64,000 nt of DNA from contig JACPFF010000005.1 of NCBI GenBank assembly GCA_016183065.1, positions 21 through 64,020 of the forward strand. The letters run 5' to 3'. Positions within the stretch are counted from its first letter, which is position 1. The number at the start of each line of letters is the position of its first letter. The notes beneath the pieces were generated by a model, which was given only the letters and a program-made list of their open reading frames with translations, made no database searches and had not been told where the DNA came from. This document shows, in pieces, positions 1-64,000 of this stretch. This DNA is from Deltaproteobacteria bacterium (GTDB taxonomy: Bacteria; UBA10199; GCA-002796325; JACPFF01). Both the position numbers and the translations under genes were made by a program.

Positions 1-55
1 CCACGTGATACTTTAAATCATAGACCGTATGGGCGCCCCGACGATACAGCTGCAT
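1..55 (-). mobile_element. tnpA: IS200/IS605-family Y1 transposase TnpA, N-terminus (runs off window)
   Basis: Manual translation from ATG at 55 gives MQLYRRGAHTVYDLKYHV, the typical TnpA start (HTVY.L.YH). Not in the ORF track. Upstream hairpin TCGCCT-AA-AGGCGA at 79-92 resembles an IS200 left end. Confidence 0.85.
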
Positions 56-162
56 GCCCCACTTCTTACCTAAAGGGATCGCCTAAAGGCGAGGGCTTTT
101 CTCCCAAAGCTCCGAGAGTAACCTATTAATCAAATTGCCATACTGTTCAGGGGGATGGAAGT

Positions 163-266
163 TCTTATCCCTGCGGGACTGGATAAGAGCGATTTTATAA
201 CCATTCGAAATAGTTAGCAATTATAGCCTTCTTAGGCTTGTTATCCTAGCAGCTTGGATAACAAGC
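163..266. repeat. Two related palindromes TTATCC-N9/10-GGATAA
   Basis: TCTTATCC-N10-GGATAAGA at 163-188 and GCTTGTTATCC-N9-GGATAACAAGC at 236-266, downstream of fic. Confidence 0.6.
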
Positions 267-284
267 TCCATTTATTGCCGATAA

Positions 285-1406
285 TTATCCAAAATATTGC
301 CGATATTTTACCGATAACTTATAGGCCCGTTTCCGATTCGATGGATTTGCCACCACCAGCAATGCTTCGGAGACCCAAGCATTGAGCAATAAACGGGCTG
401 AGCGTTCCGAAAGGCACAATACCTTGGCCACCTGATTTGTGGTCACAATCTCCTGTTTGGCAAACAAGCCCAATACCACCCTGGCTCGCGGATCCAATTT
501 ACGTAATCCTGCCGGCTCCACCAAGCCCTTCTTCTTCTGATACTTTTTTGTTTCTTTCTCGGCAGCCGCAAAGACCTCGGCCAGGATTTTAGAAAAATAA
601 GTAAGCCAAGCGGTCAAATCAGCATCGGCACGACCTTCGTAGTAATTGTGATGAGGATGAGTCGCCAATAGTCGGTAATAGGTCTCCAAATCCCTGGCAT
701 GATGTTCCTCAAGCGAGAAGAATCCGTTCAATCCATAACCTCCCCGATGGAGAATAAAGGTTGCAAGCAATCTGGCTGTCCGACCGTTCCCATCATAATA
801 AGGATGGATGGTGACAAATTGATAGTGCACCAGAGCAGCAATCAATGGAACGGGCAGATTCTCTCGTTCAGCTTTACGAGCCCAAGCCACCATGGCCTTC
901 ATTAATCCGGACACATCGTGGGCTTGCGGCGGCAAATAAACCATCGCGCCCGATGCGGAATCTCGAATAACATTCTGTCCATCCCGATAATCGCTGGGTT
1001 TGCTATGGGGGCCCTTCATCACAATTGAATGGAGCCGGTTTATCATGATTTCAGTTAATTCCATCTCTTTGACAGCCCACTCTTCAATCCGTAGCAGGGC
1101 TGTCCAATAATTACGGACTTCACTCACGTCCCTTTCACGACCATGAAAGCGAACGGGTTTGTTCTCGATCACCTTTTTGGCTTCGCCCAAGGTGAGGCGG
1201 TTGCCCTCGATTTGCGTGGAGTAATGCGATGATCTCACGCGCGCCTTGTGACGCAATTCCGCCGCCGCCACAGGAGATAAGGGAGTATGTTCCACCACCG
1301 CTTTGGCCGCTTCGATGTCCATCAATTGGCGAGCAATGAATGCCGTGAGCGTATAGCGAGGCTCCCAAGCGATGATGTTTACTTTCTTTGGCAATTTCTC
1401 AGACAT
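285..1406 (-). CDS. Fic family protein with C-terminal winged-HTH-like region
   Basis: Fic motif HPYYDGNGRTAR and inhibitory-type STQIEGN motif; ATG at 1406 chosen. Confidence 0.92.
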   Translation of the reverse strand: MSEKLPKKVNIIAWEPRYTLTAFIARQLMDIEAAKAVVEHTPLSPVAAAELRHKARVRSSHYSTQIEGNRLTLGEAKKVIENKPVRFHGRERDVSEVRNYWTALLRIEEWAVKEMELTEIMINRLHSIVMKGPHSKPSDYRDGQNVIRDSASGAMVYLPPQAHDVSGLMKAMVAWARKAERENLPVPLIAALVHYQFVTIHPYYDGNGRTARLLATFILHRGGYGLNGFFSLEEHHARDLETYYRLLATHPHHNYYEGRADADLTAWLTYFSKILAEVFAAAEKETKKYQKKKGLVEPAGLRKLDPRARVVLGLFAKQEIVTTNQVAKVLCLSERSARLLLNAWVSEALLVVANPSNRKRAYKLSVKYRQYFG

Positions 1407-1738
1407 GAATTCCAATCTTTCTTTTTTAAAAGCTTCAACTGCGGCATTTCTGTCTCCGCCCACGAATCCTTTGACTCTGCCAATTCAATCAACGTCGGTG
1501 CCACGTTCCAGTGCCCGCCGTTGTCGGTGATGACTGTGACCGACTTCCGGTTGAAACGGGTGAGTGTCCCCGTTTGAGGTTCATGCCCAGACGGATGAAA
1601 CGTCACCCGGTCGCCAATTTTGAATTTGAACATCTCCTTGTGCGAACGGATCTGGCGCATGAGGCGCAACCGTTCCACGATCTTGTGGTTGAGTTCTATG
1701 AGTTCGGCTTCGGTCAGGTGGTCGATGTTGAGTTTCAT
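1379..1738 (-). CDS. Small conserved hypothetical protein (helix plus SH3/KOW-like FKIGDRVTF...WNVAP)
   Basis: GGAGGA RBS before ATG 1738; overlaps the fic start and lies 4 nt downstream of the mrr stop. Confidence 0.7.
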   Translation of the reverse strand: MKLNIDHLTEAELIELNHKIVERLRLMRQIRSHKEMFKFKIGDRVTFHPSGHEPQTGTLTRFNRKSVTVITDNGGHWNVAPTLIELAESKDSWAETEMPQLKLLKKKDWNSCLRNCQRK

Positions 1739-1742
1739 AATT

Positions 1743-2645
1743 TCATTCCTCCACAAAGTAGTCTGTATCCAACCGGTTCACATTATAAGTAGCTACTGAA
1801 ACGACACCAACATTGTGATCAATCATCAGTTCAGCCATCTCTTCGCCATCAAGAAGGACGAGCTTTGTATCAATGTTAGCGGCATATTGTCTGGCTTCTG
1901 TTGAAAAGGATGAGGTGGTAATAAAAATTCCCTTCTTGGCCCGCTTACCCTGCAATGCTCCGGCAAACTTCTGAATTTCTGGTCGCCCAACCGGATTCTC
2001 CCATCTCTTGGCTTGAATATAGATGATATCCAGCCCAAGCCTGTCCTCCTTAATGATACCATCGATACCTTCGTCACCACTTTTTCCAATAGCTTGTCCC
2101 GCATCTTTCTTGCTGCCGCCATAGCCCATCTTTAGAAGCAGATCGACGACGATCTTCTCAAACATACTGGGAGGCGTAGATTTGAGTTGATAAAGCAAGT
2201 CGGTCACAAGACCTGATCGGAGGCTTGCGTAGGCACGCTCCAGTGATTCTTCCGGTGTAGCATCGAAGGTATTGTTAACCTCGTTGTCATCCTTCTTTTT
2301 CTTTAGGGATTGGAACTCGATAAATTCCGGAAACTGTAGCAAAAGCTTTCTGTCGATCCTTTCAGGATTGCGAGAGAGAACATCTATGCCCCGTTCCGTA
2401 ATCTTGAGATATCCCCGACGAGTCGATTCCAGGAGTCCGGCTTTTTTCATGTATGTTCGTGACCATGCAACTCGATTTTCAAAAATAGACTGCTGGCCGC
2501 TTGGCAATAGCTGCCGTCTTTCCGGATCTGTGAGACTAAACTTTTTCGTCAATGCTTCAATGCTCTCCCCAAGAGAATGCTCCTGCTTATCACTGATATG
2601 CAGGAGCAAGGGAAGCATGATTGTTTGATAATCGGGAATTGGCAT
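1743..2645 (-). CDS. mrr: Mrr type IV restriction endonuclease
   Basis: Mrr_N (MPIPDYQ...RVAWSRTY) plus catalytic GDEGIDG...IQAKRW. Confidence 0.96.
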   Translation of the reverse strand: MPIPDYQTIMLPLLLHISDKQEHSLGESIEALTKKFSLTDPERRQLLPSGQQSIFENRVAWSRTYMKKAGLLESTRRGYLKITERGIDVLSRNPERIDRKLLLQFPEFIEFQSLKKKKDDNEVNNTFDATPEESLERAYASLRSGLVTDLLYQLKSTPPSMFEKIVVDLLLKMGYGGSKKDAGQAIGKSGDEGIDGIIKEDRLGLDIIYIQAKRWENPVGRPEIQKFAGALQGKRAKKGIFITTSSFSTEARQYAANIDTKLVLLDGEEMAELMIDHNVGVVSVATYNVNRLDTDYFVEE

Positions 2646-2711
2646 ATGGGACTCCTATGTCAGACATCAAAATTTTGAGAGCCGCGATCGTACAATTTTA
2701 CGGGAGAAAAT

Positions 2712-3821
2712 TCAATTCAAAGATTCCCGAATGTGACGCATCATCTGGACCTTTGGGCTATCCAAAATCGGACAACTTTCGAGATTCTTTTTGAGCCGGT
2801 GCCACGTTCGATTCGAGGTCTTCCCGGTGAGAGAGCGAAGGCCCCGGATTCCGACGGATTGGATTAGGGACAGCCCGCCTAAAACCTGAAGGGCCTTTGC
2901 CGGTTTTATCCCACTGCTGGTTAGGAGCCGGAAAAGCTCCTCCGGCTTATGTTGTGACAGTGATACGATGTTCAGTTCCCGCCCGATCAGTCCCCAAAAG
3001 TGAAGAAGGATTGTTTGGGCGATATCCCGGCACAAGGCATCGTGTAGTGTTTGTGGTGGCGACAACCCAAGTTTCTCGCACAGGCTTCTGATCTTGCGCC
3101 GTGTATTGAGGCGCACTTCCATCCGCAGGACTTCCAGCCCTTTCGGCAAGCCACCACCCTTGAGCATTCCCAATTGGACCCAGTTGTCGTTTTCAATGGC
3201 ACGCCGCTCACTGATGCGAGCCTGTTCCAGATCCTTGATCTTGTCGTAAAACACCACCTCGTAACTGTTGGCATGGAATCGCACCGCATGACTTTCGTTG
3301 CGGTAATCAGTTTTATTGAGATCAAGCCGCTTGGTCAGATACAGCTTCCCCAGCTCCGAAATCACCATCGAAGAGGTGATGTGCTTGGGCAGGATGATGT
3401 TTTTGAAATAGTGGATGGCGGAGGGAACAGAATTTTCCGGAGAATGGGCAAAAAACAGACCCATAGTTTCAGCTAACTGATTGCCGAATAAGGAGCTGTC
3501 GCCAGTCCTGATTTGCAGCTGGTCTTCAGGGGTAATCTCGGTGAAATTATTCCCGTATAAAAGCTTCAGGATGGAACATTCAATACGCAGTGATGTTGAT
3601 GGCCTCCCACTCATCATCCGCCTGGTCAGGGTGAGTCTGGGCCGGTAACGACCATAGTACTTGTCCTCGGTGGTGGAGTTTTGAATGCAACGGATGACGC
3701 CACCTCTTCCGAGCTTGTAAAACGGCGGTTCAAAGAGACCACGAGCGGAGGGAGTGCATTTATCGTAATCCCGCACCTGAAATTGGTCTTCAGGTAATGT
3801 CAGAACAATCGTGTCGATCAT
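2712..3821 (-). CDS. Putative rolling-circle replication initiator (phage gene II/X / Rep_trans-like)
   Basis: MIDTI start, ECS..KLL.GNN, FYDK (candidate catalytic Tyr) and LRMEVRL motifs. Confidence 0.65.
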   Translation of the reverse strand: MIDTIVLTLPEDQFQVRDYDKCTPSARGLFEPPFYKLGRGGVIRCIQNSTTEDKYYGRYRPRLTLTRRMMSGRPSTSLRIECSILKLLYGNNFTEITPEDQLQIRTGDSSLFGNQLAETMGLFFAHSPENSVPSAIHYFKNIILPKHITSSMVISELGKLYLTKRLDLNKTDYRNESHAVRFHANSYEVVFYDKIKDLEQARISERRAIENDNWVQLGMLKGGGLPKGLEVLRMEVRLNTRRKIRSLCEKLGLSPPQTLHDALCRDIAQTILLHFWGLIGRELNIVSLSQHKPEELFRLLTSSGIKPAKALQVLGGLSLIQSVGIRGLRSLTGKTSNRTWHRLKKNLESCPILDSPKVQMMRHIRESLN

Positions 3822-4088
3822 AGGCTTTGCTCATTACGTTCTTCAGTTTCATGAAAATGGCCTGCTCAATGGTTTGGTCGGATGGCCCGATTGATCGGAT
3901 GAGAAGATCGGGCGATTATTCAGCGGGCTTTTCTTGGTGGGATAGGTCGGGCGGTAGCCGGTGCCGTCGAGCCTTTGGTGAACCCCGATGGAACCCAAAT
4001 AAAATGCGTCATCAATGACGCCGCTGGAAAAACCGATCAGCCCATCAGCGGGCTTGATGAATTGAATGTTCACTTCGGAGATTTTCAT
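3794..4088 (-). pseudogene. SpoVG-like nucleic acid-binding protein, frameshifted near 3' end
   Basis: MKISEVNIQFIKP..GLIGF...YPTKK. Removing two single bases restores IFHPINRAIDQTIEQAIFMKLK, a SpoVG-like C-terminus. Confidence 0.65.
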
Positions 4089-4236
4089 GACGTCGATCCT
4101 TTCGTTCTTTATCGATTTGGAGAAGCAGTTCGAAAAAACCGAGCAGGCTGAGGGCGCTCTCATTCAGCTCTTGGTCGGAATCATTCTGGGCATGATTCCT
4201 GATGGACTCCCGAATTTCGGCAAAACTGTCCCCCAT
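4045..4236 (-). CDS. Small hypothetical protein of the Rep/SpoVG module
   Basis: 63 aa ORF (…LLGFFELLLQIDK…) overlapping the spoVG-like start in the same orientation. Confidence 0.5.
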   Translation of the reverse strand: MGDSFAEIRESIRNHAQNDSDQELNESALSLLGFFELLLQIDKERKDRRHENLRSEHSIHQAR

Positions 4237-4737
4237 GCCCCAGATTACGGGATGGCCGAAAACTGCGGGGTGTTTCCGATCCGGAAAGGTTTTTCAGGAT
4301 GGTGAGATCTGGGGGGGTAGCTCCCAGTTGGATGGGCATCGCGCCACGTGGGCCAAATTAGGCGGCCTGTGGGGCCAACAGCTCGCGAATGGCGGGGACA
4401 AAGGGCGTGAAGGCCATAATCTCCTTGAAATGTTCAGTTCGAAATGTGTTTATGAATAGGCGCAAAAATTTGGCTTGAGACAAATTTCCCCCGAAGAACG
4501 AAAAACGTGAACGAATTACGGTATTTGTTTTTCGGGTCATCGTGATATCGAATGGGTAAATTGAGGGGTTGAAATGCCTGTAAACCTTACTGAAAGCGGA
4601 CAATGAAAGGATTGAAGGGTTTAAAAACCTGTAGGAACGAAGGATGCAAATCGGTTTCCCGGATTTTATCCTAAGTCAGGTGTTCAGGGGATTTTTGGAG
4701 ATCCGATGCCAATGCTGATTTCTAGGACGGTCACAAC

Positions 4738-5202
4738 ATGAGCACGCTCAAAAAAATTCTCTCAGGTGGTCAGACGGGCGTTGATCGCGCGGTTTTGGAT
4801 GTCGCTTTGGCACGGCACATCCCTTGTGGCGGATGGTGCCCAAGAGGAAGACGGGCCGAGGATGGCACGATTGCACTCACCTATCCGCTTCAAGAGACTC
4901 CGCTGGATGATTATGTGCAGCGTACGGAATGGAATGTGCGCGACGCAGATGGATTATTAATTGTACATTATGGAAAACCTACGGGCGGTACAGCGCTGGC
5001 CGTGGCGTTCGCTCAACAATATTGCAGGCCGTATTTCTTGATCGACTTAACGAAGAGACCAGACAAACGCGCCTTTCATCGCTGGTTGGAGGAAAATGCC
5101 ATTGAAACGTTAAGTGTGGGCGGCCCCAGGGAGAGTCATGCACCTGGGTTTATTTATGCGAAGGCGAAGATGGTTTTCAAAAAATTATTGGATTGCCCGT
5201 AG
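4738..5202 (+). CDS. Putative molybdenum carrier / SLOG (cpYpsA-like) protein
   Basis: ISGGQTGVDRA, GGWCP.GR.AEDG, RTEWNVRDAD, GPRES. Confidence 0.88.
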   Translation: MSTLKKILSGGQTGVDRAVLDVALARHIPCGGWCPRGRRAEDGTIALTYPLQETPLDDYVQRTEWNVRDADGLLIVHYGKPTGGTALAVAFAQQYCRPYFLIDLTKRPDKRAFHRWLEENAIETLSVGGPRESHAPGFIYAKAKMVFKKLLDCP

Positions 5203-5256
5203 CGCTCGGCCTCAGTACTCTTTTCGGAAGACCCAGTAGCATAACGGGGGCATTCC

Positions 5257-5631
5257 ATGTGGACGCTGTGCATATTGGCCATCGCAGGCGCCGCAGGTAC
5301 ACTCGCCCGCTACACCCTCGGCGGATGGGCACACCAGTGGCTGGGGTCACAGTTTCCCTATGGCACACTGGTCGTCAATCTCGCTGGGTGCCTGACTATC
5401 GGCTTTCTTGGCACCCTGTCGGATGAACGATCCCTCTTCTCTTCTGAGGTACGCATTGCCCTTTTTATCGGCTTTCTTGGCGCATTGACCACCTACTCCA
5501 GCGTTGCCTATGAAACCTGGGCCATGTTGAAGGATGGCGAAGTCCTTGTTGCGTTGCTCAACGTTTTCGGTGGTTTTGCGGCCTGTTTTGCCGGCCTCTT
5601 CCTCGGGGTGTTACTCGCGAGGCTCACGTAG
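5257..5631 (+). CDS. crcB: Fluoride efflux channel Fluc/CrcB
   Basis: FPYGTL.VN and GFLGALTTYS motifs; 4 TM segments. Confidence 0.95.
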   Translation: MWTLCILAIAGAAGTLARYTLGGWAHQWLGSQFPYGTLVVNLAGCLTIGFLGTLSDERSLFSSEVRIALFIGFLGALTTYSSVAYETWAMLKDGEVLVALLNVFGGFAACFAGLFLGVLLARLT

Positions 5632-5641
5632 AAGGAGAGAG

Positions 5642-6013
5642 ATGATGAAAATCCCGGTCACTGGAAAACTTTTGCGCATTTTCATCGGGGAATCCGATCG
5701 ATACGATGGCAAACCACTGTATGAAGCCATTCTGCTGCGCGCACGGGGAGAGGGATTGGCCGGCTGCACGGTGATCCGCGGCCTCGCAGGATTTGGCGCC
5801 TCCAGCCGCGTGCATACCACGAAGATTCTCCGCCTCTCCGAAGATCTCCCCATGGTCATTGAAATCGTCGATGCTGAAGCAAAGATCGATCAATTTGTGA
5901 AAGAGATTGACGGGATGATTCAGGAAGGCCTCGTCACCGTCGAACAGGTCCAGGTTATAGTCTATCGACATCACGAGGCAAATGTATCCGCGGATATCAC
6001 GGATCGGTTCTGA
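5642..6013 (+). CDS. DUF190 PII-like protein
   Basis: LLRIFIGESD...LSEDLP.VIEIVD; usual crcB neighbour; AGGAG RBS. Confidence 0.92.
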   Translation: MMKIPVTGKLLRIFIGESDRYDGKPLYEAILLRARGEGLAGCTVIRGLAGFGASSRVHTTKILRLSEDLPMVIEIVDAEAKIDQFVKEIDGMIQEGLVTVEQVQVIVYRHHEANVSADITDRF

Positions 6014-6083
6014 CAGGCTTGATGCCACCACGGATCCTCTGCCCTCAGACCTGACTCTCTCCTGGGCCTGACTGGACCTGACC

Positions 6084-6110
6084 GCAACTTCTTTCTGCGA
6101 CTGCCGATAC
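6084..6110 (+). promoter_or_regulatory. Sigma28-like promoter motif
   Basis: GCAACT-N13-GCCGATAC. Confidence 0.7.
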
Positions 6111-6167
6111 CGTACTGGAGTGGGTGGAGGTCTGTTCCATCAGGCGATAGGGCAAGGAGATCAGAAC

Positions 6168-7112
6168 ATGGCCGGCGCACAACTGTCGCTTGTGGCTCAA
6201 ACCGCTCGACAATATATCCGAGCTTTTCAGCAGACACCAATACCCCGGGCACCGACGCGCCGATTCTTTCGAACCGATCCCGATGCGGGTCGCCTGCTGG
6301 AAAACTGCGTGGCACATCCCCGGCTCACTGGCGCACTGTACCGCCACATGCAGGATTCCCAATTGCAAGGCGAAATCCTCCGTGCTGGTGTGGAGGCGAG
6401 CAATAACTATGAGGGAGGCCTCTCTCTCGGATTTCTTGATCCCGATATTCTCTGCACCGTCGGATCCGAGGAATTTCGCAAGGGATTTACGATGGGACAA
6501 GTCCTCTATTTGAAATTGCGCCCAGTCTCGGAAAAGCGATGGAAGCGATTCGGCACTCTGATGACCGGGGTTTCTTTACTCTATCTTCATGCGACACACC
6601 TGCCAGTCTATGACGCCCGATATCGGGACCTGATCGAATTCCTGACGGGTTCATCCGCGAAAATTGCGAGCGCGCTCTCGCTGGGATCCCTGATGGCCTA
6701 TGGGACCACGACCATGCTCGTGACACGACTCCTTGGCAATGATGCAGAACCCTCTCACCGTTTGATCATCAGGGGTCCATTCCGGTATCATCGGAATCCG
6801 TTTTACGCATCAGTGGGGATGGGGACAACACTCGGTGCGGCCTATCTGGCCCTCATGAATCTCCTGACGGTTTCGCCAAACTACCCCGTCTGTGGCGCGC
6901 TCGGTCTTGGCATGGCCGTGTTGTTCCGCGGGTATCATCTCGGCACCTTGCGGGATGAACGGGCCCTGGAAAAACAGTTTGGATCGGAATACCGCACGTA
7001 TCAGGCCGCGACACCGCGCTACCTTCCCTCGCTGCGTGCACTCTGTTCCGATGCGTGGGGGTGGCTTGCCGGACATTGGCGGACGGCGGGGTCACGCAAA
7101 GAGCATGACTGA
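6168..7112 (+). CDS. ICMT/PEMT-family membrane methyltransferase with orphan N-terminal region
   Basis: LIIRGPFRYHRNPFY and ERALEKQFGSEYRTY...PRYLP; AGGAGA RBS before 6168. Confidence 0.75.
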   Translation: MAGAQLSLVAQTARQYIRAFQQTPIPRAPTRRFFRTDPDAGRLLENCVAHPRLTGALYRHMQDSQLQGEILRAGVEASNNYEGGLSLGFLDPDILCTVGSEEFRKGFTMGQVLYLKLRPVSEKRWKRFGTLMTGVSLLYLHATHLPVYDARYRDLIEFLTGSSAKIASALSLGSLMAYGTTTMLVTRLLGNDAEPSHRLIIRGPFRYHRNPFYASVGMGTTLGAAYLALMNLLTVSPNYPVCGALGLGMAVLFRGYHLGTLRDERALEKQFGSEYRTYQAATPRYLPSLRALCSDAWGWLAGHWRTAGSRKEHD

Positions 7113-7124
7113 CACGAGTGCCTC

Positions 7125-7715
7125 TCACTCAATCCACAACCGCAGTCCCAACGCCTTGAGAATTTTCAGCACATTCGAGAGGCGGATATCCTGGCCTCCC
7201 TTGAATTTGCTCAATGCCACTTGTGTAAGGCCGGTTTTTTCGGCGAGGGTGCGGATGGTCATCCGTTGTTGTGCCACATGCGCAAAGACCACTGCCGCGG
7301 CCTCTTGCGGGCGCTCGACGATGACGGTCTTGGAGGTCCAGGCCTTTCCGAAAAGTTGTTCCACACATGGTCGGTATTTGGCATCGAGCCGTGCCAAATG
7401 GAGCATGTGCTCCTTGCTCAGACGCGACAGCATGAGAAAGCTGACAATGGGCGTCTGCAAGAGCTGGTTGATATTGTCGATCATCAATCCCGAACGTTTT
7501 GCATCCCATCGTCCACGTGTCAGCTGTTGAAAATACGCGAAGTGCTCATCGCCTCGCGGATCACGATCGAACACCAGTTGCAACATATGCGAGCCTGACG
7601 CATGACCCGAAATGTTTAGCTGATCCCAGATGACGCGCTTGATCGCCGTCTGGAGGCACAACTGGGCAGCATTCACGAACAAATCGATCTGCACTTTGTC
7701 TACCGGCATTGTCAT
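7125..7715 (-). CDS. Protein with C-terminal XRE HTH, candidate antitoxin
   Basis: MTIRTLAEKTGLTQVALSKF...IRLSNVLKILKALG; overlaps the kinase stop. Confidence 0.75.
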   Translation of the reverse strand: MTMPVDKVQIDLFVNAAQLCLQTAIKRVIWDQLNISGHASGSHMLQLVFDRDPRGDEHFAYFQQLTRGRWDAKRSGLMIDNINQLLQTPIVSFLMLSRLSKEHMLHLARLDAKYRPCVEQLFGKAWTSKTVIVERPQEAAAVVFAHVAQQRMTIRTLAEKTGLTQVALSKFKGGQDIRLSNVLKILKALGLRLWIE

Positions 7716-8440
7716 TGTGATTTCCGATACAACGCAAAAACATCCTGCAATGTTGCCACGGTCCGCATCTGCTGGAGACGGCGCTGTAATGCTTCTTGTT
7801 CGCCCCCGTCCCGCAGGGGGACGAGCTCCGGCAATCGCTGCTGCAGTTGCGCAATACGCTGTACCATATCACTTTTTGGTTTCTTGTGCAGCGCAGTACG
7901 GCACGCAATCTCAAAGAGCTGGAGGTAGTGGGGCAGGCTGCCATCATATCGAAGAAAACCGTGTGCGGAATCGATCAAAATGATCCGGCGTTGCACAAAG
8001 TCATACAAATAATTTGCATCATGACGATCGATTTGTCCGGTCAACCAATCAAAACAGGCGCACTCAAAGACATTGTCGAGATCCAACGCGAGCGGACCCT
8101 GGTCAGTGATGAAATGATGGGCATCCGGCAGATCCAACCACAGCTGCACGGTGGTCATGCGACCAAGGAGAACCAGCGGCGGGTTTTCAAGACCGAGCGC
8201 CTTCGCGACTCGATAGGCCCACCATTCACGCTCTGCAAGTGAACCACTCTTTACGGGAATCTGGCACTCACGGTGATTGCGTTCAGAGACCCGTTTCCAA
8301 AACAGCTTGCCGATTTTTGTCTGGTACAATCGCTGAATCGCGGTCTGACCTCGGGAAGGATAGTGCTCAAGGGCCAGTGGCACCATCTTCCCATGGGCCA
8401 GCGCCGATTGAATGCGCTTGAGAGTGAAGTCGCTCAACAT
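7712..8440 (-). CDS. HipA/PI3-PI4-kinase-like protein
   Basis: FWK...EREWWAY...FDWLTGQIDRHDANYL...LIDSAHGF. Confidence 0.75.
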   Translation of the reverse strand: MLSDFTLKRIQSALAHGKMVPLALEHYPSRGQTAIQRLYQTKIGKLFWKRVSERNHRECQIPVKSGSLAEREWWAYRVAKALGLENPPLVLLGRMTTVQLWLDLPDAHHFITDQGPLALDLDNVFECACFDWLTGQIDRHDANYLYDFVQRRIILIDSAHGFLRYDGSLPHYLQLFEIACRTALHKKPKSDMVQRIAQLQQRLPELVPLRDGGEQEALQRRLQQMRTVATLQDVFALYRKSQ

Positions 8441-8476
8441 GGAATAAAGTATACTTAATAAATTATAGTTTATCAA
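8441..8476 (-). promoter_or_regulatory. Sigma70 promoter, leaderless
   Basis: TTGATA-17-TATACT, 7 nt before ATG 8440. Confidence 0.75.
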
Positions 8477-8507
8477 TAATAGTTTTCTTTCTTGTTTTCT
8501 TTCTCCC

Positions 8508-8844
8508 TTAATGGTGAGAAGCGGCCAACGGTCCATCCGGGCGGACATGAGGTGCCAGCACGGCGTACGGGATCACCATTTCTTGGGGCCCGACCGCATA
8601 GGGGGCCACCTGGTAGAGATCAAAGGTGCTCCGCAATCCCTCTGGCGTGACACTCCATCGCACAAAATTTTCTCGGGTCGGTGCCACCCCTTCGTCGAAC
8701 AACCTGCCGTTCGACCACCGATACCTTGTCGGGCACTGCCGGCACCGTGGATGTCGCCGGTGACACGGCCGCGCCGGGCGGCGCGCTATGGCACACACTG
8801 GCGCAGAGCATGCCGACGGAACCGCACATCATGAATAATCGCAC
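8508..8844 (-). pseudogene. Deleted/frameshifted DUF3298 (RsiV-like) secreted protein
   Basis: Signal-peptide-like start in one frame; DUF3298-type F..YQVAPYAVGPQEMVIPY in another; central domain missing. Confidence 0.6.
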
Positions 8845-8972
8845 ACGTATAATACCGCCTCTCTCAGCGCTTTCACCCGTATTTTTCGCCAGGCGCCATC
8901 ATTATCTGTTGCGCGACTTTCAGCTGGTCAGCGACCAGATTTTCCTTTATGGAGCGGCGGAAGGAGCGTGGG

Positions 8973-9161
8973 ATGGGAAAAATCGGATGGACAGAGATCC
9001 TGGTGTTGTTGGCGGTGGTGCTGATCTTTTTTGGGGCCAAGCGGCTCCCTGAGATTGCGCGGTCCTTTGGGAAGAGCATCCAGGAATTCAAGAAAGGCTT
9101 CAGCGAAAAAGACCAGAATGGGCCTGATAAGGGCTCGCACAACCCGCCGCACAACCAATGA
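8973..9161 (+). CDS. tatA: Twin-arginine translocase TatA
   Basis: IGWTEILV...FFGAKRLPEIARSFGK. Confidence 0.95.
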   Translation: MGKIGWTEILVLLAVVLIFFGAKRLPEIARSFGKSIQEFKKGFSEKDQNGPDKGSHNPPHNQ

Positions 9162-9949
9162 TGCACGACAAGCCGGAGCCGATCGGAAAACACCTGACCG
9201 ATCTGCGGGCCATGCTCATCCGCATGCTGGTTGTCGTTGCGCTGGCGGCTGGCAGCGCTTTTGCCTTTGCCCCGGCGCTGTTCCGCCTCCTGCAACGCCC
9301 CTATCTGCGGATCCTGGAAAGTGCCGGCCGCGAGAGGGCTTCGGTTTTTTTACAGACCTTGGAGCCGTCGGAAACCTTTAAAATCAGCTTCACGGTCGCC
9401 CTGATCCTTGGCAGTGCTGTCGTTCTCCCGTATCTCCTCTACGAGCTCTGGCGGTTCATTCGCACGGGCCTCTTCCCCAAGGAACGGCGATTCGCACTGC
9501 CGATTGTGGTCAGTGGAACGCTCCTCTTTTTTGGCGGGGCCCTCTTTGCCTATTTCATGGTCGTCCCGCTCGTGCTGGCCTTTTTCTGGGACTACAGCTT
9601 GCGCCTTGGCGTCACACCGGCATGGTCGATCAGCCAGTATATCGATTTTGTCCTTGGCCTGCTGGTCGCCTTTGGGCTCTCGTTTGAACTCCCGGTGGTC
9701 GCATCGATCCTTGCCGCCGCCGGCATCGTCTCTGCCCAGATGATGCGCAAGATACGGGGCTATGCGATCTTTGCCATCTGCCTGGTCTCCGCACTCCTCA
9801 CGCCCTCTGATGTGGCCAGCATGCTCCTCATGGCCATCCCGCTGGTGGCCCTGTATGAAATTTCGATTCTGATTGCGACAGTGATTGGACGGAAGCAACA
9901 GATGGCGGTCGACACACATCGCACGCAAGACGGAGAGATCGCACCATGA
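9158..9949 (+). CDS. tatC: Twin-arginine translocase TatC
   Basis: HLTDLR, FELP, LTPSD, LYE motifs. Confidence 0.95.
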   Translation: MMHDKPEPIGKHLTDLRAMLIRMLVVVALAAGSAFAFAPALFRLLQRPYLRILESAGRERASVFLQTLEPSETFKISFTVALILGSAVVLPYLLYELWRFIRTGLFPKERRFALPIVVSGTLLFFGGALFAYFMVVPLVLAFFWDYSLRLGVTPAWSISQYIDFVLGLLVAFGLSFELPVVASILAAAGIVSAQMMRKIRGYAIFAICLVSALLTPSDVASMLLMAIPLVALYEISILIATVIGRKQQMAVDTHRTQDGEIAP

Positions 9950-10923
9950 CCCATCGTTACGATGTATACGGTATCGGCAATGCGCTCGTCGACATCCAGG
10001 CCCGTGTCGAAGACGCCATGATCGCCGACATTTCTTCAGAACACTTTCCCGGCGTCATCACGAAAGGGACGATGCACCTCGTGAATACGTCCTTTCAGGG
10101 CCATCTGCTCCGTGTGCTGGAGCGCGAGACGCTGCACACGGTCGCGGGCGGCAGCGCCTGCAATACGATCCTCGGCGTCGCCTATGCCGGCTGTCGCGCG
10201 AAATACGCGGGCAAGGTCGGCGATGACGTCCATGGCGCGTTCTTTGTCGATGACCTGCACAGCCTGGGAGTCGATTTTGATGTACCGATGGGTCACGATG
10301 ATACCGGTACCTGCGTCATTCTCGTCACGCCCGACGCGCAGCGCACCATGTTCACGCATCTCGGTATCAGCACGGCACTCACACCGGATGACATCAACGA
10401 GGACGATATCCGCCAGAGCCGCTGGATCTATATCGAAGGCTATCTCTGGGATGCCGATGGCCCAAAGGCTGCATCGATCAAGGCCATGGAGATCGCCAAG
10501 AGACACGGCGTCCGCGTGGCATATACCTTTTCCGACCGCTTCTGTGTCGAGCGCGCCCGGGAGGATTTTTTGGCGTTTACGAAACACTATGTCGACCTGG
10601 TCTTCTGCAACCGGGACGAGGCCTATGCCTTTGCGTGTGAACACGGTCTTGAAAAGACCGTCCAGATGATCACGGGCCTCGGCACTGGTGTGGCAATCAC
10701 CGATGGGGTCAACGGCTCGGTCATTGCGTGGAATGGCGAGCGTCTGCAGGTCCCCTCCGTCAAGACCACAGCCATCGATACCACGGGCGCCGGGGACCTC
10801 TACGCTGCCGGCGTACTCGCAGGCATTTGCCAGGGGAAGTCGATGCATGACGCCGGCGCCCTCGGCGCCAAACTCGCCGCCCAAGTCATTGCCGTCCAGG
10901 GCGCACGATTGCAAGTGGCGTAG
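9946..10923 (+). CDS. PfkB-family adenosine/nucleoside kinase
   Basis: GIGNALVD, AGGSACN, IEGYLWD, DTTGAGD. Confidence 0.92.
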   Translation: MTHRYDVYGIGNALVDIQARVEDAMIADISSEHFPGVITKGTMHLVNTSFQGHLLRVLERETLHTVAGGSACNTILGVAYAGCRAKYAGKVGDDVHGAFFVDDLHSLGVDFDVPMGHDDTGTCVILVTPDAQRTMFTHLGISTALTPDDINEDDIRQSRWIYIEGYLWDADGPKAASIKAMEIAKRHGVRVAYTFSDRFCVERAREDFLAFTKHYVDLVFCNRDEAYAFACEHGLEKTVQMITGLGTGVAITDGVNGSVIAWNGERLQVPSVKTTAIDTTGAGDLYAAGVLAGICQGKSMHDAGALGAKLAAQVIAVQGARLQVA

Positions 10924-10962
10924 GATGTCATTGAGAGGCTCCTAAGCCATAGCCGTCATTTT

Positions 10963-11424
10963 TCACTTTTCCGAGAGACTCTCGTCCGAAAGCTGTTCCA
11001 AATCGGCAAGGTCTTTATGTCTCCCTGTTACTGCCTTATTGTGTTTCAAGGTTTCTTTGTCGATAAAAAATACTGTCACGTTGCCATACGCCCCAGGTAA
11101 ACGCGTTTGCCAAGCGGCATCAAACTCGATGCCGCTCGCATCGTTGATCAGATCGACCCGATTTGGAGGTTGTCCGAGTTGTACGACCATCCCTTGCGTC
11201 AACAAATCACTATCGGAAATGGCGAGACTGCCAAACCCAAAATCGTGCAGAGCCGAGAGAATGGACCGAGCATTTTCTGAACTACGCCGATAATAGAGAT
11301 CTAAGTCCTGCGTATAGCGGGGTGCGCCATGAAATGCCACCGCATAGCCCCCGATCACCAGATATTCAACGTGATGGTCGTTGAAATACGCGAGCAGTTC
11401 TTCGAAATCCTTGTTGGTCTCCAT
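10963..11424 (-). CDS. Nucleotidyltransferase (DUF6036-like)
   Basis: YLVIGGYAVAFHG.PRYTQDLD...GRHKDLADLE. Confidence 0.85.
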   Translation of the reverse strand: METNKDFEELLAYFNDHHVEYLVIGGYAVAFHGAPRYTQDLDLYYRRSSENARSILSALHDFGFGSLAISDSDLLTQGMVVQLGQPPNRVDLINDASGIEFDAAWQTRLPGAYGNVTVFFIDKETLKHNKAVTGRHKDLADLEQLSDESLSEK

Positions 11425-11560
11425 GGCACACCTTATGATAGCGGCGTCGTAGTATTTCCACTAGAGTGAGCCGGTCTTGCGAGTTCAACGAACGATACAG
11501 GCGCTGCTCCTTTTTTCGCGCCTCTTCATGCGACCGATATTTTTGAATCACGCGCTCCAT
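11366..11560 (-). CDS. Small basic protein upstream of the nucleotidyltransferase
   Basis: 64 aa ORF overlapping the NTase start; AT-rich upstream region. Confidence 0.65.
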   Translation of the reverse strand: MERVIQKYRSHEEARKKEQRLYRSLNSQDRLTLVEILRRRYHKVCHGDQQGFRRTARVFQRPSR

Positions 11561-11638
11561 GTCTAGGGACCGATTGTATCCTAAAATTTCAATTAAACCA
11601 AGATGATAACAAAACCTCATGCCCGCTCTTCCTGACGG

Positions 11639-13567
11639 CTACTCACATTTCAACGCCCTGAGCGCCATCGCGGTGTCCCGCAGCAGGGGTTCGACGGAAA
11701 TGGGGGCACCGACGGCGTGCTCCATCCAGGCGTCGGGATAGACGGCGCCCACGGAACAGATGCGCGGCATCTCTTTGCCCAGGACCTTCCCTTTGAGGAA
11801 GCGACGGATCTGGTAGGCGCAGAGGTAACCGATCGGATAGTCCGCCAGGTAGAGATCGCACCACAACATGTGGGAATATGCCGCCAATAGGCCGTAACTC
11901 TCTGGACCAAAGATGGGGCGATGGTAACGCGCCCACATCCGGTCGTTGATCTCCCGAAGCGCATGCTGCATCTGTGCGGCCGTGGCCTGTGGATGCTGGT
12001 AGAGCCAATGGAAGAAGTCGATCTCGACCAGCGCGGGTCCGGCAATCTCAAAGACCTCCCAGAAGCGTTGCAACATGACGACGTGGGGATCGCTGCGTCG
12101 TGCACGGCCGAGAATGTCCTCGGCCCGATCCTGAAATGTAAAGGCAAAGGCCTCGGTAATCGCCGAATTGGGCACGCCCCAGAGCGATTGATAGTCCATC
12201 CGATATGACGACAAGACGCCTTCTACACAGTGCCCCAACTCATGCATGAAGGTGCTAAATTCGATTTCGCTGATCCCGTCTTTAGGGACGCGCACGCGGA
12301 GCAACTGCAGATCATGCGCAGTCCCCGGCGACCAGGCATGACCGGCGCTGCGGCCATTATCGACCCGAATACGCGGCGCGACAGAGTCGGCGGTCTTGGC
12401 GTCAAACCCGAGCTGGCGCATGATCTTCGGAATGGCCCGCTGCAGATCGGCGCTCGTGCGATATTGCCTGTTGAGTGCCACTTTCAATGGGGATTTCTTC
12501 GCATCCCCGAGAAAATTTTTGAAATAGATATCAAAGGGCTCCAAGGGCCGTTCAAACCGTTGCGCCAGATACTGGCCGACACGCGGCGCCACGGCAGCAC
12601 CCAACACCTCAGTCAACATTTTTCGCACACGCGCCTCGGGGATTTCGCGCTCCTCCAAAAACTTTTGGTCGATCATGTTGCCAAAACGTGTGTGCGGATC
12701 GATGGCCCGCGCAGCATGGAAGAGCGAGCGAAAGTGTTGCCAGCGCAGCGCCCCATGTCCCCTGGCCTTCCGCGTTTTCCCCCGGACATGAATGGTCCCG
12801 TCTGGCACCGACCACCCGACCAGCGGTTGATCAAGGATCTCCGCAGGGATTTCGCCATCGACGACCCGCCGGAGCAGTTCGAGAAGGGCCCGTTGTTTTT
12901 TGAGGCCATGCGGCGCGCCGTAGAGTTGCATCATGTAATCGCGAAGGCCCCAATGTGAAATCAGACGTGTCCCCTTGGGGAAACGGATGTCGGGATCGCC
13001 AAAGTCGATTTGATCCACATAGAGATTGTAACTCGAGACAAATTGATCGACCTGTGCATGGATGGCCGTGGCCCGCACCTTGAGCTTCGCGGGAATCACC
13101 TCGCGGCCCCAGGCGGCCAGCCGCCGTGCTGCCCATCCCGCGCGGGTCTTTGGCGGATCGAGACGCTCGGTCCCGAAATTGAGTTGCACCAAGGCCGCAA
13201 TCTTTCCCTGCCGATAATCCTCCTCCAGATGACTGCTGACCGAAAAGGCCCCCAACAACCCTTCCGCAGGCGTCAGCGGGAGATCGGCAATGTCGAGTCC
13301 TGCACGGGTCTCCTTGCGAATCACGGTCATGCTCCCCGTAATCAGGCGCCAGATGCGGTCGAGACGGTGCAACAACTGCCGCTTTGCCCTCCCCGGCGGC
13401 AGATAGTGTTGCAGGGCAAACTCGGCAAACCGCTGCGGGCCCTCTTTGCGAAAGTCCCAGACACGGGCACAGGCGGTCACACCGGAAAGGATATCTGCGC
13501 GCGCGCGAACACCATGTCGTTTGACCAATGCCGCCGTCGCAGTACGAATCACTGTTGTTTGTGTCAT
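11639..13567 (-). CDS. Gluzincin-type (M3/M32-like) metallopeptidase
   Basis: FMHELGH plus downstream TEAFA glutamate; YLADYPIG. Confidence 0.7.
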   Translation of the reverse strand: MTQTTVIRTATAALVKRHGVRARADILSGVTACARVWDFRKEGPQRFAEFALQHYLPPGRAKRQLLHRLDRIWRLITGSMTVIRKETRAGLDIADLPLTPAEGLLGAFSVSSHLEEDYRQGKIAALVQLNFGTERLDPPKTRAGWAARRLAAWGREVIPAKLKVRATAIHAQVDQFVSSYNLYVDQIDFGDPDIRFPKGTRLISHWGLRDYMMQLYGAPHGLKKQRALLELLRRVVDGEIPAEILDQPLVGWSVPDGTIHVRGKTRKARGHGALRWQHFRSLFHAARAIDPHTRFGNMIDQKFLEEREIPEARVRKMLTEVLGAAVAPRVGQYLAQRFERPLEPFDIYFKNFLGDAKKSPLKVALNRQYRTSADLQRAIPKIMRQLGFDAKTADSVAPRIRVDNGRSAGHAWSPGTAHDLQLLRVRVPKDGISEIEFSTFMHELGHCVEGVLSSYRMDYQSLWGVPNSAITEAFAFTFQDRAEDILGRARRSDPHVVMLQRFWEVFEIAGPALVEIDFFHWLYQHPQATAAQMQHALREINDRMWARYHRPIFGPESYGLLAAYSHMLWCDLYLADYPIGYLCAYQIRRFLKGKVLGKEMPRICSVGAVYPDAWMEHAVGAPISVEPLLRDTAMALRALKCE

Positions 13568-13638
13568 GAGCAGTATATATGCAGCGAGATTGTCTGATGC
13601 AAGTGACATATTGCGCTCGAGCGCAAAGGAGGTCTTCG

Positions 13639-14493
13639 ATGTTTGCCCCAACGCTGTTCAAGAATCGCACGATCCTGATCACTGGCGGCGGTACCGGACT
13701 CGGACTGGCCATGGGCAAGGCACTCGCACAGTATGGGGCGCACCTCATCCTCGTCAGCCGCAATGCCGAGCACCTTGAACACGCAGCCGCCGCATTGCGT
13801 ACGTCGAAAGCGGAGGTGGTCACTCTCCCCTGCGACATCCGTGATCACACGCAAGTCGCGACCATGCTCGACACCGCGTTTGCCACATGCGGCACGATCG
13901 ACGGATTGATCAACAATGCCGCGGGGAACATTGCCGCACCAACGGAGTCGCTCTCGCCCAATGCCTTTCTCTCCGTGGTCGGCACGGTCCTGCATGGATC
14001 CTACTTCTGCACGCAACAACTCGGTCGACGGTGGATTGCGGCGGGTGCGCGCGGTACCGTGCTCTCCATCGTCACGACCTATGCCTGGAGCGGTTCCGCA
14101 TTCGTCGTGCCATCCGCGTGCGCCAAGGCCGGCGTCCTGGCCATGACCCGTTCGCTCGCGGTCGAGTGGGGCCGCCACGGCATCCGCCTCAACGCCATCG
14201 CACCCGGGCCCTTTCCCACGGCTGGTGCATGGCAACGGTTGATGCCTCCGGGACTCGAACAGGCAATGGTTGCACGCAATCCACTGGGGCGCGTAGGGCG
14301 TCCGGAAGAACTCGCGCACCTCGCACTCTTCTTACTGAGTGATGCCGCCGACTATATCAATGGTGAATGCATCACGATCGACGGCGGCGAATGGCTCGCC
14401 GGGGCTGGTCAATTCAACGCTCTCTCGCGCCTCACGCGCGAAGAGTGGGAGGCGCTGCGCGCACAAGCTGCGGGAAATAACTACGGTCAGTGA
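13639..14493 (+). CDS. SDR oxidoreductase, 2,4-dienoyl-CoA reductase type
   Basis: TGGGTGLG, NNAAGN, SACAKAGV, IAPGPFPT. Confidence 0.9.
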   Translation: MFAPTLFKNRTILITGGGTGLGLAMGKALAQYGAHLILVSRNAEHLEHAAAALRTSKAEVVTLPCDIRDHTQVATMLDTAFATCGTIDGLINNAAGNIAAPTESLSPNAFLSVVGTVLHGSYFCTQQLGRRWIAAGARGTVLSIVTTYAWSGSAFVVPSACAKAGVLAMTRSLAVEWGRHGIRLNAIAPGPFPTAGAWQRLMPPGLEQAMVARNPLGRVGRPEELAHLALFLLSDAADYINGECITIDGGEWLAGAGQFNALSRLTREEWEALRAQAAGNNYGQ

Positions 14494-15674
14494 TTGACGA
14501 CACCACCGTCATCACACCCCCCGGGCGTCAGACAATCGTTTGGAGCTTCGAGCTGGCACGTACCGCTGCATCCATCGCCATTCTTGAGATTCCCATCGTC
14601 ACACTGTTCGCCAAATTCCGTCTCGCCATTGCCACACACCGGCATTCCCGGTGTCACCGTGATGGCCCTCGGAGGTGTAACGGTAAAGATGATCGGCTTT
14701 GACACCTTCAACGGTTCATACATGCAGCCCTTTGAACACCCATCGCCATTGATTTGATTGCCGTCGTCGCACTGTTCCTGATAGGGTTTGCACGATGTTG
14801 CCCCGGCGACACAGAGCACATGCTCGACATGGCCATTGCCGCACATCGGTTCCCAGATGCAGTGTGCCGAGCAGCCATCGCCATTCTTCGTGTTGCCGTC
14901 ATCACATTGCTCGAATTTCTTGGGCTCCACCAGGCCGTTGCCACATTTCAGCGCCTGCGGTTCCGGCTGGCACGTCGCTGAACAGCCGTCGCCGCTGAGA
15001 CCATTCCCGTCATCGCACTGTTCACCGGCGTCGAGCGTTTTATTGCCGCAGAGGGCACAATGAGCCATCTGCCGGTACGTATCTGTGCACCCGCCGGCAT
15101 TGCACGATTCATCCCAAGCAATGGTCTCCACACAAACGGAGCCTGGCACACTCTGCGCACAGGGAATGATCGTCGAGGTGAGCGCCCCCTCGGGACAGTC
15201 CTTGGTCACATAGGATGGATCTCCCCCCCAGCATTCCCCTTCATGGGGGACTTTCGCATCAATGAACTGTGGGTCTTCATAGTAGGTGTAACAGTCGGTT
15301 TTTTTCGGTGGCGCAGTGCCGGCAACACAGGCATTCTGCTGGGGATCGCAGATTTCCCCCTCTGCGCAATCATGCACAAAATAGCCGAACTTGCATGAAG
15401 CAACATGCAGTTCCCATTCCCCCGTGACCGGATTCTGCGCACAATAGGGCGAGAGTGTTTTTGTTTCTCCAGAAGAGGTTGTGACGGTGACCGTATTTGA
15501 ATTATAAAATTTTATCCCGCCATTCACATGCACAGGCGGATACGTCTCCTGACAGTTCGCATAGCTCTCCTGAAATGTTGATGCCATCACGACATGCGGC
15601 ATGCCACACGTCACAATGACGGCCAGGAAATGGATGATGCCTGTGTGACGAACGCCACGGGAATTTGTTCGCAT
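14487..15674 (-). CDS. Secreted Cys-rich repeat protein (Myxococcus-type/DUF4215)
   Basis: Four CG...EQCDDGN...GDGCS..C repeats; signal peptide; AAGGAG RBS. Confidence 0.85.
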   Translation of the reverse strand: MRTNSRGVRHTGIIHFLAVIVTCGMPHVVMASTFQESYANCQETYPPVHVNGGIKFYNSNTVTVTTSSGETKTLSPYCAQNPVTGEWELHVASCKFGYFVHDCAEGEICDPQQNACVAGTAPPKKTDCYTYYEDPQFIDAKVPHEGECWGGDPSYVTKDCPEGALTSTIIPCAQSVPGSVCVETIAWDESCNAGGCTDTYRQMAHCALCGNKTLDAGEQCDDGNGLSGDGCSATCQPEPQALKCGNGLVEPKKFEQCDDGNTKNGDGCSAHCIWEPMCGNGHVEHVLCVAGATSCKPYQEQCDDGNQINGDGCSKGCMYEPLKVSKPIIFTVTPPRAITVTPGMPVCGNGETEFGEQCDDGNLKNGDGCSGTCQLEAPNDCLTPGGCDDGGVVNH

Positions 15675-15794
15675 GGGCCACTCCTTCCGTAAAGAATATG
15701 TTATTTGTATGAATTTTTTTCCAGAATGGTCAATGCCATTTTTCGGCATACGACGTGGCTTGAAAGCCCTGCCTGAAGCTGATACGAGGCCGCC

Positions 15795-17447
15795 ATGCGC
15801 ATATGGTGGATGATCGGCGTTCTCGTCGGTGCCCTCGTGGTGGCCAACCCGGCACACTCCTCCGTGCGGTCAGAGCTGGTGCCGGGGGAGATCACCGAGC
15901 ATCTGCTCGCTCTCCTGGATGCGGCGGGCCTCCTCGACACCTACATGACCGGCCAGCGCCCCCTCTCGCGTGTGGAGGTCGCGCGCCTCATCCGCGAAGC
16001 TGATGCACACTATGCACACTGGACACCGCGGCAGCTCGATTCTGCGCGCGGGCTCACGGCCACCAATCGCCAGCTGCTGCTCCTCAACCAGGTGGACGCC
16101 GGTCTCGCATGGCTCCACGAGACCTATGCCACAGAGTTACGGGCCACGCATGATCCGTCGACCCTGCGCGGGGTCCATGTGACTCCCTGGCAGCAGCTGG
16201 CGATGACGCAAACCGCGCTGGATCAGGATCCTCGCGTCATTCCTGGCGACGTCGGTCTGGGGATTGGCATCGAGGCCGGAACAACGCCTCTCACGGATCA
16301 TGAAGAAGGTCGTCAGTATCGGGATGGCCCAACCACGGCGTTTGAGTCGTGGCATGCTGTGCAACTCTCGCCCTATCTGCATTTCACCGCGCAACCCCGT
16401 TTTTCCGCAACCGTTGGCACGGAGGGCGATTGGGCCAATCCCTTTCCGCAACGCCTCTACCTCACTGCGGGGAGCCGGGCCGTGGCGGCCCTGGTCGGAC
16501 GCACGGCCGTGTTGTGGGGACCCGGCGACCATGGCGGTCTTGCGCTCTCCGATAACGTACGACCGTTGGACCAGCTGCGGATCGGGACACCGACACCGTT
16601 TCAACTTCCCGGCATTTTTCGCCATCTGGGTCACTGGAAAGTGAGTGTCTTGGGCGTGCATTTGGGGAACGACCGCACTATCCCCAATGCCGTGCTGACC
16701 GGCTATCGGGTGGACTGGTTGCCACACCGCACGTTCACGTTCGGCACCGAACACCTCGTGATGCTCGGCGGACGCGGGGCCCGTGCACCCAATGTTGGCG
16801 AGGCCATGGCCTCGTTCTTCGGACTCCCCTTTGGCTCGCACCGCAGCGTGGACGCAAATCACATGTTCGCCATTGACCTGCACGCGCGCATTCCTGCGTG
16901 GCGCGGCACCAGCCTCTATCTCCAATGGCTACTGGATAACCCATCGACACAGGCTCGACTCCTCTTTGATCACGATGCGGGATGGTTGATCGGCGCCCAC
17001 ATCCCCCGGCTCAGTCATGATGGTCTCTGGACCCTGCGCGCCGAATTCGCACGGATTGGCCGACGCGTCTATCGCCACGAGATCTACACCAGCGGGTGGA
17101 CACTCAACGGACGGGTCATGGGAGCACCGGCAGGCCCCGATAGTCACCGGCTGGAGGTGCAGCTCGGGCATACCCTCATTCCCCACAGTCACACCGCGGC
17201 GATCGTGCGGGTGACACAGCGGCGCGGGGATCAATATCGCGTGGCCGGTGGAGAGATTGATACCGAGCGCGATCTTCCCGATGAATGGTCGACCGCGCTC
17301 CTCCTCGATTTTCGTCACACCATGACGCGACACCCGCTGACATGGCGGCTGTGCGGCGGCTACGAGCATGTCTGGAACGCGAATTTTGTCGGCGGGGAAC
17401 GGGAAAAAAACGTGCGCGGTGAAATCGGTCTCACGTTGGCGTTGTAG
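15795..17447 (+). CDS. Capsule assembly Wzi-family outer membrane protein
   Basis: Signal peptide, RPLSR, WGPG..GGL.LSDN..P, terminal beta strand. Confidence 0.8.
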   Translation: MRIWWMIGVLVGALVVANPAHSSVRSELVPGEITEHLLALLDAAGLLDTYMTGQRPLSRVEVARLIREADAHYAHWTPRQLDSARGLTATNRQLLLLNQVDAGLAWLHETYATELRATHDPSTLRGVHVTPWQQLAMTQTALDQDPRVIPGDVGLGIGIEAGTTPLTDHEEGRQYRDGPTTAFESWHAVQLSPYLHFTAQPRFSATVGTEGDWANPFPQRLYLTAGSRAVAALVGRTAVLWGPGDHGGLALSDNVRPLDQLRIGTPTPFQLPGIFRHLGHWKVSVLGVHLGNDRTIPNAVLTGYRVDWLPHRTFTFGTEHLVMLGGRGARAPNVGEAMASFFGLPFGSHRSVDANHMFAIDLHARIPAWRGTSLYLQWLLDNPSTQARLLFDHDAGWLIGAHIPRLSHDGLWTLRAEFARIGRRVYRHEIYTSGWTLNGRVMGAPAGPDSHRLEVQLGHTLIPHSHTAAIVRVTQRRGDQYRVAGGEIDTERDLPDEWSTALLLDFRHTMTRHPLTWRLCGGYEHVWNANFVGGEREKNVRGEIGLTLAL

Positions 17448-17479
17448 CACTCATGAAAAAACCTCGCACTCCCTGAGGC

Positions 17480-17613
17480 GTGGGGCCCCACGCCCCAGCC
17501 GCACCGCAGCGCTGAGGGGGATGTGGCGACGACCGAGTCCGGGCACCCGCGAAGCGGGTGGACGAGGAAGTACCCGGAGACGGAGCCGGAGGGTACGTGA
17601 GCCCCTCCAATAG
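17480..17613. repeat. GC-rich structured intergenic repeat, copy 1
   Basis: GTGGGGCCCCACG.CCCAGC...ACGTGAGCCCCTCCAATAG shared with 37451, 42576 and 54164. Confidence 0.8.
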
Positions 17614-17625
17614 TTGTCCGCGTCT

Positions 17626-18936
17626 CTACAACAACATCCCCGCGATCGTGCCGGTCATGCAGGTCGCGATGGCGCCGCCCAGCATGGCGCGGAAGGCGAG
17701 GCGCGCCAGGTCCGCACGACGATTCGGCGCCAGCGCCGAGAGCCCGCCGATCTGGATGCCGATCGAGCTGAAATTGGCAAAGCCGCACAGGGCAAATGTC
17801 GCAATGGTCTCCCCCTTGTGGGACAGGAGACCGGCAGCTGTCAGTTTGGTCAGTTCTGCATAGCCGATAAATTCATTCACGCTCAGTTTGATCCCGATCA
17901 GATGACCCACGGCGGTCGCATCGGCGCTGGGCACGCCCATCAAGACCGCGAGCGGTCGGAGCAACGTGCCGAACAGGGTCTTGAGACTCCCCGGCACCAC
18001 ACTCCCATACCACGTGGCGGCACGGTATTCGCCATCGACCAGCGGCGCGCCGATGAACCGGCCGTCGACCATCGTGTCGATCCACCCGAGCACGAGATTC
18101 ACAAAGGCAATGAGCGCAATAAAGGCAAGGAGCATCGCGCCTACATTGAGCGCGAGATGCAGGCCATCGGTGGTCCCGCGCGCAATCGCATCGAGGAGAT
18201 TCGAGCCGACATCGAGTTTCGGGAGTTTTGCATCGCCGGCGGTCTCCGAATGTTCCGTCTCCGGCTGCACGATTTTCCCGATCATCAGGGCGGCCGGCAC
18301 GGCCATGCAGCTTCCGACGATCAAATGGGCCGGATTCACGCCCATCTTGACATAGGCACCGAGCACACTCCCGGCGATCGTGGCAAATCCGCCGACCATG
18401 ACCGTGAGCAATTCCGACGATGTCAGGCGCGCGAGAAAGGGGCGAATCAGGAGCGGGGCCTCCGTCTGTCCGACAAAAATATTCGCCGTACAGGACAACG
18501 TCTCTGCCCCGGACGTCCCCATGATGCGGCGCATGCCGATGGCCATGATTTCGATGATCCATTGCATAATGCCGAAATAATAGAGCACCGCCATAAAAGC
18601 GGAAAAAAAGATGATGATCGGCAGGACGCCAAAGGCAAACTGAAACCCGAAAGTGTCGATCATCTCGGAATTGACGATATTGCCGAATAGAAACCGGGTC
18701 CCCTCGTCCGTGAGTTGGAGGAACGCGCTGACCTTGCCCGCGAACCACTCAATGGCCATGGCCCCGCCGCGCCAGCGTAACAGCATGAATCCGAGGACAA
18801 ATTGCATGGCCAGGCCCGTGATAATCATCCGCGGTCTGATCAGGCGCCGATTGGATGAGAGGAGATAGGCACAACCGAGCAAGACAGCAAGGCCAAGCAG
18901 CCCGATCATCCGTTCCATTGATGCCCCTTTCGCCAC
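17626..18936 (-). CDS. nupC: Concentrative nucleoside transporter (CNT/NupC)
   Basis: NIFVGQTEAP, NEFIGY, LCGFANFSSIGIQIGG. Confidence 0.95.
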   Translation of the reverse strand: MAKGASMERMIGLLGLAVLLGCAYLLSSNRRLIRPRMIITGLAMQFVLGFMLLRWRGGAMAIEWFAGKVSAFLQLTDEGTRFLFGNIVNSEMIDTFGFQFAFGVLPIIIFFSAFMAVLYYFGIMQWIIEIMAIGMRRIMGTSGAETLSCTANIFVGQTEAPLLIRPFLARLTSSELLTVMVGGFATIAGSVLGAYVKMGVNPAHLIVGSCMAVPAALMIGKIVQPETEHSETAGDAKLPKLDVGSNLLDAIARGTTDGLHLALNVGAMLLAFIALIAFVNLVLGWIDTMVDGRFIGAPLVDGEYRAATWYGSVVPGSLKTLFGTLLRPLAVLMGVPSADATAVGHLIGIKLSVNEFIGYAELTKLTAAGLLSHKGETIATFALCGFANFSSIGIQIGGLSALAPNRRADLARLAFRAMLGGAIATCMTGTIAGMLL

Positions 18937-19050
18937 GAACGTGCCGTATCGATGCTACACGCGCCCCCTATCATCTCCCGTAAACGGCTGTCACGAAAGA
19001 AAGGGGGAGCGCGATTGACAGCCGTTGACGGATCAGATTATGGACGGCGA

Positions 19051-19437
19051 ATGACCCTTCCCGCATCCGAGAAACGGAAATTTGCACGGCTCGATCTGGC
19101 GCTCTCTGTCAGTTATGTGCCGCTCGGCGCCCATCAACCCCCGCAGGATCCGCGGGAGGCGCTGAGTAGCGACATCAGCCAAGGGGGCCTCCGACTCATG
19201 ACCCCCACGGCGCTCCCCGTGGGGACAGAGCTTGAGCTCCAGATCACGCTGGAAGGGAACGAACATGCGCCGATCGTGGCGACCGGCGAGGTCGTGTGGC
19301 AGAACAAACTGAGCCCGACGAGCTTCGAAACCGGCGTGACCATTCAAACCATGCCCACGGCGGACCGCTCCCGCTTCATGCAATTTGTCTTCGATCAGAT
19401 GAGCAAGCTGGTCGGTTCCACGGCCGTTCCCGTATAA
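19051..19437 (+). CDS. PilZ domain protein
   Basis: RxxxR (RKFAR) and DxSxGG (DISQGG). Confidence 0.9.
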   Translation: MTLPASEKRKFARLDLALSVSYVPLGAHQPPQDPREALSSDISQGGLRLMTPTALPVGTELELQITLEGNEHAPIVATGEVVWQNKLSPTSFETGVTIQTMPTADRSRFMQFVFDQMSKLVGSTAVPV

Positions 19438-19448
19438 GGGATCTTCAT

Positions 19449-20258
19449 TCAACGCATGGACGGAAACTCTGCAGCCTCGAACAACCGTTCGCAGGTATGT
19501 TTGAATCGGTGCCACCAGGAAGAGGCCGGGTCAGGAACCCGCCCTTGTGCCAAGAGGGTCGCAAAGGATTCATACGAGACCGTCAGGGGATCCCGCGTAT
19601 CATAGGGATGGAACCGCACGCGCACGGCAACGGGTGTGTCGTAAATCTGTTGCACCCGCTCTGCATCGCTCCCCGCTGGCAGAGAACGCAGCATATTGCC
19701 ATCGACGCAATAGACCCGCACGGTCTCGTCGCGCATGGTCCGTCCCATCATGAAGTTGCCCAATAAAAGATCTTCCGAGGTCAATCCGGCAGCAGCCATG
19801 CGACGCACAACAATATCCACCAATGCCTCAACCTCCATATCTATCGCACGAGACCTCGCAAGCGCTGCCAGCGTCACGCCATAGACACGTTCTTTCACCA
19901 GGAGAAAATCTGGACCCAGGCGATGCAGTCCAAAGGAGCGCGGTCCCACATCCAAGCCGGCCAATCGTCCACTGACGATGGCATCCTCCTCAATCGTCGC
20001 TTCGCGAGATTGGCCATCACCCATCATCAACATGCCGAATGAATGTATCGCCAACTTGATCACCGCGGAGGGGGCATGGGGATGTTCAAACACCTTCCCC
20101 AATGAGCCGGCCCCGAGACACCGTAATCGCCTGCCGTTCCACGTCAGGCGCCTCCCGCGCACCTGAATGCCCGACACGTTGTCGGGCTGGCCCGGGGCAC
20201 CACTCGGTATCACACAGTGTCGGCGCCAGCCATCCTGTCGGCCACATCGCATGCCCAC
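19449..20258 (-). CDS. Orphan atypical protein kinase-like protein
   Basis: LGAGSLGKVF, AVIKL, EDLLLGNFM, CVDGN. In-frame GTG at 20258 is 7 nt after the promoter motif; ATG 20252 is an alternative start. Confidence 0.65.
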   Translation of the reverse strand: MGMRCGRQDGWRRHCVIPSGAPGQPDNVSGIQVRGRRLTWNGRRLRCLGAGSLGKVFEHPHAPSAVIKLAIHSFGMLMMGDGQSREATIEEDAIVSGRLAGLDVGPRSFGLHRLGPDFLLVKERVYGVTLAALARSRAIDMEVEALVDIVVRRMAAAGLTSEDLLLGNFMMGRTMRDETVRVYCVDGNMLRSLPAGSDAERVQQIYDTPVAVRVRFHPYDTRDPLTVSYESFATLLAQGRVPDPASSWWHRFKHTCERLFEAAEFPSMR

Positions 20259-20265
20259 ATTTATA

Positions 20266-20292
20266 TTATCGGCAGATCGGGAAAAAAGTTGC
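20266..20292 (-). promoter_or_regulatory. Sigma28-like promoter motif
   Basis: GCAACT-N13-GCCGATAA. Confidence 0.75.
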
Positions 20293-20394
20293 ATGACAGC
20301 CGTCAGGGGTGCTTGCGGTCGGGTCTGTTGTCACATAATCATAGGGTTACCAATGGTTCTCCCCCCCTATTTATTATTCTTTGAATTTATGTTT

Positions 20395-20425
20395 TGGTAT
20401 TGCTATCTATTTAATAGTAATACCA
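20395..20425. promoter_or_regulatory. Inverted-repeat operator of abiE
   Basis: TGGTATTGCTA-N9-TAGTAATACCA directly before ATG 20428; AbiEi antitoxins autoregulate via inverted repeats. Confidence 0.65.
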
Positions 20426-20427
20426 CA

Positions 20428-21079
20428 ATGAAACAAACTGACCTTACACTCTTGAAAGACTTGCCCTTCTTCTCACTTGCCGCGCTCAAGGGGCTAGAAC
20501 GTATTTCCACAAAAGCCCTCTATGGAGAATATCCAGCGTTGGATACGAAAAAACCATCTCATACGGCTAAAAAATGGCCTTTATGTCACCCGGTGCTATC
20601 TTGATCGCGCCGGCAATGATCCGCATTATCGAGAACTCGTGGCCAATACGCTCCTATTTCCCTCCTATCTCAGCACCGAGTACGTGCTGCAAAAGCACAA
20701 CCTGTTGACAGACATCTCATGGCCCCTCACCTCGATGACCCTGAAAACACCACGGCGCTTTACCAATCCGTTCGGGAGTTTCATCTACCATCACTTACAG
20801 CCTCGACTCTATTTTGGTTTCGAAAAACATGGCTATGGTCAGCATCCCATTTACGAAGCCACCATACCGAAAGCCCTCTTCGATCTTTTTTATCTGCGCC
20901 TCCCCCAGCTGGAGACGACCAATGTGGCCACCATTGAGGAACTCCGATTGACCTGGTCTGAATTGCCACGAAAAGCCTTTGCCGTGTTCTGTCGGCTGAT
21001 CACGCAAAGCGGTATTAAGAAAATGGAGCAGATGATTCCGCAGCTCATGGAGGTCTATGATGCCAACGCTCGTCGATGA
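20428..21079 (+). pseudogene. AbiEi type IV antitoxin with +1 frameshift at about 20524
   Basis: MKQTDLTLLKDLPFFS...ALY in one frame, ENIQRW...LKNGLY...PSYLSTEYVL...KALFD in the next. Confidence 0.75.
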
Positions 21080-22250
21080 ACTGGCACAGGTAGCCCATGA
21101 GGCGAAACACCAGGGGATTTCGAGTGAAGCGATTCGCACAAAACTGAAAGAAACACTGCAGTTCTATGTCCTCGACTTCATCTACAACAGTCCAAAGTAT
21201 CAGCACTTGGTGTTTTACGGTGGCACGTGTCTACGCATCTGTTTTCGTTTGAACCGGATGTCAGAGGAGATTGATTTTGAAACGACAACACCTTTTGACA
21301 AAAAACAATTTGCGCACGACGTCTCCCAACACTTTCAACAAAAAATTCAATATCGCAACATGTGCGCTGTCACTCCAGGCGCCAGCCTCCAGCGGATCGA
21401 ATTGAAATTTCCTCTGTTACACACCTTGGGTCTCTCTCAACACGAAGCCGCAAATTTGATCGTCAAAGTGGAGGTCAATCAAACCCAACACGTCTATCCT
21501 ACGGCGGTCAAAACCGTCTCACAAGATCGGCTGAGCTTCATCATCCGACATTACGATCTCCCCACGTTGATGGCGGGGAAAATGTGTGCCTGCCTGCATC
21601 GCGTATGGGAAAAACGGGGTGTCATCGTCAAGGGCCGCGACTATTACGATTTAGTGTGGTACATGCAAAAGGCTATTCTGCCAAATCGCGAACGGCTCGC
21701 GGCGTCCGGCACACAGACTATTGGTGGTGCGTTTGAGGAGATTCGCGCAAAGGTACACACGATCAAGCCGGCCCATCTCGTGGCCGACTTGGAGATTCTT
21801 TTTGAAAACTCCGTCTTTCCTCGACGCTGGGCTGCAACATTTTCGGAGGAATTTGAACAATTGTATCAGCAGTATGCAGCCGCTCCATTTGTTGATGAAT
21901 GCGATGAAAAAAGCTGGAGCGATTTCGTCAGAGATACGTTTATCGTGCAACTCAAGTACCGCAATCTGAAGGGCCGCTCGCTCACTTTCCGGTTTCATTT
22001 TTCAAAGGAATGGATCGCCAACGAGGCAAGGGAGGAGATGGATACGTTATTAGGCTTATTAAAGCAGAAGATCGGGCGATTCATCGACCACGAAGATTAC
22101 CGCAACCTCATTCCGGGAGAATGGCCAGTCAAAATGATGGTGACACACGGAACAAGAAAATTTGACGCAACCTCGATGGTCGCGTTGCGCTTCCAAGAAT
22201 TGCAAAACTGTTCATTGCAAGACCTATTAGCGAAACGCGAAACCCTATGA
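21057..22250 (+). CDS. AbiEii nucleotidyltransferase toxin with C-terminal extension
   Basis: FYGGTCLR...RMSEEIDF and KGRDYYDL. Confidence 0.9.
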   Translation: MMPTLVDELAQVAHEAKHQGISSEAIRTKLKETLQFYVLDFIYNSPKYQHLVFYGGTCLRICFRLNRMSEEIDFETTTPFDKKQFAHDVSQHFQQKIQYRNMCAVTPGASLQRIELKFPLLHTLGLSQHEAANLIVKVEVNQTQHVYPTAVKTVSQDRLSFIIRHYDLPTLMAGKMCACLHRVWEKRGVIVKGRDYYDLVWYMQKAILPNRERLAASGTQTIGGAFEEIRAKVHTIKPAHLVADLEILFENSVFPRRWAATFSEEFEQLYQQYAAAPFVDECDEKSWSDFVRDTFIVQLKYRNLKGRSLTFRFHFSKEWIANEAREEMDTLLGLLKQKIGRFIDHEDYRNLIPGEWPVKMMVTHGTRKFDATSMVALRFQELQNCSLQDLLAKRETL

Positions 22251-22298
22251 TTCCCCAACAGCGCAAACCCCGCACAGCGACGCACGTGCCGACAGACC

Positions 22299-23147
22299 CT
22301 ATGACCTCGTCTTTGACGAGGGACGCTCTTCGGCAATCGCTCTCTGGCTGAGGGGATAATCCGTGACGACCTCATACGACCTACCGTTGTCCCTCTCGTT
22401 ATCCATGTAGGGGATATCCCCGATGAGCGTCCCGGTGGATGGGTCGCGTCGCAGAGTCCCGGTGGAGAACTCCGTCCGGGCCGTTCCGGGATCGCGAAAT
22501 GTGTAAGTCTCCGTGGCCGGGTCATATCCGTCAATGAGAATGAGGTGATCGAAGGGATTGGGGCCGCCCCCCTCTTCCGGCCTAAACCGGTGCACCACCA
22601 CTGCCACAGGGAGATGATGCTCCGCGACCATCTTGGTAATTCTCGCGACAGTCTCTCTGGCGTTGTCGGGATTCACCACCAGGCGCCCTTTGGCAATGGT
22701 CGGTCCCTCCAGATTCAGCACCGAGGACGTTTTCCGCAAAGTATCGTTCCCAGGGATCTCGAGTTGCCATTCCGGGGCATGCACCCGGAGGTACTCCCTG
22801 ACCATCTGCCAGACCGCATGCCGGCAATAATAGGTCCCACCATCGGGCAATCTCTTCGGAACCGCCCCCCCCGCCACCCATTTGTATTGGCTGATAAACC
22901 GGACCGGCAATTGCACCCGTTTTTCCGGGCGGAGCCAGGTCACCCACTGTGCGGCGGTATCTGCGAAACGACCCGCCTGAGACACCACCGCATCGGCCGT
23001 CGTCTCTACCGCAATTCGGGCAGCAGAGAGCACAATGGTCGCCGGATCCGGAACCCATCGCGCGAGCGAGGCGACGGCGACCCGCACACCTTCCCGAATG
23101 CCGTGCATTGCCTGACGGACCGCTCCGACCCCATCCTCGACCCGCAC
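22299..23147 (-). CDS. Orphan with C39-like papain-fold peptidase domain
   Basis: ISQY...YCRHAVWQM...DHLILIDGYD...FRDPG (Q, C, H, D order). Confidence 0.65.
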   Translation of the reverse strand: MRVEDGVGAVRQAMHGIREGVRVAVASLARWVPDPATIVLSAARIAVETTADAVVSQAGRFADTAAQWVTWLRPEKRVQLPVRFISQYKWVAGGAVPKRLPDGGTYYCRHAVWQMVREYLRVHAPEWQLEIPGNDTLRKTSSVLNLEGPTIAKGRLVVNPDNARETVARITKMVAEHHLPVAVVVHRFRPEEGGGPNPFDHLILIDGYDPATETYTFRDPGTARTEFSTGTLRRDPSTGTLIGDIPYMDNERDNGRSYEVVTDYPLSQRAIAEERPSSKTRS

Positions 23148-23177
23148 GAGGAGACCTTTCTCCCCTTATCTCTTAAG

Positions 23178-23206
23178 GTATCGGCCAATCAGATCTCTGG
23201 AGTTGC
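23178..23206 (-). promoter_or_regulatory. Sigma28-like promoter motif (longer spacer)
   Basis: GCAACT-N15-GCCGATAC. Confidence 0.55.
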
Positions 23207-23295
23207 TACGGACTTGGGGCTACGCCAGGAGTGACGCAAAAATACGCAACCCTGCAGCGCCCAGTCGGCGCTCGATTTGGCACCAGGCCATCTCT

Positions 23296-23370
23296 TGGTG
23301 GGTGCGACAGGATTTGAACCTGTGACTTCCACCGTGTGAAGGTGACACTCTACCGCTGAGTTACGCACCC
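23296..23370 (-). tRNA. tRNA-Val(CAC)
   Basis: GGGTGCG acceptor stem, anticodon loop TTCACAC, GGTTCAAATCC T-arm, encoded CCA. Confidence 0.97.
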
Positions 23371-23372
23371 AT

Positions 23373-23503
23373 TACTTTCGCGGGCCCGTCCGGTGCTCGC
23401 CGCCTCCGGCGCCTCCGCTCCTGAAGATACCCCCGGACCCCTCGCTCGCGGCCGGCACAGCCGCCGCTCGCTTCCCCCATCTTCGGTACTTTCGGGGGCC
23501 CGT
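23373..23503. repeat. GC-rich insert flanked by 17-bp direct repeats in the tRNA leader
   Basis: TACTTTCG(C/G)GGGCCCGT at 23373-23389 and 23487-23503. Confidence 0.7.
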
Positions 23504-23587
23504 TCGTAGCGCAGGCGCCACCGGAATGCAAGGGCCCCCTTTTCCCCCTTGATCCGCCCCTTCCTGCTTGGTAGGGCTCATGCCGCG

Positions 23588-24184
23588 ATGACAGAGAACA
23601 TCCTCGTGCTCGATCTCGAGACGAAGACCATCTTTGGTGATCACAGTGACCGTCGACCGGAATCGCTCGGCGTCAGCGTGGTCGGAACCTATTGTTATCG
23701 CAGTGACACCTACCGGATTTATGACGAGGCCGAAATCGGGGCTCTGGAACATCGCTTATCCGACAAGCCATTGGTCGTGGGGTTCAATATCCGCCGCTTT
23801 GACATGCCCGTGTTGAAACCGTACCTCCATTTTGATCCGGCCGCGCTCCCCATGCTCGACATATTGGAAATCATCCATGGCATCCTCGGCCATCGCGTCA
23901 GCCTGGAGAGCATTGCCCAGGCCACACTTGGCGCGGGAAAATCGGGGACGGGATTGGATGCTGTCGAATATTATCGCACCGGAGCCATGGACAAATTACG
24001 GCAGTATTGTCTTGATGATGTCAAAGTCACGCGTCAAATCTTTGAATATGGTGCGGAGCACCACGAACTCTTCTATCTGAAAAAGTTCGACCGCTCAAAG
24101 GCGCGTGTCCCCGTGGCATGGGAGGTTGCGCACCCCGATGCCACCAGTGCCGAGGCCGCACAAATCGGCCTCTTTACCGTGTGA
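23588..24184 (+). CDS. RNase H-like DEDD 3'-5' exonuclease domain protein
   Basis: LDLET, GFN..RFD, YCLDDV. Confidence 0.88.
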   Translation: MTENILVLDLETKTIFGDHSDRRPESLGVSVVGTYCYRSDTYRIYDEAEIGALEHRLSDKPLVVGFNIRRFDMPVLKPYLHFDPAALPMLDILEIIHGILGHRVSLESIAQATLGAGKSGTGLDAVEYYRTGAMDKLRQYCLDDVKVTRQIFEYGAEHHELFYLKKFDRSKARVPVAWEVAHPDATSAEAAQIGLFTV

Positions 24185-24200
24185 AGAAGGAACAGCCCCC

Positions 24201-25076
24201 ATGACCCGGAAACAACAGATCACGATTGCCCACTCGCCCGATGCCGACGATGCCTTTATGTTTTATGGATTGGCCGCCGGTCATGTGGGGCATCCAGATA
24301 TCGCATATACCCATGTCCTGCGCGATATTCAAACGCTGAACGAATCGGCCCGCGAGGGGCGCTATGCCGTCACCGCCCTTTCGGTGCATGCCTATGCCTA
24401 TGTCAGCGACCGCTATGCCCTGCTCCGCAGCGGGGCGAGCATGGGGGAAGCCGACTATGGCCCCATGGTGGTCGCCCGTTCGCCGATGAAGCGCGAGGTG
24501 CTCCGCAAGACGGTCATTGCGATTCCGGGCTCCCTCACCACGGCGACGCTCCTCCTGCACCTGGCCTTCGCACACTCCGAAGACGGCGCGGGGCCCTCCG
24601 GCCCGCCGCTTGAAACCATCCCCCTCCCGTTTGATCAGATTCTGCCGGCCGTGGTTGCGGGAAAAGTGGCGGCCGGACTCCTCATTCATGAAGGCCAATT
24701 GACGTATGCACAATCCGGTCTGGTCAATGTCCTCCCGCTCTACACGTGGTGGCACGAGACCTATCACCTCCCGATGCCACTCGGGGTGAACGGGATCCGG
24801 CGGGATCTCGATCCCCTGTTGCAACAGCAGATTGCGCGGGACCTGCGGGCCTCGATCGAGTACGGTCTGGCGCATCGGGAGGCCGCGTTGACCCATGCCG
24901 CACGCTATGCCGACGGTATGGCCCCCGCGCTGATCGATCGCTTCGTCGGCATGTATGTCAATCACCGGACCGTGGCCATGGGCGATGCAGAGGCAACGGC
25001 GATTGCCACGCTCCTCGATGTCGCGAACGGGCACGGGTTGATTCCCGCGCGCCCATCGCTGGCATGGGTGGGATAA
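24201..25076 (+). CDS. mqnD: 1,4-dihydroxy-6-naphthoate synthase
   Basis: HSPDADDAFMFY, IHEGQLTY, PLG, FVGMYVN. Confidence 0.92.
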   Translation: MTRKQQITIAHSPDADDAFMFYGLAAGHVGHPDIAYTHVLRDIQTLNESAREGRYAVTALSVHAYAYVSDRYALLRSGASMGEADYGPMVVARSPMKREVLRKTVIAIPGSLTTATLLLHLAFAHSEDGAGPSGPPLETIPLPFDQILPAVVAGKVAAGLLIHEGQLTYAQSGLVNVLPLYTWWHETYHLPMPLGVNGIRRDLDPLLQQQIARDLRASIEYGLAHREAALTHAARYADGMAPALIDRFVGMYVNHRTVAMGDAEATAIATLLDVANGHGLIPARPSLAWVG

Positions 25077-25100
25077 CGGCAAGAGAGCGATGGAAGAACT

Positions 25101-26048
25101 ATGGGAAAACCTTTTGATGCACTCGTAATCGGCGCGGGACCTGCCGGGACTGCTGCGGCCCTCTATGTGGCACGAAGCGGATGGCGCACGTTGGTCATCG
25201 ACCAGGGCCTGGCAGATGGCGCACTGGGGCAGATGCGGCAGATCATCGATTTTCCCGGGGTCGGCGATAAACCCTCGGGCGAGGCCCTGATCAAGCGAAT
25301 GCGGTGGCAGGCCAAGGATGCCGGTGCGGATATCCGCGAGGGGACCGTCACCGGTGTGGCCCTGGGAGAAAGCGGCCGCCTGGTCATGATGCACGATCAC
25401 CGTGGCGAACAGCAATTCGAGGCGGAGACCGTGGTGCTGGCGACCGGATGCAGTGACATGGGCGAGGGACTCCCGGGGGAAGTCGCGCTCCGCGGCAAGG
25501 GGGTCTGCTACAGCGTCCTGCGGGATGGCTATGCCTATAAACAACAATCCGTGGCCATTTTCGGCAAAACGGTGAAGGCCATCGAGGCCGCGGTCCATCT
25601 GGCGCGCATGGCCCGCGATGTCACGTTTATTGTCCCCGGCAACCGCCTCGATGCCCCCGATCCCCTGAAAGAGCAGCTCCAGAACGCCACCAATGTGCAG
25701 GTCCTGTATAGCGCGAGCGTGAAAGAGATCACCGGCAATGGCACGGTCCAGGGGGCCGTTGTCATGAGCGGTGGCCAGGAAAAGACTGTGGCGATTTCCG
25801 CCATCTTTCTCTGTCATCATGAAGGGCGCATCCGCGCGGAATATCTCGGTACCACGATCGAGCGCGGTCCGAATGGCGTGGTCCTCGTCGACGAGCAGCT
25901 CGCCACGAGCGCACCGGGTGTTTTTGCATGCGGCGATATCCTGACGGGGACGCCGCAGATCCCGTTGGTGGTCGCGGCCCAGGGGATCATGGTGGCCACG
26001 AATATCCACCGCCGGCTCCTTGCGGCGCCGGCGCGTCCCCGGGGATAA
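25101..26048 (+). CDS. Thioredoxin-reductase-like flavoprotein lacking CxxC
   Basis: GAGPAG, LATG, GVFACGD; CYSVLRDG at the YCATCDG position. Confidence 0.85.
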   Translation: MGKPFDALVIGAGPAGTAAALYVARSGWRTLVIDQGLADGALGQMRQIIDFPGVGDKPSGEALIKRMRWQAKDAGADIREGTVTGVALGESGRLVMMHDHRGEQQFEAETVVLATGCSDMGEGLPGEVALRGKGVCYSVLRDGYAYKQQSVAIFGKTVKAIEAAVHLARMARDVTFIVPGNRLDAPDPLKEQLQNATNVQVLYSASVKEITGNGTVQGAVVMSGGQEKTVAISAIFLCHHEGRIRAEYLGTTIERGPNGVVLVDEQLATSAPGVFACGDILTGTPQIPLVVAAQGIMVATNIHRRLLAAPARPRG

Positions 26049-26052
26049 TCAG

Positions 26053-26682
26053 ATGACACCACACATCGTACAACTGGCCATCGGCCCAATGCAGAATTTT
26101 GCGTATCTCCTGGCCGATCTGCAGCACCATGTCGCTGCCGTGATCGATCCGGGATGGGAAGCGGAGCAGTTACATCGGGCAGCGACCGGGATCGCGTGTA
26201 CGGTGACGCAGATCCTCCTCACCCACACCCACTTTGATCATATGGATGCCGTGACGGCCCTCCAGGAGCTCACCCATGCGCCGGTTTTTGTGCACGAAAC
26301 CGAGCGTTTCCGTGTGAACACCGCGGGGCCGTGTCACGCCCTGCACGATGGCCAGCAATTCCAGATCGGCACGCTCTCCGTGGAAGTGCTGCACACGCCG
26401 GGACACAGCCCTGGCGGGGTCTCTTTTCTCACAGCCAATACCTGTTTCACGGGGGACACCCTCTTCGTCGATGGCTGCGGTCGGGTGGACCTCCCCGGAT
26501 CGGACCCCCATGCGATGTTCCGGTCGCTTCGCCGACTCGCCGCACTCCCCGCGGGGACCATCATCTATCCGGGCCATGACTACGGGCCCACGCCGACCAG
26601 CACGATCGGGGCACAAAAAGAGAGAAACCCCTATTTGCGTGCCGAGACCGAAGCAGAGTTTTTTCACAATCGAGTGGAGTAA
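26053..26682 (+). CDS. MBL-fold hydrolase (glyoxalase II-like)
   Basis: THTHFDH, TPGHSPG, GDTLF, PGHDY. Confidence 0.92.
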   Translation: MTPHIVQLAIGPMQNFAYLLADLQHHVAAVIDPGWEAEQLHRAATGIACTVTQILLTHTHFDHMDAVTALQELTHAPVFVHETERFRVNTAGPCHALHDGQQFQIGTLSVEVLHTPGHSPGGVSFLTANTCFTGDTLFVDGCGRVDLPGSDPHAMFRSLRRLAALPAGTIIYPGHDYGPTPTSTIGAQKERNPYLRAETEAEFFHNRVE

Positions 26683-26687
26683 ACGCA

Positions 26688-27746
26688 CTAAAGGGTCCCC
26701 GACCTTCCCGCGACACGTGCGAGGGGACCGCGCTTCATTGGCGTCATTCCCATGCTGCGCACCCAGCCGAGGACCGTGTTGATATTGTTTTCGATGATCG
26801 CCCCGGCGAGTTGGGTCACCTGATCTTCCAGTGGAATATCGAAATCGTGCGCACCGGCGAGCAGTGCCCGTGCGCCATCGCGGTGCTGCGTCAACATGGA
26901 AGTCCGGATCATCGGGAGATTGTCGAGATAGAGCCGGGAGATGGCGACCGTCCGCAGATAATCCTCCTGCGTCGTGCGCGCCCCGCCCAGCGCGGTATTG
27001 TCGCTCTGGTACGTCCAGAGGAGAAAACTCGCGAATCCCCCGGTCTCGTCCTGCAAGGCACGGATATGCCGCAGATGCTCCACGCGCGCCTCGCACTCCT
27101 CGCCAAAGCCGATCACCATGGTCGCGGTCGTCCCAAAACCGAGGCGCTGTGCCATCCGCATGGCATCGAGATATTCGGCCACTGTATATTTTTTTGGCGA
27201 CAGGCGGCGACGCCAGACATCCGTCAGGATCTCCGCACCACCGCCGGGAATCCAACGAAGGCCGGCGTCATAGAGACGTCGCAGGGCGACTTCGAGCGAA
27301 ATTTTCGAGATCCGCGCGATGAAGAGCACCTCGACAATGGTCGGACCGTAGATTTCGATCACGTCTCCGTACCGATCGCGGACCGCGCGAAACATCGCCT
27401 CATAGTGTTCCACATGGAGATGGGGATTGAATCCGCCTTCCATGGCCACCAAGGTCCCGCCGGCGGCCACGAGTTCGTCGAGTTTTGCAAAGATCGCGTC
27501 GTGCGTGAGGACATAGCCCTCCGGATGCTTTGGACGCCGATAAAAGGCGCAATAGAGACAATCCGCGACGCAGATATTGGTGTAACTCACAATCCGCATG
27601 ATCGTGTAGCTGGCGGCATGTGCCGGATAGAATGTCCCGCGCACGGCATGGGCCCGTGCGCAGAGTTCATCCAGCGGCGCACGATGAAAGAGCTCCAGCG
27701 CGTCGGCATCGGTCAATCGCATGGCATTCGCCGTGTCCGATGGCAT
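26688..27746 (-). CDS. mqnC: CofH/MqnC-family radical SAM enzyme (probable cyclic dehypoxanthine futalosine synthase)
   Basis: YTNICVADCLYCAF, IPGGGAEIL, TATM.G, SRLYLDN; near mqnD. Confidence 0.82.
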   Translation of the reverse strand: MPSDTANAMRLTDADALELFHRAPLDELCARAHAVRGTFYPAHAASYTIMRIVSYTNICVADCLYCAFYRRPKHPEGYVLTHDAIFAKLDELVAAGGTLVAMEGGFNPHLHVEHYEAMFRAVRDRYGDVIEIYGPTIVEVLFIARISKISLEVALRRLYDAGLRWIPGGGAEILTDVWRRRLSPKKYTVAEYLDAMRMAQRLGFGTTATMVIGFGEECEARVEHLRHIRALQDETGGFASFLLWTYQSDNTALGGARTTQEDYLRTVAISRLYLDNLPMIRTSMLTQHRDGARALLAGAHDFDIPLEDQVTQLAGAIIENNINTVLGWVRSMGMTPMKRGPLARVAGRSGTL

Positions 27747-27812
27747 ATTCCACTTATACCGTCAAGCAGGGGAGGATTGACACGTTTGTGGCGACTCCAG
27801 TAAAGTATATCG

Positions 27813-28085
27813 ATGGCCAAGGCAAAATCTCCACAGAGGCCTTCCGGGCCATCCCCTGAGACCAATGCCATGGAGATCAGCATCTCAGAAGATGAATTGA
27901 TCCGTGGCCTGCTCGATGCCCAAGGGAAGAGCGTCGAGATCATCGCCTTTGGGATTGCCTATTCCGGGCTGCTGACCCGCGTCGATGTCCGCGGCGGCTC
28001 TGTCGTCATCGTCGATGGTGAAACCGAGGCAACCCTGGAATTTGAACGGATCGAGGCTTTTCGGCTCCTCAACCCAGCACGATAG
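27813..28085 (+). CDS. Small hypothetical protein, possible Sm/LSm-like fold
   Basis: TTGACA-18-TAAAGT promoter 6 nt before ATG; helix followed by short beta strands. Confidence 0.6.
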   Translation: MAKAKSPQRPSGPSPETNAMEISISEDELIRGLLDAQGKSVEIIAFGIAYSGLLTRVDVRGGSVVIVDGETEATLEFERIEAFRLLNPAR

Positions 28086-28099
28086 TAATAGGAGGAGAC

Positions 28100-28879
28100 G
28101 TGGCAGTCATTACCCTCACCAGCGACTTCGGGTATCGCGATGGCTATGTGGGTGCGATGAAGGGCGTCATTGCGACGATCGCGCCCGAGGCCCGGATCAT
28201 GGACATTGCCCACGATGTGCCCATGCAGGATGTTGTCCACGGCGCCTTTGTCCTGGCCCAGGCGGTCCCCTTTTTTCCCGCCGGTACGATCCATGTGGGA
28301 GTCATCGATCCCGGTGTGGGCGGGAACCGCAAACCGATCTGTGTCTGTGCCGATGGGCAATTGTTTGTCGGACCCGACAATGGACTCTTCGCGGTCTGTG
28401 CGCATCAATCGAAAAAATGGGCCGCGCATCAGCTGACCCACGCGGAATACTTCCGCCCCGACGTGAGCCGCACATTTCATGGTCGCGATATTTTTGCCGC
28501 AGTCGCGGCCCACCTGGCTCGCGGTGTCCCGCTGGAAGCTCTGGGGCCCTCTTTTCCCAATCCGTTGCCGCTCGAACTGCCGCAACTCACCACGGATGAC
28601 ACCTCGATTGTCGGTGAAGTCATCTACATCGATCATTTTGGCAACGCGATCACGAACATCCGACGCGAAAACCTCCCCTCTGCGAAACCTCGGATTCTCA
28701 GACTTCTGGCCGGTGGACGGGAAATCGCCGGCGTGGTCGAGACCTATGAAGATGTCGCACATGGCGCCGCGTTGGCCCTGATCGATAGTGCCGGCCTGCT
28801 CGAAATCGCCATTCGCGATGGACGCGCCGCCCGCGAACTCGATCTCCACCGTGGCAGTCCCGTGGTGGTCCATCCATGA
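28100..28879 (+). CDS. SAM hydroxide adenosyltransferase (DUF62)
   Basis: TSDFG, IDPGVG.NR, GPDNG, TFHGRD, IDHFGN. Confidence 0.93.
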   Translation: MAVITLTSDFGYRDGYVGAMKGVIATIAPEARIMDIAHDVPMQDVVHGAFVLAQAVPFFPAGTIHVGVIDPGVGGNRKPICVCADGQLFVGPDNGLFAVCAHQSKKWAAHQLTHAEYFRPDVSRTFHGRDIFAAVAAHLARGVPLEALGPSFPNPLPLELPQLTTDDTSIVGEVIYIDHFGNAITNIRRENLPSAKPRILRLLAGGREIAGVVETYEDVAHGAALALIDSAGLLEIAIRDGRAARELDLHRGSPVVVHP

Positions 28880-29796
28880 AGCTCGTCATTGCCGGCGGCA
28901 CAGGATTTATCGGGCGCGCACTTGTGGCGCGACTCACGGCCTGCGGAGAAACGTGCACCCTCCTCACCCGCCGCGAGCTCCCGGACCGACATCCCCTCCA
29001 TTATGTGCAATGGGATGCACAGCATGGCGGCACGTGGCACACTCCCCTTGATGGCGCCGATGCGGTGATCAACCTTGTCGGCGAATCCGTGGCGATGCAT
29101 CGGTGGACGGCCGCACAGAAGCTGAAGATGCTGCGCAGTCGCATCGATGCGACCACGGCGCTCGTGGAGGCCTTCGGAGAGACCAGACGCCATCCATCGG
29201 TACTGATCAATGCCTCGGCGATCGGCTATTACGGCGATCGCGGAGACGAGACATTGAGTGAAACCGCCCCGCCTGGCCGCGATTTTCTCGCGCATGTGGC
29301 CGTCGCATGGGAGACGGCGGCCACCCGGGTCGTCACACACGGCGCGCGCCTGGTCTTGCTCCGGACCGGTCTCGTGCTGGGCCATTCCGGTGGCGCGCTG
29401 GCCCGCATGGTCCCCGTGTTCCGGCGCGGTTTGGGCGGACGTATCGGGAGCGGACACCAATGGATGAGCTGGATCCATCTCGACGATGTGGTCGGACTGA
29501 TCCTCTTTCTCCTGCAACATCCCGCGGCCAGTGGACCCTTCAACCTGGTGAGCCCGACCCCCTGCCGCAATCGCGAATTTGCCACCATACTGGGCAAGCA
29601 ACTCCATCGCTCCACCAGAGTGCCCGTCCCCGCCTGGCTCCTGCGCATGGCCATGGGCGAACGCGCCTCATTACTCCTGCAGAGTCAGCGCGTCCTCCCG
29701 ACGCGTGTGCAACAGCTTGGCTATCGTTTTCGTTATAGCACGTGTGAGGCGGCCCTCCAGGCGGCACTTGCACCGAACGCGGATCTTTCGCAGTGA
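28876..29796 (+). CDS. TIGR01777-family NAD-dependent epimerase
   Basis: GGTGFIG, SAIGYYG, GSG.QWMSWIH. Confidence 0.93.
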   Translation: MKLVIAGGTGFIGRALVARLTACGETCTLLTRRELPDRHPLHYVQWDAQHGGTWHTPLDGADAVINLVGESVAMHRWTAAQKLKMLRSRIDATTALVEAFGETRRHPSVLINASAIGYYGDRGDETLSETAPPGRDFLAHVAVAWETAATRVVTHGARLVLLRTGLVLGHSGGALARMVPVFRRGLGGRIGSGHQWMSWIHLDDVVGLILFLLQHPAASGPFNLVSPTPCRNREFATILGKQLHRSTRVPVPAWLLRMAMGERASLLLQSQRVLPTRVQQLGYRFRYSTCEAALQAALAPNADLSQ

Positions 29797-29809
29797 GTGT
29801 CCCGTGACC

Positions 29810-31144
29810 ATGGATCGGCGCGCCTATCTCCATCGCACCTTTTCCTGCACCTGCGGAGAGACCCACCATGTCCCGGTCCGTCGGATCGACATTGGCGCGG
29901 GCCTCCTCCCGCGACTCCCCGCACTGTTGCACGATGTCGGATGCCACGGCCGTGGGGTGCTCGTTGCCGACGAGACCACCTGGGAGGTCGCGGGCCAGCG
30001 CATCGAGGCACTGCACATCACGGCACTGCACACGCACGTTATTCCCTCGGCACATCCCCATGCCGATCGCGTCACCGCGGACATGGTCACCGCAGCGGTG
30101 GCCAATGCGCAGTATCTGATCAGCTGCGGATCGGGGACGGTCACAGACCTCGTGAAATATGCCGCGCACCGGCACCAGATCCCGTTTGTCGCCGTGGCCA
30201 CGGCACCGTCCATGAATGGCTATATGTCGGGGATCGTCGCGCTGACCGACAAGGGATTGAAAACGACGGTCCCGGTGACTCCCGCCGTGGCACTGCTCGC
30301 CGACACCGACATTGTGTGTCATGCCCCACTCCCCATGCTCCAGGCCGGGCTCGGCGATCTAGTCTCCAAGCCGGTCTGCAATGCCGACTGGCGGCTTGCG
30401 AGCCTTGTACGCGGTGAACCGTTTTGCGCGCTTCCGTTCCAGATGATCGCCGATCTCGAAGCGATCTATCTCCCGCAGGCGGGCGCCATCCCCTCGCGAT
30501 CTCCCGCGGTGATTGCGGCATTGATCGAGGCCATTGCCTACTCCGGGATCTCCATGGTCATGGCCGGGAGTTCTGCACCCGCCTCGGGCGGCGAACACCT
30601 CATTTCGCACGTGCTCGACATGGACGCCGAACGCGCGCACCAGCCATTGCGTGACTTTCACGGCACACAGGTCGGTGTGGCGACCCTGTTGACCGCGCGT
30701 CTGTACGACGCCTTCCTGACAACACCGCGCGACCGCATCGATTGGGGCCACGCACGGCACAACTGGCAGCCACTCGAAGCCCATGCCAGTGCGCTGCGCG
30801 CTCGCTGGGGACGCGCGGGTGACAGTGTGGTCGCGGCATTTGCCAGGAAACACCCGACGAGCCACGTCGCACACGCGGCGGAAATCGCCCTGCTCGAATC
30901 ACAGTGGGAGACACTCCAGGCCGCGGTGACTCCATTTGTGGTCAACACACCCGCCATCGCCGTTGCCCTCGCAGCAGCCGGCGCCAAAACGCGTTATGAA
31001 GCGCTTGGCCTCACGCGCGAGGCATTCACCCGGACCATCCTCGACGCCCGCTTCATCCGCGATCGCTACACCATCCTCGATCTGCTCGACACCGTCGGGC
31101 TGTTGAACTCGACTGTTGCGGCCGTATTGCAGGGGAGAGGTTGA
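29810..31144 (+). CDS. sn-glycerol-1-phosphate dehydrogenase (AraM-like)
   Basis: CTCG..H, GSGT.TD, TAPSMNGY, ASGGEH.ISH, HG.QVG. Confidence 0.88.
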   Translation: MDRRAYLHRTFSCTCGETHHVPVRRIDIGAGLLPRLPALLHDVGCHGRGVLVADETTWEVAGQRIEALHITALHTHVIPSAHPHADRVTADMVTAAVANAQYLISCGSGTVTDLVKYAAHRHQIPFVAVATAPSMNGYMSGIVALTDKGLKTTVPVTPAVALLADTDIVCHAPLPMLQAGLGDLVSKPVCNADWRLASLVRGEPFCALPFQMIADLEAIYLPQAGAIPSRSPAVIAALIEAIAYSGISMVMAGSSAPASGGEHLISHVLDMDAERAHQPLRDFHGTQVGVATLLTARLYDAFLTTPRDRIDWGHARHNWQPLEAHASALRARWGRAGDSVVAAFARKHPTSHVAHAAEIALLESQWETLQAAVTPFVVNTPAIAVALAAAGAKTRYEALGLTREAFTRTILDARFIRDRYTILDLLDTVGLLNSTVAAVLQGRG

Positions 31145-31181
31145 ACCAGCGACAATTGAACCAGCGACAATTGAACCAGCG
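31141..31181 (+). repeat. 15-bp tandem repeat, about 2.7 copies
   Basis: TTGAACCAGCGACAA x2 plus TTGAACCAGCG. Confidence 0.95.
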
Positions 31182-31185
31182 TTGA

Positions 31186-31212
31186 GCAACTTTTGCCTCA
31201 ACCAACCGATAC
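31186..31212 (+). promoter_or_regulatory. Sigma28-like promoter motif
   Basis: GCAACT-N13-ACCGATAC, 7 nt before ATG 31220. Confidence 0.75.
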
Positions 31213-31219
31213 CATACTT

Positions 31220-32110
31220 ATGGGGAATCCAATCAGACGGGGAGTACGGCCCTATGGGGTCGGAATAACAGCGTATCAGGCAGACCGCCAAGCCTGGTGC
31301 GAAAAGCTCGCACAACGCCCGGGCTCGGGAGATTATGAGGTACTCCCTGCGAATGCGCGATATCAGCCGCCATCATCGAGGGAGAGATCGATCTCTGGCT
31401 TGGTGGCCACCATCCGCGCGATCACGCCGCATTACCTTCAACCGGCAGAGCGGCGGACGCACGGTTTGCCATTACCACTTGCGATTGATACCGTCTTGAC
31501 ACACGATCTTTTTGCCCCTCAGCATCAGCATCCTGACACACGATTCACACCATTCGATCAGGCCATGGCGTTTCCGTATCCCAGATTTGACGCCTTTCTC
31601 CGCGCGCTGCAACTGTGGCGCGGCTATCCTGCACAACAGGAGACCTTCATCGAGAACGCCACGGGGCCCGTGTTGTATACGCTGGCGGCCGCTTGTCGCG
31701 CCGGATACGGTGACGTCGTGAGTGTCGATACTCCCCAAACGGTGGCACGGCTCAACTTTCAATCGCGCAGAGTTGGCTCGTCGCACCTCTCTTTCAGACC
31801 CTCTACGGACCCTCTCACCGGTCACGTGGTCGTCTGGACCCACCCTGCCCCCTGGGGAGAGGGCGGTGGAGAAAAGAGGGAGCACGACCTGAGATGGCTT
31901 TCTCCGGCCTACCTGACGCGTCACGTTGTCATCGGCGGGGATTTGATCATTCAGACGGAAAGTTCGGGGAGCATATTTGACATCCACGATGTCAGTCGTG
32001 CGCCGGGGCGTTGGGGGTTGGTCGATTTTTCCCTCGGTCAACCGCTCGTCCCGGGCGGCACGAGTTTGGGGTTTTATACCCTGTGGACCTGGTGGCACCG
32101 ATTGGCATGA
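31220..32110 (+). CDS. Orphan protein, possible degenerate class I methyltransferase fold
   Basis: Long ORF after the promoter motif; IENATG / VVSVD / HPAPW / GGDLIIQTE. Confidence 0.6.
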   Translation: MGNPIRRGVRPYGVGITAYQADRQAWCEKLAQRPGSGDYEVLPANARYQPPSSRERSISGLVATIRAITPHYLQPAERRTHGLPLPLAIDTVLTHDLFAPQHQHPDTRFTPFDQAMAFPYPRFDAFLRALQLWRGYPAQQETFIENATGPVLYTLAAACRAGYGDVVSVDTPQTVARLNFQSRRVGSSHLSFRPSTDPLTGHVVVWTHPAPWGEGGGEKREHDLRWLSPAYLTRHVVIGGDLIIQTESSGSIFDIHDVSRAPGRWGLVDFSLGQPLVPGGTSLGFYTLWTWWHRLA

Positions 32111-32145
32111 GGCTGTTCTGACACTCCCCAAGATCTCGCACGCAC

Positions 32146-32172
32146 GCAACCTTTGTCAATACGCACCGATAC
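32146..32172 (+). promoter_or_regulatory. Sigma28-like promoter motif
   Basis: GCAACC-N13-ACCGATAC, 7 nt before ATG 32180. Confidence 0.75.
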
Positions 32173-32179
32173 TCAAAAC

Positions 32180-33475
32180 ATGATGGGATTGCCTCGTCTT
32201 GTCTCCAGCGTTCGCACCTCGCCCCTCTTTCGTGCAGCACCTGTGGCTGGCATGGCAACGCTGGTTGGCGGGTGTAAGGATCCGCGAGAGCTCTACGTGA
32301 TGGCAGGAATTGTCGGTAGCGTAGCTCTGTGGCAAGGCATCAGCCGCTTTCGCGCACGTGCATCGGCGCACGCCAATGCACCACAACCGGCATATCCCCT
32401 CAGCAGCTTTCTTGGCCCCGAAGTCCCACCGGAAAAAAACTGGGCGCGCGGCGATCTTGCAAACACCATTGCCGAGCAAGCCGCACGTACGGGTATCGCT
32501 ATGGTCTGTGGGTTCCTTCGAAGCGGCAAGACATCGCTTGTCCATGGCGTACGAACGACCTTGGCTAAACAAGGATACGTCGATCTAGGCTCTATCGACT
32601 TTCGAGGCGATAAAAATCCCATGCAACAATTGTGCAGAGGCATACGCAGTAGTCTCTGGCATCTGCCGCGAGAATTTCTCGAAGAGGTGCGACGCACCTT
32701 GCCGAATGATGGGGCAACCCTGCAACGACTGGACGCCTTGCTTGAAACGCTTGCATTACGCGGCGTCATTAGTTTGGCGGAGCTTGGCGCAATTGAGCGT
32801 GCAGAGACACTGACATGGCTTCGTTCAGCAGCCACAGGACTTGCACATCTCGTTGTGATCTTGGACGCGCCCTACCGGCCAGATATTGCAACAGCCTTTC
32901 ACGATGTCCCGACGTATTGGACGCGCAATCTTACGCGGGCCGAAATGGGCCAATTTCTTCGCGCTATCGCTCAGCGCGATACCAGAGGGACGTCCCTCTG
33001 GACTTCAGCGCGCATGGATCGGATCTGGGAACTTACCGGCGGACATTTGTATCTGACCAATATCCTCCTGACCACCTTCTACAAACGTGTACCTCCCAAG
33101 ACCCAGAAGCAACGTCGCTTGGACGCCGCACTCGCAGCGGCAGCCGACGATGTGCTCACCCTCAATACCGCCGACGATCGTTGGTTGCCATTAGCCGTCG
33201 CGTGTGTCTTAAGCGGTCTCACAGTCGCACATTGCAGGCTCTTGCAACAACTCAGTCAGCAACCCGGAACGCTCGATGACGCTCAAGTGGCAACATTATA
33301 TCCGTTTCTCCAAATGGGTTGGATCGAACGCGACTCGCAGGGCCATCGTATTTGCGGTGAAATTGTCCGGCAGGTCTTCGCCCATATGGACATCGCACAC
33401 TTCTCTCCCACCGAAGATTGGCTCTCCGAGCATCACCGGCAACAGTTTCCCCAAAGACCAGCTCGCCCCTCTTGA
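32180..33475 (+). CDS. Orphan P-loop (STAND-like) ATPase with N-terminal hydrophobic segment
   Basis: Walker A GFLRSGKTS; LTGGHLYL; Walker B degenerate (ISLAEL). Confidence 0.7.
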   Translation: MMGLPRLVSSVRTSPLFRAAPVAGMATLVGGCKDPRELYVMAGIVGSVALWQGISRFRARASAHANAPQPAYPLSSFLGPEVPPEKNWARGDLANTIAEQAARTGIAMVCGFLRSGKTSLVHGVRTTLAKQGYVDLGSIDFRGDKNPMQQLCRGIRSSLWHLPREFLEEVRRTLPNDGATLQRLDALLETLALRGVISLAELGAIERAETLTWLRSAATGLAHLVVILDAPYRPDIATAFHDVPTYWTRNLTRAEMGQFLRAIAQRDTRGTSLWTSARMDRIWELTGGHLYLTNILLTTFYKRVPPKTQKQRRLDAALAAAADDVLTLNTADDRWLPLAVACVLSGLTVAHCRLLQQLSQQPGTLDDAQVATLYPFLQMGWIERDSQGHRICGEIVRQVFAHMDIAHFSPTEDWLSEHHRQQFPQRPARPS

Positions 33476-33512
33476 AGCATACATCCGCACATCCTTTCAT
33501 TGCGTGCTGCTC

Positions 33513-33539
33513 GCAACTTTTTCCGCCATCGCCCGATAA
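33513..33539 (+). promoter_or_regulatory. Sigma28-like promoter motif
   Basis: GCAACT-N13-CCCGATAA. Confidence 0.75.
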
Positions 33540-33574
33540 TAGGGATAAGGGGGGTGTACCGGACATTATAACCT

Positions 33575-35194
33575 ATGGGAAAGACTGGCTCCATACCGCC
33601 CGGCACGCACGCACGCGCAAGGCCTGTCCACGCCGAGGTCATGCCAAACACGCCCGTCGCAGGTGACGCAACCGCCGCGGCCACTGTTTTAGGCCACTCC
33701 ACGGCAGAAACACCTCCCCCGCTGGGCCCTCTCGGCGCACAAACCGCGGCAAGCGCCGCCCGGTGGGGCATGACACCTGGGCCGCGCATCGCCGCCGACA
33801 TGCAGCGGGCAGATGCACTATATCGCCACTATGTCACCGAAGTGCCGTGGCGGTTTCTCCCGATTCAAGACGGTCTGACGATGTTGGATACGGCAGTCAC
33901 AGAAGACACCCCGCGGGTCGATGCCAGCTACGATGGCCCGCTGGCGAGTGATGATCCGGCGGCCCTTTTCGCGATCGACATTTCACAGTACCATCGCACG
34001 CGTGAGGCCATTGTGATCAACAAAATCCTCTCTGACTTTGACAGGGCTTCTCGTGCCAGTGAAACATACCTGACTATCGTGGCCGAAGCGGTCTTTGATC
34101 GATTGGTGCAAAGCGAATCGGGCTCGGTCGAGTGGAAATTTCTGGCGGAGATGGACCGGAGCGCCATGGCAATGGCTGACGAGGCAGGCGTCGAGATTGC
34201 GCGTTATAGGAAAATCCTCTGCTGCATGGTCATCAAGGCCCACCTGCGGGCACTCGGGAGGATCCGCGACGTGTTCGAACAGATGTGCGCCATACGGGAA
34301 GCGCCGTGGTTCTTTGCTCTGTTGATTGAAATCTGCCTCGGTCCACTCAAAGACGCTATCGCCCACGACGCACGCCGATGGGAGGCGTTTTGGGGGACGA
34401 CGAAGACGTTTGCCGCATTTGTGGAGCTGCTCGACCGACTTCCCAATGACCTGTTGCGTCCAATCGACAAAGGCATCGTGAATCAATTACGGACCCTCTA
34501 TCCCAATATCCCCTATGTGCTGCGAGGATACCGGATCTTGGAGCCCTCCTTCCTCCCGTTTCCCTTCAATGCCGCCTTGCGGCACAAGAATGATCCGGAC
34601 AATTTTGGGTCCTATTGCAAGTTTCCCGTTTTTATCGTCCGTGATGCATCTGATCGCACAGCAGAGGAGAAACGACGGACCATCCGTCATGAGGCGATTC
34701 ATTCTCTCGTCGGTACGGCACGCATTGCGCACCTGCTGACCGCATTGTACATCCGAAATCACAACCTTGAGCGACTGTTTGCCGAAGGGATCACCGAGCT
34801 GCTCACGCGCCATGCGGGTGAAGTCCTCGATGCCGAGGCCACAGAGGCCCGTGCCGTCACTCCCGAGGCGCTCATCCAACAGCGCCACTCAGACTTTGCA
34901 CACACGCTCCAGGCCGTTCAGCAGATCCCCGGTGACTTTTATTCCGTGGCCGTCACGCTCGCCATTGGTCTGGCGCGCCGACTCGGGTTTCCAAGGTTTC
35001 TGGCACTCTTCACAGCGGCGCAGTATCAGGCGGGCTATGCACTGACACCTGAAGAGATTGCCGCCCTTCAGCCCATTTTTCAACAGTTGGGCACGCGTAT
35101 CGACCAGGCCGTGACGAATTCTTCGGAGGCGCCCTTCCTCCCACACGACGTGGCAGAGGAGGTGTTTACCATGTTGCAGGGGGACGGGAGCTGA
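33575..35194 (+). CDS. Orphan with zincin metalloprotease motif
   Basis: TIRHEAIH...FAEGITE; low-complexity N-terminus. Confidence 0.7.
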   Translation: MGKTGSIPPGTHARARPVHAEVMPNTPVAGDATAAATVLGHSTAETPPPLGPLGAQTAASAARWGMTPGPRIAADMQRADALYRHYVTEVPWRFLPIQDGLTMLDTAVTEDTPRVDASYDGPLASDDPAALFAIDISQYHRTREAIVINKILSDFDRASRASETYLTIVAEAVFDRLVQSESGSVEWKFLAEMDRSAMAMADEAGVEIARYRKILCCMVIKAHLRALGRIRDVFEQMCAIREAPWFFALLIEICLGPLKDAIAHDARRWEAFWGTTKTFAAFVELLDRLPNDLLRPIDKGIVNQLRTLYPNIPYVLRGYRILEPSFLPFPFNAALRHKNDPDNFGSYCKFPVFIVRDASDRTAEEKRRTIRHEAIHSLVGTARIAHLLTALYIRNHNLERLFAEGITELLTRHAGEVLDAEATEARAVTPEALIQQRHSDFAHTLQAVQQIPGDFYSVAVTLAIGLARRLGFPRFLALFTAAQYQAGYALTPEEIAALQPIFQQLGTRIDQAVTNSSEAPFLPHDVAEEVFTMLQGDGS

Positions 35195-35195
35195 C

Positions 35196-37394
35196 ATGCC
35201 ACGGGTACGACCGCCAACGACTGTTCGCGCGGGGTTGAATTTCAGAGGCACCACGGGAAAAGCCGCTGCCGTTTCTTCTGGACCAGGGCTTCCTGCAGCA
35301 GTGGGCGACATCGCCATTGCCGCCCTCGGCGCCCAATCCGCGGCAAGTGCTGCCCGGTGGGGCGCAACGCCGGGCCCAATGCTCGCGAGCCAACTGCGAC
35401 AGGCCGGTGAGCCCGCTCATCTGGTCGCCGCTCGCGAAGTTGAGTGCCTCATGGTTGAGATTCGTCACCGCACCGGATTTGGTGATCCGGCACACCAGAT
35501 CATCTTGGACTCTCCTCATCTTCCTCATCAACACCTCACCCTCTGGCATGGACTCACAGACCCTGGCGAAGCAACGTGGGCCGCATGGGTGGAACATGGG
35601 AAAAGACTCGATAACGCACTACAACAGGGACCGGAGCCTCAAGGGATCGACCCCCTCCTGGAGGCCCTGTACGAATTAGGGGTCCGCTTTGAGTATACCA
35701 CACCTCTCAGCCACATCGAGATGATGAACGATGCGGAGATGCTGGCCCTAATGCAACAGATGATCCAAGACGGGCTCCCAGAACCGATGGCCCGCACCCC
35801 CGGGGCCCATGTGGCACAGGGAGCGCCTCGGCAATGGATCGCATCCGCGGCACTGACCATGTTCCGGCTGATTGTCGTTCGCGGCCGTGATGATCGGCTG
35901 TATGCATTTCCACCGCAACTCGCTCGTCTGGATGCCCTCGTCCGTCTCTTGATCCGAAAAGCCGGCCTCGAGATTGAGTCCGCGTTCGAACAGATGACGG
36001 AGCTGATCTGCGGCCATATGGAGAACGCACGCGTGAATCGCCTCGAAACAGTCCCGGAAAGCTATGTTTCAGCGTTTACCCTCACTGTACGACACGCGCT
36101 GACCGATGGAGTGATTGACGGGCGAACAATTATGAAATTACTCGAAAAACGACATGGCTTTCGGACGATTGCTGAGTGGGCCGTGAAGTTCACTACACTG
36201 CAGGGGCACGTCTATTATTACGTCGATCCGTGCCGTTTTGCCAAATCAGTTGGCACACACGTGATGACCTCCCTGAGCAGCATGCAGGACCTCGTCGCCG
36301 CACTCAAATCACCGGTGGTGGAGGCTCGATTAGCCGCAATCGCCGGTCCTTCGAGATATTATGCCGTCAGTGGATACGGGGGATATGGGAAATCATGCAG
36401 AATCTCTGGCATCGAGGTTTCGCCGATATCCGCGGACCGCAATGAGTGGATGAGGGAGTTTCGAAAGAAACACCACCAGTGTGCTATTATCGATACGAGA
36501 GAGAGAGGCCCTGATCGCCTTGCCCGTGTCAAAAGTCTCCTCATGGCTGCTGTATGGGATAACATCGATCTCACCAACATTGGCGCACCGGAAGCGATGA
36601 GCAGGCTCGAAGCGCACATTTGGACGACCGGGCGTGGTCTAGAGTACAGCCTTGCACAATATCAAGGAGAGAACAGATCACGAATTGGACAATATGGCCC
36701 TGCAACATTTGTCGCTGATCTGAAAAATGGAGGGCATCTTCGATCGGCCTGGCACCGTATGTTCCCTCTGAAGCCCATACCTGCCATGGTCCGGATTGAA
36801 TTCGTCGATAAGAGTCGGCGTATTGGCGCAATCAGGATTGTTGCCGGCAGTGTCCAACCGCTTGCAATGCCGGCAGGTCGGGGACAGATCACCCTACAGA
36901 TCGATGAGGGGAGTCGTGCACCGACACTACTCCATCATTCTGCGAGGGTAGATACTATCGCCATCTGGGATGAAATCGATCTCCATTCTGTCGGGCAGGC
37001 GAAAGGCATTTCTCGGCTCGCGGCCCAAATATGGGCAACACGACGCGACGTTGTTCAAGGATTGACGCAATATAAACAGCAGTACGAAACGGTCATCGGT
37101 TCCTATCTGGTGCACTCCTTTGTCGCCGATCTGCAGGAAGCGGCCCAACTCGCAACCGCCTGGGCGATGGCGTTTCCCGGCATCTCGATCCCCTCCGCCA
37201 TTCGAGTACAATGGACGAATGCGCCTCTTCAGATGATCGGCAAGATTCGCTTTTCTGATGCCACAACACTCGGTTCCCCGTTGAAAAAGCATGAAGGCGA
37301 GCTCTCGGTGCAACGGACGGACGGTCGATATGTGATACCGCCATCCACGGTCAGCGGCTACGGCCGCGAAGAGATCCTTGCGGCATTGTCATAG
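35196..37394 (+). CDS. Large orphan with duplicated C-terminal domain
   Basis: 732 aa ORF 1 nt after the previous gene; internal 137-aa repeat. Confidence 0.75.
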   Translation: MPRVRPPTTVRAGLNFRGTTGKAAAVSSGPGLPAAVGDIAIAALGAQSAASAARWGATPGPMLASQLRQAGEPAHLVAAREVECLMVEIRHRTGFGDPAHQIILDSPHLPHQHLTLWHGLTDPGEATWAAWVEHGKRLDNALQQGPEPQGIDPLLEALYELGVRFEYTTPLSHIEMMNDAEMLALMQQMIQDGLPEPMARTPGAHVAQGAPRQWIASAALTMFRLIVVRGRDDRLYAFPPQLARLDALVRLLIRKAGLEIESAFEQMTELICGHMENARVNRLETVPESYVSAFTLTVRHALTDGVIDGRTIMKLLEKRHGFRTIAEWAVKFTTLQGHVYYYVDPCRFAKSVGTHVMTSLSSMQDLVAALKSPVVEARLAAIAGPSRYYAVSGYGGYGKSCRISGIEVSPISADRNEWMREFRKKHHQCAIIDTRERGPDRLARVKSLLMAAVWDNIDLTNIGAPEAMSRLEAHIWTTGRGLEYSLAQYQGENRSRIGQYGPATFVADLKNGGHLRSAWHRMFPLKPIPAMVRIEFVDKSRRIGAIRIVAGSVQPLAMPAGRGQITLQIDEGSRAPTLLHHSARVDTIAIWDEIDLHSVGQAKGISRLAAQIWATRRDVVQGLTQYKQQYETVIGSYLVHSFVADLQEAAQLATAWAMAFPGISIPSAIRVQWTNAPLQMIGKIRFSDATTLGSPLKKHEGELSVQRTDGRYVIPPSTVSGYGREEILAALS

Positions 37395-37450
37395 ATTCCC
37401 ACGCGTAAGCGCATGGTCCTCGGCAGCTCGCGTCGCCCGTAGGAAGCTAT

Positions 37451-37528
37451 CCAGCGAGCACGGCGAGCGTGAGGGGGAGGCTCCACCGGCTTTGCCGGTG
37501 GAGGGGGCGACGTGAGCCCCTCCAATAG
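37451..37528. repeat. GC-rich structured intergenic repeat, copy 2
   Basis: CCAGCGAGCACGGCGAGCG...CTCCACCGGCTTTGCCGGTGGAG hairpin...ACGTGAGCCCCTCCAATAG. Confidence 0.8.
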
Positions 37529-37535
37529 AAGAGAC

Positions 37536-37562
37536 GCAACCTTTCCTGAATGTTGCCGATAA
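37536..37562 (+). promoter_or_regulatory. Sigma28-like promoter motif
   Basis: GCAACC-N13-GCCGATAA. Confidence 0.75.
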
Positions 37563-37594
37563 TACGTATTGAGGGGATCACCGAAGGAACCCAC

Positions 37595-38119
37595 ATGTTA
37601 CGCAAATCACGTCGCCGGACGTTTGGACTCGCCATCATCGCGGTGGTCGTGATCCTTGGCGCGCTCTGGTATCGGACACATCCACAAGATATTGTTTTTG
37701 CTGGTGAAAATTCAACTCGTTTGATCGATCGATATGCCGATCGGATGGCAAAATACGCCGATCCCAATTTCTATGAAGGGCATTTTCAGCAGCGCCCGCG
37801 AACCGAGGGAGAATGCGCATATTTCGGCCTCCAACGACACGGGGCGGTCACGATTGCGATGGTCTCGGCACAACATCTGGCACTGACGATCAACGACCTC
37901 CCGTTTACCCTTACGGGAAGTGATCCGTCGCAGTTTGACATGTATTACTACACTGGCGAGCTCAGCTCGATCCGCTACGAAGTCGCGATCTCGACGCAGC
38001 GACGCGCGGAAACTGGCGATGACCTGCTGGCACTCTTCCTGACTGGCGCCGGACATCACTGCACCGCGCTCTTTGATCGGACCGCGGTGTTTGACCTTCA
38101 GTCGACAAAAATTAATTAG
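37595..38119 (+). CDS. Hypothetical protein with N-terminal membrane anchor
   Basis: MLRKSRRRTFGLAIIAVVVILGALWY; AAGGA RBS. Confidence 0.7.
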   Translation: MLRKSRRRTFGLAIIAVVVILGALWYRTHPQDIVFAGENSTRLIDRYADRMAKYADPNFYEGHFQQRPRTEGECAYFGLQRHGAVTIAMVSAQHLALTINDLPFTLTGSDPSQFDMYYYTGELSSIRYEVAISTQRRAETGDDLLALFLTGAGHHCTALFDRTAVFDLQSTKIN

Positions 38120-38359
38120 TTGGAATTCCTCAATACCATTGATTTTACTTATTTTTTATACATTTTCGTCCCGACATGGAAAATTCCGCTTGCGTAAATC
38201 ATCAATGCGTCGCATAGTCTGAAAAGATTACGTTTGAGGATGTGCAGTTAATGAAGTCGGAGTCCAAAAGGGTACCACTCACGAAACATTCGGTGCGTTC
38301 CAAATGTAGGGGCTACAATATCTGTTCCCCAAATAGCAGACAGTAAAAGGAGGGTCTCA

Positions 38360-38569
38360 ATGTCGAGACAACGTGGAACCGTAAAATGGTTCAATGAAAG
38401 TAAAGGGTTCGGGTTCATCACCCCCGAGAATGGTGGCAAGGATCTCTTTGTCCACTTTTCGAATATCGTCGGTGACGGCTTCAAATCCCTCGAAGAAAAC
38501 CAAAAGGTGGAATTCGAGGTCGAGGTCGGACCGAAGGGTGAGTTCGCGGCAAAAGTTGAAAAGGTCTAA
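38360..38569 (+). CDS. cspA: Cold-shock protein
   Basis: GTVKWFN, KGFGFI, LFVHFS; long AT-rich 5' region. Confidence 0.96.
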
Positions 38570-38591
38570 GACCGTCAACATTCCTTACGAC

Positions 38592-38630
38592 ACACCGCCG
38601 TTCAGCACATGCTGAACGGCGGTTGTGTTT
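38592..38630. terminator. Hairpin terminator after cspA
   Basis: CCGCCGTTCAGCA-CA-TGCTGAACGGCGG followed by TTGTGTTT. Confidence 0.75.
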
Positions 38631-38898
38631 CTGGACGAGGGCCGCAAATGCCCACACGATCGATCAAGGCCAGTTTCTCCCGCCGCGACCAGTGTTTGAT
38701 TTCGACCTCTCGCTTGAGCGCCGCCGATTTGGTCTCGAAAGTCTCATGATACCGGAGGGCCGCAAAGCCGAAACCGCGCACGAATTTGGCCCCACGACCA
38801 TCACGGTGTTGGGCCATCCGCCGCTCGAGGTCGGTCGTATAGCCCACATAGAGCCGCCCGTCCGCCGCTTCGAGGATGTAGACAAAATGTGAGGCCAT
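38602..38898 (-). CDS. GIY-YIG nuclease family protein
   Basis: FVYIL...LYVGYT..L.RR..QH...ALKRE; TTGCGT-16-TATACT 6 nt before ATG. Confidence 0.9.
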   Translation of the reverse strand: MASHFVYILEAADGRLYVGYTTDLERRMAQHRDGRGAKFVRGFGFAALRYHETFETKSAALKREVEIKHWSRREKLALIDRVGICGPRPETQPPFSMC

Positions 38899-38974
38899 GA
38901 GGGGAGTATAGTCTCTCGCGAGGCAGACGCAATCTTTGTCTGTCGCCCGCATTTTGCACTGCAACGAATCCGTT

Positions 38975-39391
38975 TTACGCGGTGGTGTATGCCCGAAAAC
39001 CCGCGATGGCAAAGTGGTGGTCAAAGGTAAAGGCGGTTTCCAATTTCCGTGCCGTCATTACGGCAAACGAGACGGCATCCGTCATCGAAAACGCTTGGTC
39101 GGCAAAGCGCTCCAGCCATTCCAATGCCGAAATTTCGATCTCTCGTGTCACCGAAAACACGTCAAGGCGGTGCGAGCCGTAGATTTCCCGCGCCACCTGC
39201 AGCCCTCCCTTGGCATTGATCCGGTACGAAAGCAGCGTAATGAGCTCGGCAACGACGAAGTTGGTGGTCAGACACGCTACGCCACGCGTGGCAATCTCCC
39301 GCCACGTCTTCACCGCCCCTGCATGATGCGCATCCCGAGCCACATATCGGGCATAAAAGGCCCCGGTGTCGATAAACAGGCTCTGTGTCAA
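38975..39391 (-). CDS. vapC: PIN-domain toxin (VapC)
   Basis: FIDTGA...E...SMTDAVSF...TFD.HF. Confidence 0.92.
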   Translation of the reverse strand: MTQSLFIDTGAFYARYVARDAHHAGAVKTWREIATRGVACLTTNFVVAELITLLSYRINAKGGLQVAREIYGSHRLDVFSVTREIEISALEWLERFADQAFSMTDAVSFAVMTARKLETAFTFDHHFAIAGFRAYTTA

Positions 39392-39630
39392 TGCGGTCCC
39401 CGCTGCAGCAAATAGTGGTCGTGATGCTGCGCCTCATCGGTCGGACCATGCTCCTGAAAGATCGTCTGACTGGCAAAAAAGGAATCCTGGCCGGTTTTAC
39501 CGCGAAGGATCAGGAGGTATTTTTCCAGGACCTGACGCACCATTTCCCCGAACGAAATCCCCTTTTTGTGTGCTGCACGCTCTAAGGCTGATTTGACCGT
39601 CTCAGGCAGCATGATCGTTGTTCTGTGCAT
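39388..39630 (-). CDS. vapB: CopG/RHH antitoxin (VapB)
   Basis: RTTIMLP...GISFGEMVRQVL; overlaps vapC; TTGCAT-16-TATAAT promoter with an 8-bp inverted repeat. Confidence 0.85.
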   Translation of the reverse strand: MHRTTIMLPETVKSALERAAHKKGISFGEMVRQVLEKYLLILRGKTGQDSFFASQTIFQEHGPTDEAQHHDHYLLQRGPH

Positions 39631-39779
39631 ATATATTATTATAATTATGACATAATATAATGCAAGAGGAATCTTGTGTGGTCAGATGCAGCATCGCCTC
39701 TGGCTGATGGGGGCCCTGATGGGGATGAGGTACATACCTTGCAAAAAAAACGCGGAAAGAGGTGTCCGCATCACTCCGT

Positions 39780-40385
39780 CTATGGCCACAAGAACGAGAA
39801 CCCGCCGGTAAAGGTGGTGTCGACATCAAACCGCGCGCCTTGCGGGCGCGGAGTCATGTGGGCGTAATTGTTGACATCGATCACCACGGCATACCATGAG
39901 GCCCGTGGATAGAGTTTGACCCCGCCGCCGAGGACGCCCATCGGCTCCCATACGGCATTGAGCTGCATGCTGCCGGCCCCCACGGTCAGATAAAAATCCA
40001 TTTCGACCATCCTGCGCCCAAGGCGGAGCGCGGCATCGTTGGAGATCAACACCTCGCCACTCACCATGTGAATGTCGCGCGTCGTGAGACTCTGGCCATA
40101 AGCCCCGCTGGCATCGGCTCTGTTGCGGACATAACCGTAGTGCGCGCCCAGCGCCCATGTCTCATTGACATGGTATCGGCCCCTGGCGCCGGCCGTCCAC
40201 GTCTGGCCGAGATGGCGCCCCAGATAACTCCCGCCATAGGGATTCAATTCCCATTGATGACATGCCCGGTGGCGCATGGCGGGATCGAGTGCCATCGAGA
40301 GAGAAGTCGTTGCCTCGGCGCCCTGGAGTGACATCGCGAGGCACCCGATGAACGTCAACAGGAAGAGCGATGGGCCATGGCGCAT
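39780..40385 (-). CDS. Outer membrane beta-barrel protein
   Basis: Signal peptide, amphipathic strands, DFYLTVGAG, terminal GFSF. Confidence 0.75.
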   Translation of the reverse strand: MRHGPSLFLLTFIGCLAMSLQGAEATTSLSMALDPAMRHRACHQWELNPYGGSYLGRHLGQTWTAGARGRYHVNETWALGAHYGYVRNRADASGAYGQSLTTRDIHMVSGEVLISNDAALRLGRRMVEMDFYLTVGAGSMQLNAVWEPMGVLGGGVKLYPRASWYAVVIDVNNYAHMTPRPQGARFDVDTTFTGGFSFLWP

Positions 40386-40409
40386 GGCCGCTCTCTATAC
40401 AGAAATCCT

Positions 40410-42365
40410 CTATGCCGCAATCCCTTCTCGTGATGCGGCACTGGCAAAGGCTCGGCACACAGCCTCAACGGAATCGATGCCACCCTGCAGGACCCGCGAG
40501 GCCACATGCCGCAGCGTGGTTGATTGAATCGGCAGTGGGAGGAACGAGAGCAATCGACGCATCTGTTGATTGTCCACCGCATCCTGGCTGATCACCACGC
40601 GGAGGACCATCCATGCTTCCTCATCGGTCCCAGGCCGCCATGTCGTGATCCGGCGCCCAATGTCCTGTTCGAGCTTCGCGGCACCGTGGGCGCGAAGCGT
40701 CTCCAGCTGCTGCAACGAGGCGATCCCCCTGGCGGCCGTGCCGTTGCCAGGAAGATGGCTCCTCCCGTCCGCTGTCACACCAAGTGCATCGCAGGCACTT
40801 TGAAACAACTCCTGCTCCCATCGAAGCCTACGCCCGTGCGGGATATATTCGGGAATCGTCGCCAGCGGATTCGTCTCAACAAAGAGCAAACTCGCCGTCG
40901 CAAAGTCGCTGGCCGCCCAGCCGCGGAGCATGGCCATCCGGTATTCCATGCCAATCGTTTGCGATCGGAGATATCGTTGCCACATGGCATAGAGTACCAA
41001 CCAATCGATCACCACCGGCACCCCACTCGGCAGGGAAGGGTCTCCCTCCATTCTCTTCTCAAACGCCGCCACGTCCGTGGATGTCGCATGGACACTCCGT
41101 AACCAATCAGATAACTGCGCCACCCGTGACGGCCGCAAAGATCGGTGTTCGTCTTCCGACCCGGCAGGCCGTGCAGTAGTGAACGGTGACGGCGATTGCG
41201 CGGTGCGGATGGAGGGGTGGTCAATACGGTCAAAAGAGATCTCCAGAGAAAATGTGGAATCGTTCAGCACGCTCCGCAGCACCCCTTCGAGCATCTGCAA
41301 ACACTCTGGCGACGTCCCCGAGAGCGGCGCGTGGCTGATACGCTCTGTCCCCTCCGGAGTATCCTGCCACTGTTTTGTTCGCTCTGCGGTAATCGCGGCA
41401 CGCCATGCACTGAGGATCTGTGGGATGAGGACCTTGCGATGCTGGTGTTCCCCCTTTGGGATGTCGATCAACCCCTGATGGTTCAGATGCCGGTCAATCA
41501 CCCAGCGGAGGGCTGTCACGACATGAAAGGCCCGCAATCGTTCCAACAACACGCCGATAGCCTGCAGCCCACCCGATCCAAATGCATAACTGAAGATCGC
41601 CATGATATCTCGGGCATCGCGTTGGGTCCGTTTCACTGACGGGCCAAATAAAAGCTGGCCCAAGGCCGTGACCCGATTGCAGGCCGTGCTGGCCCTGGCC
41701 GCAACCCACTGTTCGACGAAGGCCTCTATCGGTCCCTGCCAGTGCGATGTGACGGGACCCGCTGGCCCGACCTGGGCGTGGCCCGCGCGTTCGAGGGCCG
41801 CCATGACAAATCGAACCCCTTCTGCGGCAAGTTGCGCATCAAAAATGTGCCCCTCGCGTTGCGCCGCTTCACGGAGGGCCGCGGCCAATTGATCGGGAAA
41901 CTCCGTCACCGCGAGTTTCTGCAAAAAAGCGAGGACCATCATTCGCAGGTGCCGTAGCTGCCGGGTCTGCGTCTGTGGCACGACATGGAGCACGGCGTCG
42001 GCGATACGCCCTGCAGGAACGTCTGCCGCGCGCCGATGGACGGTGGCAGAGAGGGCCCGAAAAAGGAGTCGTCCGTGGTGGACGCGATGCTGTTTTGTCG
42101 TATCGGCGCGGGCGGCCCACTGGGCCAGGGCCTGCGAGGCACGATCGATGAGCCCCTCTTCGGATGTAGGACCATGGGGCGCGCGTGCGCCGAGTCTGCG
42201 CACGGGTCCATGCCAGAGTCGCAAGGCCTGCGGCGGAACAATACGGGGAGCGTGCCCCCCTGCCAACACCGTCCGGCCTGTTGACACCGTTCTCCGGGCC
42301 GCGAAAGATGCAGAACGTCCTGCAACCCCCGAGAATCCTACGTTCGCAGCGCCTTTTATCGTCAT
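40410..42365 (-). CDS. Large orphan protein
   Basis: GGAGGA RBS before ATG 42365; Arg/Gly/Ala-rich N-terminus; preceded by the promoter motif. Confidence 0.7.
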   Translation of the reverse strand: MTIKGAANVGFSGVAGRSASFAARRTVSTGRTVLAGGHAPRIVPPQALRLWHGPVRRLGARAPHGPTSEEGLIDRASQALAQWAARADTTKQHRVHHGRLLFRALSATVHRRAADVPAGRIADAVLHVVPQTQTRQLRHLRMMVLAFLQKLAVTEFPDQLAAALREAAQREGHIFDAQLAAEGVRFVMAALERAGHAQVGPAGPVTSHWQGPIEAFVEQWVAARASTACNRVTALGQLLFGPSVKRTQRDARDIMAIFSYAFGSGGLQAIGVLLERLRAFHVVTALRWVIDRHLNHQGLIDIPKGEHQHRKVLIPQILSAWRAAITAERTKQWQDTPEGTERISHAPLSGTSPECLQMLEGVLRSVLNDSTFSLEISFDRIDHPSIRTAQSPSPFTTARPAGSEDEHRSLRPSRVAQLSDWLRSVHATSTDVAAFEKRMEGDPSLPSGVPVVIDWLVLYAMWQRYLRSQTIGMEYRMAMLRGWAASDFATASLLFVETNPLATIPEYIPHGRRLRWEQELFQSACDALGVTADGRSHLPGNGTAARGIASLQQLETLRAHGAAKLEQDIGRRITTWRPGTDEEAWMVLRVVISQDAVDNQQMRRLLSFLPLPIQSTTLRHVASRVLQGGIDSVEAVCRAFASAASREGIAA

Positions 42366-42393
42366 CAATCCTCCACGGCAGCCCCTAGCAAGA

Positions 42394-42420
42394 GCTTCGG
42401 CCCCCCGCAAGGATAGTTGC
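42394..42420 (-). promoter_or_regulatory. Sigma28-like promoter motif
   Basis: GCAACT-N13-GCCGAAGC; a second variant GCAGAC-N13-GCCGATAG at 42543-42569. Confidence 0.6.
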
Positions 42421-42575
42421 GTCGGTCGAAGACGAGAGCATGGCGCAGATGCACTGCAATGGCTCGTGGCTCGTTATTGGTGGACATGCGCCGCTTTTCC
42501 ATTAGACTGGTCGCATCGAATACACTCCATCACCACATGATCCTATCGGCATGGCGGATCAGTGTCTGCCTCATG

Positions 42576-42613
42576 TGTGGGGCTCCACGGCCCAGCGCGC
42601 ACGGCGCACGAGA
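42576..42613. repeat. GC-rich intergenic repeat, partial copy 3
   Basis: TGTGGGGCTCCACGGCCCAGCGCGCACGGCGCACGAGA. Confidence 0.7.
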
Positions 42614-42619
42614 AATTTC

Positions 42620-44449
42620 ATGACCAGAGCAACGAACACGAGCATCCGAAACATTGCCATTATTGCCCACGTCGATCACGGAAAAACGACGTTGGTCGAT
42701 GCCCTTTTCCGACAGTGCGGCTCCCTGAGCAATCTGAGTCAGATGATGCAGCAGGAGCGCGTGATGGACAACCTGGACCTGGAACGGGAGCGCGGCATCA
42801 CCATTGCCGCAAAAAATTGCTCGGTCGAGTACCAGGGAATCAAGATCAACATCATCGATACGCCGGGCCACGCGGACTTTGGCGGCGAGGTGGAACGCGC
42901 CCTCACCATGGCCGACGGCGCCATCCTTCTCGTCGATGCCGCCGAAGGGCCCCTTCCGCAGACGCGATTTGTGCTGGAAAAGGCGCTGCAGGCGGGGCTC
43001 ACCATGATGGTCATCATCAACAAGATCGACCGGCGCGATGCGCGACCGGAAGAGGTCCTTGACGAGATCTACGGGCTCTTTATCGATCTGGGCGCGCATG
43101 ATGCGCAGATCGACTTTCCCGTCTATTACGCCATCGGACGTGACGGCATTGTCAGGCGTTCTCTGGAGGGGACGGAAACGGACCTCTCCGCACTCTTTGC
43201 GGGGATCATCGAACATGTTCCACCGCCACAGTATGACACGGAGGAACCGTTCCAGATGCTCGTTTGCAACATCGGGTATTCCGACTACACTGGTCGCCTC
43301 GCGATCGGGCGAGTCTTTCACGGGACCGTCAGGAAAAATGACCGTCTCGTCTGCATGACAAAAGGTGGCGCGATTGTGCCGCTCACCGTCACCACGTTGC
43401 AGGTCTACGACGGGACCAGGATCATCAATGTGGATCAAGCGGTGCCCGGCGAAATCGTTGTGCTGGCTGGCGCCAATGATGTGACGATCGGCGACACGAT
43501 CTGCCATGCCGAACGCCCAAAGGCCCTCCCCCGCGTGCGCGTCGACGAACCGACCGTGGCCATGCAGTTCATGGGGAACTCCTCGCCGCTCGCCGGACGC
43601 GAGGGGGCGTGGGTGCAAACCCGCCGCATCTTCGAACGACTGCAGAAAGAGGCGCTCTTTAACGTGGCCATCGAGGTCGATACGGTCTGTCAGGGCGATC
43701 GCTTTTCGGTCAAAGGACGCGGGGAATTCCAGCTGGCCGTGATCATCGAAACCATGCGACGCGAGGGGTACGAACTGTGCGTCGGGCGCCCGCAGATCCT
43801 CTTCCACCAGGAAGAGGGGATCCAGAAAGAACCGATCGAACATCTCGTGATCGATTGCGAGGAATGCTACACCGGTGTCATCACGGAAAAGCTCGCTCTG
43901 CGCAAGGGCCGCATGGTCAACATGCGGCCGTTTGGGACAGGACGTGTGCGGCTTGAGTTCTCGATCCCCACACGCGGGCTGATCGGTTACCGGAGCGAGT
44001 TTCTCACGGATACCAAAGGGAACGGGATTATGAGTGCGTTTGTGGAGGGCTATGAACCGCATCGTGGACCGATCGTCTCCCGCACCACGGGCTCACTGGT
44101 GGCGGATCGCGCGGGAAGCGCAGTCCCCTACGCCCTCTTCAATCTGGAGCCCCGCGGACGACTCTTTGTCGTCCCCGGTGATCCGGTCTACGAAGGGATG
44201 GTCATCGGTGAACATACGCGCGACAACGATCTGAATGTGAATCCGACAAAAGAAAAGAAGCTCACCAATATGCGCGCCGCGGGCCGCGACGAAAACGTCA
44301 TCCTGACGCCCGTGCTCTCCCTCACCCTGGAACAGGCGATTGAATTCATCAAGGACGATGAACTCGTCGAGGTGACGCCAAAATCGATCCGCCTCCGCAA
44401 GATGCATCTGGATCCCTTTGAGCGGAAAACCCGCGCAAGAAGTGCCTAG
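42620..44449 (+). CDS. typA: Translational GTPase TypA/BipA
   Basis: IAHVDHGKTT, RGITI, DTPGHADFGGEVER, KKLTNMRA, EVTP.SIRLRK. Confidence 0.98.
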   Translation: MTRATNTSIRNIAIIAHVDHGKTTLVDALFRQCGSLSNLSQMMQQERVMDNLDLERERGITIAAKNCSVEYQGIKINIIDTPGHADFGGEVERALTMADGAILLVDAAEGPLPQTRFVLEKALQAGLTMMVIINKIDRRDARPEEVLDEIYGLFIDLGAHDAQIDFPVYYAIGRDGIVRRSLEGTETDLSALFAGIIEHVPPPQYDTEEPFQMLVCNIGYSDYTGRLAIGRVFHGTVRKNDRLVCMTKGGAIVPLTVTTLQVYDGTRIINVDQAVPGEIVVLAGANDVTIGDTICHAERPKALPRVRVDEPTVAMQFMGNSSPLAGREGAWVQTRRIFERLQKEALFNVAIEVDTVCQGDRFSVKGRGEFQLAVIIETMRREGYELCVGRPQILFHQEEGIQKEPIEHLVIDCEECYTGVITEKLALRKGRMVNMRPFGTGRVRLEFSIPTRGLIGYRSEFLTDTKGNGIMSAFVEGYEPHRGPIVSRTTGSLVADRAGSAVPYALFNLEPRGRLFVVPGDPVYEGMVIGEHTRDNDLNVNPTKEKKLTNMRAAGRDENVILTPVLSLTLEQAIEFIKDDELVEVTPKSIRLRKMHLDPFERKTRARSA

Positions 44450-44452
44450 GAC

Positions 44453-45274
44453 TCAGTCACGCTTGCGGAGAAATTTCGCAACGACGTCAACGAAGTCCGT
44501 TGGGGCCTCGAGAAAGGGGAAGTGGCCGGTCTGTGGAAGCTCCACGTAGGCCATCTGTGGCACGTATGTGCGCCATGCGGTGGCGAGCGCCTTGGGGACG
44601 CGATAATCGTGCGATCCATGGATCGCCAGGACCGGTCGTGTGAACCCGCGCAGCGCCTCACCGCAGTGGATCCTGGTCGCACTCCCGGTCGATTCCAGAT
44701 AGGGACGCACCCGGTAGATCACGCGGGAAAACGGCGTACAATCGGCATGGCAAGGATCGGCAAAAAAAAGCGGTGCAATTTTCAAAAAAGCCTCGCGATA
44801 GTCGGCATCGTTTGTCAACCCCGCGAGAAACATCTCGACGCCGCTGTTGATCTCCGGATCGTCCAGTTCACGGATCTTGGCAAACCATTCGGGGGCCTCG
44901 AAGGGATAGTACGGAAAACTACTGACCACGATCAGCGATTGGCATTGCCCGGGGTAGCGGCTCGCGTAGGCTGCGGCGAGAAGCCCCCCGCCGGAGTGGC
45001 CCAGAAGCGACCAGCGGTCCCAACCGTACTCGCGACGAATGGCCTCGAGGTCTTCCACCAGCGTCTCGAGTGAAAAGGTCCATGCCGCATCAATGGGGGA
45101 ACGCCCCTGTCCGCGCAGATCGAGATAGAGGAGCTGGGCAGCGCACGCCAAGGGATCGAGGGCTGGACGGAAATAGGTATGATCGAGCCCAAACCCACCG
45201 TGAAGACAGACGAGTGGCGGACCTTCCCCGAGCCGGACTCCATAATAGTGTGTATCGCGGCAGGGGATCAGCAT
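44453..45274 (-). CDS. Alpha/beta hydrolase (proline iminopeptidase-like)
   Basis: HGG.G, DLRGQGRS, GHSGGG, G.HD, GHFPF. Confidence 0.88.
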   Translation of the reverse strand: MLIPCRDTHYYGVRLGEGPPLVCLHGGFGLDHTYFRPALDPLACAAQLLYLDLRGQGRSPIDAAWTFSLETLVEDLEAIRREYGWDRWSLLGHSGGGLLAAAYASRYPGQCQSLIVVSSFPYYPFEAPEWFAKIRELDDPEINSGVEMFLAGLTNDADYREAFLKIAPLFFADPCHADCTPFSRVIYRVRPYLESTGSATRIHCGEALRGFTRPVLAIHGSHDYRVPKALATAWRTYVPQMAYVELPQTGHFPFLEAPTDFVDVVAKFLRKRD

Positions 45275-45417
45275 GCCGGGAGGTGTAATGGAAGCAATGG
45301 GGAATTGCCAGTGGCGTGTCCCCATCCCCCTCCTACGCAAGACCCACGGGCCATTCCGCTTGACGCGCAGGTTGGGTAACGATAGGCGTCTGTCACCAGA
45401 CGGGAAATGGAGGCACC

Positions 45418-46662
45418 ATGCGGGCATCAGGGCATATAACACAAGGACTACCACCATTGTTGGCCACACGCGCCTGGAATGCTGGCGTGGTGCGACAATG
45501 GGAGGCGCGACATCTGATAACTGCATCACGGTATTTCTGGAATCGACGTGGAGGTGCCGCACGGCTGGCGGCCCGGGATACGCCGTTTACGACTGACTCT
45601 CTTGGCCGAGCACTCTCGAGTCTTCCTCTAGAAAATCCCGCACGACGATATTATGAACGATTGAATCCCGGTCTACCGACTCTCTCGCGGAAATTGGCTG
45701 CTGCGGCGCCAGGGAGCAAATTTGCGTGGTATGCGCATGAGGTCGATGCCGCCGATGGGGTGAACACCGGTTCCTGGTTCTTTGGCACGCCATATCCACA
45801 ACTCACGGTGACCAGAGCCGCTCGGGCGCTCGCTTATCTGATGGCCGGTCACGTCGAGTTGGATTATCCCGGAGATTATTGTACCAGAGCAAAGAGCTAT
45901 TGTGTCGACCTCTCGCAACCGCCAGATCTCGGGCTCACGGCGACACTTCGTGACCCGGAGCGCTCACCGCTGACGGCGTACGTGAATAATCGGGGCGTGC
46001 TGACAGGCGATGCGCTGTGGCATGCCGAGCGGGTGGCCGTGCATCTTTGGGACCAGGCCTACCAACTTTTTGATCTTCAGGACGTGGCATGGCAGCATTA
46101 TGATCTGCGCGTATCGAGCGACCTTTTTGCCGCCACGCTGGCCGACATGGTCCGCGTCTGGAGCGACGGCGTCCGGGAGAGAGGCGGACCGCTCCTCGCC
46201 ACAGGGGTCGACACCCTGCTCGCGCGTCTGGCTGAAACCCCGGGCGCGGCGCTGCGTAACTGGCAAGAGAGGCAACTGCAAGCGGCCGTCGCCAAATTGA
46301 CAGCCGATGAAGCGGCGCAGCGAACGATAGTCTCTGCAGTGATGGCCTATTGGGATCCCTTGACGCTGAATGGAGACGCCCCGTACATGGCAAGGGCAAA
46401 GGCAATCGACGCCATTGGCTGGAGTGGAACGATTCCCCTTGCACTGCTGAAATCGAACGCACCAATGACTTATGCCCGATTTCTGGCCTGGAATGCGGAG
46501 CATCCGAGGGAGACGCTCACTGGTAGGGATTTTTACAACGGCTGCATTGCAGACACCGTCCGCGACCGGTGGTCGGTCGACCGTCTCAAGGCATCGGCCC
46601 AGAGACTGGTCAATGCCTGGTATGCCCGATACGAACGGCAGCACGAGCGCCTTGAGGGATAG
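45418..46662 (+). CDS. Hypothetical protein
   Basis: 414 aa ORF with GGAGG RBS; no family recognised. Confidence 0.65.
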   Translation: MRASGHITQGLPPLLATRAWNAGVVRQWEARHLITASRYFWNRRGGAARLAARDTPFTTDSLGRALSSLPLENPARRYYERLNPGLPTLSRKLAAAAPGSKFAWYAHEVDAADGVNTGSWFFGTPYPQLTVTRAARALAYLMAGHVELDYPGDYCTRAKSYCVDLSQPPDLGLTATLRDPERSPLTAYVNNRGVLTGDALWHAERVAVHLWDQAYQLFDLQDVAWQHYDLRVSSDLFAATLADMVRVWSDGVRERGGPLLATGVDTLLARLAETPGAALRNWQERQLQAAVAKLTADEAAQRTIVSAVMAYWDPLTLNGDAPYMARAKAIDAIGWSGTIPLALLKSNAPMTYARFLAWNAEHPRETLTGRDFYNGCIADTVRDRWSVDRLKASAQRLVNAWYARYERQHERLEG

Positions 46663-46851
46663 CCTGATCTCCATCACACCGCCGAGGCCCGCTGCGCGCA
46701 ATATCCCGTGGGGCGCAGTGTGACTGTTTACCATGATCCATTCAGACCGGAAGAAGCATGTCTTGAGCAAAACAGCGAGGTCTCTACCTTGGGATACGCT
46801 GTTGGCGTGGCATTTTTCGGTGCTGGCCTGTGGGTTTTTAACGTCGTATAA
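46663..46851 (+). pseudogene. DUF3592-like C-terminal fragment
   Basis: Manual translation QYPVGRSVTVYHDPFRPEEACLE plus a TM helix; no upstream start codon of its own. Confidence 0.6.
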
Positions 46852-46941
46852 ATCAATAACTGTTTACTGAAAAAAACGTTTTTTGATCAATTTTTCAACT
46901 TCCTCGTTGCCTTGCCCTGCAAAGCGGCTATCCGTCCGCAG

Positions 46942-47772
46942 ATGCAAAGCGTCTACACCTATGATGATTACCGGGCATATCTCCGCGATGTCATTGCGAC
47001 AAAAAAGCGGACATCGCGGACGTTTTCTTATCGACAATTCAACCAGCGGGCGGGACTCAAATCCTCGGGACATCTGAAGTTGATCATCGATGGCGCCCGA
47101 AACTTGAGCCAGGAAACCATCTACCGTCTCACACGCGGCCTCGGTCTCTCGGAACCGGAATCCCGTTTCTTTGAGAGCCTCGTCCATTTCAATCAATCGA
47201 AGACGCACGACGAGAAGGATTTTCACTATCAGCAGCTCCTGACCAAATACCCGCCGCGCCATGCGCAATTGCTGGATGCCGATTATTACCACCTCTTCTC
47301 GCACTGGTACACCATTGCCATTCTGGAACTCATCCGCATTGAGGCCTGCGCAGCCAATGCAGCCCGCATTGCCAAACACCTCAAACCGAACGTCCCTGCC
47401 AACAAGATCCGCCAGTCGCTCAAGTTGCTCGAACAGAGCGGGATGATTCGTTGTGTCGGCGCTCGTTATGAGCGGACAGAGAAGATGCTGACCACGTCGG
47501 ATGCCGTGCGGAGCCTCGCGGTCACGAAATTTCATGAACAGGTCACCGAGCTCGCCCTGCAGGCCTTGAAGCACGACCCGGTCCCGGAGAAGGAGTTTTC
47601 CTCGTTGACCATCGCAATTGCCCGGGAGGATCTGCCGCAGCTCAAGCAGCGGATCCAGGAGTTTCGTCGGTACATCCATGCGTTGATTGAACATTCAGAG
47701 CGCCCCCGCACCGATGTGGCGCAACTCAATATCCACCTCTTTACCATGACCTCACAGGGAGATGACGTATGA
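46942..47772 (+). CDS. TIGR02147 family protein (HTH regulator-like)
   Basis: DYRAYL...FSYRQF...G.RNL...WY..AI.EL...QLNI.LF. Confidence 0.88.
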   Translation: MQSVYTYDDYRAYLRDVIATKKRTSRTFSYRQFNQRAGLKSSGHLKLIIDGARNLSQETIYRLTRGLGLSEPESRFFESLVHFNQSKTHDEKDFHYQQLLTKYPPRHAQLLDADYYHLFSHWYTIAILELIRIEACAANAARIAKHLKPNVPANKIRQSLKLLEQSGMIRCVGARYERTEKMLTTSDAVRSLAVTKFHEQVTELALQALKHDPVPEKEFSSLTIAIAREDLPQLKQRIQEFRRYIHALIEHSERPRTDVAQLNIHLFTMTSQGDDV

Positions 47773-49568
47773 CATCGCATCGCTCAATCCGCCGCACCCT
47801 TCTCCTCGCACTCACGGTCGTTCTGCAGCAGGCCTGCGGTGGCGCCTTCACGGGTATCGAGACCGGCACACCCGAACCCCTCGGCAATGCCGCGCTGGAA
47901 CTCTCGACCGTCGGTGGGGAAAAATATCTCCTCGTCACCGATGCCGACGGCAACGGGGTCTTGCGGCGTGTCAACGAGTCCGGAGAAGTCCTCGAAGAAG
48001 TGAGCGTCTTCGTCGCAGTCAATGCCGACAGCAGTTTTTCGCTCACGGTCACCTTTGCCGACGGCACGGTCGTGGCCATCGAGGGGACGATCGATGAGAG
48101 CGGGAGTGTCGTGAGCATTAATGTTGCGGTCAACGGGACCAATGTCTCAATCGTCGTCAGTACCCTGAATGAGGATGGGACAACAACACCGGCCCCGTCG
48201 CTCACGAACCTGACGTCGCTGGAGACCATCCCGGTGGCGGGGGAGGATGCGATCGAGACCGGGGATGATCATGGCGCGACCTCGGGCGAAGATTCCCCCG
48301 AGGATATCGCGGAAAACAGTGCCGTCGATCCCAATTGCGTGCCGCAGGAGATCGCGCAAGCCCCCGTCCCCCTCCTGAACGTGGGCTACCAGTCGCTATC
48401 GGAGATGGTGTGGAATGGCTCCTCCTTCGGACTCTTTTGGATGGAGGGAGAGACCGTCTATTTCCAGAAAATCGCCAAAGACGGGACCGGCCTGACGGCG
48501 AAAATTCCCCTCCTGACCATCAAATTTCCCTCTGTCGGTCTCAATGTCGCGTGGAATGGCGCGTATTACGGACTGGTCTGGACCCAAAAAACCAAGGCCG
48601 ATAACTACGTCTATCACCCGACATTTCTGCGGGTAAACCCCAGTGGGGCCGTCGTGGGCACCCCGCAACCCCTGGACATGAACGTCCCCTGGCAATCGCC
48701 GACTGGCGCAGCATGCAAGGCCCATGGCGGTTTGGCCATGGCCGGTGGCAATGGCACATTCGGAATCGTATGGGCAGATTCGCGTGCCGACGGTGAGGGG
48801 TGTACGACGCAGCTTTATTACACGTTTATCGACAGTAACGGCACAGCCGATCCCGATGTGCAGCAGGTCACCTCCGATACGGTCATCGCCCCGTGGAGCG
48901 GTGTGTATTCGATTCCGAATATCAGCTATCCACACATCCAGTGGAACGGCGCCCGATTTGGCATTGCGTGGTCTCATTACTATACGTACGCAGAAAAGCA
49001 GGTCGATCCTGACCTCAAGGGGATCACGGTCTATTTTTCCTCCGTCGCCGAAGGTGGAGAGGCACTGAGCCCCATTGTCGTCGGTCAGACCACGGATGAT
49101 TTTACACGGCGGGTCACCATCACAGCAGATGGCGCGAACGGCTTCGCGATCCTCTGGGCATACACATACTCATATTTCCGGAAGGTCTCGAATAGCGGCG
49201 TACTCTCCGAGGGAGCAGTGCCCATTTTCACGTCAGGCATGTCGTGGTGGTCGATGAAAGACAAGCTCGACGGCACCAACCTCGTCACGACGGGTGATGG
49301 GTTCCGGTTGTTTCAATACTCCTATACCCACTATTTCGGTATCCGCGGCATCAGCGACGACGGGGTGGTGAGCGATTCGTGGATGCCGATGCTCCTTGGG
49401 CAGGTTTCCGGCGAATATGACGAACTGAAAAATTATGGGTACCTGATCGTCCCGCTCACGAACGATGAATACGCCCTTCTGTGGAATCATCATCCTTCGG
49501 TCATTGGGCTCACCGGATCCGGCCGCTGGTCGTACACTTTGGTACGGTATGTCGGGTGCGACGAATAG
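47769..49568 (+). CDS. Lipoprotein with beta-rich repeats (WNG..FG..W)
   Basis: Lipobox-like QQAC, then ETG.P; repeated WNG motifs. Confidence 0.75.
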   Translation: MTSHRSIRRTLLLALTVVLQQACGGAFTGIETGTPEPLGNAALELSTVGGEKYLLVTDADGNGVLRRVNESGEVLEEVSVFVAVNADSSFSLTVTFADGTVVAIEGTIDESGSVVSINVAVNGTNVSIVVSTLNEDGTTTPAPSLTNLTSLETIPVAGEDAIETGDDHGATSGEDSPEDIAENSAVDPNCVPQEIAQAPVPLLNVGYQSLSEMVWNGSSFGLFWMEGETVYFQKIAKDGTGLTAKIPLLTIKFPSVGLNVAWNGAYYGLVWTQKTKADNYVYHPTFLRVNPSGAVVGTPQPLDMNVPWQSPTGAACKAHGGLAMAGGNGTFGIVWADSRADGEGCTTQLYYTFIDSNGTADPDVQQVTSDTVIAPWSGVYSIPNISYPHIQWNGARFGIAWSHYYTYAEKQVDPDLKGITVYFSSVAEGGEALSPIVVGQTTDDFTRRVTITADGANGFAILWAYTYSYFRKVSNSGVLSEGAVPIFTSGMSWWSMKDKLDGTNLVTTGDGFRLFQYSYTHYFGIRGISDDGVVSDSWMPMLLGQVSGEYDELKNYGYLIVPLTNDEYALLWNHHPSVIGLTGSGRWSYTLVRYVGCDE

Positions 49569-49609
49569 CAATCGTTGATATCAGGACCAAAATGTGCCAC
49601 ACTCGGCGT

Positions 49610-49831
49610 ATGGACAAAAAGCCGTTACATGGCTATGCGGCACGTTGGGATGCAGTGGCCAAAAGAGAGGCGTTATTACTTCAACAAACCTCCTTGAAAA
49701 CCAGGTTTCAGCAACTACTCTCCATTTTTAAACTCGGGAGAGAATTGGGATTGGGCGGCAAAGATGATGATGACACCCAATCCGTTCGTTTAAGATGGGC
49801 TTTGTTAAAGAGGGAGAAGTCATGTGGTTGA
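49610..49831 (+). CDS. Small protein upstream of a nucleotidyltransferase
   Basis: TTGATA-17-CACACT 6 nt before ATG; overlaps the NTase start. Confidence 0.7.
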   Translation: MDKKPLHGYAARWDAVAKREALLLQQTSLKTRFQQLLSIFKLGRELGLGGKDDDDTQSVRLRWALLKREKSCG

Positions 49832-50402
49832 TCTGAGTCATCCCTTTTTATCTCCCCTGAAAGAGTTATCCAATCTATTAAGCAAAACAAAGACGGAGGG
49901 AGTTGTCATTGGAGGTATTTCCGTCGGATTGATTGGCAAACCCCGCTTTACGGCTGACATCGATGCCGTCATTCTGCTGAATTTTGAACAGATTGAGGCC
50001 TTCGTCAAAACGGCAACAGCATTTGGCTTTGAGCCACGCATAAGTGATGTGGGGGAATTTGCCCGCAAGACACATGTCATTCTGCTGGTTCATAAAAAGA
50101 CAGGGATTAATATTGATTTGTCGATTGGTCTTTTGCCCTTTGAACATGAAATTGTCCAGCGGGCGAAAAAATTTGAATCAGCGGGCGTCTCTTTTTATAT
50201 TCCAACGCCTGAAGATTTGATTATCATGAAGGCCGTTGCTCATCGTCCAAAGGACTTGGAAGATATCAGGATGATCGTTCAGGCCAATCCTGAATTGGAT
50301 CGTCAACGTATCAAAAGGTGGGTTGAGGACTTTGCACAGACACTTGAAATGCCGGAGATATGGAAAGATGTTGAAAAACTCTTGATCCCTGTGGACCATT
50401 AA
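49824..50402 (+). CDS. Nucleotidyltransferase (DUF6036-like)
   Basis: VIGG.SV...G.PRFT.DID...EDLIIMK..A.RPKD..DI. Confidence 0.87.
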   Translation: MVDLSHPFLSPLKELSNLLSKTKTEGVVIGGISVGLIGKPRFTADIDAVILLNFEQIEAFVKTATAFGFEPRISDVGEFARKTHVILLVHKKTGINIDLSIGLLPFEHEIVQRAKKFESAGVSFYIPTPEDLIIMKAVAHRPKDLEDIRMIVQANPELDRQRIKRWVEDFAQTLEMPEIWKDVEKLLIPVDH

Positions 50403-50442
50403 GGAGTTCCACTCGAACACCTTTTTCGAAAGGAAAAGACGC

Positions 50443-52908
50443 ATGAAGAAGATCGAACGGTTGTTCTTCACCCTCTTGGCGCTGTTGCCGAGTCTGCCGG
50501 CGTTTGCCGGCGAGGCCGACATCCAGCTCCCGGATCTTGGCACCAGCCATTTTACCGTGGGGGGCCTCTCCATCACCGGCCTGCAATGCATGCATGGCGG
50601 TCTCGTGGTCTGCCTCATCGGGATGCTCTTCGGCATCCTGCAATATCGCAAGGTGAAACGTCTTCCCGTTCACAAGGCCATGCGGGACGTCTCCACCATG
50701 ATCTGGGAGACCTGCAAGACGTATCTGATTCAGCAGGGAAAATTTCTGGCCGCATTATGGGTCCTGATTGCCGCCTGCATGGTCTACTATTTCGGCATTC
50801 TGCAATCCAAGGCGGTGTCGGATCTCTGCATCATCCTGGCAGCCTCGGTCCTGGGGATCCTCGGCTCGTATGGTGTGGCGTGGTTCGGGATTCGGATCAA
50901 CACGGAGGCCAATTCCCGCACGGCGTTTGCCTCACTCTACCGGAATCCGCTTGCGACATTTGCCATTCCGCTCGAATCGGGGATGAGTGTCGGGCTCCTG
51001 TTGGTCAGCGTCGAACTCTTTTTCATGATTTCGATCCTGATCTTTCTCCCTTCGCACCTTGCCGGTCCCTCATTTATCGGTTTTGCCATTGGCGAATCCC
51101 TCGGCGCCAGTGTGCTCAGAATCTGCGGCGGGATTTTTACGAAAATTGCGGATATTGGGTCCGACTTGATGAAAATCGTCTTTCATCTCCCGGAAGACGA
51201 TCCGAAAAATCCTGGCGTCATTGCCGATTGCACGGGGGACAATGCCGGCGACAGTGTCGGCCCGACCGCGGATGGTTTTGAGACCTATGGCGTCACCGGC
51301 GTTGCCCTGATTGCCTTCCTGGCCCTGGTCCTGGTCACGGCACCTGTGGTGGCCGGCCAACTGATTATCTGGATCTTTGTCATGCGAATTCTCATGATCC
51401 TGACCTCGCTCGTCTCGTACACATTGAACGATTGGCTGTCAAAACGGCGCTACGGGCACCTCGCAGATTTCAATCTTGAGGCCCCGCTCACGAGTCTCGT
51501 CTGGCTGACCTCCGGTGTGTCGATTGTGGTCACTTTTGTGGCCAGTGATTATTTGTTGCAAGACTATGGCGCCCTCTGGTGGGTGTTGTCGACGATCATC
51601 AGTTGCGGGACCATCGCTGGCGCACTCATCCCCGAATTCACGAAAATCTTCACGAGCACCGAATCGCGTCATGTCCGTGAAGTGGTCAATGCCTCGGAGC
51701 ATGGGGGCGCCTCGCTCAATATCCTCTCGGGACTGGTGGCGGGCAATTTTTCGGCCTTCTGGCAGGGCTTGCTGATCCTGGGGCTCATGCTGATTTCGTA
51801 TGTCGCATCGACGCACGGGGCGCTGATGACCATCATGCCCCCGGAGTTTGCCTTTGCCGCGCCGATTTTTGCGTTCGGTCTCGTTGCGTTCGGATTTTTG
51901 GGGATGGGCCCGGTGACCATCGCCGTGGACAGTTTTGGCCCCGTGACCGACAATGCCCAGTCGGTCTACGAATTATCGATGATCGAAAAAATCCCCGGCA
52001 TCAAGGAGGAGATCGCACGGGACTTCGGCGTCTCCGTCAATTTTGACAAGGCCAAACACTCGCTGGAAAAAGGGGACGGCGCCGGAAACACCTTCAAGGC
52101 CACGGCCAAACCGATGCTCATCGGTACGGCCGTGGTTGGCGCCACCACCATGGTCTTTGGTATCATCCTCCTTCTGGAGCATCTTTTCGGGAATGTCGTG
52201 AGCCGATTAAGCCTGGTGGAGCCGGAAATCATCCTCGGGCTACTCGCCGGCGGTGCGGTCGTTCACTGGTTTGTTGGCGCCTCGATGCAGGCCGTGGTCA
52301 CCGGTGCATATGGTGCGGTCGTCTACATTAAAAAGAACATGCAGCTCGACGCGGTCACGGCATCAATCAAGGATAGCAAACGTGTTGTCGAAATTTGCAC
52401 GGTCTATGCCCAAAAAGGGATGATCAACATCTTTGTCGTCATTTTTTGCATGGCATTGTCGCTCGCCTTTTTTAATCCCTACTTCTTCATTGGATATCTC
52501 GTGGCCATGGCCTTTTTCGGCCTCTATCAGGCGATCTTCATGGCCAACGCCGGTGGGGCGTGGGACAATGCCAAGAAGGTGGTGGAAGTGGTCTTGCGGA
52601 GGAAAAACTCCCCCCTCCACGAAGCCTCGGTCGTCGGGGATACCGTGGGTGATCCCTTCAAGGATACCTCTTCGGTGGCCCTCAACCCGGTGATCAAATT
52701 CACGACTCTCTTTGGTCTGCTGGCCGTGGAAATTGCCGTCACCATGGAGTCTGCGGGCCTACGGCTCGGCATCGGCATTGTCTTTTTCCTGATCGCGCTC
52801 GCCTTTGTCTATCGGTCATTCTACAGCATGCGCATTCCCGAAGAGGTCGTCACCACGGCCTTCGAGACCGCGGAGTCGAAGCCATTGCCTGATGCGCGCG
52901 TGGGATAG
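50443..52908 (+). CDS. hppA: Membrane-integral H+/Na+-translocating pyrophosphatase
   Basis: GGIFTKIADIGSDL, GDNAGD, GGAWDNAKK, GDTVGDPFKDTS. Confidence 0.96.
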   Translation: MKKIERLFFTLLALLPSLPAFAGEADIQLPDLGTSHFTVGGLSITGLQCMHGGLVVCLIGMLFGILQYRKVKRLPVHKAMRDVSTMIWETCKTYLIQQGKFLAALWVLIAACMVYYFGILQSKAVSDLCIILAASVLGILGSYGVAWFGIRINTEANSRTAFASLYRNPLATFAIPLESGMSVGLLLVSVELFFMISILIFLPSHLAGPSFIGFAIGESLGASVLRICGGIFTKIADIGSDLMKIVFHLPEDDPKNPGVIADCTGDNAGDSVGPTADGFETYGVTGVALIAFLALVLVTAPVVAGQLIIWIFVMRILMILTSLVSYTLNDWLSKRRYGHLADFNLEAPLTSLVWLTSGVSIVVTFVASDYLLQDYGALWWVLSTIISCGTIAGALIPEFTKIFTSTESRHVREVVNASEHGGASLNILSGLVAGNFSAFWQGLLILGLMLISYVASTHGALMTIMPPEFAFAAPIFAFGLVAFGFLGMGPVTIAVDSFGPVTDNAQSVYELSMIEKIPGIKEEIARDFGVSVNFDKAKHSLEKGDGAGNTFKATAKPMLIGTAVVGATTMVFGIILLLEHLFGNVVSRLSLVEPEIILGLLAGGAVVHWFVGASMQAVVTGAYGAVVYIKKNMQLDAVTASIKDSKRVVEICTVYAQKGMINIFVVIFCMALSLAFFNPYFFIGYLVAMAFFGLYQAIFMANAGGAWDNAKKVVEVVLRRKNSPLHEASVVGDTVGDPFKDTSSVALNPVIKFTTLFGLLAVEIAVTMESAGLRLGIGIVFFLIALAFVYRSFYSMRIPEEVVTTAFETAESKPLPDARVG

Positions 52909-52951
52909 ACGTGCCCCGCCGCGGGGACGTCCCGGTGCGAAGCCCCATACT

Positions 52952-54145
52952 TCACTGCCGTGACTGTGCACACAGTCCCTCGCTCTCCGCGAGTGCGGCT
53001 ATCGCTGCGATGCCGCGTTGCAAGCTCTCTTCCGATGTCAAGAGCGAGACCACACAATGGAGACCGTGCTCATGGTCATAGAAATAGCCCGGATGGACAA
53101 AAAACCCTCTCTCTTCCATTAACCGCATCACAAACGCGTCGTCCTCCCATGACGATGTACACACCTCCAGCATGACATAGAAACCGCCCCGCGGCGGCGC
53201 ACAGTGCAACACGGGATGCTGCCCAATCGTTGCCAAGGCCACGTGACGCCGACGGGCGACTGTCCGGCGGTACTCCGCAAGAAACGAACGCCCGTGTTCG
53301 AACAGCGCGGGCAACGCCATCTGGATCGGCTGATGGCAGCTCAAGAAGGCATCGGCCATGGTCTCCAGATGTTCGAGGACCGCGTCCCGCAGGGACGGCT
53401 CCCCCGTCACCGCAATCCAGCTCAACTTGAGCGCGGGGAGCGCCAGCATCTTGGAGATCCCGTTGAGCGTGCAACAGAGACGGGGCTCTCCAATCGCCAT
53501 GGGTCGCGGGAATTGACCGGATCCAAAATAAAACTCCGAAAAGACCTCGTCACAAATCAGCGGCAGATTTTTTTGGTTCGCCCAGTCCACCACCGCGGCA
53601 ATGTCTTGCGCTGACAGCACCGCACCTGTCGGGTTATTGGGCGAGACAAGGACGAGACCGCGCACACCGGGGTGATAGGATGCCTTCAGGGCATCCGTCG
53701 AGAGTCGCCAGGCACACGCGGCGTCGAGTTGATACGGCACCAGTGCAACATGCGCCAGCCGCGCAATCTCGTGAAAGAGGGGATAGGAGGGTTGCGGCAC
53801 CAAGAAGGCCTCGCCGGGGCTCGCCAGGAGTGAAAAGAGATAGAAGAGCGACTCGCTCGTTCCGGAAGTGAGGATCAGATGTTCCGGCGAGAGCACAAGG
53901 CCGGCCTCCCCATAATATTGCGCGATCGCCTCCCGTGCCACGAGTAGCCCCTTCGGATGGGGCTGGTAGGTCGGATGCGCAACATACGGTGCATAGGCCG
54001 CACGGAGCAGATCAGAGGGGAAATGGATCCCGTGCTCGTTCGGATTCCCCGAAAAAAGGCGCACCGGCGGACGCCCTGCGGCACACAACCGGCGGTAACA
54101 CTGTTCAATGGCGTTCGGCGTCGCCGTATTCGGCAGTTCGATCAC
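52952..54145 (-). CDS. PLP-dependent class I/II aminotransferase
   Basis: PNNPTG, DEVF, GISK. Confidence 0.92.
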   Translation of the reverse strand: MIELPNTATPNAIEQCYRRLCAAGRPPVRLFSGNPNEHGIHFPSDLLRAAYAPYVAHPTYQPHPKGLLVAREAIAQYYGEAGLVLSPEHLILTSGTSESLFYLFSLLASPGEAFLVPQPSYPLFHEIARLAHVALVPYQLDAACAWRLSTDALKASYHPGVRGLVLVSPNNPTGAVLSAQDIAAVVDWANQKNLPLICDEVFSEFYFGSGQFPRPMAIGEPRLCCTLNGISKMLALPALKLSWIAVTGEPSLRDAVLEHLETMADAFLSCHQPIQMALPALFEHGRSFLAEYRRTVARRRHVALATIGQHPVLHCAPPRGGFYVMLEVCTSSWEDDAFVMRLMEERGFFVHPGYFYDHEHGLHCVVSLLTSEESLQRGIAAIAALAESEGLCAQSRQ

Positions 54146-54163
54146 AGCGTCACCTCATCCCCT

Positions 54164-54256
54164 TGTGGGGCCCCACGACCCAGCGCGCACCGCGCGCGAG
54201 AGAGGGGGACCCAACGGGCTTTGCCCGTTGGGGGGGGCAACGTGAGCCCCTGTAAT
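54164..54256. repeat. GC-rich structured intergenic repeat, copy 4
   Basis: TGTGGGGCCCCACGACCCAGCGCGCAC...CCCAACGGGCTTTGCCCGTTGGG hairpin...ACGTGAGCCCCT. Confidence 0.8.
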
Positions 54257-54504
54257 GATCGCGAAGGCGGTCACAAGCATCCCGTCGCTTCTATGGACGG
54301 TCGTCGGCAATAGGCAAGGGAAATCCCGTCCATGACAGGGGCATCCCGTTCGCGCATGTGCATACGTTCTGTGCGACAAGTTTTGTTGTCGAGAGGCCCG
54401 ATTTGCGCTATGAGCCGTTCCAATGAACGCAATCCACTCAGGAGTGCTTCATCCACGATACAGATGACACAGGATGATGAACTACTGAGTAAAGGAGGGG
54501 GAAA

Positions 54505-54918
54505 ATGAAACGGACTGCCTTGGCCATTTTGGCCGTCTATGCCGCGTGGAGTCTGCTGGATATGCTCGTTCATGGCGTGCTCCTGGATCAGGCCTATCAC
54601 GCCACGGCCCACCTGTGGCGACCGATGCCGGAGATGAAGATGGGGCTTATGCAGGCGGTCTGCTTCGGCATCGCCATCATTTTTGTCTCGGTCTATGCCA
54701 CCATGGTGGGGCACCACTCGCTCCGTCGCGGTTTGGCGTATGGCACACTCTGGGGCACGGCACTCGGCCTCTCGATGGGCTATGGGTCCTACTCGTTTAT
54801 GCCGATCTCCAGCAGCCTGGCGTTTGCCTGGTTTGCCACCTCCGTCTTCGAAGGCGTGGTCGCCGGCTTGATCGTTGGGAGCGTGGTCAAATCGTGCCAG
54901 TGCACACACCCGGTGTAA
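54505..54918 (+). CDS. Four-TM membrane protein
   Basis: AAGGAGG RBS; hydrophobic helices. Confidence 0.8.
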   Translation: MKRTALAILAVYAAWSLLDMLVHGVLLDQAYHATAHLWRPMPEMKMGLMQAVCFGIAIIFVSVYATMVGHHSLRRGLAYGTLWGTALGLSMGYGSYSFMPISSSLAFAWFATSVFEGVVAGLIVGSVVKSCQCTHPV

Positions 54919-54975
54919 TCACTCCTTTACATTCTTCGGGAAACTTTTAAACATGTCGTCCCCGCGCATGCGGGG

Positions 54976-56247
54976 GTGACGTATATGCGACCTCTTCTTG
55001 CCATACTGGTGTACGCCCTACTGGCCTCCGCGCACGCGGCGCCATCGGTGGCCCTCTCGTTGCAGGAGTGTTACCGCCGCGCGCTCTCCCACGTGGAATC
55101 GATTGCCATGCAGGGAGCAGATATTCAGGCCGCCGAGGGTCGTTATCGACAGGCGCGCGGGGAAATGCTCCCGCAGATCACCGCGCGTGCCTCGGAGTTT
55201 CTCCAGGACACCTCCGGTCTCAACGCGGCGGACAGTGCCTTCTCGAGCAGTTTCACCCGCCAGAGCCGGCCCGAGGTGGCCCTCAATCTCACGCAGCCCC
55301 TCTTTCGCGGATTGCGGGAGTTCCACGCCCTGGCGGCGTCGCGCGCGGAACGGACGAAATATGAGCAGCTCTATGCCCGCGCGCAACAGCTCCTCTTCCT
55401 TGATGTGGCCGATGCCTACCTCTCCGTGATCGCCCACGAGGACGACCTCGCGGTCCTCCGGTCACAACGGAACGTCTTGCAGGAACGGATCACGGAATTG
55501 GCACACCGGGTGACGCTCGGACAATCGCGCACCAGTGAGATTGCCGCCACCGAGGCGCAATTACGGATGCTCGACGGCGACATGGCGCGCATTGAGGGGT
55601 TGCAGAACGTGGCGCGTTCGACGCTCGGGTTCCTGACAGGCGTTGATACAGCTCACCCGCTGCAGACCCCGCCGCAGCCGACAGTGGCCCCACTCGAGAC
55701 GTACGTGGCACAGGCATATCATCGTCCGGATGTCATTGCTGCCACGCAGGATCACCTCCTTGCGGGGGCGCAACAGAAGGCCACCAGCAGTGAACTCCTC
55801 CCCGAGGTCTATCTCGAGACCAACTATTATCCCTACCGGGTCGGTTACCAGCAGGAAAGCGACTGGGATGTGCGTTTCACATTGGAGGTGCCGATTTTTC
55901 GCGGCGGTATCACACGGGGCCGCGTGCAGGAGGCCAAGGCGAAACTGAGGCGCGCGGCCCTTGCACAGGCCGAGCAGGGGCGGCGCGCCGTGCAGGAGGT
56001 CCGCGAAGAGTACGACACGTTCCGAGCCGCACAACGCGAGGCCGTGGCCCTGCAGCGGGCAGCACGCGCCGCGCATGATGCCTATGCCCTCCAGCGCGTG
56101 GAATACCAGCATGGGCTGGTCAGCAATCTTGAGGTCCTGCAGGCCCTCCGCGATTATTATGAGATGAAACGTCGTGCCACGGCAACCACTGTGGCCACAA
56201 CGCGCCATGCGTACGACGTCATGGTCGCCGCCGGGACGCTCCCGTGA
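54976..56247 (+). CDS. TolC-family outer membrane efflux protein
   Basis: Signal peptide, QPLF.G, RPDV, PIF.GG, two-repeat architecture. Confidence 0.9.
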   Translation: MTYMRPLLAILVYALLASAHAAPSVALSLQECYRRALSHVESIAMQGADIQAAEGRYRQARGEMLPQITARASEFLQDTSGLNAADSAFSSSFTRQSRPEVALNLTQPLFRGLREFHALAASRAERTKYEQLYARAQQLLFLDVADAYLSVIAHEDDLAVLRSQRNVLQERITELAHRVTLGQSRTSEIAATEAQLRMLDGDMARIEGLQNVARSTLGFLTGVDTAHPLQTPPQPTVAPLETYVAQAYHRPDVIAATQDHLLAGAQQKATSSELLPEVYLETNYYPYRVGYQQESDWDVRFTLEVPIFRGGITRGRVQEAKAKLRRAALAQAEQGRRAVQEVREEYDTFRAAQREAVALQRAARAAHDAYALQRVEYQHGLVSNLEVLQALRDYYEMKRRATATTVATTRHAYDVMVAAGTLP

Positions 56248-59200
56248 TCCTCTCCGATCTCTCGATCAAGAAACCGGTCTTTGCCTGGATGCTGATGGCA
56301 GCGCTCATTCTCTTCGGCGCCATCGGGTTTTTACGAATGGGTATCTCGCAGATGCCCGATATCGATATGCCCGTGGTCAGCATCCATCTCAACTGGGAGG
56401 GAGCTGCGCCTGAAGTCATGGAGACCGAGGTGGTCGACCCGCTCGAAGAAGCGTTGATGAGCGTCAGCGAGATCGAGGAGATCTATTCCACCGCCCACTT
56501 CGGGAGCGCCAACATCACGGCAGAATTTGCCCTCAGTAAAGATATCGATGTGGCCGTGCAGGAGATCCAGACGAAAATCGCGCAGGTGCAGCGGCTCCTC
56601 CCGCCGGAACTGGACCCGCCGATTATCGCAAAATCCAATCCCGAGGATCAACCGATCATCTGGATCGGCCTCTCAGGGGATGCATCGCCGCGGGAGTTGG
56701 TGGAATATCTCCGCAATCATGTGAAAGACCGTTTTCAGACCATTCCGGGCGTCGGGGAACTGATGCTCGGCGGGTTTGCCGAACCGAACCTGCGCGTCTG
56801 GCTCGATACGGCTCGGATGGCGGCACTGGCACTGACCGTCGAGGATGTCACGGAGGCGATTGAAAACCAGCACGTGGAACTCCCCGCGGGCCGTCTGCAA
56901 ACGGATGAGCAGGAACAGAACATCCGGATCATCGGCGAAGCCCTCTCGGCAGAGGAACTTTCCGATATCACGATTCCACAGCGCGTCCGCGGCGGATTTG
57001 TCTGGCGGCCGATCCGCCTGGGCGACATTGCCCGGATCGAGGATGGCCTGGAAGATGTGCGGCGGATTTCGCGTGTCAATGGCAAGCCCTCGATCGGCAT
57101 GGGGATCAAGAAACAGCGGGGCGCCAACGCCGTTGACGTGGGGCGGCGCGTAAAGGAGCGGATGGCGGAGGTCGCGAAAGACCTTCCCCAGGGGATGCGG
57201 CTGACGTTGAATTTTGACGGCACGGTGAATACGGAGGAAAATGTGGCCGAACTCAACGCGACCCTCATCCTGGCGATTGCGCTCACCTCGGTGGTCTGCT
57301 GGTTTTTTCTGGGGTCGATCAGCTCGACCGTCAATGTGGTCCTCGCCATCCCCACGGCAATTGGCGGGGCCTTCATGGTGATGTATTTCGCCGGATTTAC
57401 GCTCAACATCGTCACGCTCATGGCCCTCTCGCTCGTCATCGGCATTGTCGTGGATGATGCGATTGTCGTCCTGGAGAACATCGTCCGGCATCGTGAAATG
57501 GGGAAATCGAGGATTCGCGCGGCCTTGGAAGGAACGCGCGAAATCACCTTTTCGGTCGTCGTCATGTCGGCGGCCATCATCGCCATTTTTCTCCCGGTCG
57601 CCTTCATGAAGGGGATGATCGGCAATTTTTTCTTCCAATTCGGGGTGGTCATCTCCATCGCCGTGGCTTTCTCGCTTCTCGAGGCGATCACGTTGACCCC
57701 CATGCGCTGCAGTCAATTTCTCCGCACGGGCCATACGACTGCTGTGGGTGGCATAGCGGAACGGCTCTTTGCGCGTGTCAGCGCCCTGTATCGTCGGAGC
57801 CTTGCGTGGTCGCTCCACCATCGATGGCTGGTCCTCCTCTCCGCGACCCTCCTCTTTTGCGGGTCCCTGCTGATGGTCGGAGGGCTGCGCAAGGAAATGG
57901 CGCCCTCGTATGACATCAGCCGGTATATGATCAATCTCCAGACGGCACCGGGCTCCTCACTCCCCTTCACGGACCAGGTCTTTCGCAGGGCCGAGGCCAT
58001 CATCATGGCCCGCCCCGAGATCGACGTCTACTTCGGCGCCATTGGGGGCTTTGGCGGCGGTGACACCAACAGTGGCGTGATGTTCGTCACCATGAAGCCC
58101 CCGAGGAAGCGTCCCGTCGATCCGGCCACGGGACATCGTCTGACCATGCGCGAGAGCATGGAACTGATCCGGAAGGAGTTCAATGCCATTCCCGGGGTCA
58201 TGCGGGCCACGGTGCGCGATCTCACGCAGAATCAGATCGGGCAAACAGGCGCCGGTGCGCAATTTCCCGTCAGCCTCTCGTTGCGCGGACCCGATTGGGA
58301 CCGGCTGGGCACACTCGCCGAGACCTTCATGCAGCGACTGAACGCGACCGGCCTCGTCACCGATGTCGATACCGATTACAAATTGGGCGTACCGGAAATC
58401 CGGGTCCTTCCGAATCGCGAGGCCGCCACACGGCATGGCGTCTCCGTGGCGGCGATTGCCCGGACCATCCGCAGTGCCATTGGCGGTGAACGGGTGGCGA
58501 AATATTCCAAGGGGGCGCGGCGCTACGATGTCCGCGTAAGCCTTCCGGACGATGAACGCCAATATCCGAGCGACATCGTCAGGCTCCTGGTCCGCAACGA
58601 GCGCGGGGAGATCGTGCGACTTGGCGACGTTGTCACGATCACCCCGCGGCCATCGCTCCTGACGATTCAGCGTCAGAATCGTGAGCGGGCCGTGCAGATT
58701 TTTGCCAATGTCGCACAGGGCCAGTCCCAGAGCGAGGCCCTGGCTGCCGCAGAACAACTGGCGACGGCCCTGCTCCCCGAGGGATACCGCCTCGTCGTCT
58801 CCGGAAGCGCCCAGGTCTTTCGCGATTCGTTTCGTGAATTGCTCTTTGCCTTTGGACTCGGGGTCCTGATTGCCTACATGATTCTGGCCGCACAGTACGA
58901 CAGCTTTATCCACCCGGTGACGGTCCTACTCGCCCTCCCCTTTAGCGTGTCCGGCGCCATTGTTGCGCTCTGGCTCCGCGACCAGTCCCTCAATATGCTT
59001 TCCATGATCGGGATCCTCCTCCTCATGGGGATCGTGAAAAAAAACTCGATCCTCCTGGTCGATTTTGCCAACATCCGGCGGCGCGCGGGCCTTGACGTAC
59101 ACGCCGCGCTCCTGGAGGCCGCGCCCCTGCGGTTACGGCCCATTTTCATGACCTCGCTCGCTATCATTGCCGGCGCACTGCCGGCAGCGCTTCATTTGGG

Positions 59201-59387
59201 GCCAGGGGCCGAGCAGCGGTCATCGATGGCCACCGTCACGATCGGCGGCGTGTTGATTTCGACGTTCTTTACGTTGTATGTGGTCCCCTGCGCGTACAGC
59301 GTGCTGTCGCGCCTCGAATCCCCGCGGAAATGGCGCCGCATTGAAGAGGTAACCGCGGTCCTCGGAACTGATGCAACGGCTCGTTAA
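56244..59387 (+). CDS. RND efflux permease (AcrB family)
   Basis: GIVVDDAIVVLENI, KKNSILLVDF, RLRPIFMT. Confidence 0.96.
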   Translation: MILSDLSIKKPVFAWMLMAALILFGAIGFLRMGISQMPDIDMPVVSIHLNWEGAAPEVMETEVVDPLEEALMSVSEIEEIYSTAHFGSANITAEFALSKDIDVAVQEIQTKIAQVQRLLPPELDPPIIAKSNPEDQPIIWIGLSGDASPRELVEYLRNHVKDRFQTIPGVGELMLGGFAEPNLRVWLDTARMAALALTVEDVTEAIENQHVELPAGRLQTDEQEQNIRIIGEALSAEELSDITIPQRVRGGFVWRPIRLGDIARIEDGLEDVRRISRVNGKPSIGMGIKKQRGANAVDVGRRVKERMAEVAKDLPQGMRLTLNFDGTVNTEENVAELNATLILAIALTSVVCWFFLGSISSTVNVVLAIPTAIGGAFMVMYFAGFTLNIVTLMALSLVIGIVVDDAIVVLENIVRHREMGKSRIRAALEGTREITFSVVVMSAAIIAIFLPVAFMKGMIGNFFFQFGVVISIAVAFSLLEAITLTPMRCSQFLRTGHTTAVGGIAERLFARVSALYRRSLAWSLHHRWLVLLSATLLFCGSLLMVGGLRKEMAPSYDISRYMINLQTAPGSSLPFTDQVFRRAEAIIMARPEIDVYFGAIGGFGGGDTNSGVMFVTMKPPRKRPVDPATGHRLTMRESMELIRKEFNAIPGVMRATVRDLTQNQIGQTGAGAQFPVSLSLRGPDWDRLGTLAETFMQRLNATGLVTDVDTDYKLGVPEIRVLPNREAATRHGVSVAAIARTIRSAIGGERVAKYSKGARRYDVRVSLPDDERQYPSDIVRLLVRNERGEIVRLGDVVTITPRPSLLTIQRQNRERAVQIFANVAQGQSQSEALAAAEQLATALLPEGYRLVVSGSAQVFRDSFRELLFAFGLGVLIAYMILAAQYDSFIHPVTVLLALPFSVSGAIVALWLRDQSLNMLSMIGILLLMGIVKKNSILLVDFANIRRRAGLDVHAALLEAAPLRLRPIFMTSLAIIAGALPAALHLGPGAEQRSSMATVTIGGVLISTFFTLYVVPCAYSVLSRLESPRKWRRIEEVTAVLGTDATAR

Positions 59388-59391
59388 CGGT

Positions 59392-61776
59392 TCACGAGCA
59401 CGGCGGCAACCGTTCCGGGACCTTCCAGGCAAGGATTCCATCCGCCTCGGCACATTGTGCATCTGCCGCGAGCGCGTGCGCGGTCTCACCGGAGGCGACG
59501 TAGACTTTTTTTACGCCAGCCGCTTTGAGATGACGGATCACCTGATCGACCCGCCACACGCTATCGGGAATATGTTTATCGACAAAGGCAAAATCGTACA
59601 CCACATAATCGGGGCCTGCGGCCTCGCATTCCTCCATCGAGGCAAACGTCGTCAGTCGGGCAATGTCCAGCCTCTGCTGCTGCAGCTCCCATGCCAGCCT
59701 GATCCCTTCATCATCATCGATCACGAGCACCGCGGGTTGCGTGATCGATCTCTCGTGGCACACGCGCGGCACCACCTTCAGCGGCACAAAGCCCGCCAAG
59801 CCCTTGGGGATCAGGCGCACCCCCATGGCCGCACATCGTGCCCGAAGCGAGCCCTCTTCATAGTGGCTGGTCACCAGCACGGCCTGCGACTCCGCCCCCA
59901 GCTGTCCGATCAAGTCGAGGCCATTGCAGGACTCGCCGAGCAGTTCATAATCGCAGAGGAAGAGGACATGCGGTTCAGGGCCATACCACTCGCGAACGGC
60001 TGCACCCGAGGAAAAGTGCCGCAGGACAATGCCGTGCTTCGCGCAATCGATCGTGTCAAACCGCTCCTGCCACACCTGGTGGATCGAGGTGTCGTCATCG
60101 ACGATGATCACTAGACTCCCTTCCGGAATCACCAGCTCCGGCACAAACCACGCCGGCGCCGGCGCACGCGGCAATGACACGATCGCCGTCGTCCCCGTTC
60201 CCACGGTGGAGTTCAGCGTCAGCGAGCCCCCCCACGATTCCACAATGCTCCGCGCGTGACAGAGGCCGAGCCCTGAACCATCGGGCTTGCCAAAGGTCGT
60301 TCCCCGTTGCATCAACTGCGTGAGGACCTCGGGCGGAATGCCCGTCCCGGTATCGCGCACATCGATGTGGACGACCTCCGCCGTATGCCGCAGCTCCACG
60401 AGTACCGTGCCATGGGAGTCCATGGCCTCGATGGCGTTGTTCACGAGATTCGAGAGGACGCGCTTGAACTCTGCCGGCTGCACCGCGGCAAAGATCCCAT
60501 AGGCATCCGCGTGCAAAGTCGACAGGATTTCGATCCCCAGGTGGGCCCGGCACTGGATCCGCTTCTCGGAGACCAGCGGTTCGATCAGGCTCGACAACAA
60601 TTGCACCGAGACGGCACCGGACTCTGCCGTCGCTTGTCGTTCCCCGTGCGACGACCGTTTCCGTTCTGCCAGGTCGTTCGCGATATCCTCGATCCGCTGC
60701 ACCGCATTCCGGATCATGATCCGCTTCTCCTCGGGCAATTCCTCCAGCTGGCCTGACACGACCCGCAAGGCCGTCAACGGCGACCGGATGTCGTGTGCCA
60801 CCTGGGAGGCGATGTGACCGACGGCTGCCTGCACAGCCAACAGGTTCTTTTCCGTTTCGAGTTGTAAAATGGTCGTTCTTGACTGATCTACAGCGTCTGC
60901 CAACTGTCCAAATTCATCATTCCGTAATTTCAGATTATGCAGCAAATGTTCATACTGTTGTGCCATGTGCGGTCCATTATGACGAATCAGTTCCACTAAC
61001 TGACCCACTGGTTTTTGTAACCTTTTTGCCCCCACCCAGGCAAGAAAGATGGCCGCCCCAAGGCTCCCGACGAACACAAAGACTATGAGTCTTATCAATC
61101 CACTTGGCCGTACTGCCAACACACTCCACACATCATAATTGGTACAGAACTGAATCGGATATTCATGGGGATAATAGGTGAGTGTCTGTGCTGAGCAATA
61201 CGATTTCTTTTCGCCTTTTTGTAAGCTCTCCGACGTCTGCAGAGACAGTTTCAACGATTCCTTCTGAATCCTCTTGATATCCACAATGCCGGAAATGTAC
61301 CCGATGATCGTGCCGGAATCATTAATGACTTGTTCGTGCAGCACAATACGCTCGCTCGCATCATCGATGAACATGTCAGGCACATGAATCGGACGCTCTT
61401 CCTCAGACAACATATCAGACGGAACATCTCTCGTTGCTCCAATCATCGCAAGGTTTCGGTCACGCAGAATAATGCCGGACATACTTCTTTCATGATATTT
61501 CAGTACATCATAATCTAATTGAATGTTGTCTATCGATTTTTTTTCAATCGCTGTCACAGGGGACAGCGAGTTCGCAAACAACGAAAACGTCGTAATCATT
61601 TCTGACAAATTGCGAGAAAGTTTTTCTGCATGCTGATCAACACGCTGTCGATGTGTCTCTATGATTTGTTCGGACATTGTGTCGATCTTTGCCTTGCTGA
61701 CGAAAAATACTAGCGAGGCCATTGGCACAAGGAGAACAAGAAAAATGACTACAAAAAACCGTTTAAATGTCTTCAT
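59392..61776 (-). CDS. Hybrid sensor histidine kinase (periplasmic sensor, HAMP, HisKA, HATPase, two receiver-like domains)
   Basis: VAHDIRSPL, NL..NA, DTGTGI, GSGLGL, IVDDD and VIDDD. Confidence 0.9.
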   Translation of the reverse strand: MKTFKRFFVVIFLVLLVPMASLVFFVSKAKIDTMSEQIIETHRQRVDQHAEKLSRNLSEMITTFSLFANSLSPVTAIEKKSIDNIQLDYDVLKYHERSMSGIILRDRNLAMIGATRDVPSDMLSEEERPIHVPDMFIDDASERIVLHEQVINDSGTIIGYISGIVDIKRIQKESLKLSLQTSESLQKGEKKSYCSAQTLTYYPHEYPIQFCTNYDVWSVLAVRPSGLIRLIVFVFVGSLGAAIFLAWVGAKRLQKPVGQLVELIRHNGPHMAQQYEHLLHNLKLRNDEFGQLADAVDQSRTTILQLETEKNLLAVQAAVGHIASQVAHDIRSPLTALRVVSGQLEELPEEKRIMIRNAVQRIEDIANDLAERKRSSHGERQATAESGAVSVQLLSSLIEPLVSEKRIQCRAHLGIEILSTLHADAYGIFAAVQPAEFKRVLSNLVNNAIEAMDSHGTVLVELRHTAEVVHIDVRDTGTGIPPEVLTQLMQRGTTFGKPDGSGLGLCHARSIVESWGGSLTLNSTVGTGTTAIVSLPRAPAPAWFVPELVIPEGSLVIIVDDDTSIHQVWQERFDTIDCAKHGIVLRHFSSGAAVREWYGPEPHVLFLCDYELLGESCNGLDLIGQLGAESQAVLVTSHYEEGSLRARCAAMGVRLIPKGLAGFVPLKVVPRVCHERSITQPAVLVIDDDEGIRLAWELQQQRLDIARLTTFASMEECEAAGPDYVVYDFAFVDKHIPDSVWRVDQVIRHLKAAGVKKVYVASGETAHALAADAQCAEADGILAWKVPERLPPCS

Positions 61777-61782
61777 AGATGC

Positions 61783-62994
61783 CTATTCCGAAAAATACCG
61801 GCTAAAGACTGGTCTCACAGAGGCCAACTCCCGCGGCCAAACGGTTCTTTGTTTTCCATGTTGAATCTGCGTAATAATTGGCATGGCTGCGTTGTTGCCC
61901 TTGGCATCGAATATGACCCGACCCATCGGCAAAATAGTGGCAGGACCACCATGCACATGCAATGTAGCCAATGCTGTACGAAGCGTTTCGCCATCAGTCG
62001 ATGCGCATTTTTCAATGGCCTCTTTCAGAATCCATATTCCAACATAGCTGACCGCGGCGATGCCATTCATATCTTCACCAAACCGTCTTCGGAACCGCTC
62101 ATTCAACCGTTGCGTTCCTGCACGCTGCATATCTCCACTCCATTCATTCACGACCATCCAGTTTTGCGCATCACGTCCCAGGCTATTCGCGAATTCGGGA
62201 TCTTTCGATCCGGCGCCTGTACCAATAATCGCCTTTGGCCGCACACCCACTTTCTTGAACGACCGCGCAAGTTTCACGGAATCATGCAGATATGAACTAT
62301 GCAGAATCACATCTGGCATCACCCGGCGGATTTGTTTGGCAATGTGCATCGCTGTGAGAGAGAGATTCTTGAGCTGGTACGGATATGCTATATCACCGAC
62401 ATTCGTATATCCTTTGGCTTTGGCGACGTCGCGCTGAACCTTCGCAGTTGACTGTCCCCACAACGTATTTTCATACAGCAGGACGATCCGTGTCGAATGG
62501 TCAAATCCGCTCTCCCTCAAGAATTGAAATTGTGCCAATACAAACTGCGATTGAGAAGGCTCCGTCCGAAATGTGTATTTGTGCCCGCGCTCCGTCAATA
62601 TGTCCGCAAGTGCCGTAGAAATAAGAAATGGCACATGATATTGTTCCGCAATTTCTGTGGCGGTAAATGTGGTTACACTTTGATAGGCTCCGACTAGCGC
62701 AACGACCCCCTCCTCGATGAGTCGAATGGTCTCATTGCGTGCACGTGCCGGATCGCCTCGTGTGTCGGCGATGAGTAGTCGTATTGCTGCACTATTCAAC
62801 GACTGAATTCCACCAAAATCATTGATCTCTTCCGCCGCGAATTGGTGTCCGCGCAAGTTCATCGTTCCCTCATCTTGCAAAGGTCCCGACAATGGCAAGA
62901 GCACGCCAATCGACACCGGATCCTGTGCGAAAACATGACACGCAACACTCATCGTACAAAATACCATCGCGATGGTCGGCAACAGACGGCACAT
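61783..62994 (-). CDS. Branched-chain amino acid-type periplasmic binding protein
   Basis: IGVLLPLSG, EIN..GGI, GAYQS, YENT.WG. Confidence 0.92.
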   Translation of the reverse strand: MCRLLPTIAMVFCTMSVACHVFAQDPVSIGVLLPLSGPLQDEGTMNLRGHQFAAEEINDFGGIQSLNSAAIRLLIADTRGDPARARNETIRLIEEGVVALVGAYQSVTTFTATEIAEQYHVPFLISTALADILTERGHKYTFRTEPSQSQFVLAQFQFLRESGFDHSTRIVLLYENTLWGQSTAKVQRDVAKAKGYTNVGDIAYPYQLKNLSLTAMHIAKQIRRVMPDVILHSSYLHDSVKLARSFKKVGVRPKAIIGTGAGSKDPEFANSLGRDAQNWMVVNEWSGDMQRAGTQRLNERFRRRFGEDMNGIAAVSYVGIWILKEAIEKCASTDGETLRTALATLHVHGGPATILPMGRVIFDAKGNNAAMPIITQIQHGKQRTVWPRELASVRPVFSRYFSE

Positions 62995-62998
62995 ATGG

Positions 62999-63874
62999 CT
63001 ATCGCTTTCTCAACACCGTACCAATAAATGTCCACCCGAGTGATCCGTCCTCGTTGATGATCAATGCCGCTTCGCCACGTTTATGTTGCCGGAGCAAATG
63101 CGGCTTGAGATGGGGATCTTCTGTGTAAATGCCCCGATCGATATCGTTTGCCTGCACATGGACCACATCGAACCCTTGTTCAATGAGCGCAATGACTCGC
63201 TCTGGATGGCTCAATGAACACCATTCCAGGGCAAGATACGTCCCGATTGGCATCGGGTGTTGAAGGATATGCGCAAGATATTTTGTGCCATCTTCACCCC
63301 CATCGACAGGAGCATAACGGGGATCCGTCGTCCCGGATGGAACGGGAAGATATGGGGGATTTGCCACTACCCCGGTATATCTCTCAAGGCTCTGCGTTGA
63401 GAGCCATGCGATCATCTCTGCATGGATGAATTCATATCGATCACTCAACCCAGAGGCCTCGACGTTCGACCGGCTGACACCCAAGGCCGCTTCATCGGTA
63501 TCGATGGCCTGAACGCGCACGTGGCATCCCTCCGTGCACAAGAGGGCATAAATGGTGGGGATACTACTCCCCGCACCGAGATCAATGATCGTGCGAATCG
63601 GGGGCTCCCCTTGACGCAACATGGCGTGGACAAGACGGGAAAACTGCCATGTATCATGCAACGCGGAAAATGGTGTTACGCGGGGCTCGAGATGGGGTTG
63701 TGGCAACAGATCGCGCGCTGTTATGGAACCGGAAACAATACGTCCCCGCTCGACCTGATATTGCGAAAAAAAATCTGTGACGGCCGTTCCGGCAGCCCTT
63801 TTCGCTCGGCATGCAGACTCACTGGCCCGTGTATATGGCGGTGGTTTTTTCCCAGAGATTGCTCTCATCTCCAT
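62999..63874 (-). CDS. Class I SAM methyltransferase (NPPY type)
   Basis: IDLGAG, ANPPYLP, DGGEDG. Confidence 0.85.
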   Translation of the reverse strand: MEMRAISGKKPPPYTRASESACRAKRAAGTAVTDFFSQYQVERGRIVSGSITARDLLPQPHLEPRVTPFSALHDTWQFSRLVHAMLRQGEPPIRTIIDLGAGSSIPTIYALLCTEGCHVRVQAIDTDEAALGVSRSNVEASGLSDRYEFIHAEMIAWLSTQSLERYTGVVANPPYLPVPSGTTDPRYAPVDGGEDGTKYLAHILQHPMPIGTYLALEWCSLSHPERVIALIEQGFDVVHVQANDIDRGIYTEDPHLKPHLLRQHKRGEAALIINEDGSLGWTFIGTVLRKR

Positions 63875-63886
63875 AGTCTTCCCCTT

Positions 63887-64000
63887 TCAGCACCGTTGCA
63901 GGATGGTCCCGAGAAACATATAGGCGTGTTCTCCGGCCTTATTGGTCGAAAAAACCGCGCGCCCCTCCCGTCGCTGTTGTTCCAGATGTGCCCGAATAGG
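63887..64000 (-). CDS. C-terminus of a paralogous methyltransferase (partial)
   Basis: Manual translation PIRAHLEQQRREGRAVFSTNKAGEHAYMFLGTILQRC* aligns without gaps to HLKPHLLRQHKRGEAALIINEDGSLGWTFIGTVLRKR*. Confidence 0.75.
   Translation of the reverse strand, partial: PIRAHLEQQRREGRAVFSTNKAGEHAYMFLGTILQRC

Follow-up and report, generated by a model that had tools for sequence, protein, structure and literature searches.

Seven copies of the motif GCAACY-N13-VCCGA lie in the window, the whole 64-kb stretch of DNA analysed here, where 0.30 would be expected, and none of 100 shuffles reached seven. They occupy exactly the places and strands given in the original prediction, and no others; an additional copy with a spacer 2 nt longer, starting at 23206 on the minus strand, was also found as claimed. 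All eight copies are intergenic, each facing a same-strand ORF, as had been proposed. The genes behind them had been called lineage-specific, and none of nine window ORFs (the eight first genes plus the second gene at 35196-37394) had a Pfam match at E<=0.01. A sigma70 promoter scan of the window between 30.5 and 43 kb gave matches at chance level (5 vs 4.9).

The promoter copy at 6084..6110 (plus strand; GCAAC..GCCGATAC) precedes an orphan gene for 314 aa (6168..7112, plus) with a weak PEMT/ICMT membrane methyltransferase match (E 0.037/0.12). On the minus strand, the copy at 20266..20292 precedes a 267-aa orphan (19449..20252, minus) with kinase-like motifs recognized by eye, for which only the protein itself was found among 5995 candidates, and the copy with the longer spacer (23178..23206, minus) precedes a 282-aa orphan (22299..23147, minus) with a weak Peptidase_C39_2 match (E 0.046); the single-sequence fold of this protease candidate reached a pLDDT of 48, and Foldseek returned no match at E<=0.001. 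Two plus-strand copies, at 31186..31212 and 32146..32172, have predicted +1 positions (31220 and 32180, respectively) that coincide with an ATG, such that both transcripts would be leaderless; the downstream orphans are a 296-aa protein without family even at E<=1 (31220..32110, plus) and a 431-aa protein with a P-loop and a weak AAA_22 match (E 0.028; 32180..33475, plus). The copy at 33513..33539 (plus) leads a unit composed of an HExxH zincin-like orphan of 539 aa (33575..35194, plus) and a second gene for 732 aa (35196..37394, plus), the products of which share an N-terminal segment of 50 aa with 46% identity; homologs of the zincin-like protein occur in 3 of 92 other genomes, with the promoter kept in two of these three. 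A further copy (37536..37562, plus) precedes a 174-aa orphan with an N-terminal hydrophobic anchor (37595..38119, plus), a Sec-type exception, and the lowest-scoring of the seven (18.2; 42394..42420, minus) precedes a 651-aa orphan (40410..42365, minus). The fold labels originally attached to these genes (kinase, Cys protease, zincin, ATPase, methyltransferase) stand as visible motifs and weak matches only.

The promoter across genome and phylum

A matrix derived from the seven window sites was scanned against the genome outside contig C12 as a held-out test; 58 matches were obtained at the true spacing, whereas each of eight shifted spacings gave 1-11 and each of ten simulations 0-3. Fifty-four of the 58 were intergenic (baseline 543/4000), and 50 of these 54 faced a same-strand gene (baseline 318/543). 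Across the genome, GCAACTTT-N11-GCCGATAA occurs in 73 strong intergenic copies. The genome-wide consensus is cGCAACTTT-N11-GCCGATAA, in which the core of the -10 box counts C74 G75 A73 T63 of 75 sites and the 11-nt spacer between the octamers is fixed, as in sigma28 promoters. At the -35 box the GCAAC/ACAAC form gave 58 matches and the TAAAG form two, so that the TAAAG of sigma28 promoters does not hold here. The earlier description of a variant sigma28-type promoter, with the same -10 box and spacing and an altered -35 box, agrees with both the consensus and the shifted-spacing test. A purine at the predicted +1, a sequence signature outside the matrix, was present at 61 of 73 sites, and at 29 of 38 sites in two relatives; judged from the sequence, transcripts are predicted to start about 8 nt past the -10 box, in some cases at the ATG itself. 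General leaderless translation was considered and rejected; among the 73 sites, 26 have an ATG at +5 to +9, and in just 13 of these does it begin an ORF of at least 100 aa.

The pattern is found in all 93 genomes of the phylum, with 1800 strict matches against 7 for the reversed control, and the site is kept before 27 of 30 PilZ orthologs, while the opposite strand has it in just one of the 30. The number of copies and their intergenic placement would also suit the ends of a dispersed repeat or mobile element, an explanation we regard as very improbable: the flanks of the 73 sites are alike in only three pairs (two among paralogous C10/C15 genes), the spacer is free in sequence and fixed in length, and the site is retained upstream of orthologs only 37-67% identical. 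We conclude that this repeated motif is a genuine promoter.

Genes downstream of the promoter

No Pfam family was found for 53 of 72 motif-led genes, compared with 31 of 130 comparison genes, nor for 30 of 37 motif-led genes in relatives; orphans are enriched downstream of the motif, as had been anticipated, although not exclusively. The families found in the other 19 of 72 include GGDEF, PilZ, sigma54 activator, ZapA, DtxR and antitoxin, and c-di-GMP and Sec/lipoprotein-type proteins are among the members; the claim that no housekeeping gene stands behind the motif held in the window and survives only in part genome-wide. Two further claims survived in part: the stated lack of a Sec signal was contradicted by 37595-38119 and by signal-like N-termini in 9 of 63 proteins, with none in 54, and the low-complexity N-termini ascribed to most amounted to a low-order first 60 residues in 24 of 47 genes. 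An N-terminal export-signal classifier distinguished motif genes from housekeeping genes with an AUC of 0.74 but failed to tell them from 18 non-motif orphans (AUC 0.62, p 0.14), the start codons of these gene sets having been picked by different rules. No Ank_2 domain, a host-type marker, was found. The orphans may be T3SS substrates; since the promoter is real and probably read by the sigma factor of the T3SS cluster described below, dozens of scattered genes become candidate secreted weapons.

The same promoter and sigma factor could instead serve a general life-stage programme, as WhiG does in Streptomyces, in which case most orphans would belong to the cytoplasm or the cell surface, with few leaving through the T3SS. 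The PilZ, GGDEF, sigma54 activator and Sec-type members are in keeping with such a programme, as is the non-significant classifier result against non-motif orphans, whereas the 54 of 63 targets without a signal-like N-terminus argue against it; we consider it rather unlikely.

A FliA-family sigma factor in a T3SS cluster

This genome (G000; assembly 88.8% complete) encodes a non-flagellar T3SS core (SctJ, N, Q, R, S, T, U, V), and no flagellum-specific genes were found. SctV, SctN and SctR matched their profiles above cut-off; J, Q, S and T were strong but below the Sct cut-offs, and SctU is encoded on a separate contig, C21. The cluster retains FliG-, FliM-, FliO- and FliK-like genes along with a FliA-family sigma gene, and neither flagellin nor a rod domain was found in G000; the search for export genes proposed with the original prediction thus yielded a T3SS with a sigma gene inside its cluster. 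Within the phylum, SctV is above cut-off in 79 of 93 genomes and flagellin is present in 11 of 93. No GCAAC-type promoter was found at 11 flagellin loci of relatives; these short stretches contained two TAAA-type promoter candidates (L130, L133). The T3SS cluster lacks a secretin SctC, and three secretins elsewhere in the genome are read, from neighbour genes, as those of a T2SS, a type IV pilus and Tad.

A candidate needle subunit sits before a CdsG-like gene. Profile searches of PDB and Pfam, and a genome search with PF09392, gave no match for it; its atlas lead (0.87) is to clusters in which 19-27% of members carry T3SS_needle_F, its fold model is one long helix (pTM 0.22), and the assignment is a lead only. 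Two translocon-position proteins are without a strongly hydrophobic helix. Because the cluster of G000 contains no strong motif site (best score 10.6) and 27 T3SS loci of the phylum gave only three matches scoring at least 14, two of them antisense within the sigma gene, there is no visible control of the apparatus by the promoter here, a point in favour of the life-stage programme.

The sigma28-like gene (C15:231390-232217) is the sole one found in the genome. Its product, the KSW sigma, has TIGR02479 as best family match (E 8e-39), at 133.7 bits, under the curated cut-off of 189.6, and FliA/WhiG as nearest solved structures. In the -35 helix of region 4.2, KSWxSR (KSWTSR in G000) stands in place of ESRVSQ, an alteration in keeping with the repurposed sigma28-family factor originally proposed; K235, S236, W237 and R240 are invariant in 27 of 27 KSW sigmas, and an R stands where P. 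aeruginosa has Q228, the residue that reads -36T. Region 2 is largely FliA-like; of the 11 residues that contact the -10 box in E. coli, just 5 are identical. An ortholog is present in 41 of 41 genomes, and the gene adjoins an SctI-like gene in 27 of 27 loci. One distant sigma match was seen in viral contigs.

Flagellar FliA paralogs carry ESR(V/I)SQ or EARVSQ and form a clade separate from the KSW sigma (support 100/98). That these paralogs keep their own motif and clade is one argument against a real promoter read by another sigma factor, be it RpoH, RpoD with an activator, sigma54 or one whose gene is missing from the assembly. Such a reader would be compatible with an assembly only 89% complete and with the loss of E. 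coli R94, R95, Q73, R34 and H26, but the -10 box and the predicted +1 agree with the numbering of sigma28 promoters, a second phylum has the motif and the KSW sigma in a single locus, and, by direct reading, the reverse strand lacks the GG-N10-GC spacing of the sigma54 consensus. We deem another reader improbable, and infer that the motif is most likely read by the KSW sigma.

The second phylum is represented by myxobacterial T3SS loci, in which the same sigma subfamily is present and the T3SS core lies beside the sigma gene in 22 of 22 myxobacterial-type loci of at least 8 kb. G[CA]AAC-N16/17-CGATAA was found in 21 of 21 regions upstream of the myxobacterial sigma, about 1.6 kb from the gene in each, and in none of the 21 when the opposite strand or wrong spacings were scanned; where checked, a needle-like gene follows the motif. 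The sigma gene is thus fixed within the T3SS cluster in two phyla and, in myxobacterial loci, faces the needle-like gene, both of which argue against a general life-stage programme. When the myxobacterial sigma was modelled with the 131-aa protein encoded upstream, the complex scored 0.82 (best control 0.00; 116 of 157 solved pairs attain the mark for such scores, against 2 of 215 mismatched ones), with contact agreement of at least 78% and partner pLDDT of at least 71; on these models, the 131-aa protein is predicted to bind the sigma. Thirteen members of the partner family gave no match to the FlgM family PF04316, and the set of genes upstream of the G000 sigma does not align with the myxobacterial partner, with no detectable relation.

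A proposed late switch and related systems

The reading we favour, and regard as fairly probable, is that of a KSW-sigma promoter acting as a late T3SS switch that was extended to dispersed genes. The motif would be the promoter of the FliA-family KSW sigma encoded in the non-flagellar T3SS cluster; region 2 would read the normal sigma28 -10 box GCCGATAA, and the changed region 4.2 helix would read GCAAC rather than TAAAG, so that the KSW sigma stays separate from flagellar FliA in those relatives that have both. Gated by a putative secreted anti-sigma, it would serve the secretion system as FliA serves the flagellum, and in this phylum its reach would have grown to include tens of fast-evolving genes dispersed over the genome, of which many probably encode T3SS substrates, some surface proteins and one a conserved PilZ protein. 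More tentatively, and rather less likely than not, an early-branching injectisome may have kept the late-gene switch of the flagellum as a sigma28 with a rewired -35 helix and a secreted FlgM-like partner, turning on the needle-like gene in myxobacteria and a genome-wide effector arsenal in the whole phylum. Were this so, the box would predict new effectors numbering of the order of 1000, and the 'needleless' myxobacterial T3SS would possess a divergent needle subunit as well as a sigma factor of its own.

No published description of this promoter/sigma system, or of the biology of this uncultured phylum, was found in the literature searched. With the motif as a one-line query, candidates for secreted proteins can be picked out in 93 uncultured genomes, and the finding suggests that the phylum lives by attack or in contact with a host, with a putative target cell. 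The T3SS of predatory myxobacteria gains a regulator and a promoter, along with a candidate for its needle; these bacteria can be grown and mutated, so what their T3SS secretes becomes testable. A cluster combining flagellar-like genes with a FliA-family sigma bears on the origin of the injectisome from the flagellum, and the KSW sigma would be a natural case in which few region 4.2 residues switch -35 specificity.

HrpL of Pseudomonas syringae is an ECF sigma factor encoded in a T3SS cluster, and its hrp box marks dispersed effectors; HrpL drives apparatus operons as well. HrpL and the KSW sigma are alike in being encoded in a T3SS cluster with a box before dispersed genes; unlike HrpL, the KSW sigma is of the sigma28 family, has another box and has no strong site in the G000 apparatus. 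The FliA/sigma28-FlgM system of E. coli and P. aeruginosa shares the -10 box, spacing and predicted +1 position (10.1101/2020.01.02.893370; PMC12784957), residues R58, Q63, T69, R74 and R84, and the tie of the sigma to a type III export machine. It differs in that FliA reads a -35 TAAAG where the KSW-type promoter has GCAAC, that K208, R220 and the Q228-equivalent are changed in the KSW sigma, that no flagellin was found in G000, and that the partner candidate is without a FlgM Pfam match.

In Campylobacter jejuni, sigma28 promoters precede the non-flagellar Fed/FspA genes, some of whose products are exported by type III secretion (PMC9856085); that system uses the canonical flagellar FliA and the flagellum for a handful of genes, whereas here the sigma forms a clade of its own, the T3SS is non-flagellar and the sites number about 70. 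In Bdellovibrio bacteriovorus, a flagellated cell, a FliA-type promoter with the consensus TTAAG-N16-CCGATA accounts for 92 of 140 attack-phase promoters and precedes numerous uncharacterized genes (PMC3627812), a precedent for the life-stage programme; TTAAG-N15/16-CCGATA had 0 matches in this genome. The Myxococcus T3SS* or 'Myxo' non-flagellar T3SS is a cluster similar in gene order to that of G000 and likewise secretin-less; the papers describe no needle subunit, and the word sigma was not found in the main texts (PMC3459982, PMC12075869, PMC12428579). Hyalangium/Stigmatella-type sigmas of the KSW subfamily lie in such clusters. A further point of likeness is a Tad-like system, which G000 seems to have on gene reading. 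Sigma28 of Chlamydia trachomatis, as proposed for the KSW sigma, is used for late genes outside flagellar biology, although with only two bound promoters, hctB and tsp (PMC12282069).

The promoter motif and its distribution

The pattern GCAAC(T/C)-N13-(G/A/C)CCGA was matched seven times in the window, at the positions given in the original observation (0.30 expected), and its N15 copy starts at 23206(-). Throughout the source genome (1.97 Mb, 30 contigs, 88.8% complete) it produced 47 matches at N13 and 6-17 at nine other spacings. Iterative refinement of a matrix ended with 75 training sites and the consensus cGCAACTTT-N11-GCCGATAA, and 73 intergenic sites scored at least 16.5, gene starts and intergenic status being approximate (1698 codon-model gene calls). 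When a matrix built from the seven window sites only was run at threshold 17 on the genome minus contig C12, which holds the window at 21-64020, 58 matches were obtained at the true spacing versus 1-11 at eight shifted spacings and 0-3 in ten sets of intergenic DNA simulated with a Markov model. Fifty-four of the 58 were intergenic (baseline 543/4000), and 50 of those 54 faced a same-strand gene (baseline 318/543, p = 4e-8). Site flanks were unrelated apart from three pairs, so that a repeat was ruled out as the origin of the copies.

A start-site signature was present in columns outside the matrix: eight nt past the -10 box a purine was present at 61/73 sites (p = 5e-9), and the preceding base was a pyrimidine at 46/73 (p = 0.03), with corresponding counts of 29/38 and 28/38 in two relatives. 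In E. coli sigma28 numbering (C-13 G-12 ATAA N-7), this eighth base is +1; at window sites 31186 and 32146 the predicted +1 is the A of ATG. We have very little doubt that the motif is a real promoter.

The strict pattern RCAACNTT-N12-CCGATA was present in 93/93 genomes of the phylum (1-59 each), totalling 1800 against 7 for the reversed control; class-level and phylum-level searches drew on the identical 93-genome set. Relatives include 'Deltaproteobacteria bacterium CG11_big_fil_rev_8_21_14_0_20_47_16', RIFCSPLOWO2_02_FULL_44_10 and ADurb.Bin270, which we take to belong to GTDB phylum UBA10199. A motif-led PilZ gene of the source genome had matches in 42/93 genomes, and among the best 30 loci (source genome included) the upstream site was kept in 27, one locus having an opposite-strand site. 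A NuoA-like gene comes after this PilZ gene (L069:1516-2319, contig C27), with a NuoA-like match in 6/30 PilZ loci. Tandem motif-led orphans, several paralogous and each with its own promoter copy, occur in a related genome (G010 C16:2160001-2200000; L141, L142). The window is a hot spot: over the whole of contig C12, strong sites number 9 in 80 kb, a density of 11 per 100 kb, versus 73 in 1.97 Mb. A further strong site precedes a same-strand tRNA-Phe by ~200 nt, and the interval holds no clear protein gene (L062:8180-8490, contig C23).

A FliA-family sigma factor in the T3SS cluster

Besides a sigma54 gene, the source genome yielded three genes of the sigma70 family: RpoD, a 275-aa FliA/WhiG-like factor and an RpoH-like gene whose frame is broken. 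The RpoH-like gene occupies two frames, with region 2 partly missing (L003:813-1809, contig C17); the break is either an assembly error or real. The FliA/WhiG-like gene (C15:231390-232217), here termed KSW sigma for its KSWxSR helix, lies inside a T3SS cluster. In the cluster, SctV (over cut-off), FHA/SctD-like, CdsG-like, SctJ, the sigma and SctI-like genes are accompanied by FliG-like, SctL, SctN, SctO, FliK-like, FliM-like, SctQ, FliO, SctR/S/T and two more SycD chaperones, SctU lying apart on contig C21. Neither flagellin nor a rod domain was found in the 88.8% complete genome, and neither a secretin nor a strong motif site in the cluster.

An ortholog of KSW sigma was present in 41/41 genomes tested (53-69% identity), adjoined by a SctI-like gene in 27/27 loci, some of which overlap. 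SctV exceeded its cut-off in 79/93 genomes and flagellin did so in 11/93; a second FliA, bearing ESR(V/I)SQ or EARVSQ, is present in five flagellated relatives. In a tree whose RpoD root is long and weak, flagellar FliA rows split from 15 KSW-type rows with 100/98 support.

Compared with E. coli FliA, the -10 contacts R58, Q63, T69, R74 and R84 are kept, whereas Q73, R94, R95, R34 and H26 are lost and K replaces R98. Two -35 backbone contacts are altered (K208 to E, R220 to W), and R stands at the equivalent of P. aeruginosa Q228, a residue that contacts -36T for recognition and is required for activity. These positions are invariant across 27/27 ortholog rows. From its residues, KSW sigma would be expected to read a kept -10 and a changed -35, in keeping with the repurposed sigma28-family factor originally proposed, and we hold it highly probable that this T3SS-embedded factor reads the promoter. 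The system resembles FliA in logic, although the promoter is not a flagellar FliA promoter, and resembles in role HrpL, the P. syringae sigma of the hrp box.

Searches of mostly open-access main texts returned no description of the motif, 0 hits for T3SS in UBA10199 and no paper on a sigma28 in the myxobacterial T3SS; supplementary files may annotate genes of the myxobacterial cluster. Comparison papers covered FliA/sigma28 of E. coli and P. aeruginosa (10.1101/2020.01.02.893370, PMC12784957), Bdellovibrio FliA (PMC3627812), Campylobacter (PMC9856085) and Chlamydia sigma28 (PMC12282069) and the Myxo T3SS (PMC3459982, PMC12075869, PMC12428579).

Several smaller features were observed. FliG-, FliK-, FliM- and FliO-like genes are retained by the cluster (L005:2794-9532); Abby and Rocha give FliG as missing from Myxo systems. 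Two orphans without a strongly hydrophobic helix alternate with two SycD chaperones in a translocon-operon-like array (L005:11867-15590). One secretin each occurs in Tad-like (L070, C28:26100-32000), type IV pilus-like (L057) and T2SS (L087) clusters; Myxococcus relies on this pairing of Tad and T3SS in predation. A second, divergent KSW-type sigma of a relative (G024 C2, L140) has no T3SS gene inside the 8 kb fetched.

Related loci of myxobacterial type in a second phylum

[KR]SWxSR or a near variant was found in most of 149 further 50%-identity sigma clusters; named members of the 20 looked up include Acidobacteriota, Eisenbacteria, Myxococcales, Hyalangium minutum and Stigmatella aurantiaca. 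Among 80 metagenome loci gathered with the Hyalangium sigma protein as query, T3SS core genes stood beside the sigma in 67, and in 22/22 of at least 8 kb. G[CA]AAC-N16/17-CGATAA occurred on the coding strand in 21/21 loci covering 2600-1100 nt upstream of the sigma (GCAAC form in 17/21), versus 0/21 for the other strand and wrong spacings, this upstream interval having been picked post hoc after the first matches and the 21 loci being kin. In 11/21 the presence of a needle-like downstream gene was verified with a stringent pattern. A second match lies within coding sequence, where the sigma gene ends and ahead of the SctI-like gene, and may reflect protein sequence.

One such needle-like gene aligns to the source genome's needle candidate, a putative SctF-like gene (probability 91%, E 1e-6). 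A needle-like gene with a Gly-rich N-terminus and conserved C-terminal helix precedes the CdsG-like chaperone at L004:15874-16407 and L186:8484-9032, and is found in myxobacterial T3SS loci too, although that system is described as needleless; PMC3459982, PMC12075869 and PMC12428579 report no needle subunit for it.

Directly upstream of the myxobacterial sigma lies a 131-aa gene. Its product, Gly/Lys-rich at the N-terminus and without a FlgM match, is predicted to bind the sigma. The modelled complex scored 0.82 (best of three controls, 0.00), a value that likeness may raise because Sigma28-FlgM structures exist; the mark was reached by 116/157 solved complexes and 2/215 mismatched pairs, and contact agreement was at least 78% with partner pLDDT at least 71. 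Relatedness of the source-genome gene at the same place was not detectable.

Target genes and their possible export

An ORF was present downstream of 72 of the 74 sites carried into the target analysis. No Pfam match (E<=0.001) was obtained for 53/72, versus 31/130 control genes picked at random among 413 candidates that have an upstream gap, a set that contains the N15 gene and a gene standing second in its unit (p = 6e-12); nine of the 72 are fallback 'longest ORF' picks that may not be genes, and without them the count is 44/63 (p = 2e-9). The expected orphan enrichment was recovered, but the regulon is not purely one of orphans: 19/72 have families, among them enzymes (ABC1 kinase, transglutaminase, M10 protease, prolyl oligopeptidase) and FHA, GGDEF, PilZ, sigma54 activator, ZapA, DtxR and Phd antitoxin, a set in which the C4:22310 site (amidase family), in coding DNA, was wrongly kept. 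In two relatives 30/37 motif-led genes, several cut at the locus end, had no family; lytic transglycosylase and LD-carboxypeptidase families also occur among the motif-led genes of G029. The arsenal of folds predicted for window proteins found nothing stronger than weak matches (PEMT/ICMT, C39-like, AAA_22, YrbL kinase-like) and a low-recognition peptidase MA-like atlas lead. The kinase-like protein matched only itself, and the zincin-like protein had matches in 3/92 other genomes. Three DUF4423 paralogs among the 130 controls (window:46942-47772, L066:10817-11653, L043:8450-9280) have no motif before them.

N-termini of motif genes had more Pro and Arg and fewer acids than controls. A low-order first 60 residues was commoner (24/47 versus 9/57), although the original prediction had assigned it to most and only about half have it; likewise, 54/63 lacked a signal-like N-terminus, but 9/63 have one (controls 34/130, p = 0.07). 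A classifier trained on presumed secreted versus cytoplasmic parts of the system (6 versus 14 families; leave-one-family-out AUC 0.80) gave motif genes higher ranks than housekeeping genes (AUC 0.74, p = 5e-6; relatives 0.83), while against 18 non-motif orphans the difference was not significant (AUC 0.62, p = 0.14); starts were extended to the first ATG in motif genes only, which may inflate N-terminal contrasts. T3SS export is therefore plausible for a large share of motif-led products; for a majority of orphan targets we regard the case as evenly balanced. Two neighbouring orphans at window:33575-37394 have an N-terminal segment of 50 aa in common (46% identity), whereas their bodies are unrelated, an arrangement that resembles effector end-shuffling.

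Follow-up and report, generated by a model that had tools for sequence, protein, structure and literature searches.

A conserved 18-residue core in the leaders of two adjacent, otherwise dissimilar proteins of an uncultured groundwater bacterium

INTRODUCTION

Why would two neighbouring genes, whose products are otherwise unalike, encode nearly the same short peptide tens of residues from their N-termini? The question is raised by a locus in an uncultured deltaproteobacterium from groundwater (assembly GCA_016183065.1), in a 64,000-nt window of contig JACPFF010000005.1. An initial annotation of this DNA took the peptide to be a modular secretion or chaperone-binding signal on variable cargo, as in effector families. 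Here we analyse how the peptide is conserved, how far it is distributed, and which of several roles best accounts for it.

RESULTS

Position and extent of the shared segment

Both copies of the motif lie on the forward strand, the first at 33731–33784 (LGAQTAASAARWGMTPGP, ORF1 residues 53–70) and the second at 35325–35378 (LGAQSAASAARWGATPGP, ORF2 residues 44–61), and they are identical at 16 of 18 residues. When re-read from the DNA, the two stretches agreed with the annotation in position and translation, and their placement 45–70 aa from the N-terminus held for the longest readings of ORF1 (539 aa) and ORF2 (732 aa). A repeat search also ranked the pair first among direct repeats of the region (53 nt, 81% identity, copies 1594 nt apart); the longest exact run common to both copies is 12 nt.

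The similarity extends beyond this core. BLASTP of the two proteins aligned ORF1 residues 30–79 (33662–33811, forward strand) with ORF2 residues 21–70 (35256–35405, forward strand) at 46% identity over 50 aa (E = 3 × 10−8), a weak homology of the leaders spanning about 50 codons. DNA identity in the flanks of the core was merely 43–48%, yet exceeded that of shuffled sequences, both upstream (30/69 positions against 19.1 expected, P = 0.002) and downstream (13/27 against 8.1, P = 0.03). The remainder of the proteins was dissimilar, as had been claimed: no further BLASTP alignment reached E < 0.09, and hhalign, given the ORF1 family and ORF2, paired the leader alone, aligning residues 44–79 with 35–70.

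Codon-level evidence for selection

The two copies differ at 11 of 54 bases, and 8 of these differences fall on the third base of a codon (binomial P = 0.009). They comprise seven synonymous and two non-synonymous codon differences, bearing out the reported abundance of synonymous changes. Different codons are used at 7 of the 16 identical residues, where full synonymous saturation would give 10.1 (P(≤7) = 0.076). The third-position bias, together with differing codons at identical residues, argues for an old translated peptide under purifying selection. Judged from its codons, then, the motif is a selected peptide, and neither a recent DNA copy nor an RNA element.

Distribution of the motif

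Among 6293 ORFs of at least 100 aa in the genome, a 28-residue core HMM found the motif in two. These scored 63.0 and 57.2 bits, while the next real ORF scored 8.8 and the best reversed-sequence control 9.5. A six-frame scan of the genome allowing up to 7 substitutions in 18 residues likewise gave two matches. A profile search of 92 other genomes of the phylum produced no convincing match; the best foreign one, at 22.5 bits, was in a 48-aa frame holding two stops. Nothing with the motif except ORF2 itself was found among 1.84 billion representative proteins. The back-translated pattern had no match in viral or metagenome contig collections and one, not a real match, in genome contigs, where it lay in a Microbacterium MAG, in the wrong frame and on the strand opposite a regulator-like gene.

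Alanine-rich noise matches were frequent with the motif profile. A protein on contig 28 (GPLGALHAAIAASQGMAPDYR, some 60–80 residues from its start) reached 16 bits with a 50-residue profile (E = 0.036) and was rejected, since with the core profile it scored 8.8 bits, below the 9.5 of the reversed control. The weak echo reported in a C39-like orphan (22299–23147, minus strand) dissolved on scoring, at 2.9 bits (E = 37) against the same 9.5-bit control; no Pfam family was found for that orphan at E ≤ 0.01.

A family-wide delivery tag would be carried by many proteins across genomes. The search of the proteome and relatives that the annotation had proposed gave no copies beyond the two genes. The segment is modular, in that the bodies behind it do not align, but its use as an effector-family tag is unsupported because there are only two carriers. 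The annotation had named a motif limited to these two genes, with the rest alignable as ordinary paralogues, as the outcome that would refute it; the first part was found and the second was not.

ORF1 resembles a zinc protease

ORF1 (33575–35194, forward strand) has a variable leader rich in A, P, G and T (residues ~1–75), followed by a conserved body with an HExxH motif. Its open frame, of 540 aa, begins one codon ahead of the ATG at 33575. Public gene calls differ, P0005 having 539 aa and P0001 starting at M66 (474 aa); the latter start splits the motif, and the protein set that uses it therefore does not show the shared leader. M1 lacks a Shine-Dalgarno sequence and M23 has GAGG just 2 nt upstream, which leaves the assigned ORF1 start provisional.

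The ORF1 family is rare: of 93 genomes searched in the phylum, four encode a member. The relatives from G048, G032 and G085 begin with different N-termini (P/S/T-rich in G048 and G085) that lack the motif, and their gene neighbours also differ; the motif falls in a gap of the family alignment. The ORF1 body is 40% identical to P0002, whose genomic context was read from its copy in G048. A word-index search, with candidates limited to proteins of 0.55–1.75 times the query length, returned one cluster of relatives. None of 223 pattern matches in metagenome contigs was confirmed as a family member, and viral contigs gave none.

A putative zinc-binding motif, indicated by family conservation, is formed by HEAIH (residues 372–376) and, 27 residues later, EGITE (residues 404–408), encoded at 34688–34798 on the forward strand. 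HEAIH is identical in all three covering family sequences, and EGITE shows one I/V change (EGVTE in G032). MA-type peptidases take their third ligand from an EG..E motif, and in the three covering sequences HExxH is kept with a downstream acidic residue as putative third ligand, as in the MA clan. Among the protein-language-model neighbours were 'Peptidase MA-like' clusters, at 0.92, and, at a lower 0.85, the NleC effector protease. On these leads, which are no more than that, ORF1 looks like a zinc protease. It resembles MA-type gluzincins in its HExxH and downstream glutamate, but differs in that no peptidase profile was found for it in Pfam, NCBIfam, PADLOC or PDB (2- and 4-row alignments) and its AlphaFold2 model (2-row alignment) was unusable, with a mean pLDDT of 35.9.

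ORF2 and the neighbourhood of the pair

ORF2 (35196–37394, forward strand) is without relatives: none were found by word-index search, under the same length limits, with the whole protein or with residues 425–732 alone. Its ATG lies 1 nt past the ORF1 stop with GGGAG 5 nt upstream, an arrangement that makes co-transcription and coupling of the two genes probable; ORF2 has no promoter-like element of its own. HExxH is absent from ORF2. Residues 432–548 and 569–686 form two tandem repeats of about 118 aa (36489–37253, forward strand), with 36% identity over 118 aa by BLASTP of the halves (E = 9 × 10−25). A language-model atlas gave no usable match, with all structural rows at TM < 0.3, and the single-sequence AlphaFold2 model was unusable (mean pLDDT 35.3).

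A promoter-like element (GCAACTTTTTCCGCCATCGCCCGATA, 33513–33538, forward strand) lies 36 nt upstream of the ORF1 ATG, one of three copies found by repeat search; a fourth was found at 37536–37561. The two upstream orphans, ORF-A and ORF-B (31220–33475, forward strand; 296 and 431 aa), with probable ATG starts at 31220 and 32180, each have an element ending 8 nt before the ATG. The fourth copy belongs to the downstream orphan ORF-C (37595–38119, forward strand; 174 aa from M16), which has a hydrophobic N-terminal helix. ORF-B shows a weak P-loop/AAA_22 signal and, among 93 genomes of the phylum, was found just in the one that harbours this locus. Searches of the five proteins of the island against Pfam, NCBIfam and PADLOC gave nothing above cut-off, and a synteny check that used the Fe-ADH-like neighbour gene, in G001, G002 and G004, gave no signal for or against the island being an insertion. 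Strict-pattern copies of the element number about 48 genome-wide, one of them before a ZapA-like gene, and the element therefore defines no regulon. Nor did the suggested co-occurrence of motif and promoter emerge, as no other gene behind the element bears the motif. Contigs from four DNA runs, all of one groundwater study that is perhaps the assembly's own source, were identical over 33400–37471, with no deletion joint between the motif copies.

Export machinery and signal peptides

FHIPEP is encoded once in the genome (755 bits). Located 6 kb from it is a YscJ-type lipoprotein match, at 159.6 bits just below the curated cut-off of 161.95, and a YscD-like FHA protein is encoded between the two. 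Matches to the YscC-type secretin were far below cut-off (132.8 against 238.45 bits). Neither the flagellar rod (Flg_bb_rod) nor flagellin was found in this genome, which is 88.8% complete, so that flagellar genes may have been missed. From these genes a non-flagellar type III-like apparatus is plausible. FHIPEP was present in all five other genomes tested, namely the three other ORF1-family carriers and two non-carrier relatives. The type III genes sit on a different contig from ORF1 and ORF2, and nothing links them to the pair. A dedicated chaperone gene next to a type III substrate gene is common, though not universal; no small chaperone-like gene was found among the ORFs adjacent to ORF1 and ORF2.

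Other routes were considered. A Sec or Tat signal peptide was rejected, the leaders having no hydrophobic core (maximum 19-residue Kyte-Doolittle mean over the first 90 residues, 0.75 for ORF1 and 1.32 for ORF2) and, by direct reading, no RR pair. A WXG100/type VII substrate was also rejected: the motif has W-G rather than W-x-G, and the genome has no WXG100 match. Two Omp85 and three secretin matches indicate that the organism has an outer membrane. The type VI sheath protein VipB was not found in the genome at its 88.8% completeness.

DISCUSSION

The analysis shows that the segment shared by ORF1 and ORF2 is real and translated, that selection has kept it, and that it is modular and confined to this locus. 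We turn next to its role. The reading we favour, with a confidence somewhat short of even, is that the leader segment of about 50 residues, with its conserved core, is a peptide by which both proteins are targeted to, or recognised by, a common export or handling route. The 5′ end of one gene would have been partly duplicated or reassorted, one neighbour gaining its leader from the other. Both proteins are translated through the segment, and the surroundings of the 18-residue core have drifted almost to randomness while selection on the amino acids held the core. Most likely the core was kept because a single partner has to recognise the two proteins, and it is in this sense that we infer a recognition role for it. 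Type III-like systems read uncleaved, disordered N-terminal regions of 20–100 residues, and a non-flagellar apparatus of this type would be the leading candidate route; placing the partner of the core within it is speculative. The 'tag' reading draws on a single pair of carriers. A bolder version, that the locus captures an effector leader family at its start, with a new targeting or chaperone-binding peptide, private to the lineage, copied from a zinc protease onto a wholly novel second passenger, we regard as unlikely.

Other roles for the core were weighed. It may be a propeptide cleavage or docking site at which ORF1, or another protease, trims both leaders. This would suit the conserved HEAIH...EGITE of ORF1, the coupling of the two genes, and the position of the core, precisely where the variable leader gives way to the conserved ORF1 body that begins at about residue 76. 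However, ORF1 matched no protease family in Pfam, NCBIfam or PDB, and its relatives lack the motif, so that this could not be an autoprocessing site of the whole family. We consider such a site improbable, though better placed than the alternatives that follow.

Slightly less probable still is an association helix, in which a G-xxx-A-xxx-A pattern within LGAQxAASAARWG would pair ORF1 with ORF2 or form a mixed oligomer. The small-residue pattern can be read directly in the sequence, the genes are translationally coupled, and low-confidence models put a helix over the motif (ORF1 52–63, ORF2 34–52). Confidence in those models is, however, very low, the leaders outside the motif are proline/glycine-rich and disordered-looking, and pairing does not need identical helices. 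A predicted complex of the leaders (ORF1 30–110, ORF2 21–100; score 0.01, mark 0.34) was neutral on pairing.

That the genes are ordinary tandem paralogues, with bodies diverged past recognition and the motif as the last visible remnant, also seems a poor prospect. They are adjacent on the same strand and have 50 weakly similar residues in common. Yet the ORF1 family keeps its body and varies its leader, and a paralogue should do the same. ORF2 instead lacks HExxH, is 193 aa longer and has its own internal tandem repeat, and neither BLASTP nor hhalign aligns anything outside the leader.

A nucleic-acid element upstream of the true start codons, whether operator, RNA structure or recombination site, is very unlikely. 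It would be in keeping with the P0001 start at M66, within the motif, and with an ATG directly after the motif in ORF2. Against it, third codon positions hold most of the differences between copies (P = 0.009). Neither strand has a folding energy distinct from that of its shuffles (z from −0.58 to +0.09), and the predicted folds of the copies differ. Within the motif, GGTGGGG is separated from the ATG by 1 nt in ORF1 and by 17 nt in ORF2, and thus cannot be a ribosome-binding site for both genes. The short exact run (at most 12 nt) and the lack of a deletion joint in the four-run contigs also speak against such an element. Finally, chance resemblance of two alanine-rich, low-complexity stretches, conceivable for A/G/P-rich leaders and a profile prone to alanine-rich noise, is refuted by the pairwise E-value and the wide gap between both copies and the next ORF or reversed control; R, W, Q, T and P-G-P are also among the matched residues.

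Returning to the recognition peptide, several known systems offer comparison. Stavrinides, Ma and Guttman (2006, PLoS Pathog 2:e104) reportedly described terminal reassortment of type III effectors, in which C-terminal bodies of unrelated kinds carry the same N-terminal leader. The ORF1/ORF2 leader similarly stands on two non-aligning bodies and is absent from ORF1 relatives; it differs in being a single pair, neighbours in one transcription unit, with secretion hypothetical, in an uncultured groundwater bacterium without a known host organism. The WEK(I/M)xxFF motif is a conserved N-terminal translocation region of the Salmonella SPI-2 effectors SifA, SifB, SseJ, SspH1/2, SseI and SlrP. It too is a short conserved motif tens of residues from the N-terminus of different proteins, but it occurs in many effectors scattered over the genome and has been shown to direct translocation, whereas the present carriers are two and adjacent, and a directing role of their motif is hypothetical; the motif sequences are dissimilar.

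The MIX N-terminal domain is described as a marker for polymorphic type VI effectors with different toxic ends (PMC4802749, PMC6267618, PMC10673891). MIX is likewise common to otherwise different proteins, but is widespread and linked to type VI secretion, while the ORF1/ORF2 motif has no relatives and its 88.8%-complete genome no VipB match. The lipid-raft-targeting N-terminal motif of BteA, found in diverse virulence factors (French et al. 2009, cited in PMC3417404), is also an N-terminal module on different proteins. This module reportedly acts after delivery and not in export, a reminder that proteins can have a leader in common for purposes other than secretion. It spans about 130 residues, is folded and occurs in several genera, in contrast to an 18-residue core in a disordered leader at one locus.

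With two carriers and a putative role, the shared leader remains a local curiosity, neither a general export tag nor a new signal class. For annotation, one public gene call begins ORF1 inside the motif and hides the shared leader. If the effector-leader version were true, the core would be a new recognition code of a type III system and a handle to its receptor. If the core is a recognition peptide, the locus would be a clean two-member case of an N-terminal address that was moved and then held while its surroundings decayed, and its 18 residues, with one tryptophan and one arginine, would offer a handle on protein handling in a little-known lineage.

Two adjacent orphan genes share a leader motif

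ORF1 (33575-35194, 539 aa) and ORF2 (35196-37394, 732 aa) lie head to tail on the same strand of contig 12, in a genome of 1.97 Mb assembled in 30 contigs and 88.8% complete. The sequencing runs containing this stretch carry the label groundwater metagenome. A single base separates the ORF1 stop codon from the ORF2 ATG, and GGGAG is found 5 bases 5′ of that ATG. The initial annotation had reported an 18-residue stretch common to these neighbouring orphans, and this was confirmed: LGAQTAASAARWGMTPGP is encoded at 33731-33784 (ORF1 residues 53-70) and LGAQSAASAARWGATPGP at 35325-35378 (ORF2 residues 44-61). Among direct repeats in this region, the two copies rank first, at 53 nt and 81% identity. 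When the whole proteins were compared by BLASTP, ORF1 30-79 aligned with ORF2 21-70 (E = 3e-8, 46% identity), and no alignment with E < 0.09 was found outside the leader.

Reach of the motif

A six-frame search of the genome, allowing up to 7 substitutions in 18, returned the two copies only. With a 28-residue core profile run against 6293 ORFs, the copies scored 63.0 and 57.2 bits, the next real ORF 8.8 and the best reversed control 9.5. A weak echo previously noted in a 'C39-like' ORF (22299-23147) scored 2.9 bits with this profile and is noise; Pfam does not assign that ORF to C39 peptidase. In 92 other genomes of the phylum, a 50-residue profile gave nothing above 22.5 bits, and that top match was a 48-residue frame with two stops. 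HMM searches of the proteome and of the phylum genomes thus yielded no convincing carriers besides ORF1 and ORF2. Among 1.84 billion representative proteins the 50-residue profile found ORF2 alone, ORF1 being stored there in truncated form. Back-translation of 13 motif residues gave a pattern that matched 0 viral and 0 metagenome contigs; its lone match to a genome contig, from a high-GC Microbacterium MAG, was not in frame and lay antisense to a regulator-like gene, and was rejected. By these searches, the motif is private to this locus.

An acidic orphan of ~810 aa on contig 28 (102693-105188, minus strand) contains a motif-like sequence, GPLGALHAAIAASQGMAPDYR, that was no better than reversed-sequence noise. 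This protein has a disordered N-terminus, and GPLGALHAAIAASQGMAPDYR is about as far from its start as the motif.

Selection on the peptide

The copies differ at 11 bases of the 54-nt core, and 8 of these differences fall in the third position of a codon (binomial P = 0.009). Residues are identical at 16 of 18 core positions, and 7 of these 16 use different codons; full synonymous saturation under this genome's codon usage would give 10.1 codon differences (P(≤7) = 0.076). Synonymous sites have thus become almost random and the amino acids have been retained, which argues for old common descent with purifying selection on the peptide. Judged by codon pattern, the motif is an old, translated peptide held by purifying selection. 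Identity in the flanks was limited to a trace, at 30/69 nt upstream (19.1 expected, P = 0.002) and 13/27 nt downstream (8.1 expected, P = 0.03), indicating that ~50 codons are shared, of which an 18-codon core is constrained.

Public gene calls for ORF1 differ, one giving 539 aa and another 474 aa, with its start at M66 (window 33770), inside the motif. Since the motif is translated in ORF1, the start would be M1 or M23 and not M66; the codon-position pattern favours the longer reading or M23.

The bodies of ORF1 and ORF2 are unrelated

ORF2 had no relative in database sequence searches, and HExxH was not found in it. Its C-terminal end carries a tandem pair of ~118-residue repeats (36489-37253; 36% identity, E = 9e-25), which supports ORF2 coding for protein. 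Neither repeat has a relative in the databases searched.

Among 5.8 billion proteins, ORF1 relatives formed a single cluster, P0002/P0004, at 40% identity. The family occurs in four of the 93 genomes of the phylum, the present one included; of the other copies, that in G048 is whole, that in G032 is cut by a contig end and that in G085 is interrupted by stops. HEAIH, and EGITE 27 residues further on, are kept in all three family sequences covering them, EGITE with one I/V change. The nearest protein-language-model clusters to ORF1 were 'Peptidase MA-like' (0.92) and, more weakly, the NleC protease family (0.85). Profile searches of Pfam, NCBIfam, PADLOC and PDB gave no match, and the AlphaFold2 model was unusable (pLDDT 35.9), so a putative zinc protease is a reasonable reading and not a demonstrated membership.

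The conserved body of the family begins near RADALYRHY. Ahead of it, the N-termini of the three relatives differ, are P/S/T-rich in two (G048 and G085), and in none contain the motif, which falls within a gap of the four-sequence family alignment. The genes beside these relatives also differ from those here. An hhalign comparison of the ORF1 family with ORF2 was confined to residues 44-79 against 35-70. At the level of sequence, the bodies of ORF1 and ORF2 are unrelated. As the leader is variable in the ORF1 family and the motif lies in an alignment gap, the shared segment is, by these alignments, a modular, lineage-specific leader piece on two unrelated bodies.

The orphan island and a promoter-like element

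ORF1 and ORF2 belong to a run of five orphan genes (~31220-38119) bounded by an Fe-ADH-like gene on one side and by a cold-shock gene on the other. ORF-B, an upstream orphan encoding a weak P-loop protein, was found in this genome alone among the 93. A GCAAC-N15-CCGATA element, or more fully GCAAC(T)TTT...(G)CCGATA with a variable stretch of 14-16 bases, precedes ORF-A (the other upstream orphan; 31186-31211), ORF-B (32146-32171), ORF1 (33513-33538) and ORF-C (the orphan downstream of ORF2; 37536-37561), and recurs at ~44 further genome sites. Strict copies number ~48 in 1.97 Mb, against ~3 estimated by chance. Some precede ordinary genes (e.g. ZapA-like), so the element defines no special regulon; it is absent before ORF2, and the proposed co-occurrence of motif and element was not borne out. 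The -35/-10 spacing resembles that of ECF-type promoters, but ordinary genes are found behind some of the copies. An ATG lies exactly 8 nt past CCGATA in ORF-A (31220) and ORF-B (32180), and starts lie 6-10 nt past it in several other copies; this proximity suggests leaderless mRNAs.

Directly 5′ of the ORF-A element, 31141-31185 is made up of three 15-nt units in tandem (TTGAACCAGCGACAA), the third of them 80% similar. Between ORF2 and ORF-C, a GC-rich palindromic REP/MITE-type repeat (37389-37530) gave 109 blastn matches on 23 of the 30 contigs; contigs from four DNA runs break there, and their depths at this point add up to 50-100 times the flanking depth. In the flanking stretches 21057-22250 and 38602-39391, Pfam identified an AbiEii-type nucleotidyltransferase toxin gene (E = 2.9e-22), and by eye one GIY-YIG-like ORF, one PIN-like ORF and the cold-shock gene were placed beside the orphan island.

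Possible recognition of the shared leader

Two Omp85 matches and three secretins point to an outer membrane. At ~220-230 kb on contig 15, amid metabolic genes, a 10-kb span includes the genome's one FHIPEP export-gate gene together with a YscJ-type lipoprotein (its match just below cut-off) and a YscD-like FHA/TPR/PEGA protein. Searches of this 88.8%-complete genome for flagellar rod, flagellin, type VI sheath and WXG100 gave no match. From these gene matches, a scattered non-flagellar type III system is likely, though not proven. FHIPEP was present in 5/5 other genomes tested, three carrying the ORF1 family and two not, and so does not discriminate; some relatives have two FHIPEP genes.

Neither leader contained a Sec-type hydrophobic core or a twin arginine. 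Type III systems read uncleaved, disordered N-terminal regions. Given these points, we rank first, at a little under even confidence, the reading that the core may be a targeting or chaperone-binding peptide; that its route would be the type III-like system is, taken alone, doubtful. A processing site common to both proteins is unlikely. The G-xxx-A-xxx-A pattern could instead build a pairing helix, which we consider less likely. That ORF1 and ORF2 are diverged paralogues could account for the aligned leaders, yet the conserved part of the ORF1 family is the body and not the leader, making this improbable. A nucleic-acid element is very improbable: RNA folding of the copies gave no signal on either strand (z -0.58 to +0.09), and their folds were unlike each other. 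Contigs from four DNA runs of one study, possibly the source of the assembly, were identical to the window sequence over 33400-37471 and contained no deletion joint between the copies. A chance match is scarcely credible.

In kind, this leader resembles what is seen in terminal reassortment of type III effectors, and the N-terminal motifs common among Salmonella SPI-2 effectors, MIX effectors or BteA-like modules. The defining feature of such effector tags is their occurrence on many proteins. By sequence, the motif belongs to none of these systems. The initial annotation had proposed a modular secretion or chaperone-binding signal on variable cargo, as in effector families. Its modularity stands, as the bodies are unalignable and the relatives of ORF1 lack the motif; an effector-family tag is not supported, with two carriers found against the many expected. 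In the recognition reading, both leaders would be bound through the core by one common partner, and the leader pattern is, we infer, what recognition of both proteins by one partner would predict.

Follow-up and report, generated by a model that had tools for sequence, protein, structure and literature searches.

The minus strand at the end of the 64,000-nt window (the whole stretch of DNA that was analyzed) carries a compact unit of four genes, encoding two methyltransferases (MT1 and MT2), a LivJ-type binding protein (SBP), and a hybrid histidine kinase (HK). We read it as a self-contained, sigma-54-dependent small-molecule signaling cassette, an interpretation that may well be correct but that we advance with less than even confidence. 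A sequence-only reading of this region had described four co-oriented genes separated by 4 to 12 nt, and the open reading frame (ORF) calls bear this out: in the order MT1-MT2-SBP-HK, the intergenic gaps are 12, 4, and 6 nt. MT1 leads the unit, with its 3′ part at positions 63887 to 64000, and runs off the window; on the contig, the gene extends to the equivalent of window position 64750 and encodes 287 residues counted from a GTG codon, and its database call (P0015) comprises 266 residues. It is followed by the ORFs of MT2 (62999 to 63874, 291 residues), SBP (61783 to 62994, 403 residues), and HK (59392 to 61776, 794 residues). Per-run contigs from two sequencing runs, possibly the source samples of the assembly, covered the whole unit with 0 differences, and the unit is thus not an assembly chimera. 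Scans inside the unit for sigma-70 promoters (5 found versus 3.9 expected) and terminators (4 found versus 4.9 expected) gave chance-level counts, and the four genes do not include an exporter gene. All genome-wide negative results are bounded by the completeness of the assembly, which is 88.8%.

MT2 is a class I SAM methyltransferase containing the motifs DLGAGSSIPT, ANPPYLP, and VDGGEDGTKY and a Pfam MTS domain (28.5 bits), in agreement with its earlier description as an NPPY methyltransferase. The fragment at the window edge, previously listed as a partial methyltransferase paralog, is indeed one, since MT1 and MT2 share 39% identity across 266 residues; MT1 also scored 357.7 bits with the profile of the MT family. 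The catalytic motif reads NPPY in MT2 and NLPY in MT1 (ANLPYLP), and N172, P174, and Y175 are invariant across the family alignment. The best sequence matches among solved chains were PrmC/HemK enzymes (E values of 1.8e-12 to 4.2e-12), and the AF2 model of MT2 (pLDDT 92.6) matched TrmM (Z 17.8), PrmC (Z 16.9), and AerE (Z 15.9). PrmC/HemK enzymes share with the two proteins the class I fold (fold Z 15.9 to 16.9), the NPPY motif, and a GGxDG segment. Nonetheless, MT1 and MT2 are not PrmC/HemK orthologs, and the concern on this point that accompanied the sequence-only reading can be set aside: MT2 and MT1 scored 51.3 and 31 bits with TIGR03534 (PrmC/HemK), far below the curated cutoff of 199.1, and the true PrmC of the genome is encoded on another contig (C18:2736-3491, 256.8 bits). 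In addition, MT2 gave no Pfam match to PrmC_N, the N-terminal substrate domain of PrmC, and in its model the Rossmann core is preceded by just a helix, a strand, and a second, short helix.

The SBP matches Peripla_BP_6 with 184.4 bits (cutoff, 31.7), and its N terminus resembles a signal peptide. Its previous portrayal as a LivJ-type protein with no adjacent ABC permease stands; the neighboring ABC genes, upstream of the unit, are of the MacB/FtsX type. A search of the whole 88.8%-complete assembly yielded no member of the LivH/M permease family (PF02653), and the control was detected in 12 of 14 genomes. Since no such permease was found, the SBP seems specialized for sensing, and we consider it a candidate ligand-binding co-sensor. 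The nearest solved chain is 8WCH, an L-pyroglutamate-binding protein (E value of 5.3e-45, with SBP residues 25 to 394 aligned). This protein, SAR11_0655, is described as a component of an ABC transporter (PMC11485210). It shares the HAAT-type fold family of the SBP but differs by its transporter context, whereas the SBP has no permease in the assembly.

HK had been called a membrane kinase, and both its domains and two transmembrane segments were found. Its sensor part (residues 1 to 300, positions 60877 to 61776) comprises TM1 (residues 8 to 26), a periplasmic domain of ~200 residues, TM2 (about residues 231 to 249), and a linker; its core (residues 301 to 794, positions 59392 to 60876) comprises HisKA (25.3 bits, E value of 1.6e-5, just below the cutoff of 26.9), HATPase_c (77.8 bits), Response_reg (REC, 33.2 bits), and a second REC-like domain. 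The periplasmic domain contains a conserved cysteine pair and gave only a weak dCache_1 match (E value of 0.0065), and an AF2 model built from a two-row alignment was too poor for a fold search (pLDDT 39.3). A word-based search with residues 1 to 300 returned only HK itself, and the sole detectable homolog of the sensor part is the HK of another locus, L004. GC3 jumps inside the kinase gene, from 0.42 to 0.56 over the sensor part to 0.77 to 0.82 over the core, which hints at a recombination event that placed the sensor end on an already resident core.

Unexpectedly, this core proved to belong to a paralog family that is expanded in this lineage; four paralogs encoded in this genome share 53 to 60% identity with it. 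Family members lie mostly downstream of varied enzymes, often with a transporter-less SBP. One sister cassette encodes, in order, a B12-radical SAM enzyme, a methyltransferase, an SBP_bac_5 protein, and an HK; another a DHQS-like enzyme, a Peripla_BP_4 protein, and an HK; and a third one or more methyltransferases followed by a multi-TM HK. Other members of such cassettes include an M15 dipeptidase, a PfkB kinase, a C-N hydrolase, and an NCS1 permease, and the enzymes ahead of the kinases are mostly of biosynthetic type.

The methyltransferases themselves belong to a rare and patchy family, not a housekeeping one, with 64 representatives among 1.84 billion proteins. It was found in 0 of the 40 close relatives searched, so the lineage itself offers no basis for judging conservation. 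The synteny check proposed earlier gave no usable comparison with close relatives: the RND neighbor of the unit occurs in 4 of 5 close relatives at only 30 to 56% identity, and the Ada-like neighbor in none of the 5. Elsewhere, however, the expected co-occurrence of the genes was observed, with the order MT-SBP-hybrid HK recurring at two unrelated loci, L004 and L069. L004 encodes a sigma-54 response regulator, an MT, a Peripla_BP_6 SBP, and a hybrid HK, with a sigma-54 site ahead of the unit; identities to our proteins are 45% for the SBP, 35% for the MT, and 25% for the HK over its full length, sensor included. L069 encodes an MT (46% identical), an LCM methyltransferase, an HExxH peptide beta-hydroxylase (TIGR04267, 52.9 bits versus a cutoff of 40), a peptide-type SBP (SBP_bac_5), and a hybrid HK with a core 55% identical to that of HK, and it also has a small upstream ORF. 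At a further locus, L005, a PAS-HK precedes the MT. The family also includes two fusions, one with a LysE exporter and the other with a GDPD domain. Other neighbors are an amino acid permease, a C-N hydrolase, an M15 dipeptidase, and ATP-grasp ligases, and these contexts point to a small amino acid or peptide as the probable substrate; an alpha/beta hydrolase occurs as well. P0005 (MT) and P0168 (SBP) may lie on a single 5,137-nt contig, given that their contigs match in length and source. A locus with AsnC, an MT at 30% identity, GatC, and an amidase (L075) was dropped as context, its neighbors being housekeeping gatCA.

Beyond the window edge, 46 nt upstream of the GTG codon of MT1, there is an exact TGGCAT-N5-TTGCA sequence, the single match in 20 kb, where 0.10 was expected. 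Genome-wide, there are 49 exact sites, compared to about 4 to 10 expected by chance, a figure scaled from shuffle means. The genome carries rpoN and at least 8 homologs of sigma-54 activators, and the four-gene unit may be sigma-54 dependent. We also weighed whether a 22-residue ORF that overlaps the beginning of MT1 might encode a precursor peptide, but rejected it, as the sigma-54 site predicts a start site at or downstream of the ATG of this ORF.

In the mechanism that we propose, MT1 and MT2 would act in the cytoplasm as NPPY-type N-methyltransferases on an amide or amino nitrogen of an amino acid-like metabolite or a short peptide. The methylated product would leave the cell and, judging from the architecture, be bound in the periplasm by the transporter-less SBP, which would present it to the periplasmic domain of HK. 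HK would then signal to an NtrC-type sigma-54 activator driving the promoter of the unit itself, thus creating positive feedback; this last step is suggested by the promoter match and the L004 arrangement. Such a loop of synthase and receptor would fit the sigma-54 promoter, the regulator gene at L004, the LysE fusion, the lack of a detected permease, and the sister cassettes. The quorum-sensing-like circuit first envisaged from the sequence is thus partly supported: it gains from the non-PrmC nature of the methyltransferases, the recurring architecture, and the permease result, but the close relatives, all lacking the MT family in our search, lend it nothing. L069 keeps the MT type, yet its SBP comes from another, unrelated family and its sensor is likewise unrelated; this would be surprising were the SBP to bind the MT product, except where the substrates are not the same.

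Several known systems resemble parts of this arrangement. In Vibrio, the transporter-less binding protein LuxP partners the hybrid histidine kinase LuxQ, with output through the NtrC-type sigma-54 activator LuxO. Our unit resembles the LuxPQ and TorTS type of gene pair in that a transporter-less SBP adjoins a kinase with a periplasmic domain, as it does at L004, and a sigma-54 output is proposed here too. It differs in several respects: LuxP is a sugar-type SBP, whereas ours belongs to Peripla_BP_6; the HK sensor domain has no detectable relatives beyond L004; the 88.8%-complete assembly yielded no LuxU-like Hpt domain (PF01627), a type that is short and divergent; and the adjacent enzymes are predicted N-methyltransferases rather than LuxS. 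In the PhcB-PhcS-PhcRQ system of Ralstonia, as in CqsA/CqsS and LqsA/LqsS, the signal-making enzyme is encoded beside the kinase that senses its product, and PhcB is a SAM methyltransferase performing O-methylation. Compared by arrangement, our unit likewise has enzyme genes, as in phc those of SAM methyltransferases, adjoining a kinase gene. However, those systems have no binding protein, and the NPPY motif points to N- rather than O-methylation. PoyE and AerE are asparagine side-chain N-methyltransferases of proteusin RiPPs (PMC11285071). They belong to the NPPY superfamily and methylate an amide nitrogen; the MT2 model resembles AerE in predicted fold over 220 residues, and the L069 relative lies beside a peptide hydroxylase. 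In contrast, the resemblance did not extend to a significant sequence match, 7rc2 being absent from the 15 matches to solved chains (E ≤ 0.001), and no precursor peptide was found. For AgtS and AruS of Pseudomonas aeruginosa, an sbp gene also adjoins that of a sensor kinase reportedly activated by the SBP, but the SBP and sensor families are others, and the abstract describes no cotranscribed enzymes of this kind (PMC11113362). Among the papers listed by literature searches, no title or abstract opening describes a unit combining an N-methyltransferase, an SBP, and a hybrid kinase.

MT1 and MT2 may make the sensed ligand, which we favor tentatively, or modify it, which seems somewhat less probable and yet fits nearly as well. 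In the latter case, SBP and HK would detect an external amino acid-like nutrient or antimetabolite, and the methyltransferases, once induced, would act in the cytoplasm on this compound, or on a product further downstream, so as to detoxify, inactivate, or assimilate it. Operons joining a sensor with response enzymes are common, the nearest solved SBP takes a nutrient, and the LysE fusion would equally suit detoxification by methylation and export. The amino acid permease and alpha/beta hydrolase near MT family genes and the NCS1 permease in sister cassettes fit as well, and the M15 dipeptidase and C-N hydrolase found in both settings and the PfkB kinase of the sister cassettes look like processing rather than synthesis. 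Conversely, since neither an importer in the unit nor LivH/M in the genome was found, the sensed compound would have no evident route to cytoplasmic enzymes, and many sister cassettes and related contexts contain enzymes of biosynthetic type (B12-radical SAM, DHQS-like cyclase, HExxH hydroxylase). A special case of the synthase-receptor cassette is improbable: here a ribosomal peptide from another locus would be N-methylated by MT1 and MT2 on its Asn or Gln side chains, and SBP-HK would sense this RiPP-like signal. The AerE match has the longest aligned span among the fold matches listed, and L069 combines an MT with a peptide hydroxylase, a peptide-type SBP, and a small ORF, but the AerE Z score is not above those of the NPPY enzymes TrmM and PrmC, our SBP is of the amino acid type, and the unit has no convincing small ORF. 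No NHLP or Nif11 leader peptides were found, a weak negative given that the NHLP control was detected in no genome.

Alternatively, the target of the NPPY enzymes could be a Gln or Asn residue in the kinase, its receiver domains, or a partner regulator, with methylation of the side chain tuning the response in a CheR-like manner. PrmC and HEMK2, which are protein glutamine N5-methyltransferases, are among the nearest relatives in sequence and fold, and the MT is kept with a kinase or kinase core at four loci (ours, L004, L069, and L005) while SBP and sensor vary. We nevertheless regard protein methylation as unlikely: most other contexts of the family have no kinase and feature small-molecule enzymes or transporters, including the LysE and GDPD fusions, the substrate domain of PrmC is not detected in MT2, and we know of no precedent for NPPY methylation of a kinase or regulator. 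Least probable of all is a fortuitous adjacency, with housekeeping RNA or protein methyltransferases sharing a transcript with an unrelated nutrient sensor. NPPY enzymes do mostly methylate RNA, DNA, or protein, but genomes that are not related to one another show the same association with more than one SBP family, the MT family has few and scattered members, and the genome encodes its true PrmC at another site.

If MT1 and MT2 do make the sensed ligand, as in the cassette that we propose, bacterial signals would gain a new chemical class, that of N-methylated amino acid-like molecules, and signaling channels would have a modular way to evolve in lineages that only metagenomes have revealed. 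Even if the enzymes instead modify a sensed compound, these results define a small, uncharacterized family of N-methyltransferases in contexts of small-molecule type, binding proteins that apparently act only as sensors, and a probable within-gene recombination junction at which a kinase exchanged its input. Direct tests are feasible, as the four genes and one promoter of the system could be moved into a laboratory host. More broadly, and more speculatively than for the cassette itself, this lineage of uncultured groundwater bacteria might run a multichannel chemical communication through interchangeable cassettes, each with one or more signal-making enzymes, a transporter-less SBP or membrane sensor, and the common hybrid kinase core. 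New channels would arise whenever a foreign block of enzyme, SBP, and sensor recombined with the conserved core, and our unit would be one channel, using an N-methylated amino acid, amide, or peptide signal made by the NPPY family.

The unit studied here encodes two NPPY-family methyltransferases (MT1 and MT2), a LivJ-type binding protein (SBP), and a hybrid histidine kinase (HK), all on the minus strand. The window corresponds to positions 21-64020 of contig C12, and open reading frames (ORFs) of 794, 403, and 291 aa were found for HK (59392-61776), SBP (61783-62994), and MT2 (62999-63874), respectively. The sequence-only reading had described four co-oriented genes with gaps of 4 to 12 nt, the outermost being a partial methyltransferase paralog at the window end. 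Both observations were confirmed, as the gaps in the order MT1-MT2-SBP-HK are 12, 4, and 6 nt, and reading on in the contig revealed a complete MT1 gene of 287 aa, from 63887 to window-equivalent position 64750 (4908-5771 of L002, the contig stretch holding the unit), whose product is 39% identical to MT2 across 266 residues. Public gene calls use later starts and are shorter than the longest ORFs (673 aa for HK, 359 aa for SBP, and 266 aa for MT1). The long forms of HK and SBP, which include the first transmembrane (TM) segment and the signal peptide, respectively, are supported by homologs from L004, a locus in another genome, whose alignments begin at HK residue 2 and SBP residue 5. Contigs assembled run by run match the unit with 0 differences (a 10812-nt contig of sequencing run X1 covers L002 300-6041 and a 9015-nt contig of run X3 covers 300-5990). 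The unit is therefore no chimera of the assembly, although the genome may itself have been assembled from the samples of these runs. On the downstream side, an RND efflux gene converges on HK, with 4 nt between the stop codons. On the upstream side, a spacer of about 350 nt lies between MT1 and the next genes, which encode an Ada/Ogt-like protein and an ABC system of the MacB type. Sequencing depth climbs 10- to 100-fold at L002 5990-6119 (window-equivalent 64969-65098), where the contigs of every run break and leave many loose ends; this indicates that a GC-rich hairpin repeat of high copy number separates the Ada-like gene from the sigma-54 promoter. The linkage of the unit to the upstream genes is supported by the genome assembly alone.

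This promoter corresponds to an exact sigma-54 consensus match (TGGCAT-N5-TTGCA) located 46 nt before the GTG of MT1 (window-equivalent 64796-64811), the only one in 20 kb (0.10 expected), with 20 of 200 shuffles also containing one; the 64-kb window itself has no exact match. Genome-wide, 49 exact matches were counted compared to approximately 4 to 10 by chance (scaled shuffle means), and the source genome encodes rpoN and at least eight sigma-54 activator homologs. A candidate activator for the promoter is encoded at C29:113826-115220. Since scans for sigma-70 promoters and terminators inside the unit performed no better than chance, the simplest reading is that the unit would be expressed as a single sigma-54-driven transcript. 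An imperfect palindrome, GTTCAACTTTCCGGATAATGGAAC, precedes the sigma-54 site by roughly 100 nt (L002 5928-5951; window-equivalent 64907-64930) and is a candidate activator-binding site.

Pfam and NCBIfam searches assigned only generic small-methyltransferase models to MT2, and the family motif reads ANPPYLP in MT2 and ANLPYLP in MT1. From what is established about the superfamily, the NPPY motif suggests that the methyl acceptor is an amide or amino nitrogen. Identity with the release-factor methyltransferase PrmC was ruled out, as MT2 and MT1 reach 51.3 and 31 bits against a model cut-off of 199.1; the true PrmC of the source genome is encoded on contig C18 and scores 256.8 bits. The AF2 structure model of MT2 is confident (pLDDT 92.6), and the folds that match it best belong to NPPY enzymes acting on different classes of substrate: TrmM (Z 17.8), PrmC (Z 16.9), HEMK2 (Z 16.8), and AerE (Z 15.9). 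AerE, which N-methylates asparagine side chains in a RiPP pathway, aligned over 220 residues, the most among the matches listed. The predicted fold by itself does not name the substrate of MT2. In a quick tree, MT2 clusters with three other proteins and with P0017, assigned by length and identity as the enzyme of the metagenomic locus L069 (SH-aLRT 99), and MT1 stands alone on a long branch, which argues against a recent tandem duplication.

The methyltransferase family is rare, and its distribution is patchy. When 5.8 billion clusters were searched by words, 14 proteins reached E <= 0.001, nine of which (own protein counted) reached E <= 8.5e-38, the next best being 4.9e-7, and a profile search of 1.84 billion representatives returned 64 proteins at E <= 1e-30. 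No member was found among 40 relatives of the source genome or 150 relatives of a Segetibacter genome; of the 59 relatives searched for the L004 genome, one carries a member, at the L003 locus. Neighborhoods were surveyed in six genome and seven metagenome loci with full-length-type matches, using ORFs from our own script. L008, L070, L071, L072, and L074 were excluded as too short or uninformative, and L075 was dropped, its neighbors being gatC and gatA. L004 encodes a sigma-54 response regulator, a methyltransferase, a Peripla_BP_6 SBP, and a hybrid kinase, with a sigma-54 site 89 nt upstream of the regulator gene. L069 (5154-13187) comprises a small ORF, a methyltransferase (46% identical), an LCM-type methyltransferase, a peptide beta-hydroxylase of the HExxH type (52.9 bits to TIGR04267, cut-off 40), a peptide-type SBP (SBP_bac_5), and a kinase of 1174 aa, and its gene content resembles that of a cassette adapted to modifying peptides. 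The L069 hybrid kinase has 13 TM segments, and a gene for a Ser/Thr kinase with TPR repeats lies in divergent orientation to the unit. Elsewhere, the methyltransferase start overlaps a soluble PAS-PAS kinase gene by 4 nt (L005) or the gene follows an amino-acid permease (L007), an ATP-grasp ligase (L073), or a protein with a weak PdxT-like glutaminase half (L006), while L003 (identical to L172) combines a C-N hydrolase, a VanX-like M15 dipeptidase, the methyltransferase, an alpha/beta hydrolase, and a cupin. Longer family members include fusions to a LysE exporter (P0046) and a GDPD phosphodiesterase (P0055). In four members (P0019, P0029, P0034, and P0035), the N terminus resembles a signal peptide or a membrane anchor, an odd feature in an enzyme that depends on SAM. 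A kinase lies at most two genes from the methyltransferase in four of about eight informative loci (own, L004, L069, and L005). Two themes emerge from these gene contents, small amino-acid, amide, or peptide chemistry and a nearby kinase. The earlier interpretation of the unit as a signal synthase-receptor operon is thus supported in part: the methyltransferases are not PrmC and the MT-SBP-HK order recurs elsewhere, but the family did not recur among the 40 relatives of the source genome searched.

The SBP carries a Peripla_BP_6 domain (184 bits, Pfam) and a signal-peptide-like N terminus. It shares 45% identity with the L004 SBP, and its relatives comprise a handful at 46 to 56% identity before falling to 39%. 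Among solved structures, 8WCH is its nearest relative (E 5.3e-45); the authors of that structure describe a SAR11 protein that binds L-pyroglutamate with a Kd below 5 nM (PMC11485210). Although the source genome has four Peripla_BP_6 loci, no LivH/M-type permease (PF02653) was found in its 88.8%-complete assembly, which makes sensing, rather than transport, the most likely role of this SBP.

The HK contains HisKA, HATPase_c, and Response_reg domains (Pfam/NCBIfam), a second receiver-like domain at residues ~684-790 seen by alignment, and hydrophobic segments at residues 8-26 and ~231-249 on either side of a periplasmic stretch of about 200 aa. Two cysteines of the periplasmic domain, 17 residues apart (residues 194-211; window 61135-61197), are conserved with the L004 kinase, and this shared pair suggests a disulfide near TM2. 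The HK and the L069 kinase share 55% identity from HK residue ~290 to the C terminus, a stretch that takes in both receiver domains, whereas their N-terminal parts are unrelated; with the L004 kinase, the HK shares 25% identity over the whole length, periplasmic domain included. Third-position GC (GC3) is 0.42 to 0.56 over HK residues 1-300 compared to 0.77 to 0.82 over residues 301-700. The other genes of the unit have values of ~0.5 (SBP), 0.54 (MT2), and 0.61 (MT1), and in L004 the regulator gene reaches 0.80 while the methyltransferase, SBP, and kinase genes range between 0.41 and 0.50. The jump, at window 60877 (HK residue ~300), coincides with the start of similarity to the L069 kinase and is likely a recombination junction where the input module was swapped. 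Together with the L069 and L004 comparisons, this compositional junction suggests that the HK arose by recombination of a foreign MT-SBP-sensor block with a resident kinase core.

Searching with the core only retrieved four further paralogs in the source genome at 53 to 60% identity (C5:9187-10725, C6:63676-65151, C6:24642-26261, and C27:4081-5523), at least five in its sister genome G001 (four at 61 to 65%, one at 36%), and matches in 10 of 41 genomes, the source genome counted. By sequence identity (53 to 65%), the HisKA-HATPase-REC-REC core, represented in G001 by L183-L185 and L188 and in another genome, G024, by L186, is a lineage-expanded paralog family. In the source genome, the kinase follows a Methyltransf_25 enzyme beside a divergent sigma-54 regulator (multi-TM kinase), a GRAS-like protein with DUF819 and an M15 dipeptidase, or a 310-aa protein with a sigma-54 match 135 nt upstream; the fourth kinase precedes a radical-SAM gene, a contig end cutting its upstream side. 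In G001, the kinase is preceded by a B12-radical SAM protein, Methyltransf_25, and SBP_bac_5; by DUF819 and an M15 dipeptidase; by a DHQS-like enzyme and Peripla_BP_4 in two frames; by two Methyltransf_25 enzymes (multi-TM kinase); or by an NCS1 permease, a 307-aa protein, and SBP_bac_5 (13-TM kinase). The split Peripla_BP_4 gene (L184 1548-2528; frames of 149 and 174 aa) reflects a frameshift or a sequencing error. G024 has a sigma-54 regulator, a PfkB-PRAI fusion, a PF04392 SBP, the kinase, and a C-N hydrolase. Most core paralogs examined thus lie directly after varied enzymes (methyltransferases, B12-radical SAM, DHQS-like, PfkB-PRAI fusion, M15 dipeptidase), often also with a transporter-less SBP of a different family (SBP_bac_5, Peripla_BP_4, or PF04392). 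SBP-preceded kinases mostly have a TM-periplasmic-TM sensor, and those preceded solely by methyltransferases have 6 to 7 TM segments.

LuxPQ and TorTS are SBP-dependent kinases, and the phc and cqs loci place a synthase gene next to a kinase gene. The parts of the unit, including the NPPY methyltransferases, are of known kinds. AgtS and AruS are further SBP-dependent kinases (PMC11113362). Across the titles and abstract openings covered, the literature gave no match for the MT-SBP-hybrid kinase combination, for the methyltransferase family or the HK sensor domain, or for a cassette family built on one kinase core.

We tentatively prefer to read MT1-MT2-SBP-HK as an autoinducer-like loop, although it falls short of an even chance. 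MT1 and MT2 would produce an N-methylated compound, either amino-acid-like or a peptide, that the SBP and kinase would sense outside the cell, and an NtrC-type activator would close the loop at the sigma-54 promoter. This reading is favored by the biosynthetic-type enzymes of the sister cassettes, the LysE-exporter fusion, the lack of a detected importer, and the sigma-54 arrangement of L004. It is disfavored by L069, which retains the methyltransferase type but has an SBP of another family, by the hydrolases and kinases of some cassettes, by a unit without an exporter gene, and by the failure to find an Hpt domain (PF01627) in the 88.8%-complete assembly.

The main rival, a cassette that senses and modifies a compound, is somewhat less probable than the loop. 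A RiPP-type peptide signal, favored by the AerE match and the L069 locus, is improbable; as it is a special case of the autoinducer-like loop and nested within it, our estimates do not add up to one. It is equally improbable that MT1 and MT2 methylate a pathway protein. Least probable is that the methyltransferases and the SBP-HK pair are adjacent by chance. The neighborhoods of the core paralogs show that the MT1-MT2-SBP-HK unit belongs to a series of enzyme-(SBP)-hybrid kinase cassettes, across which enzyme class and SBP ligand class appear to be matched.
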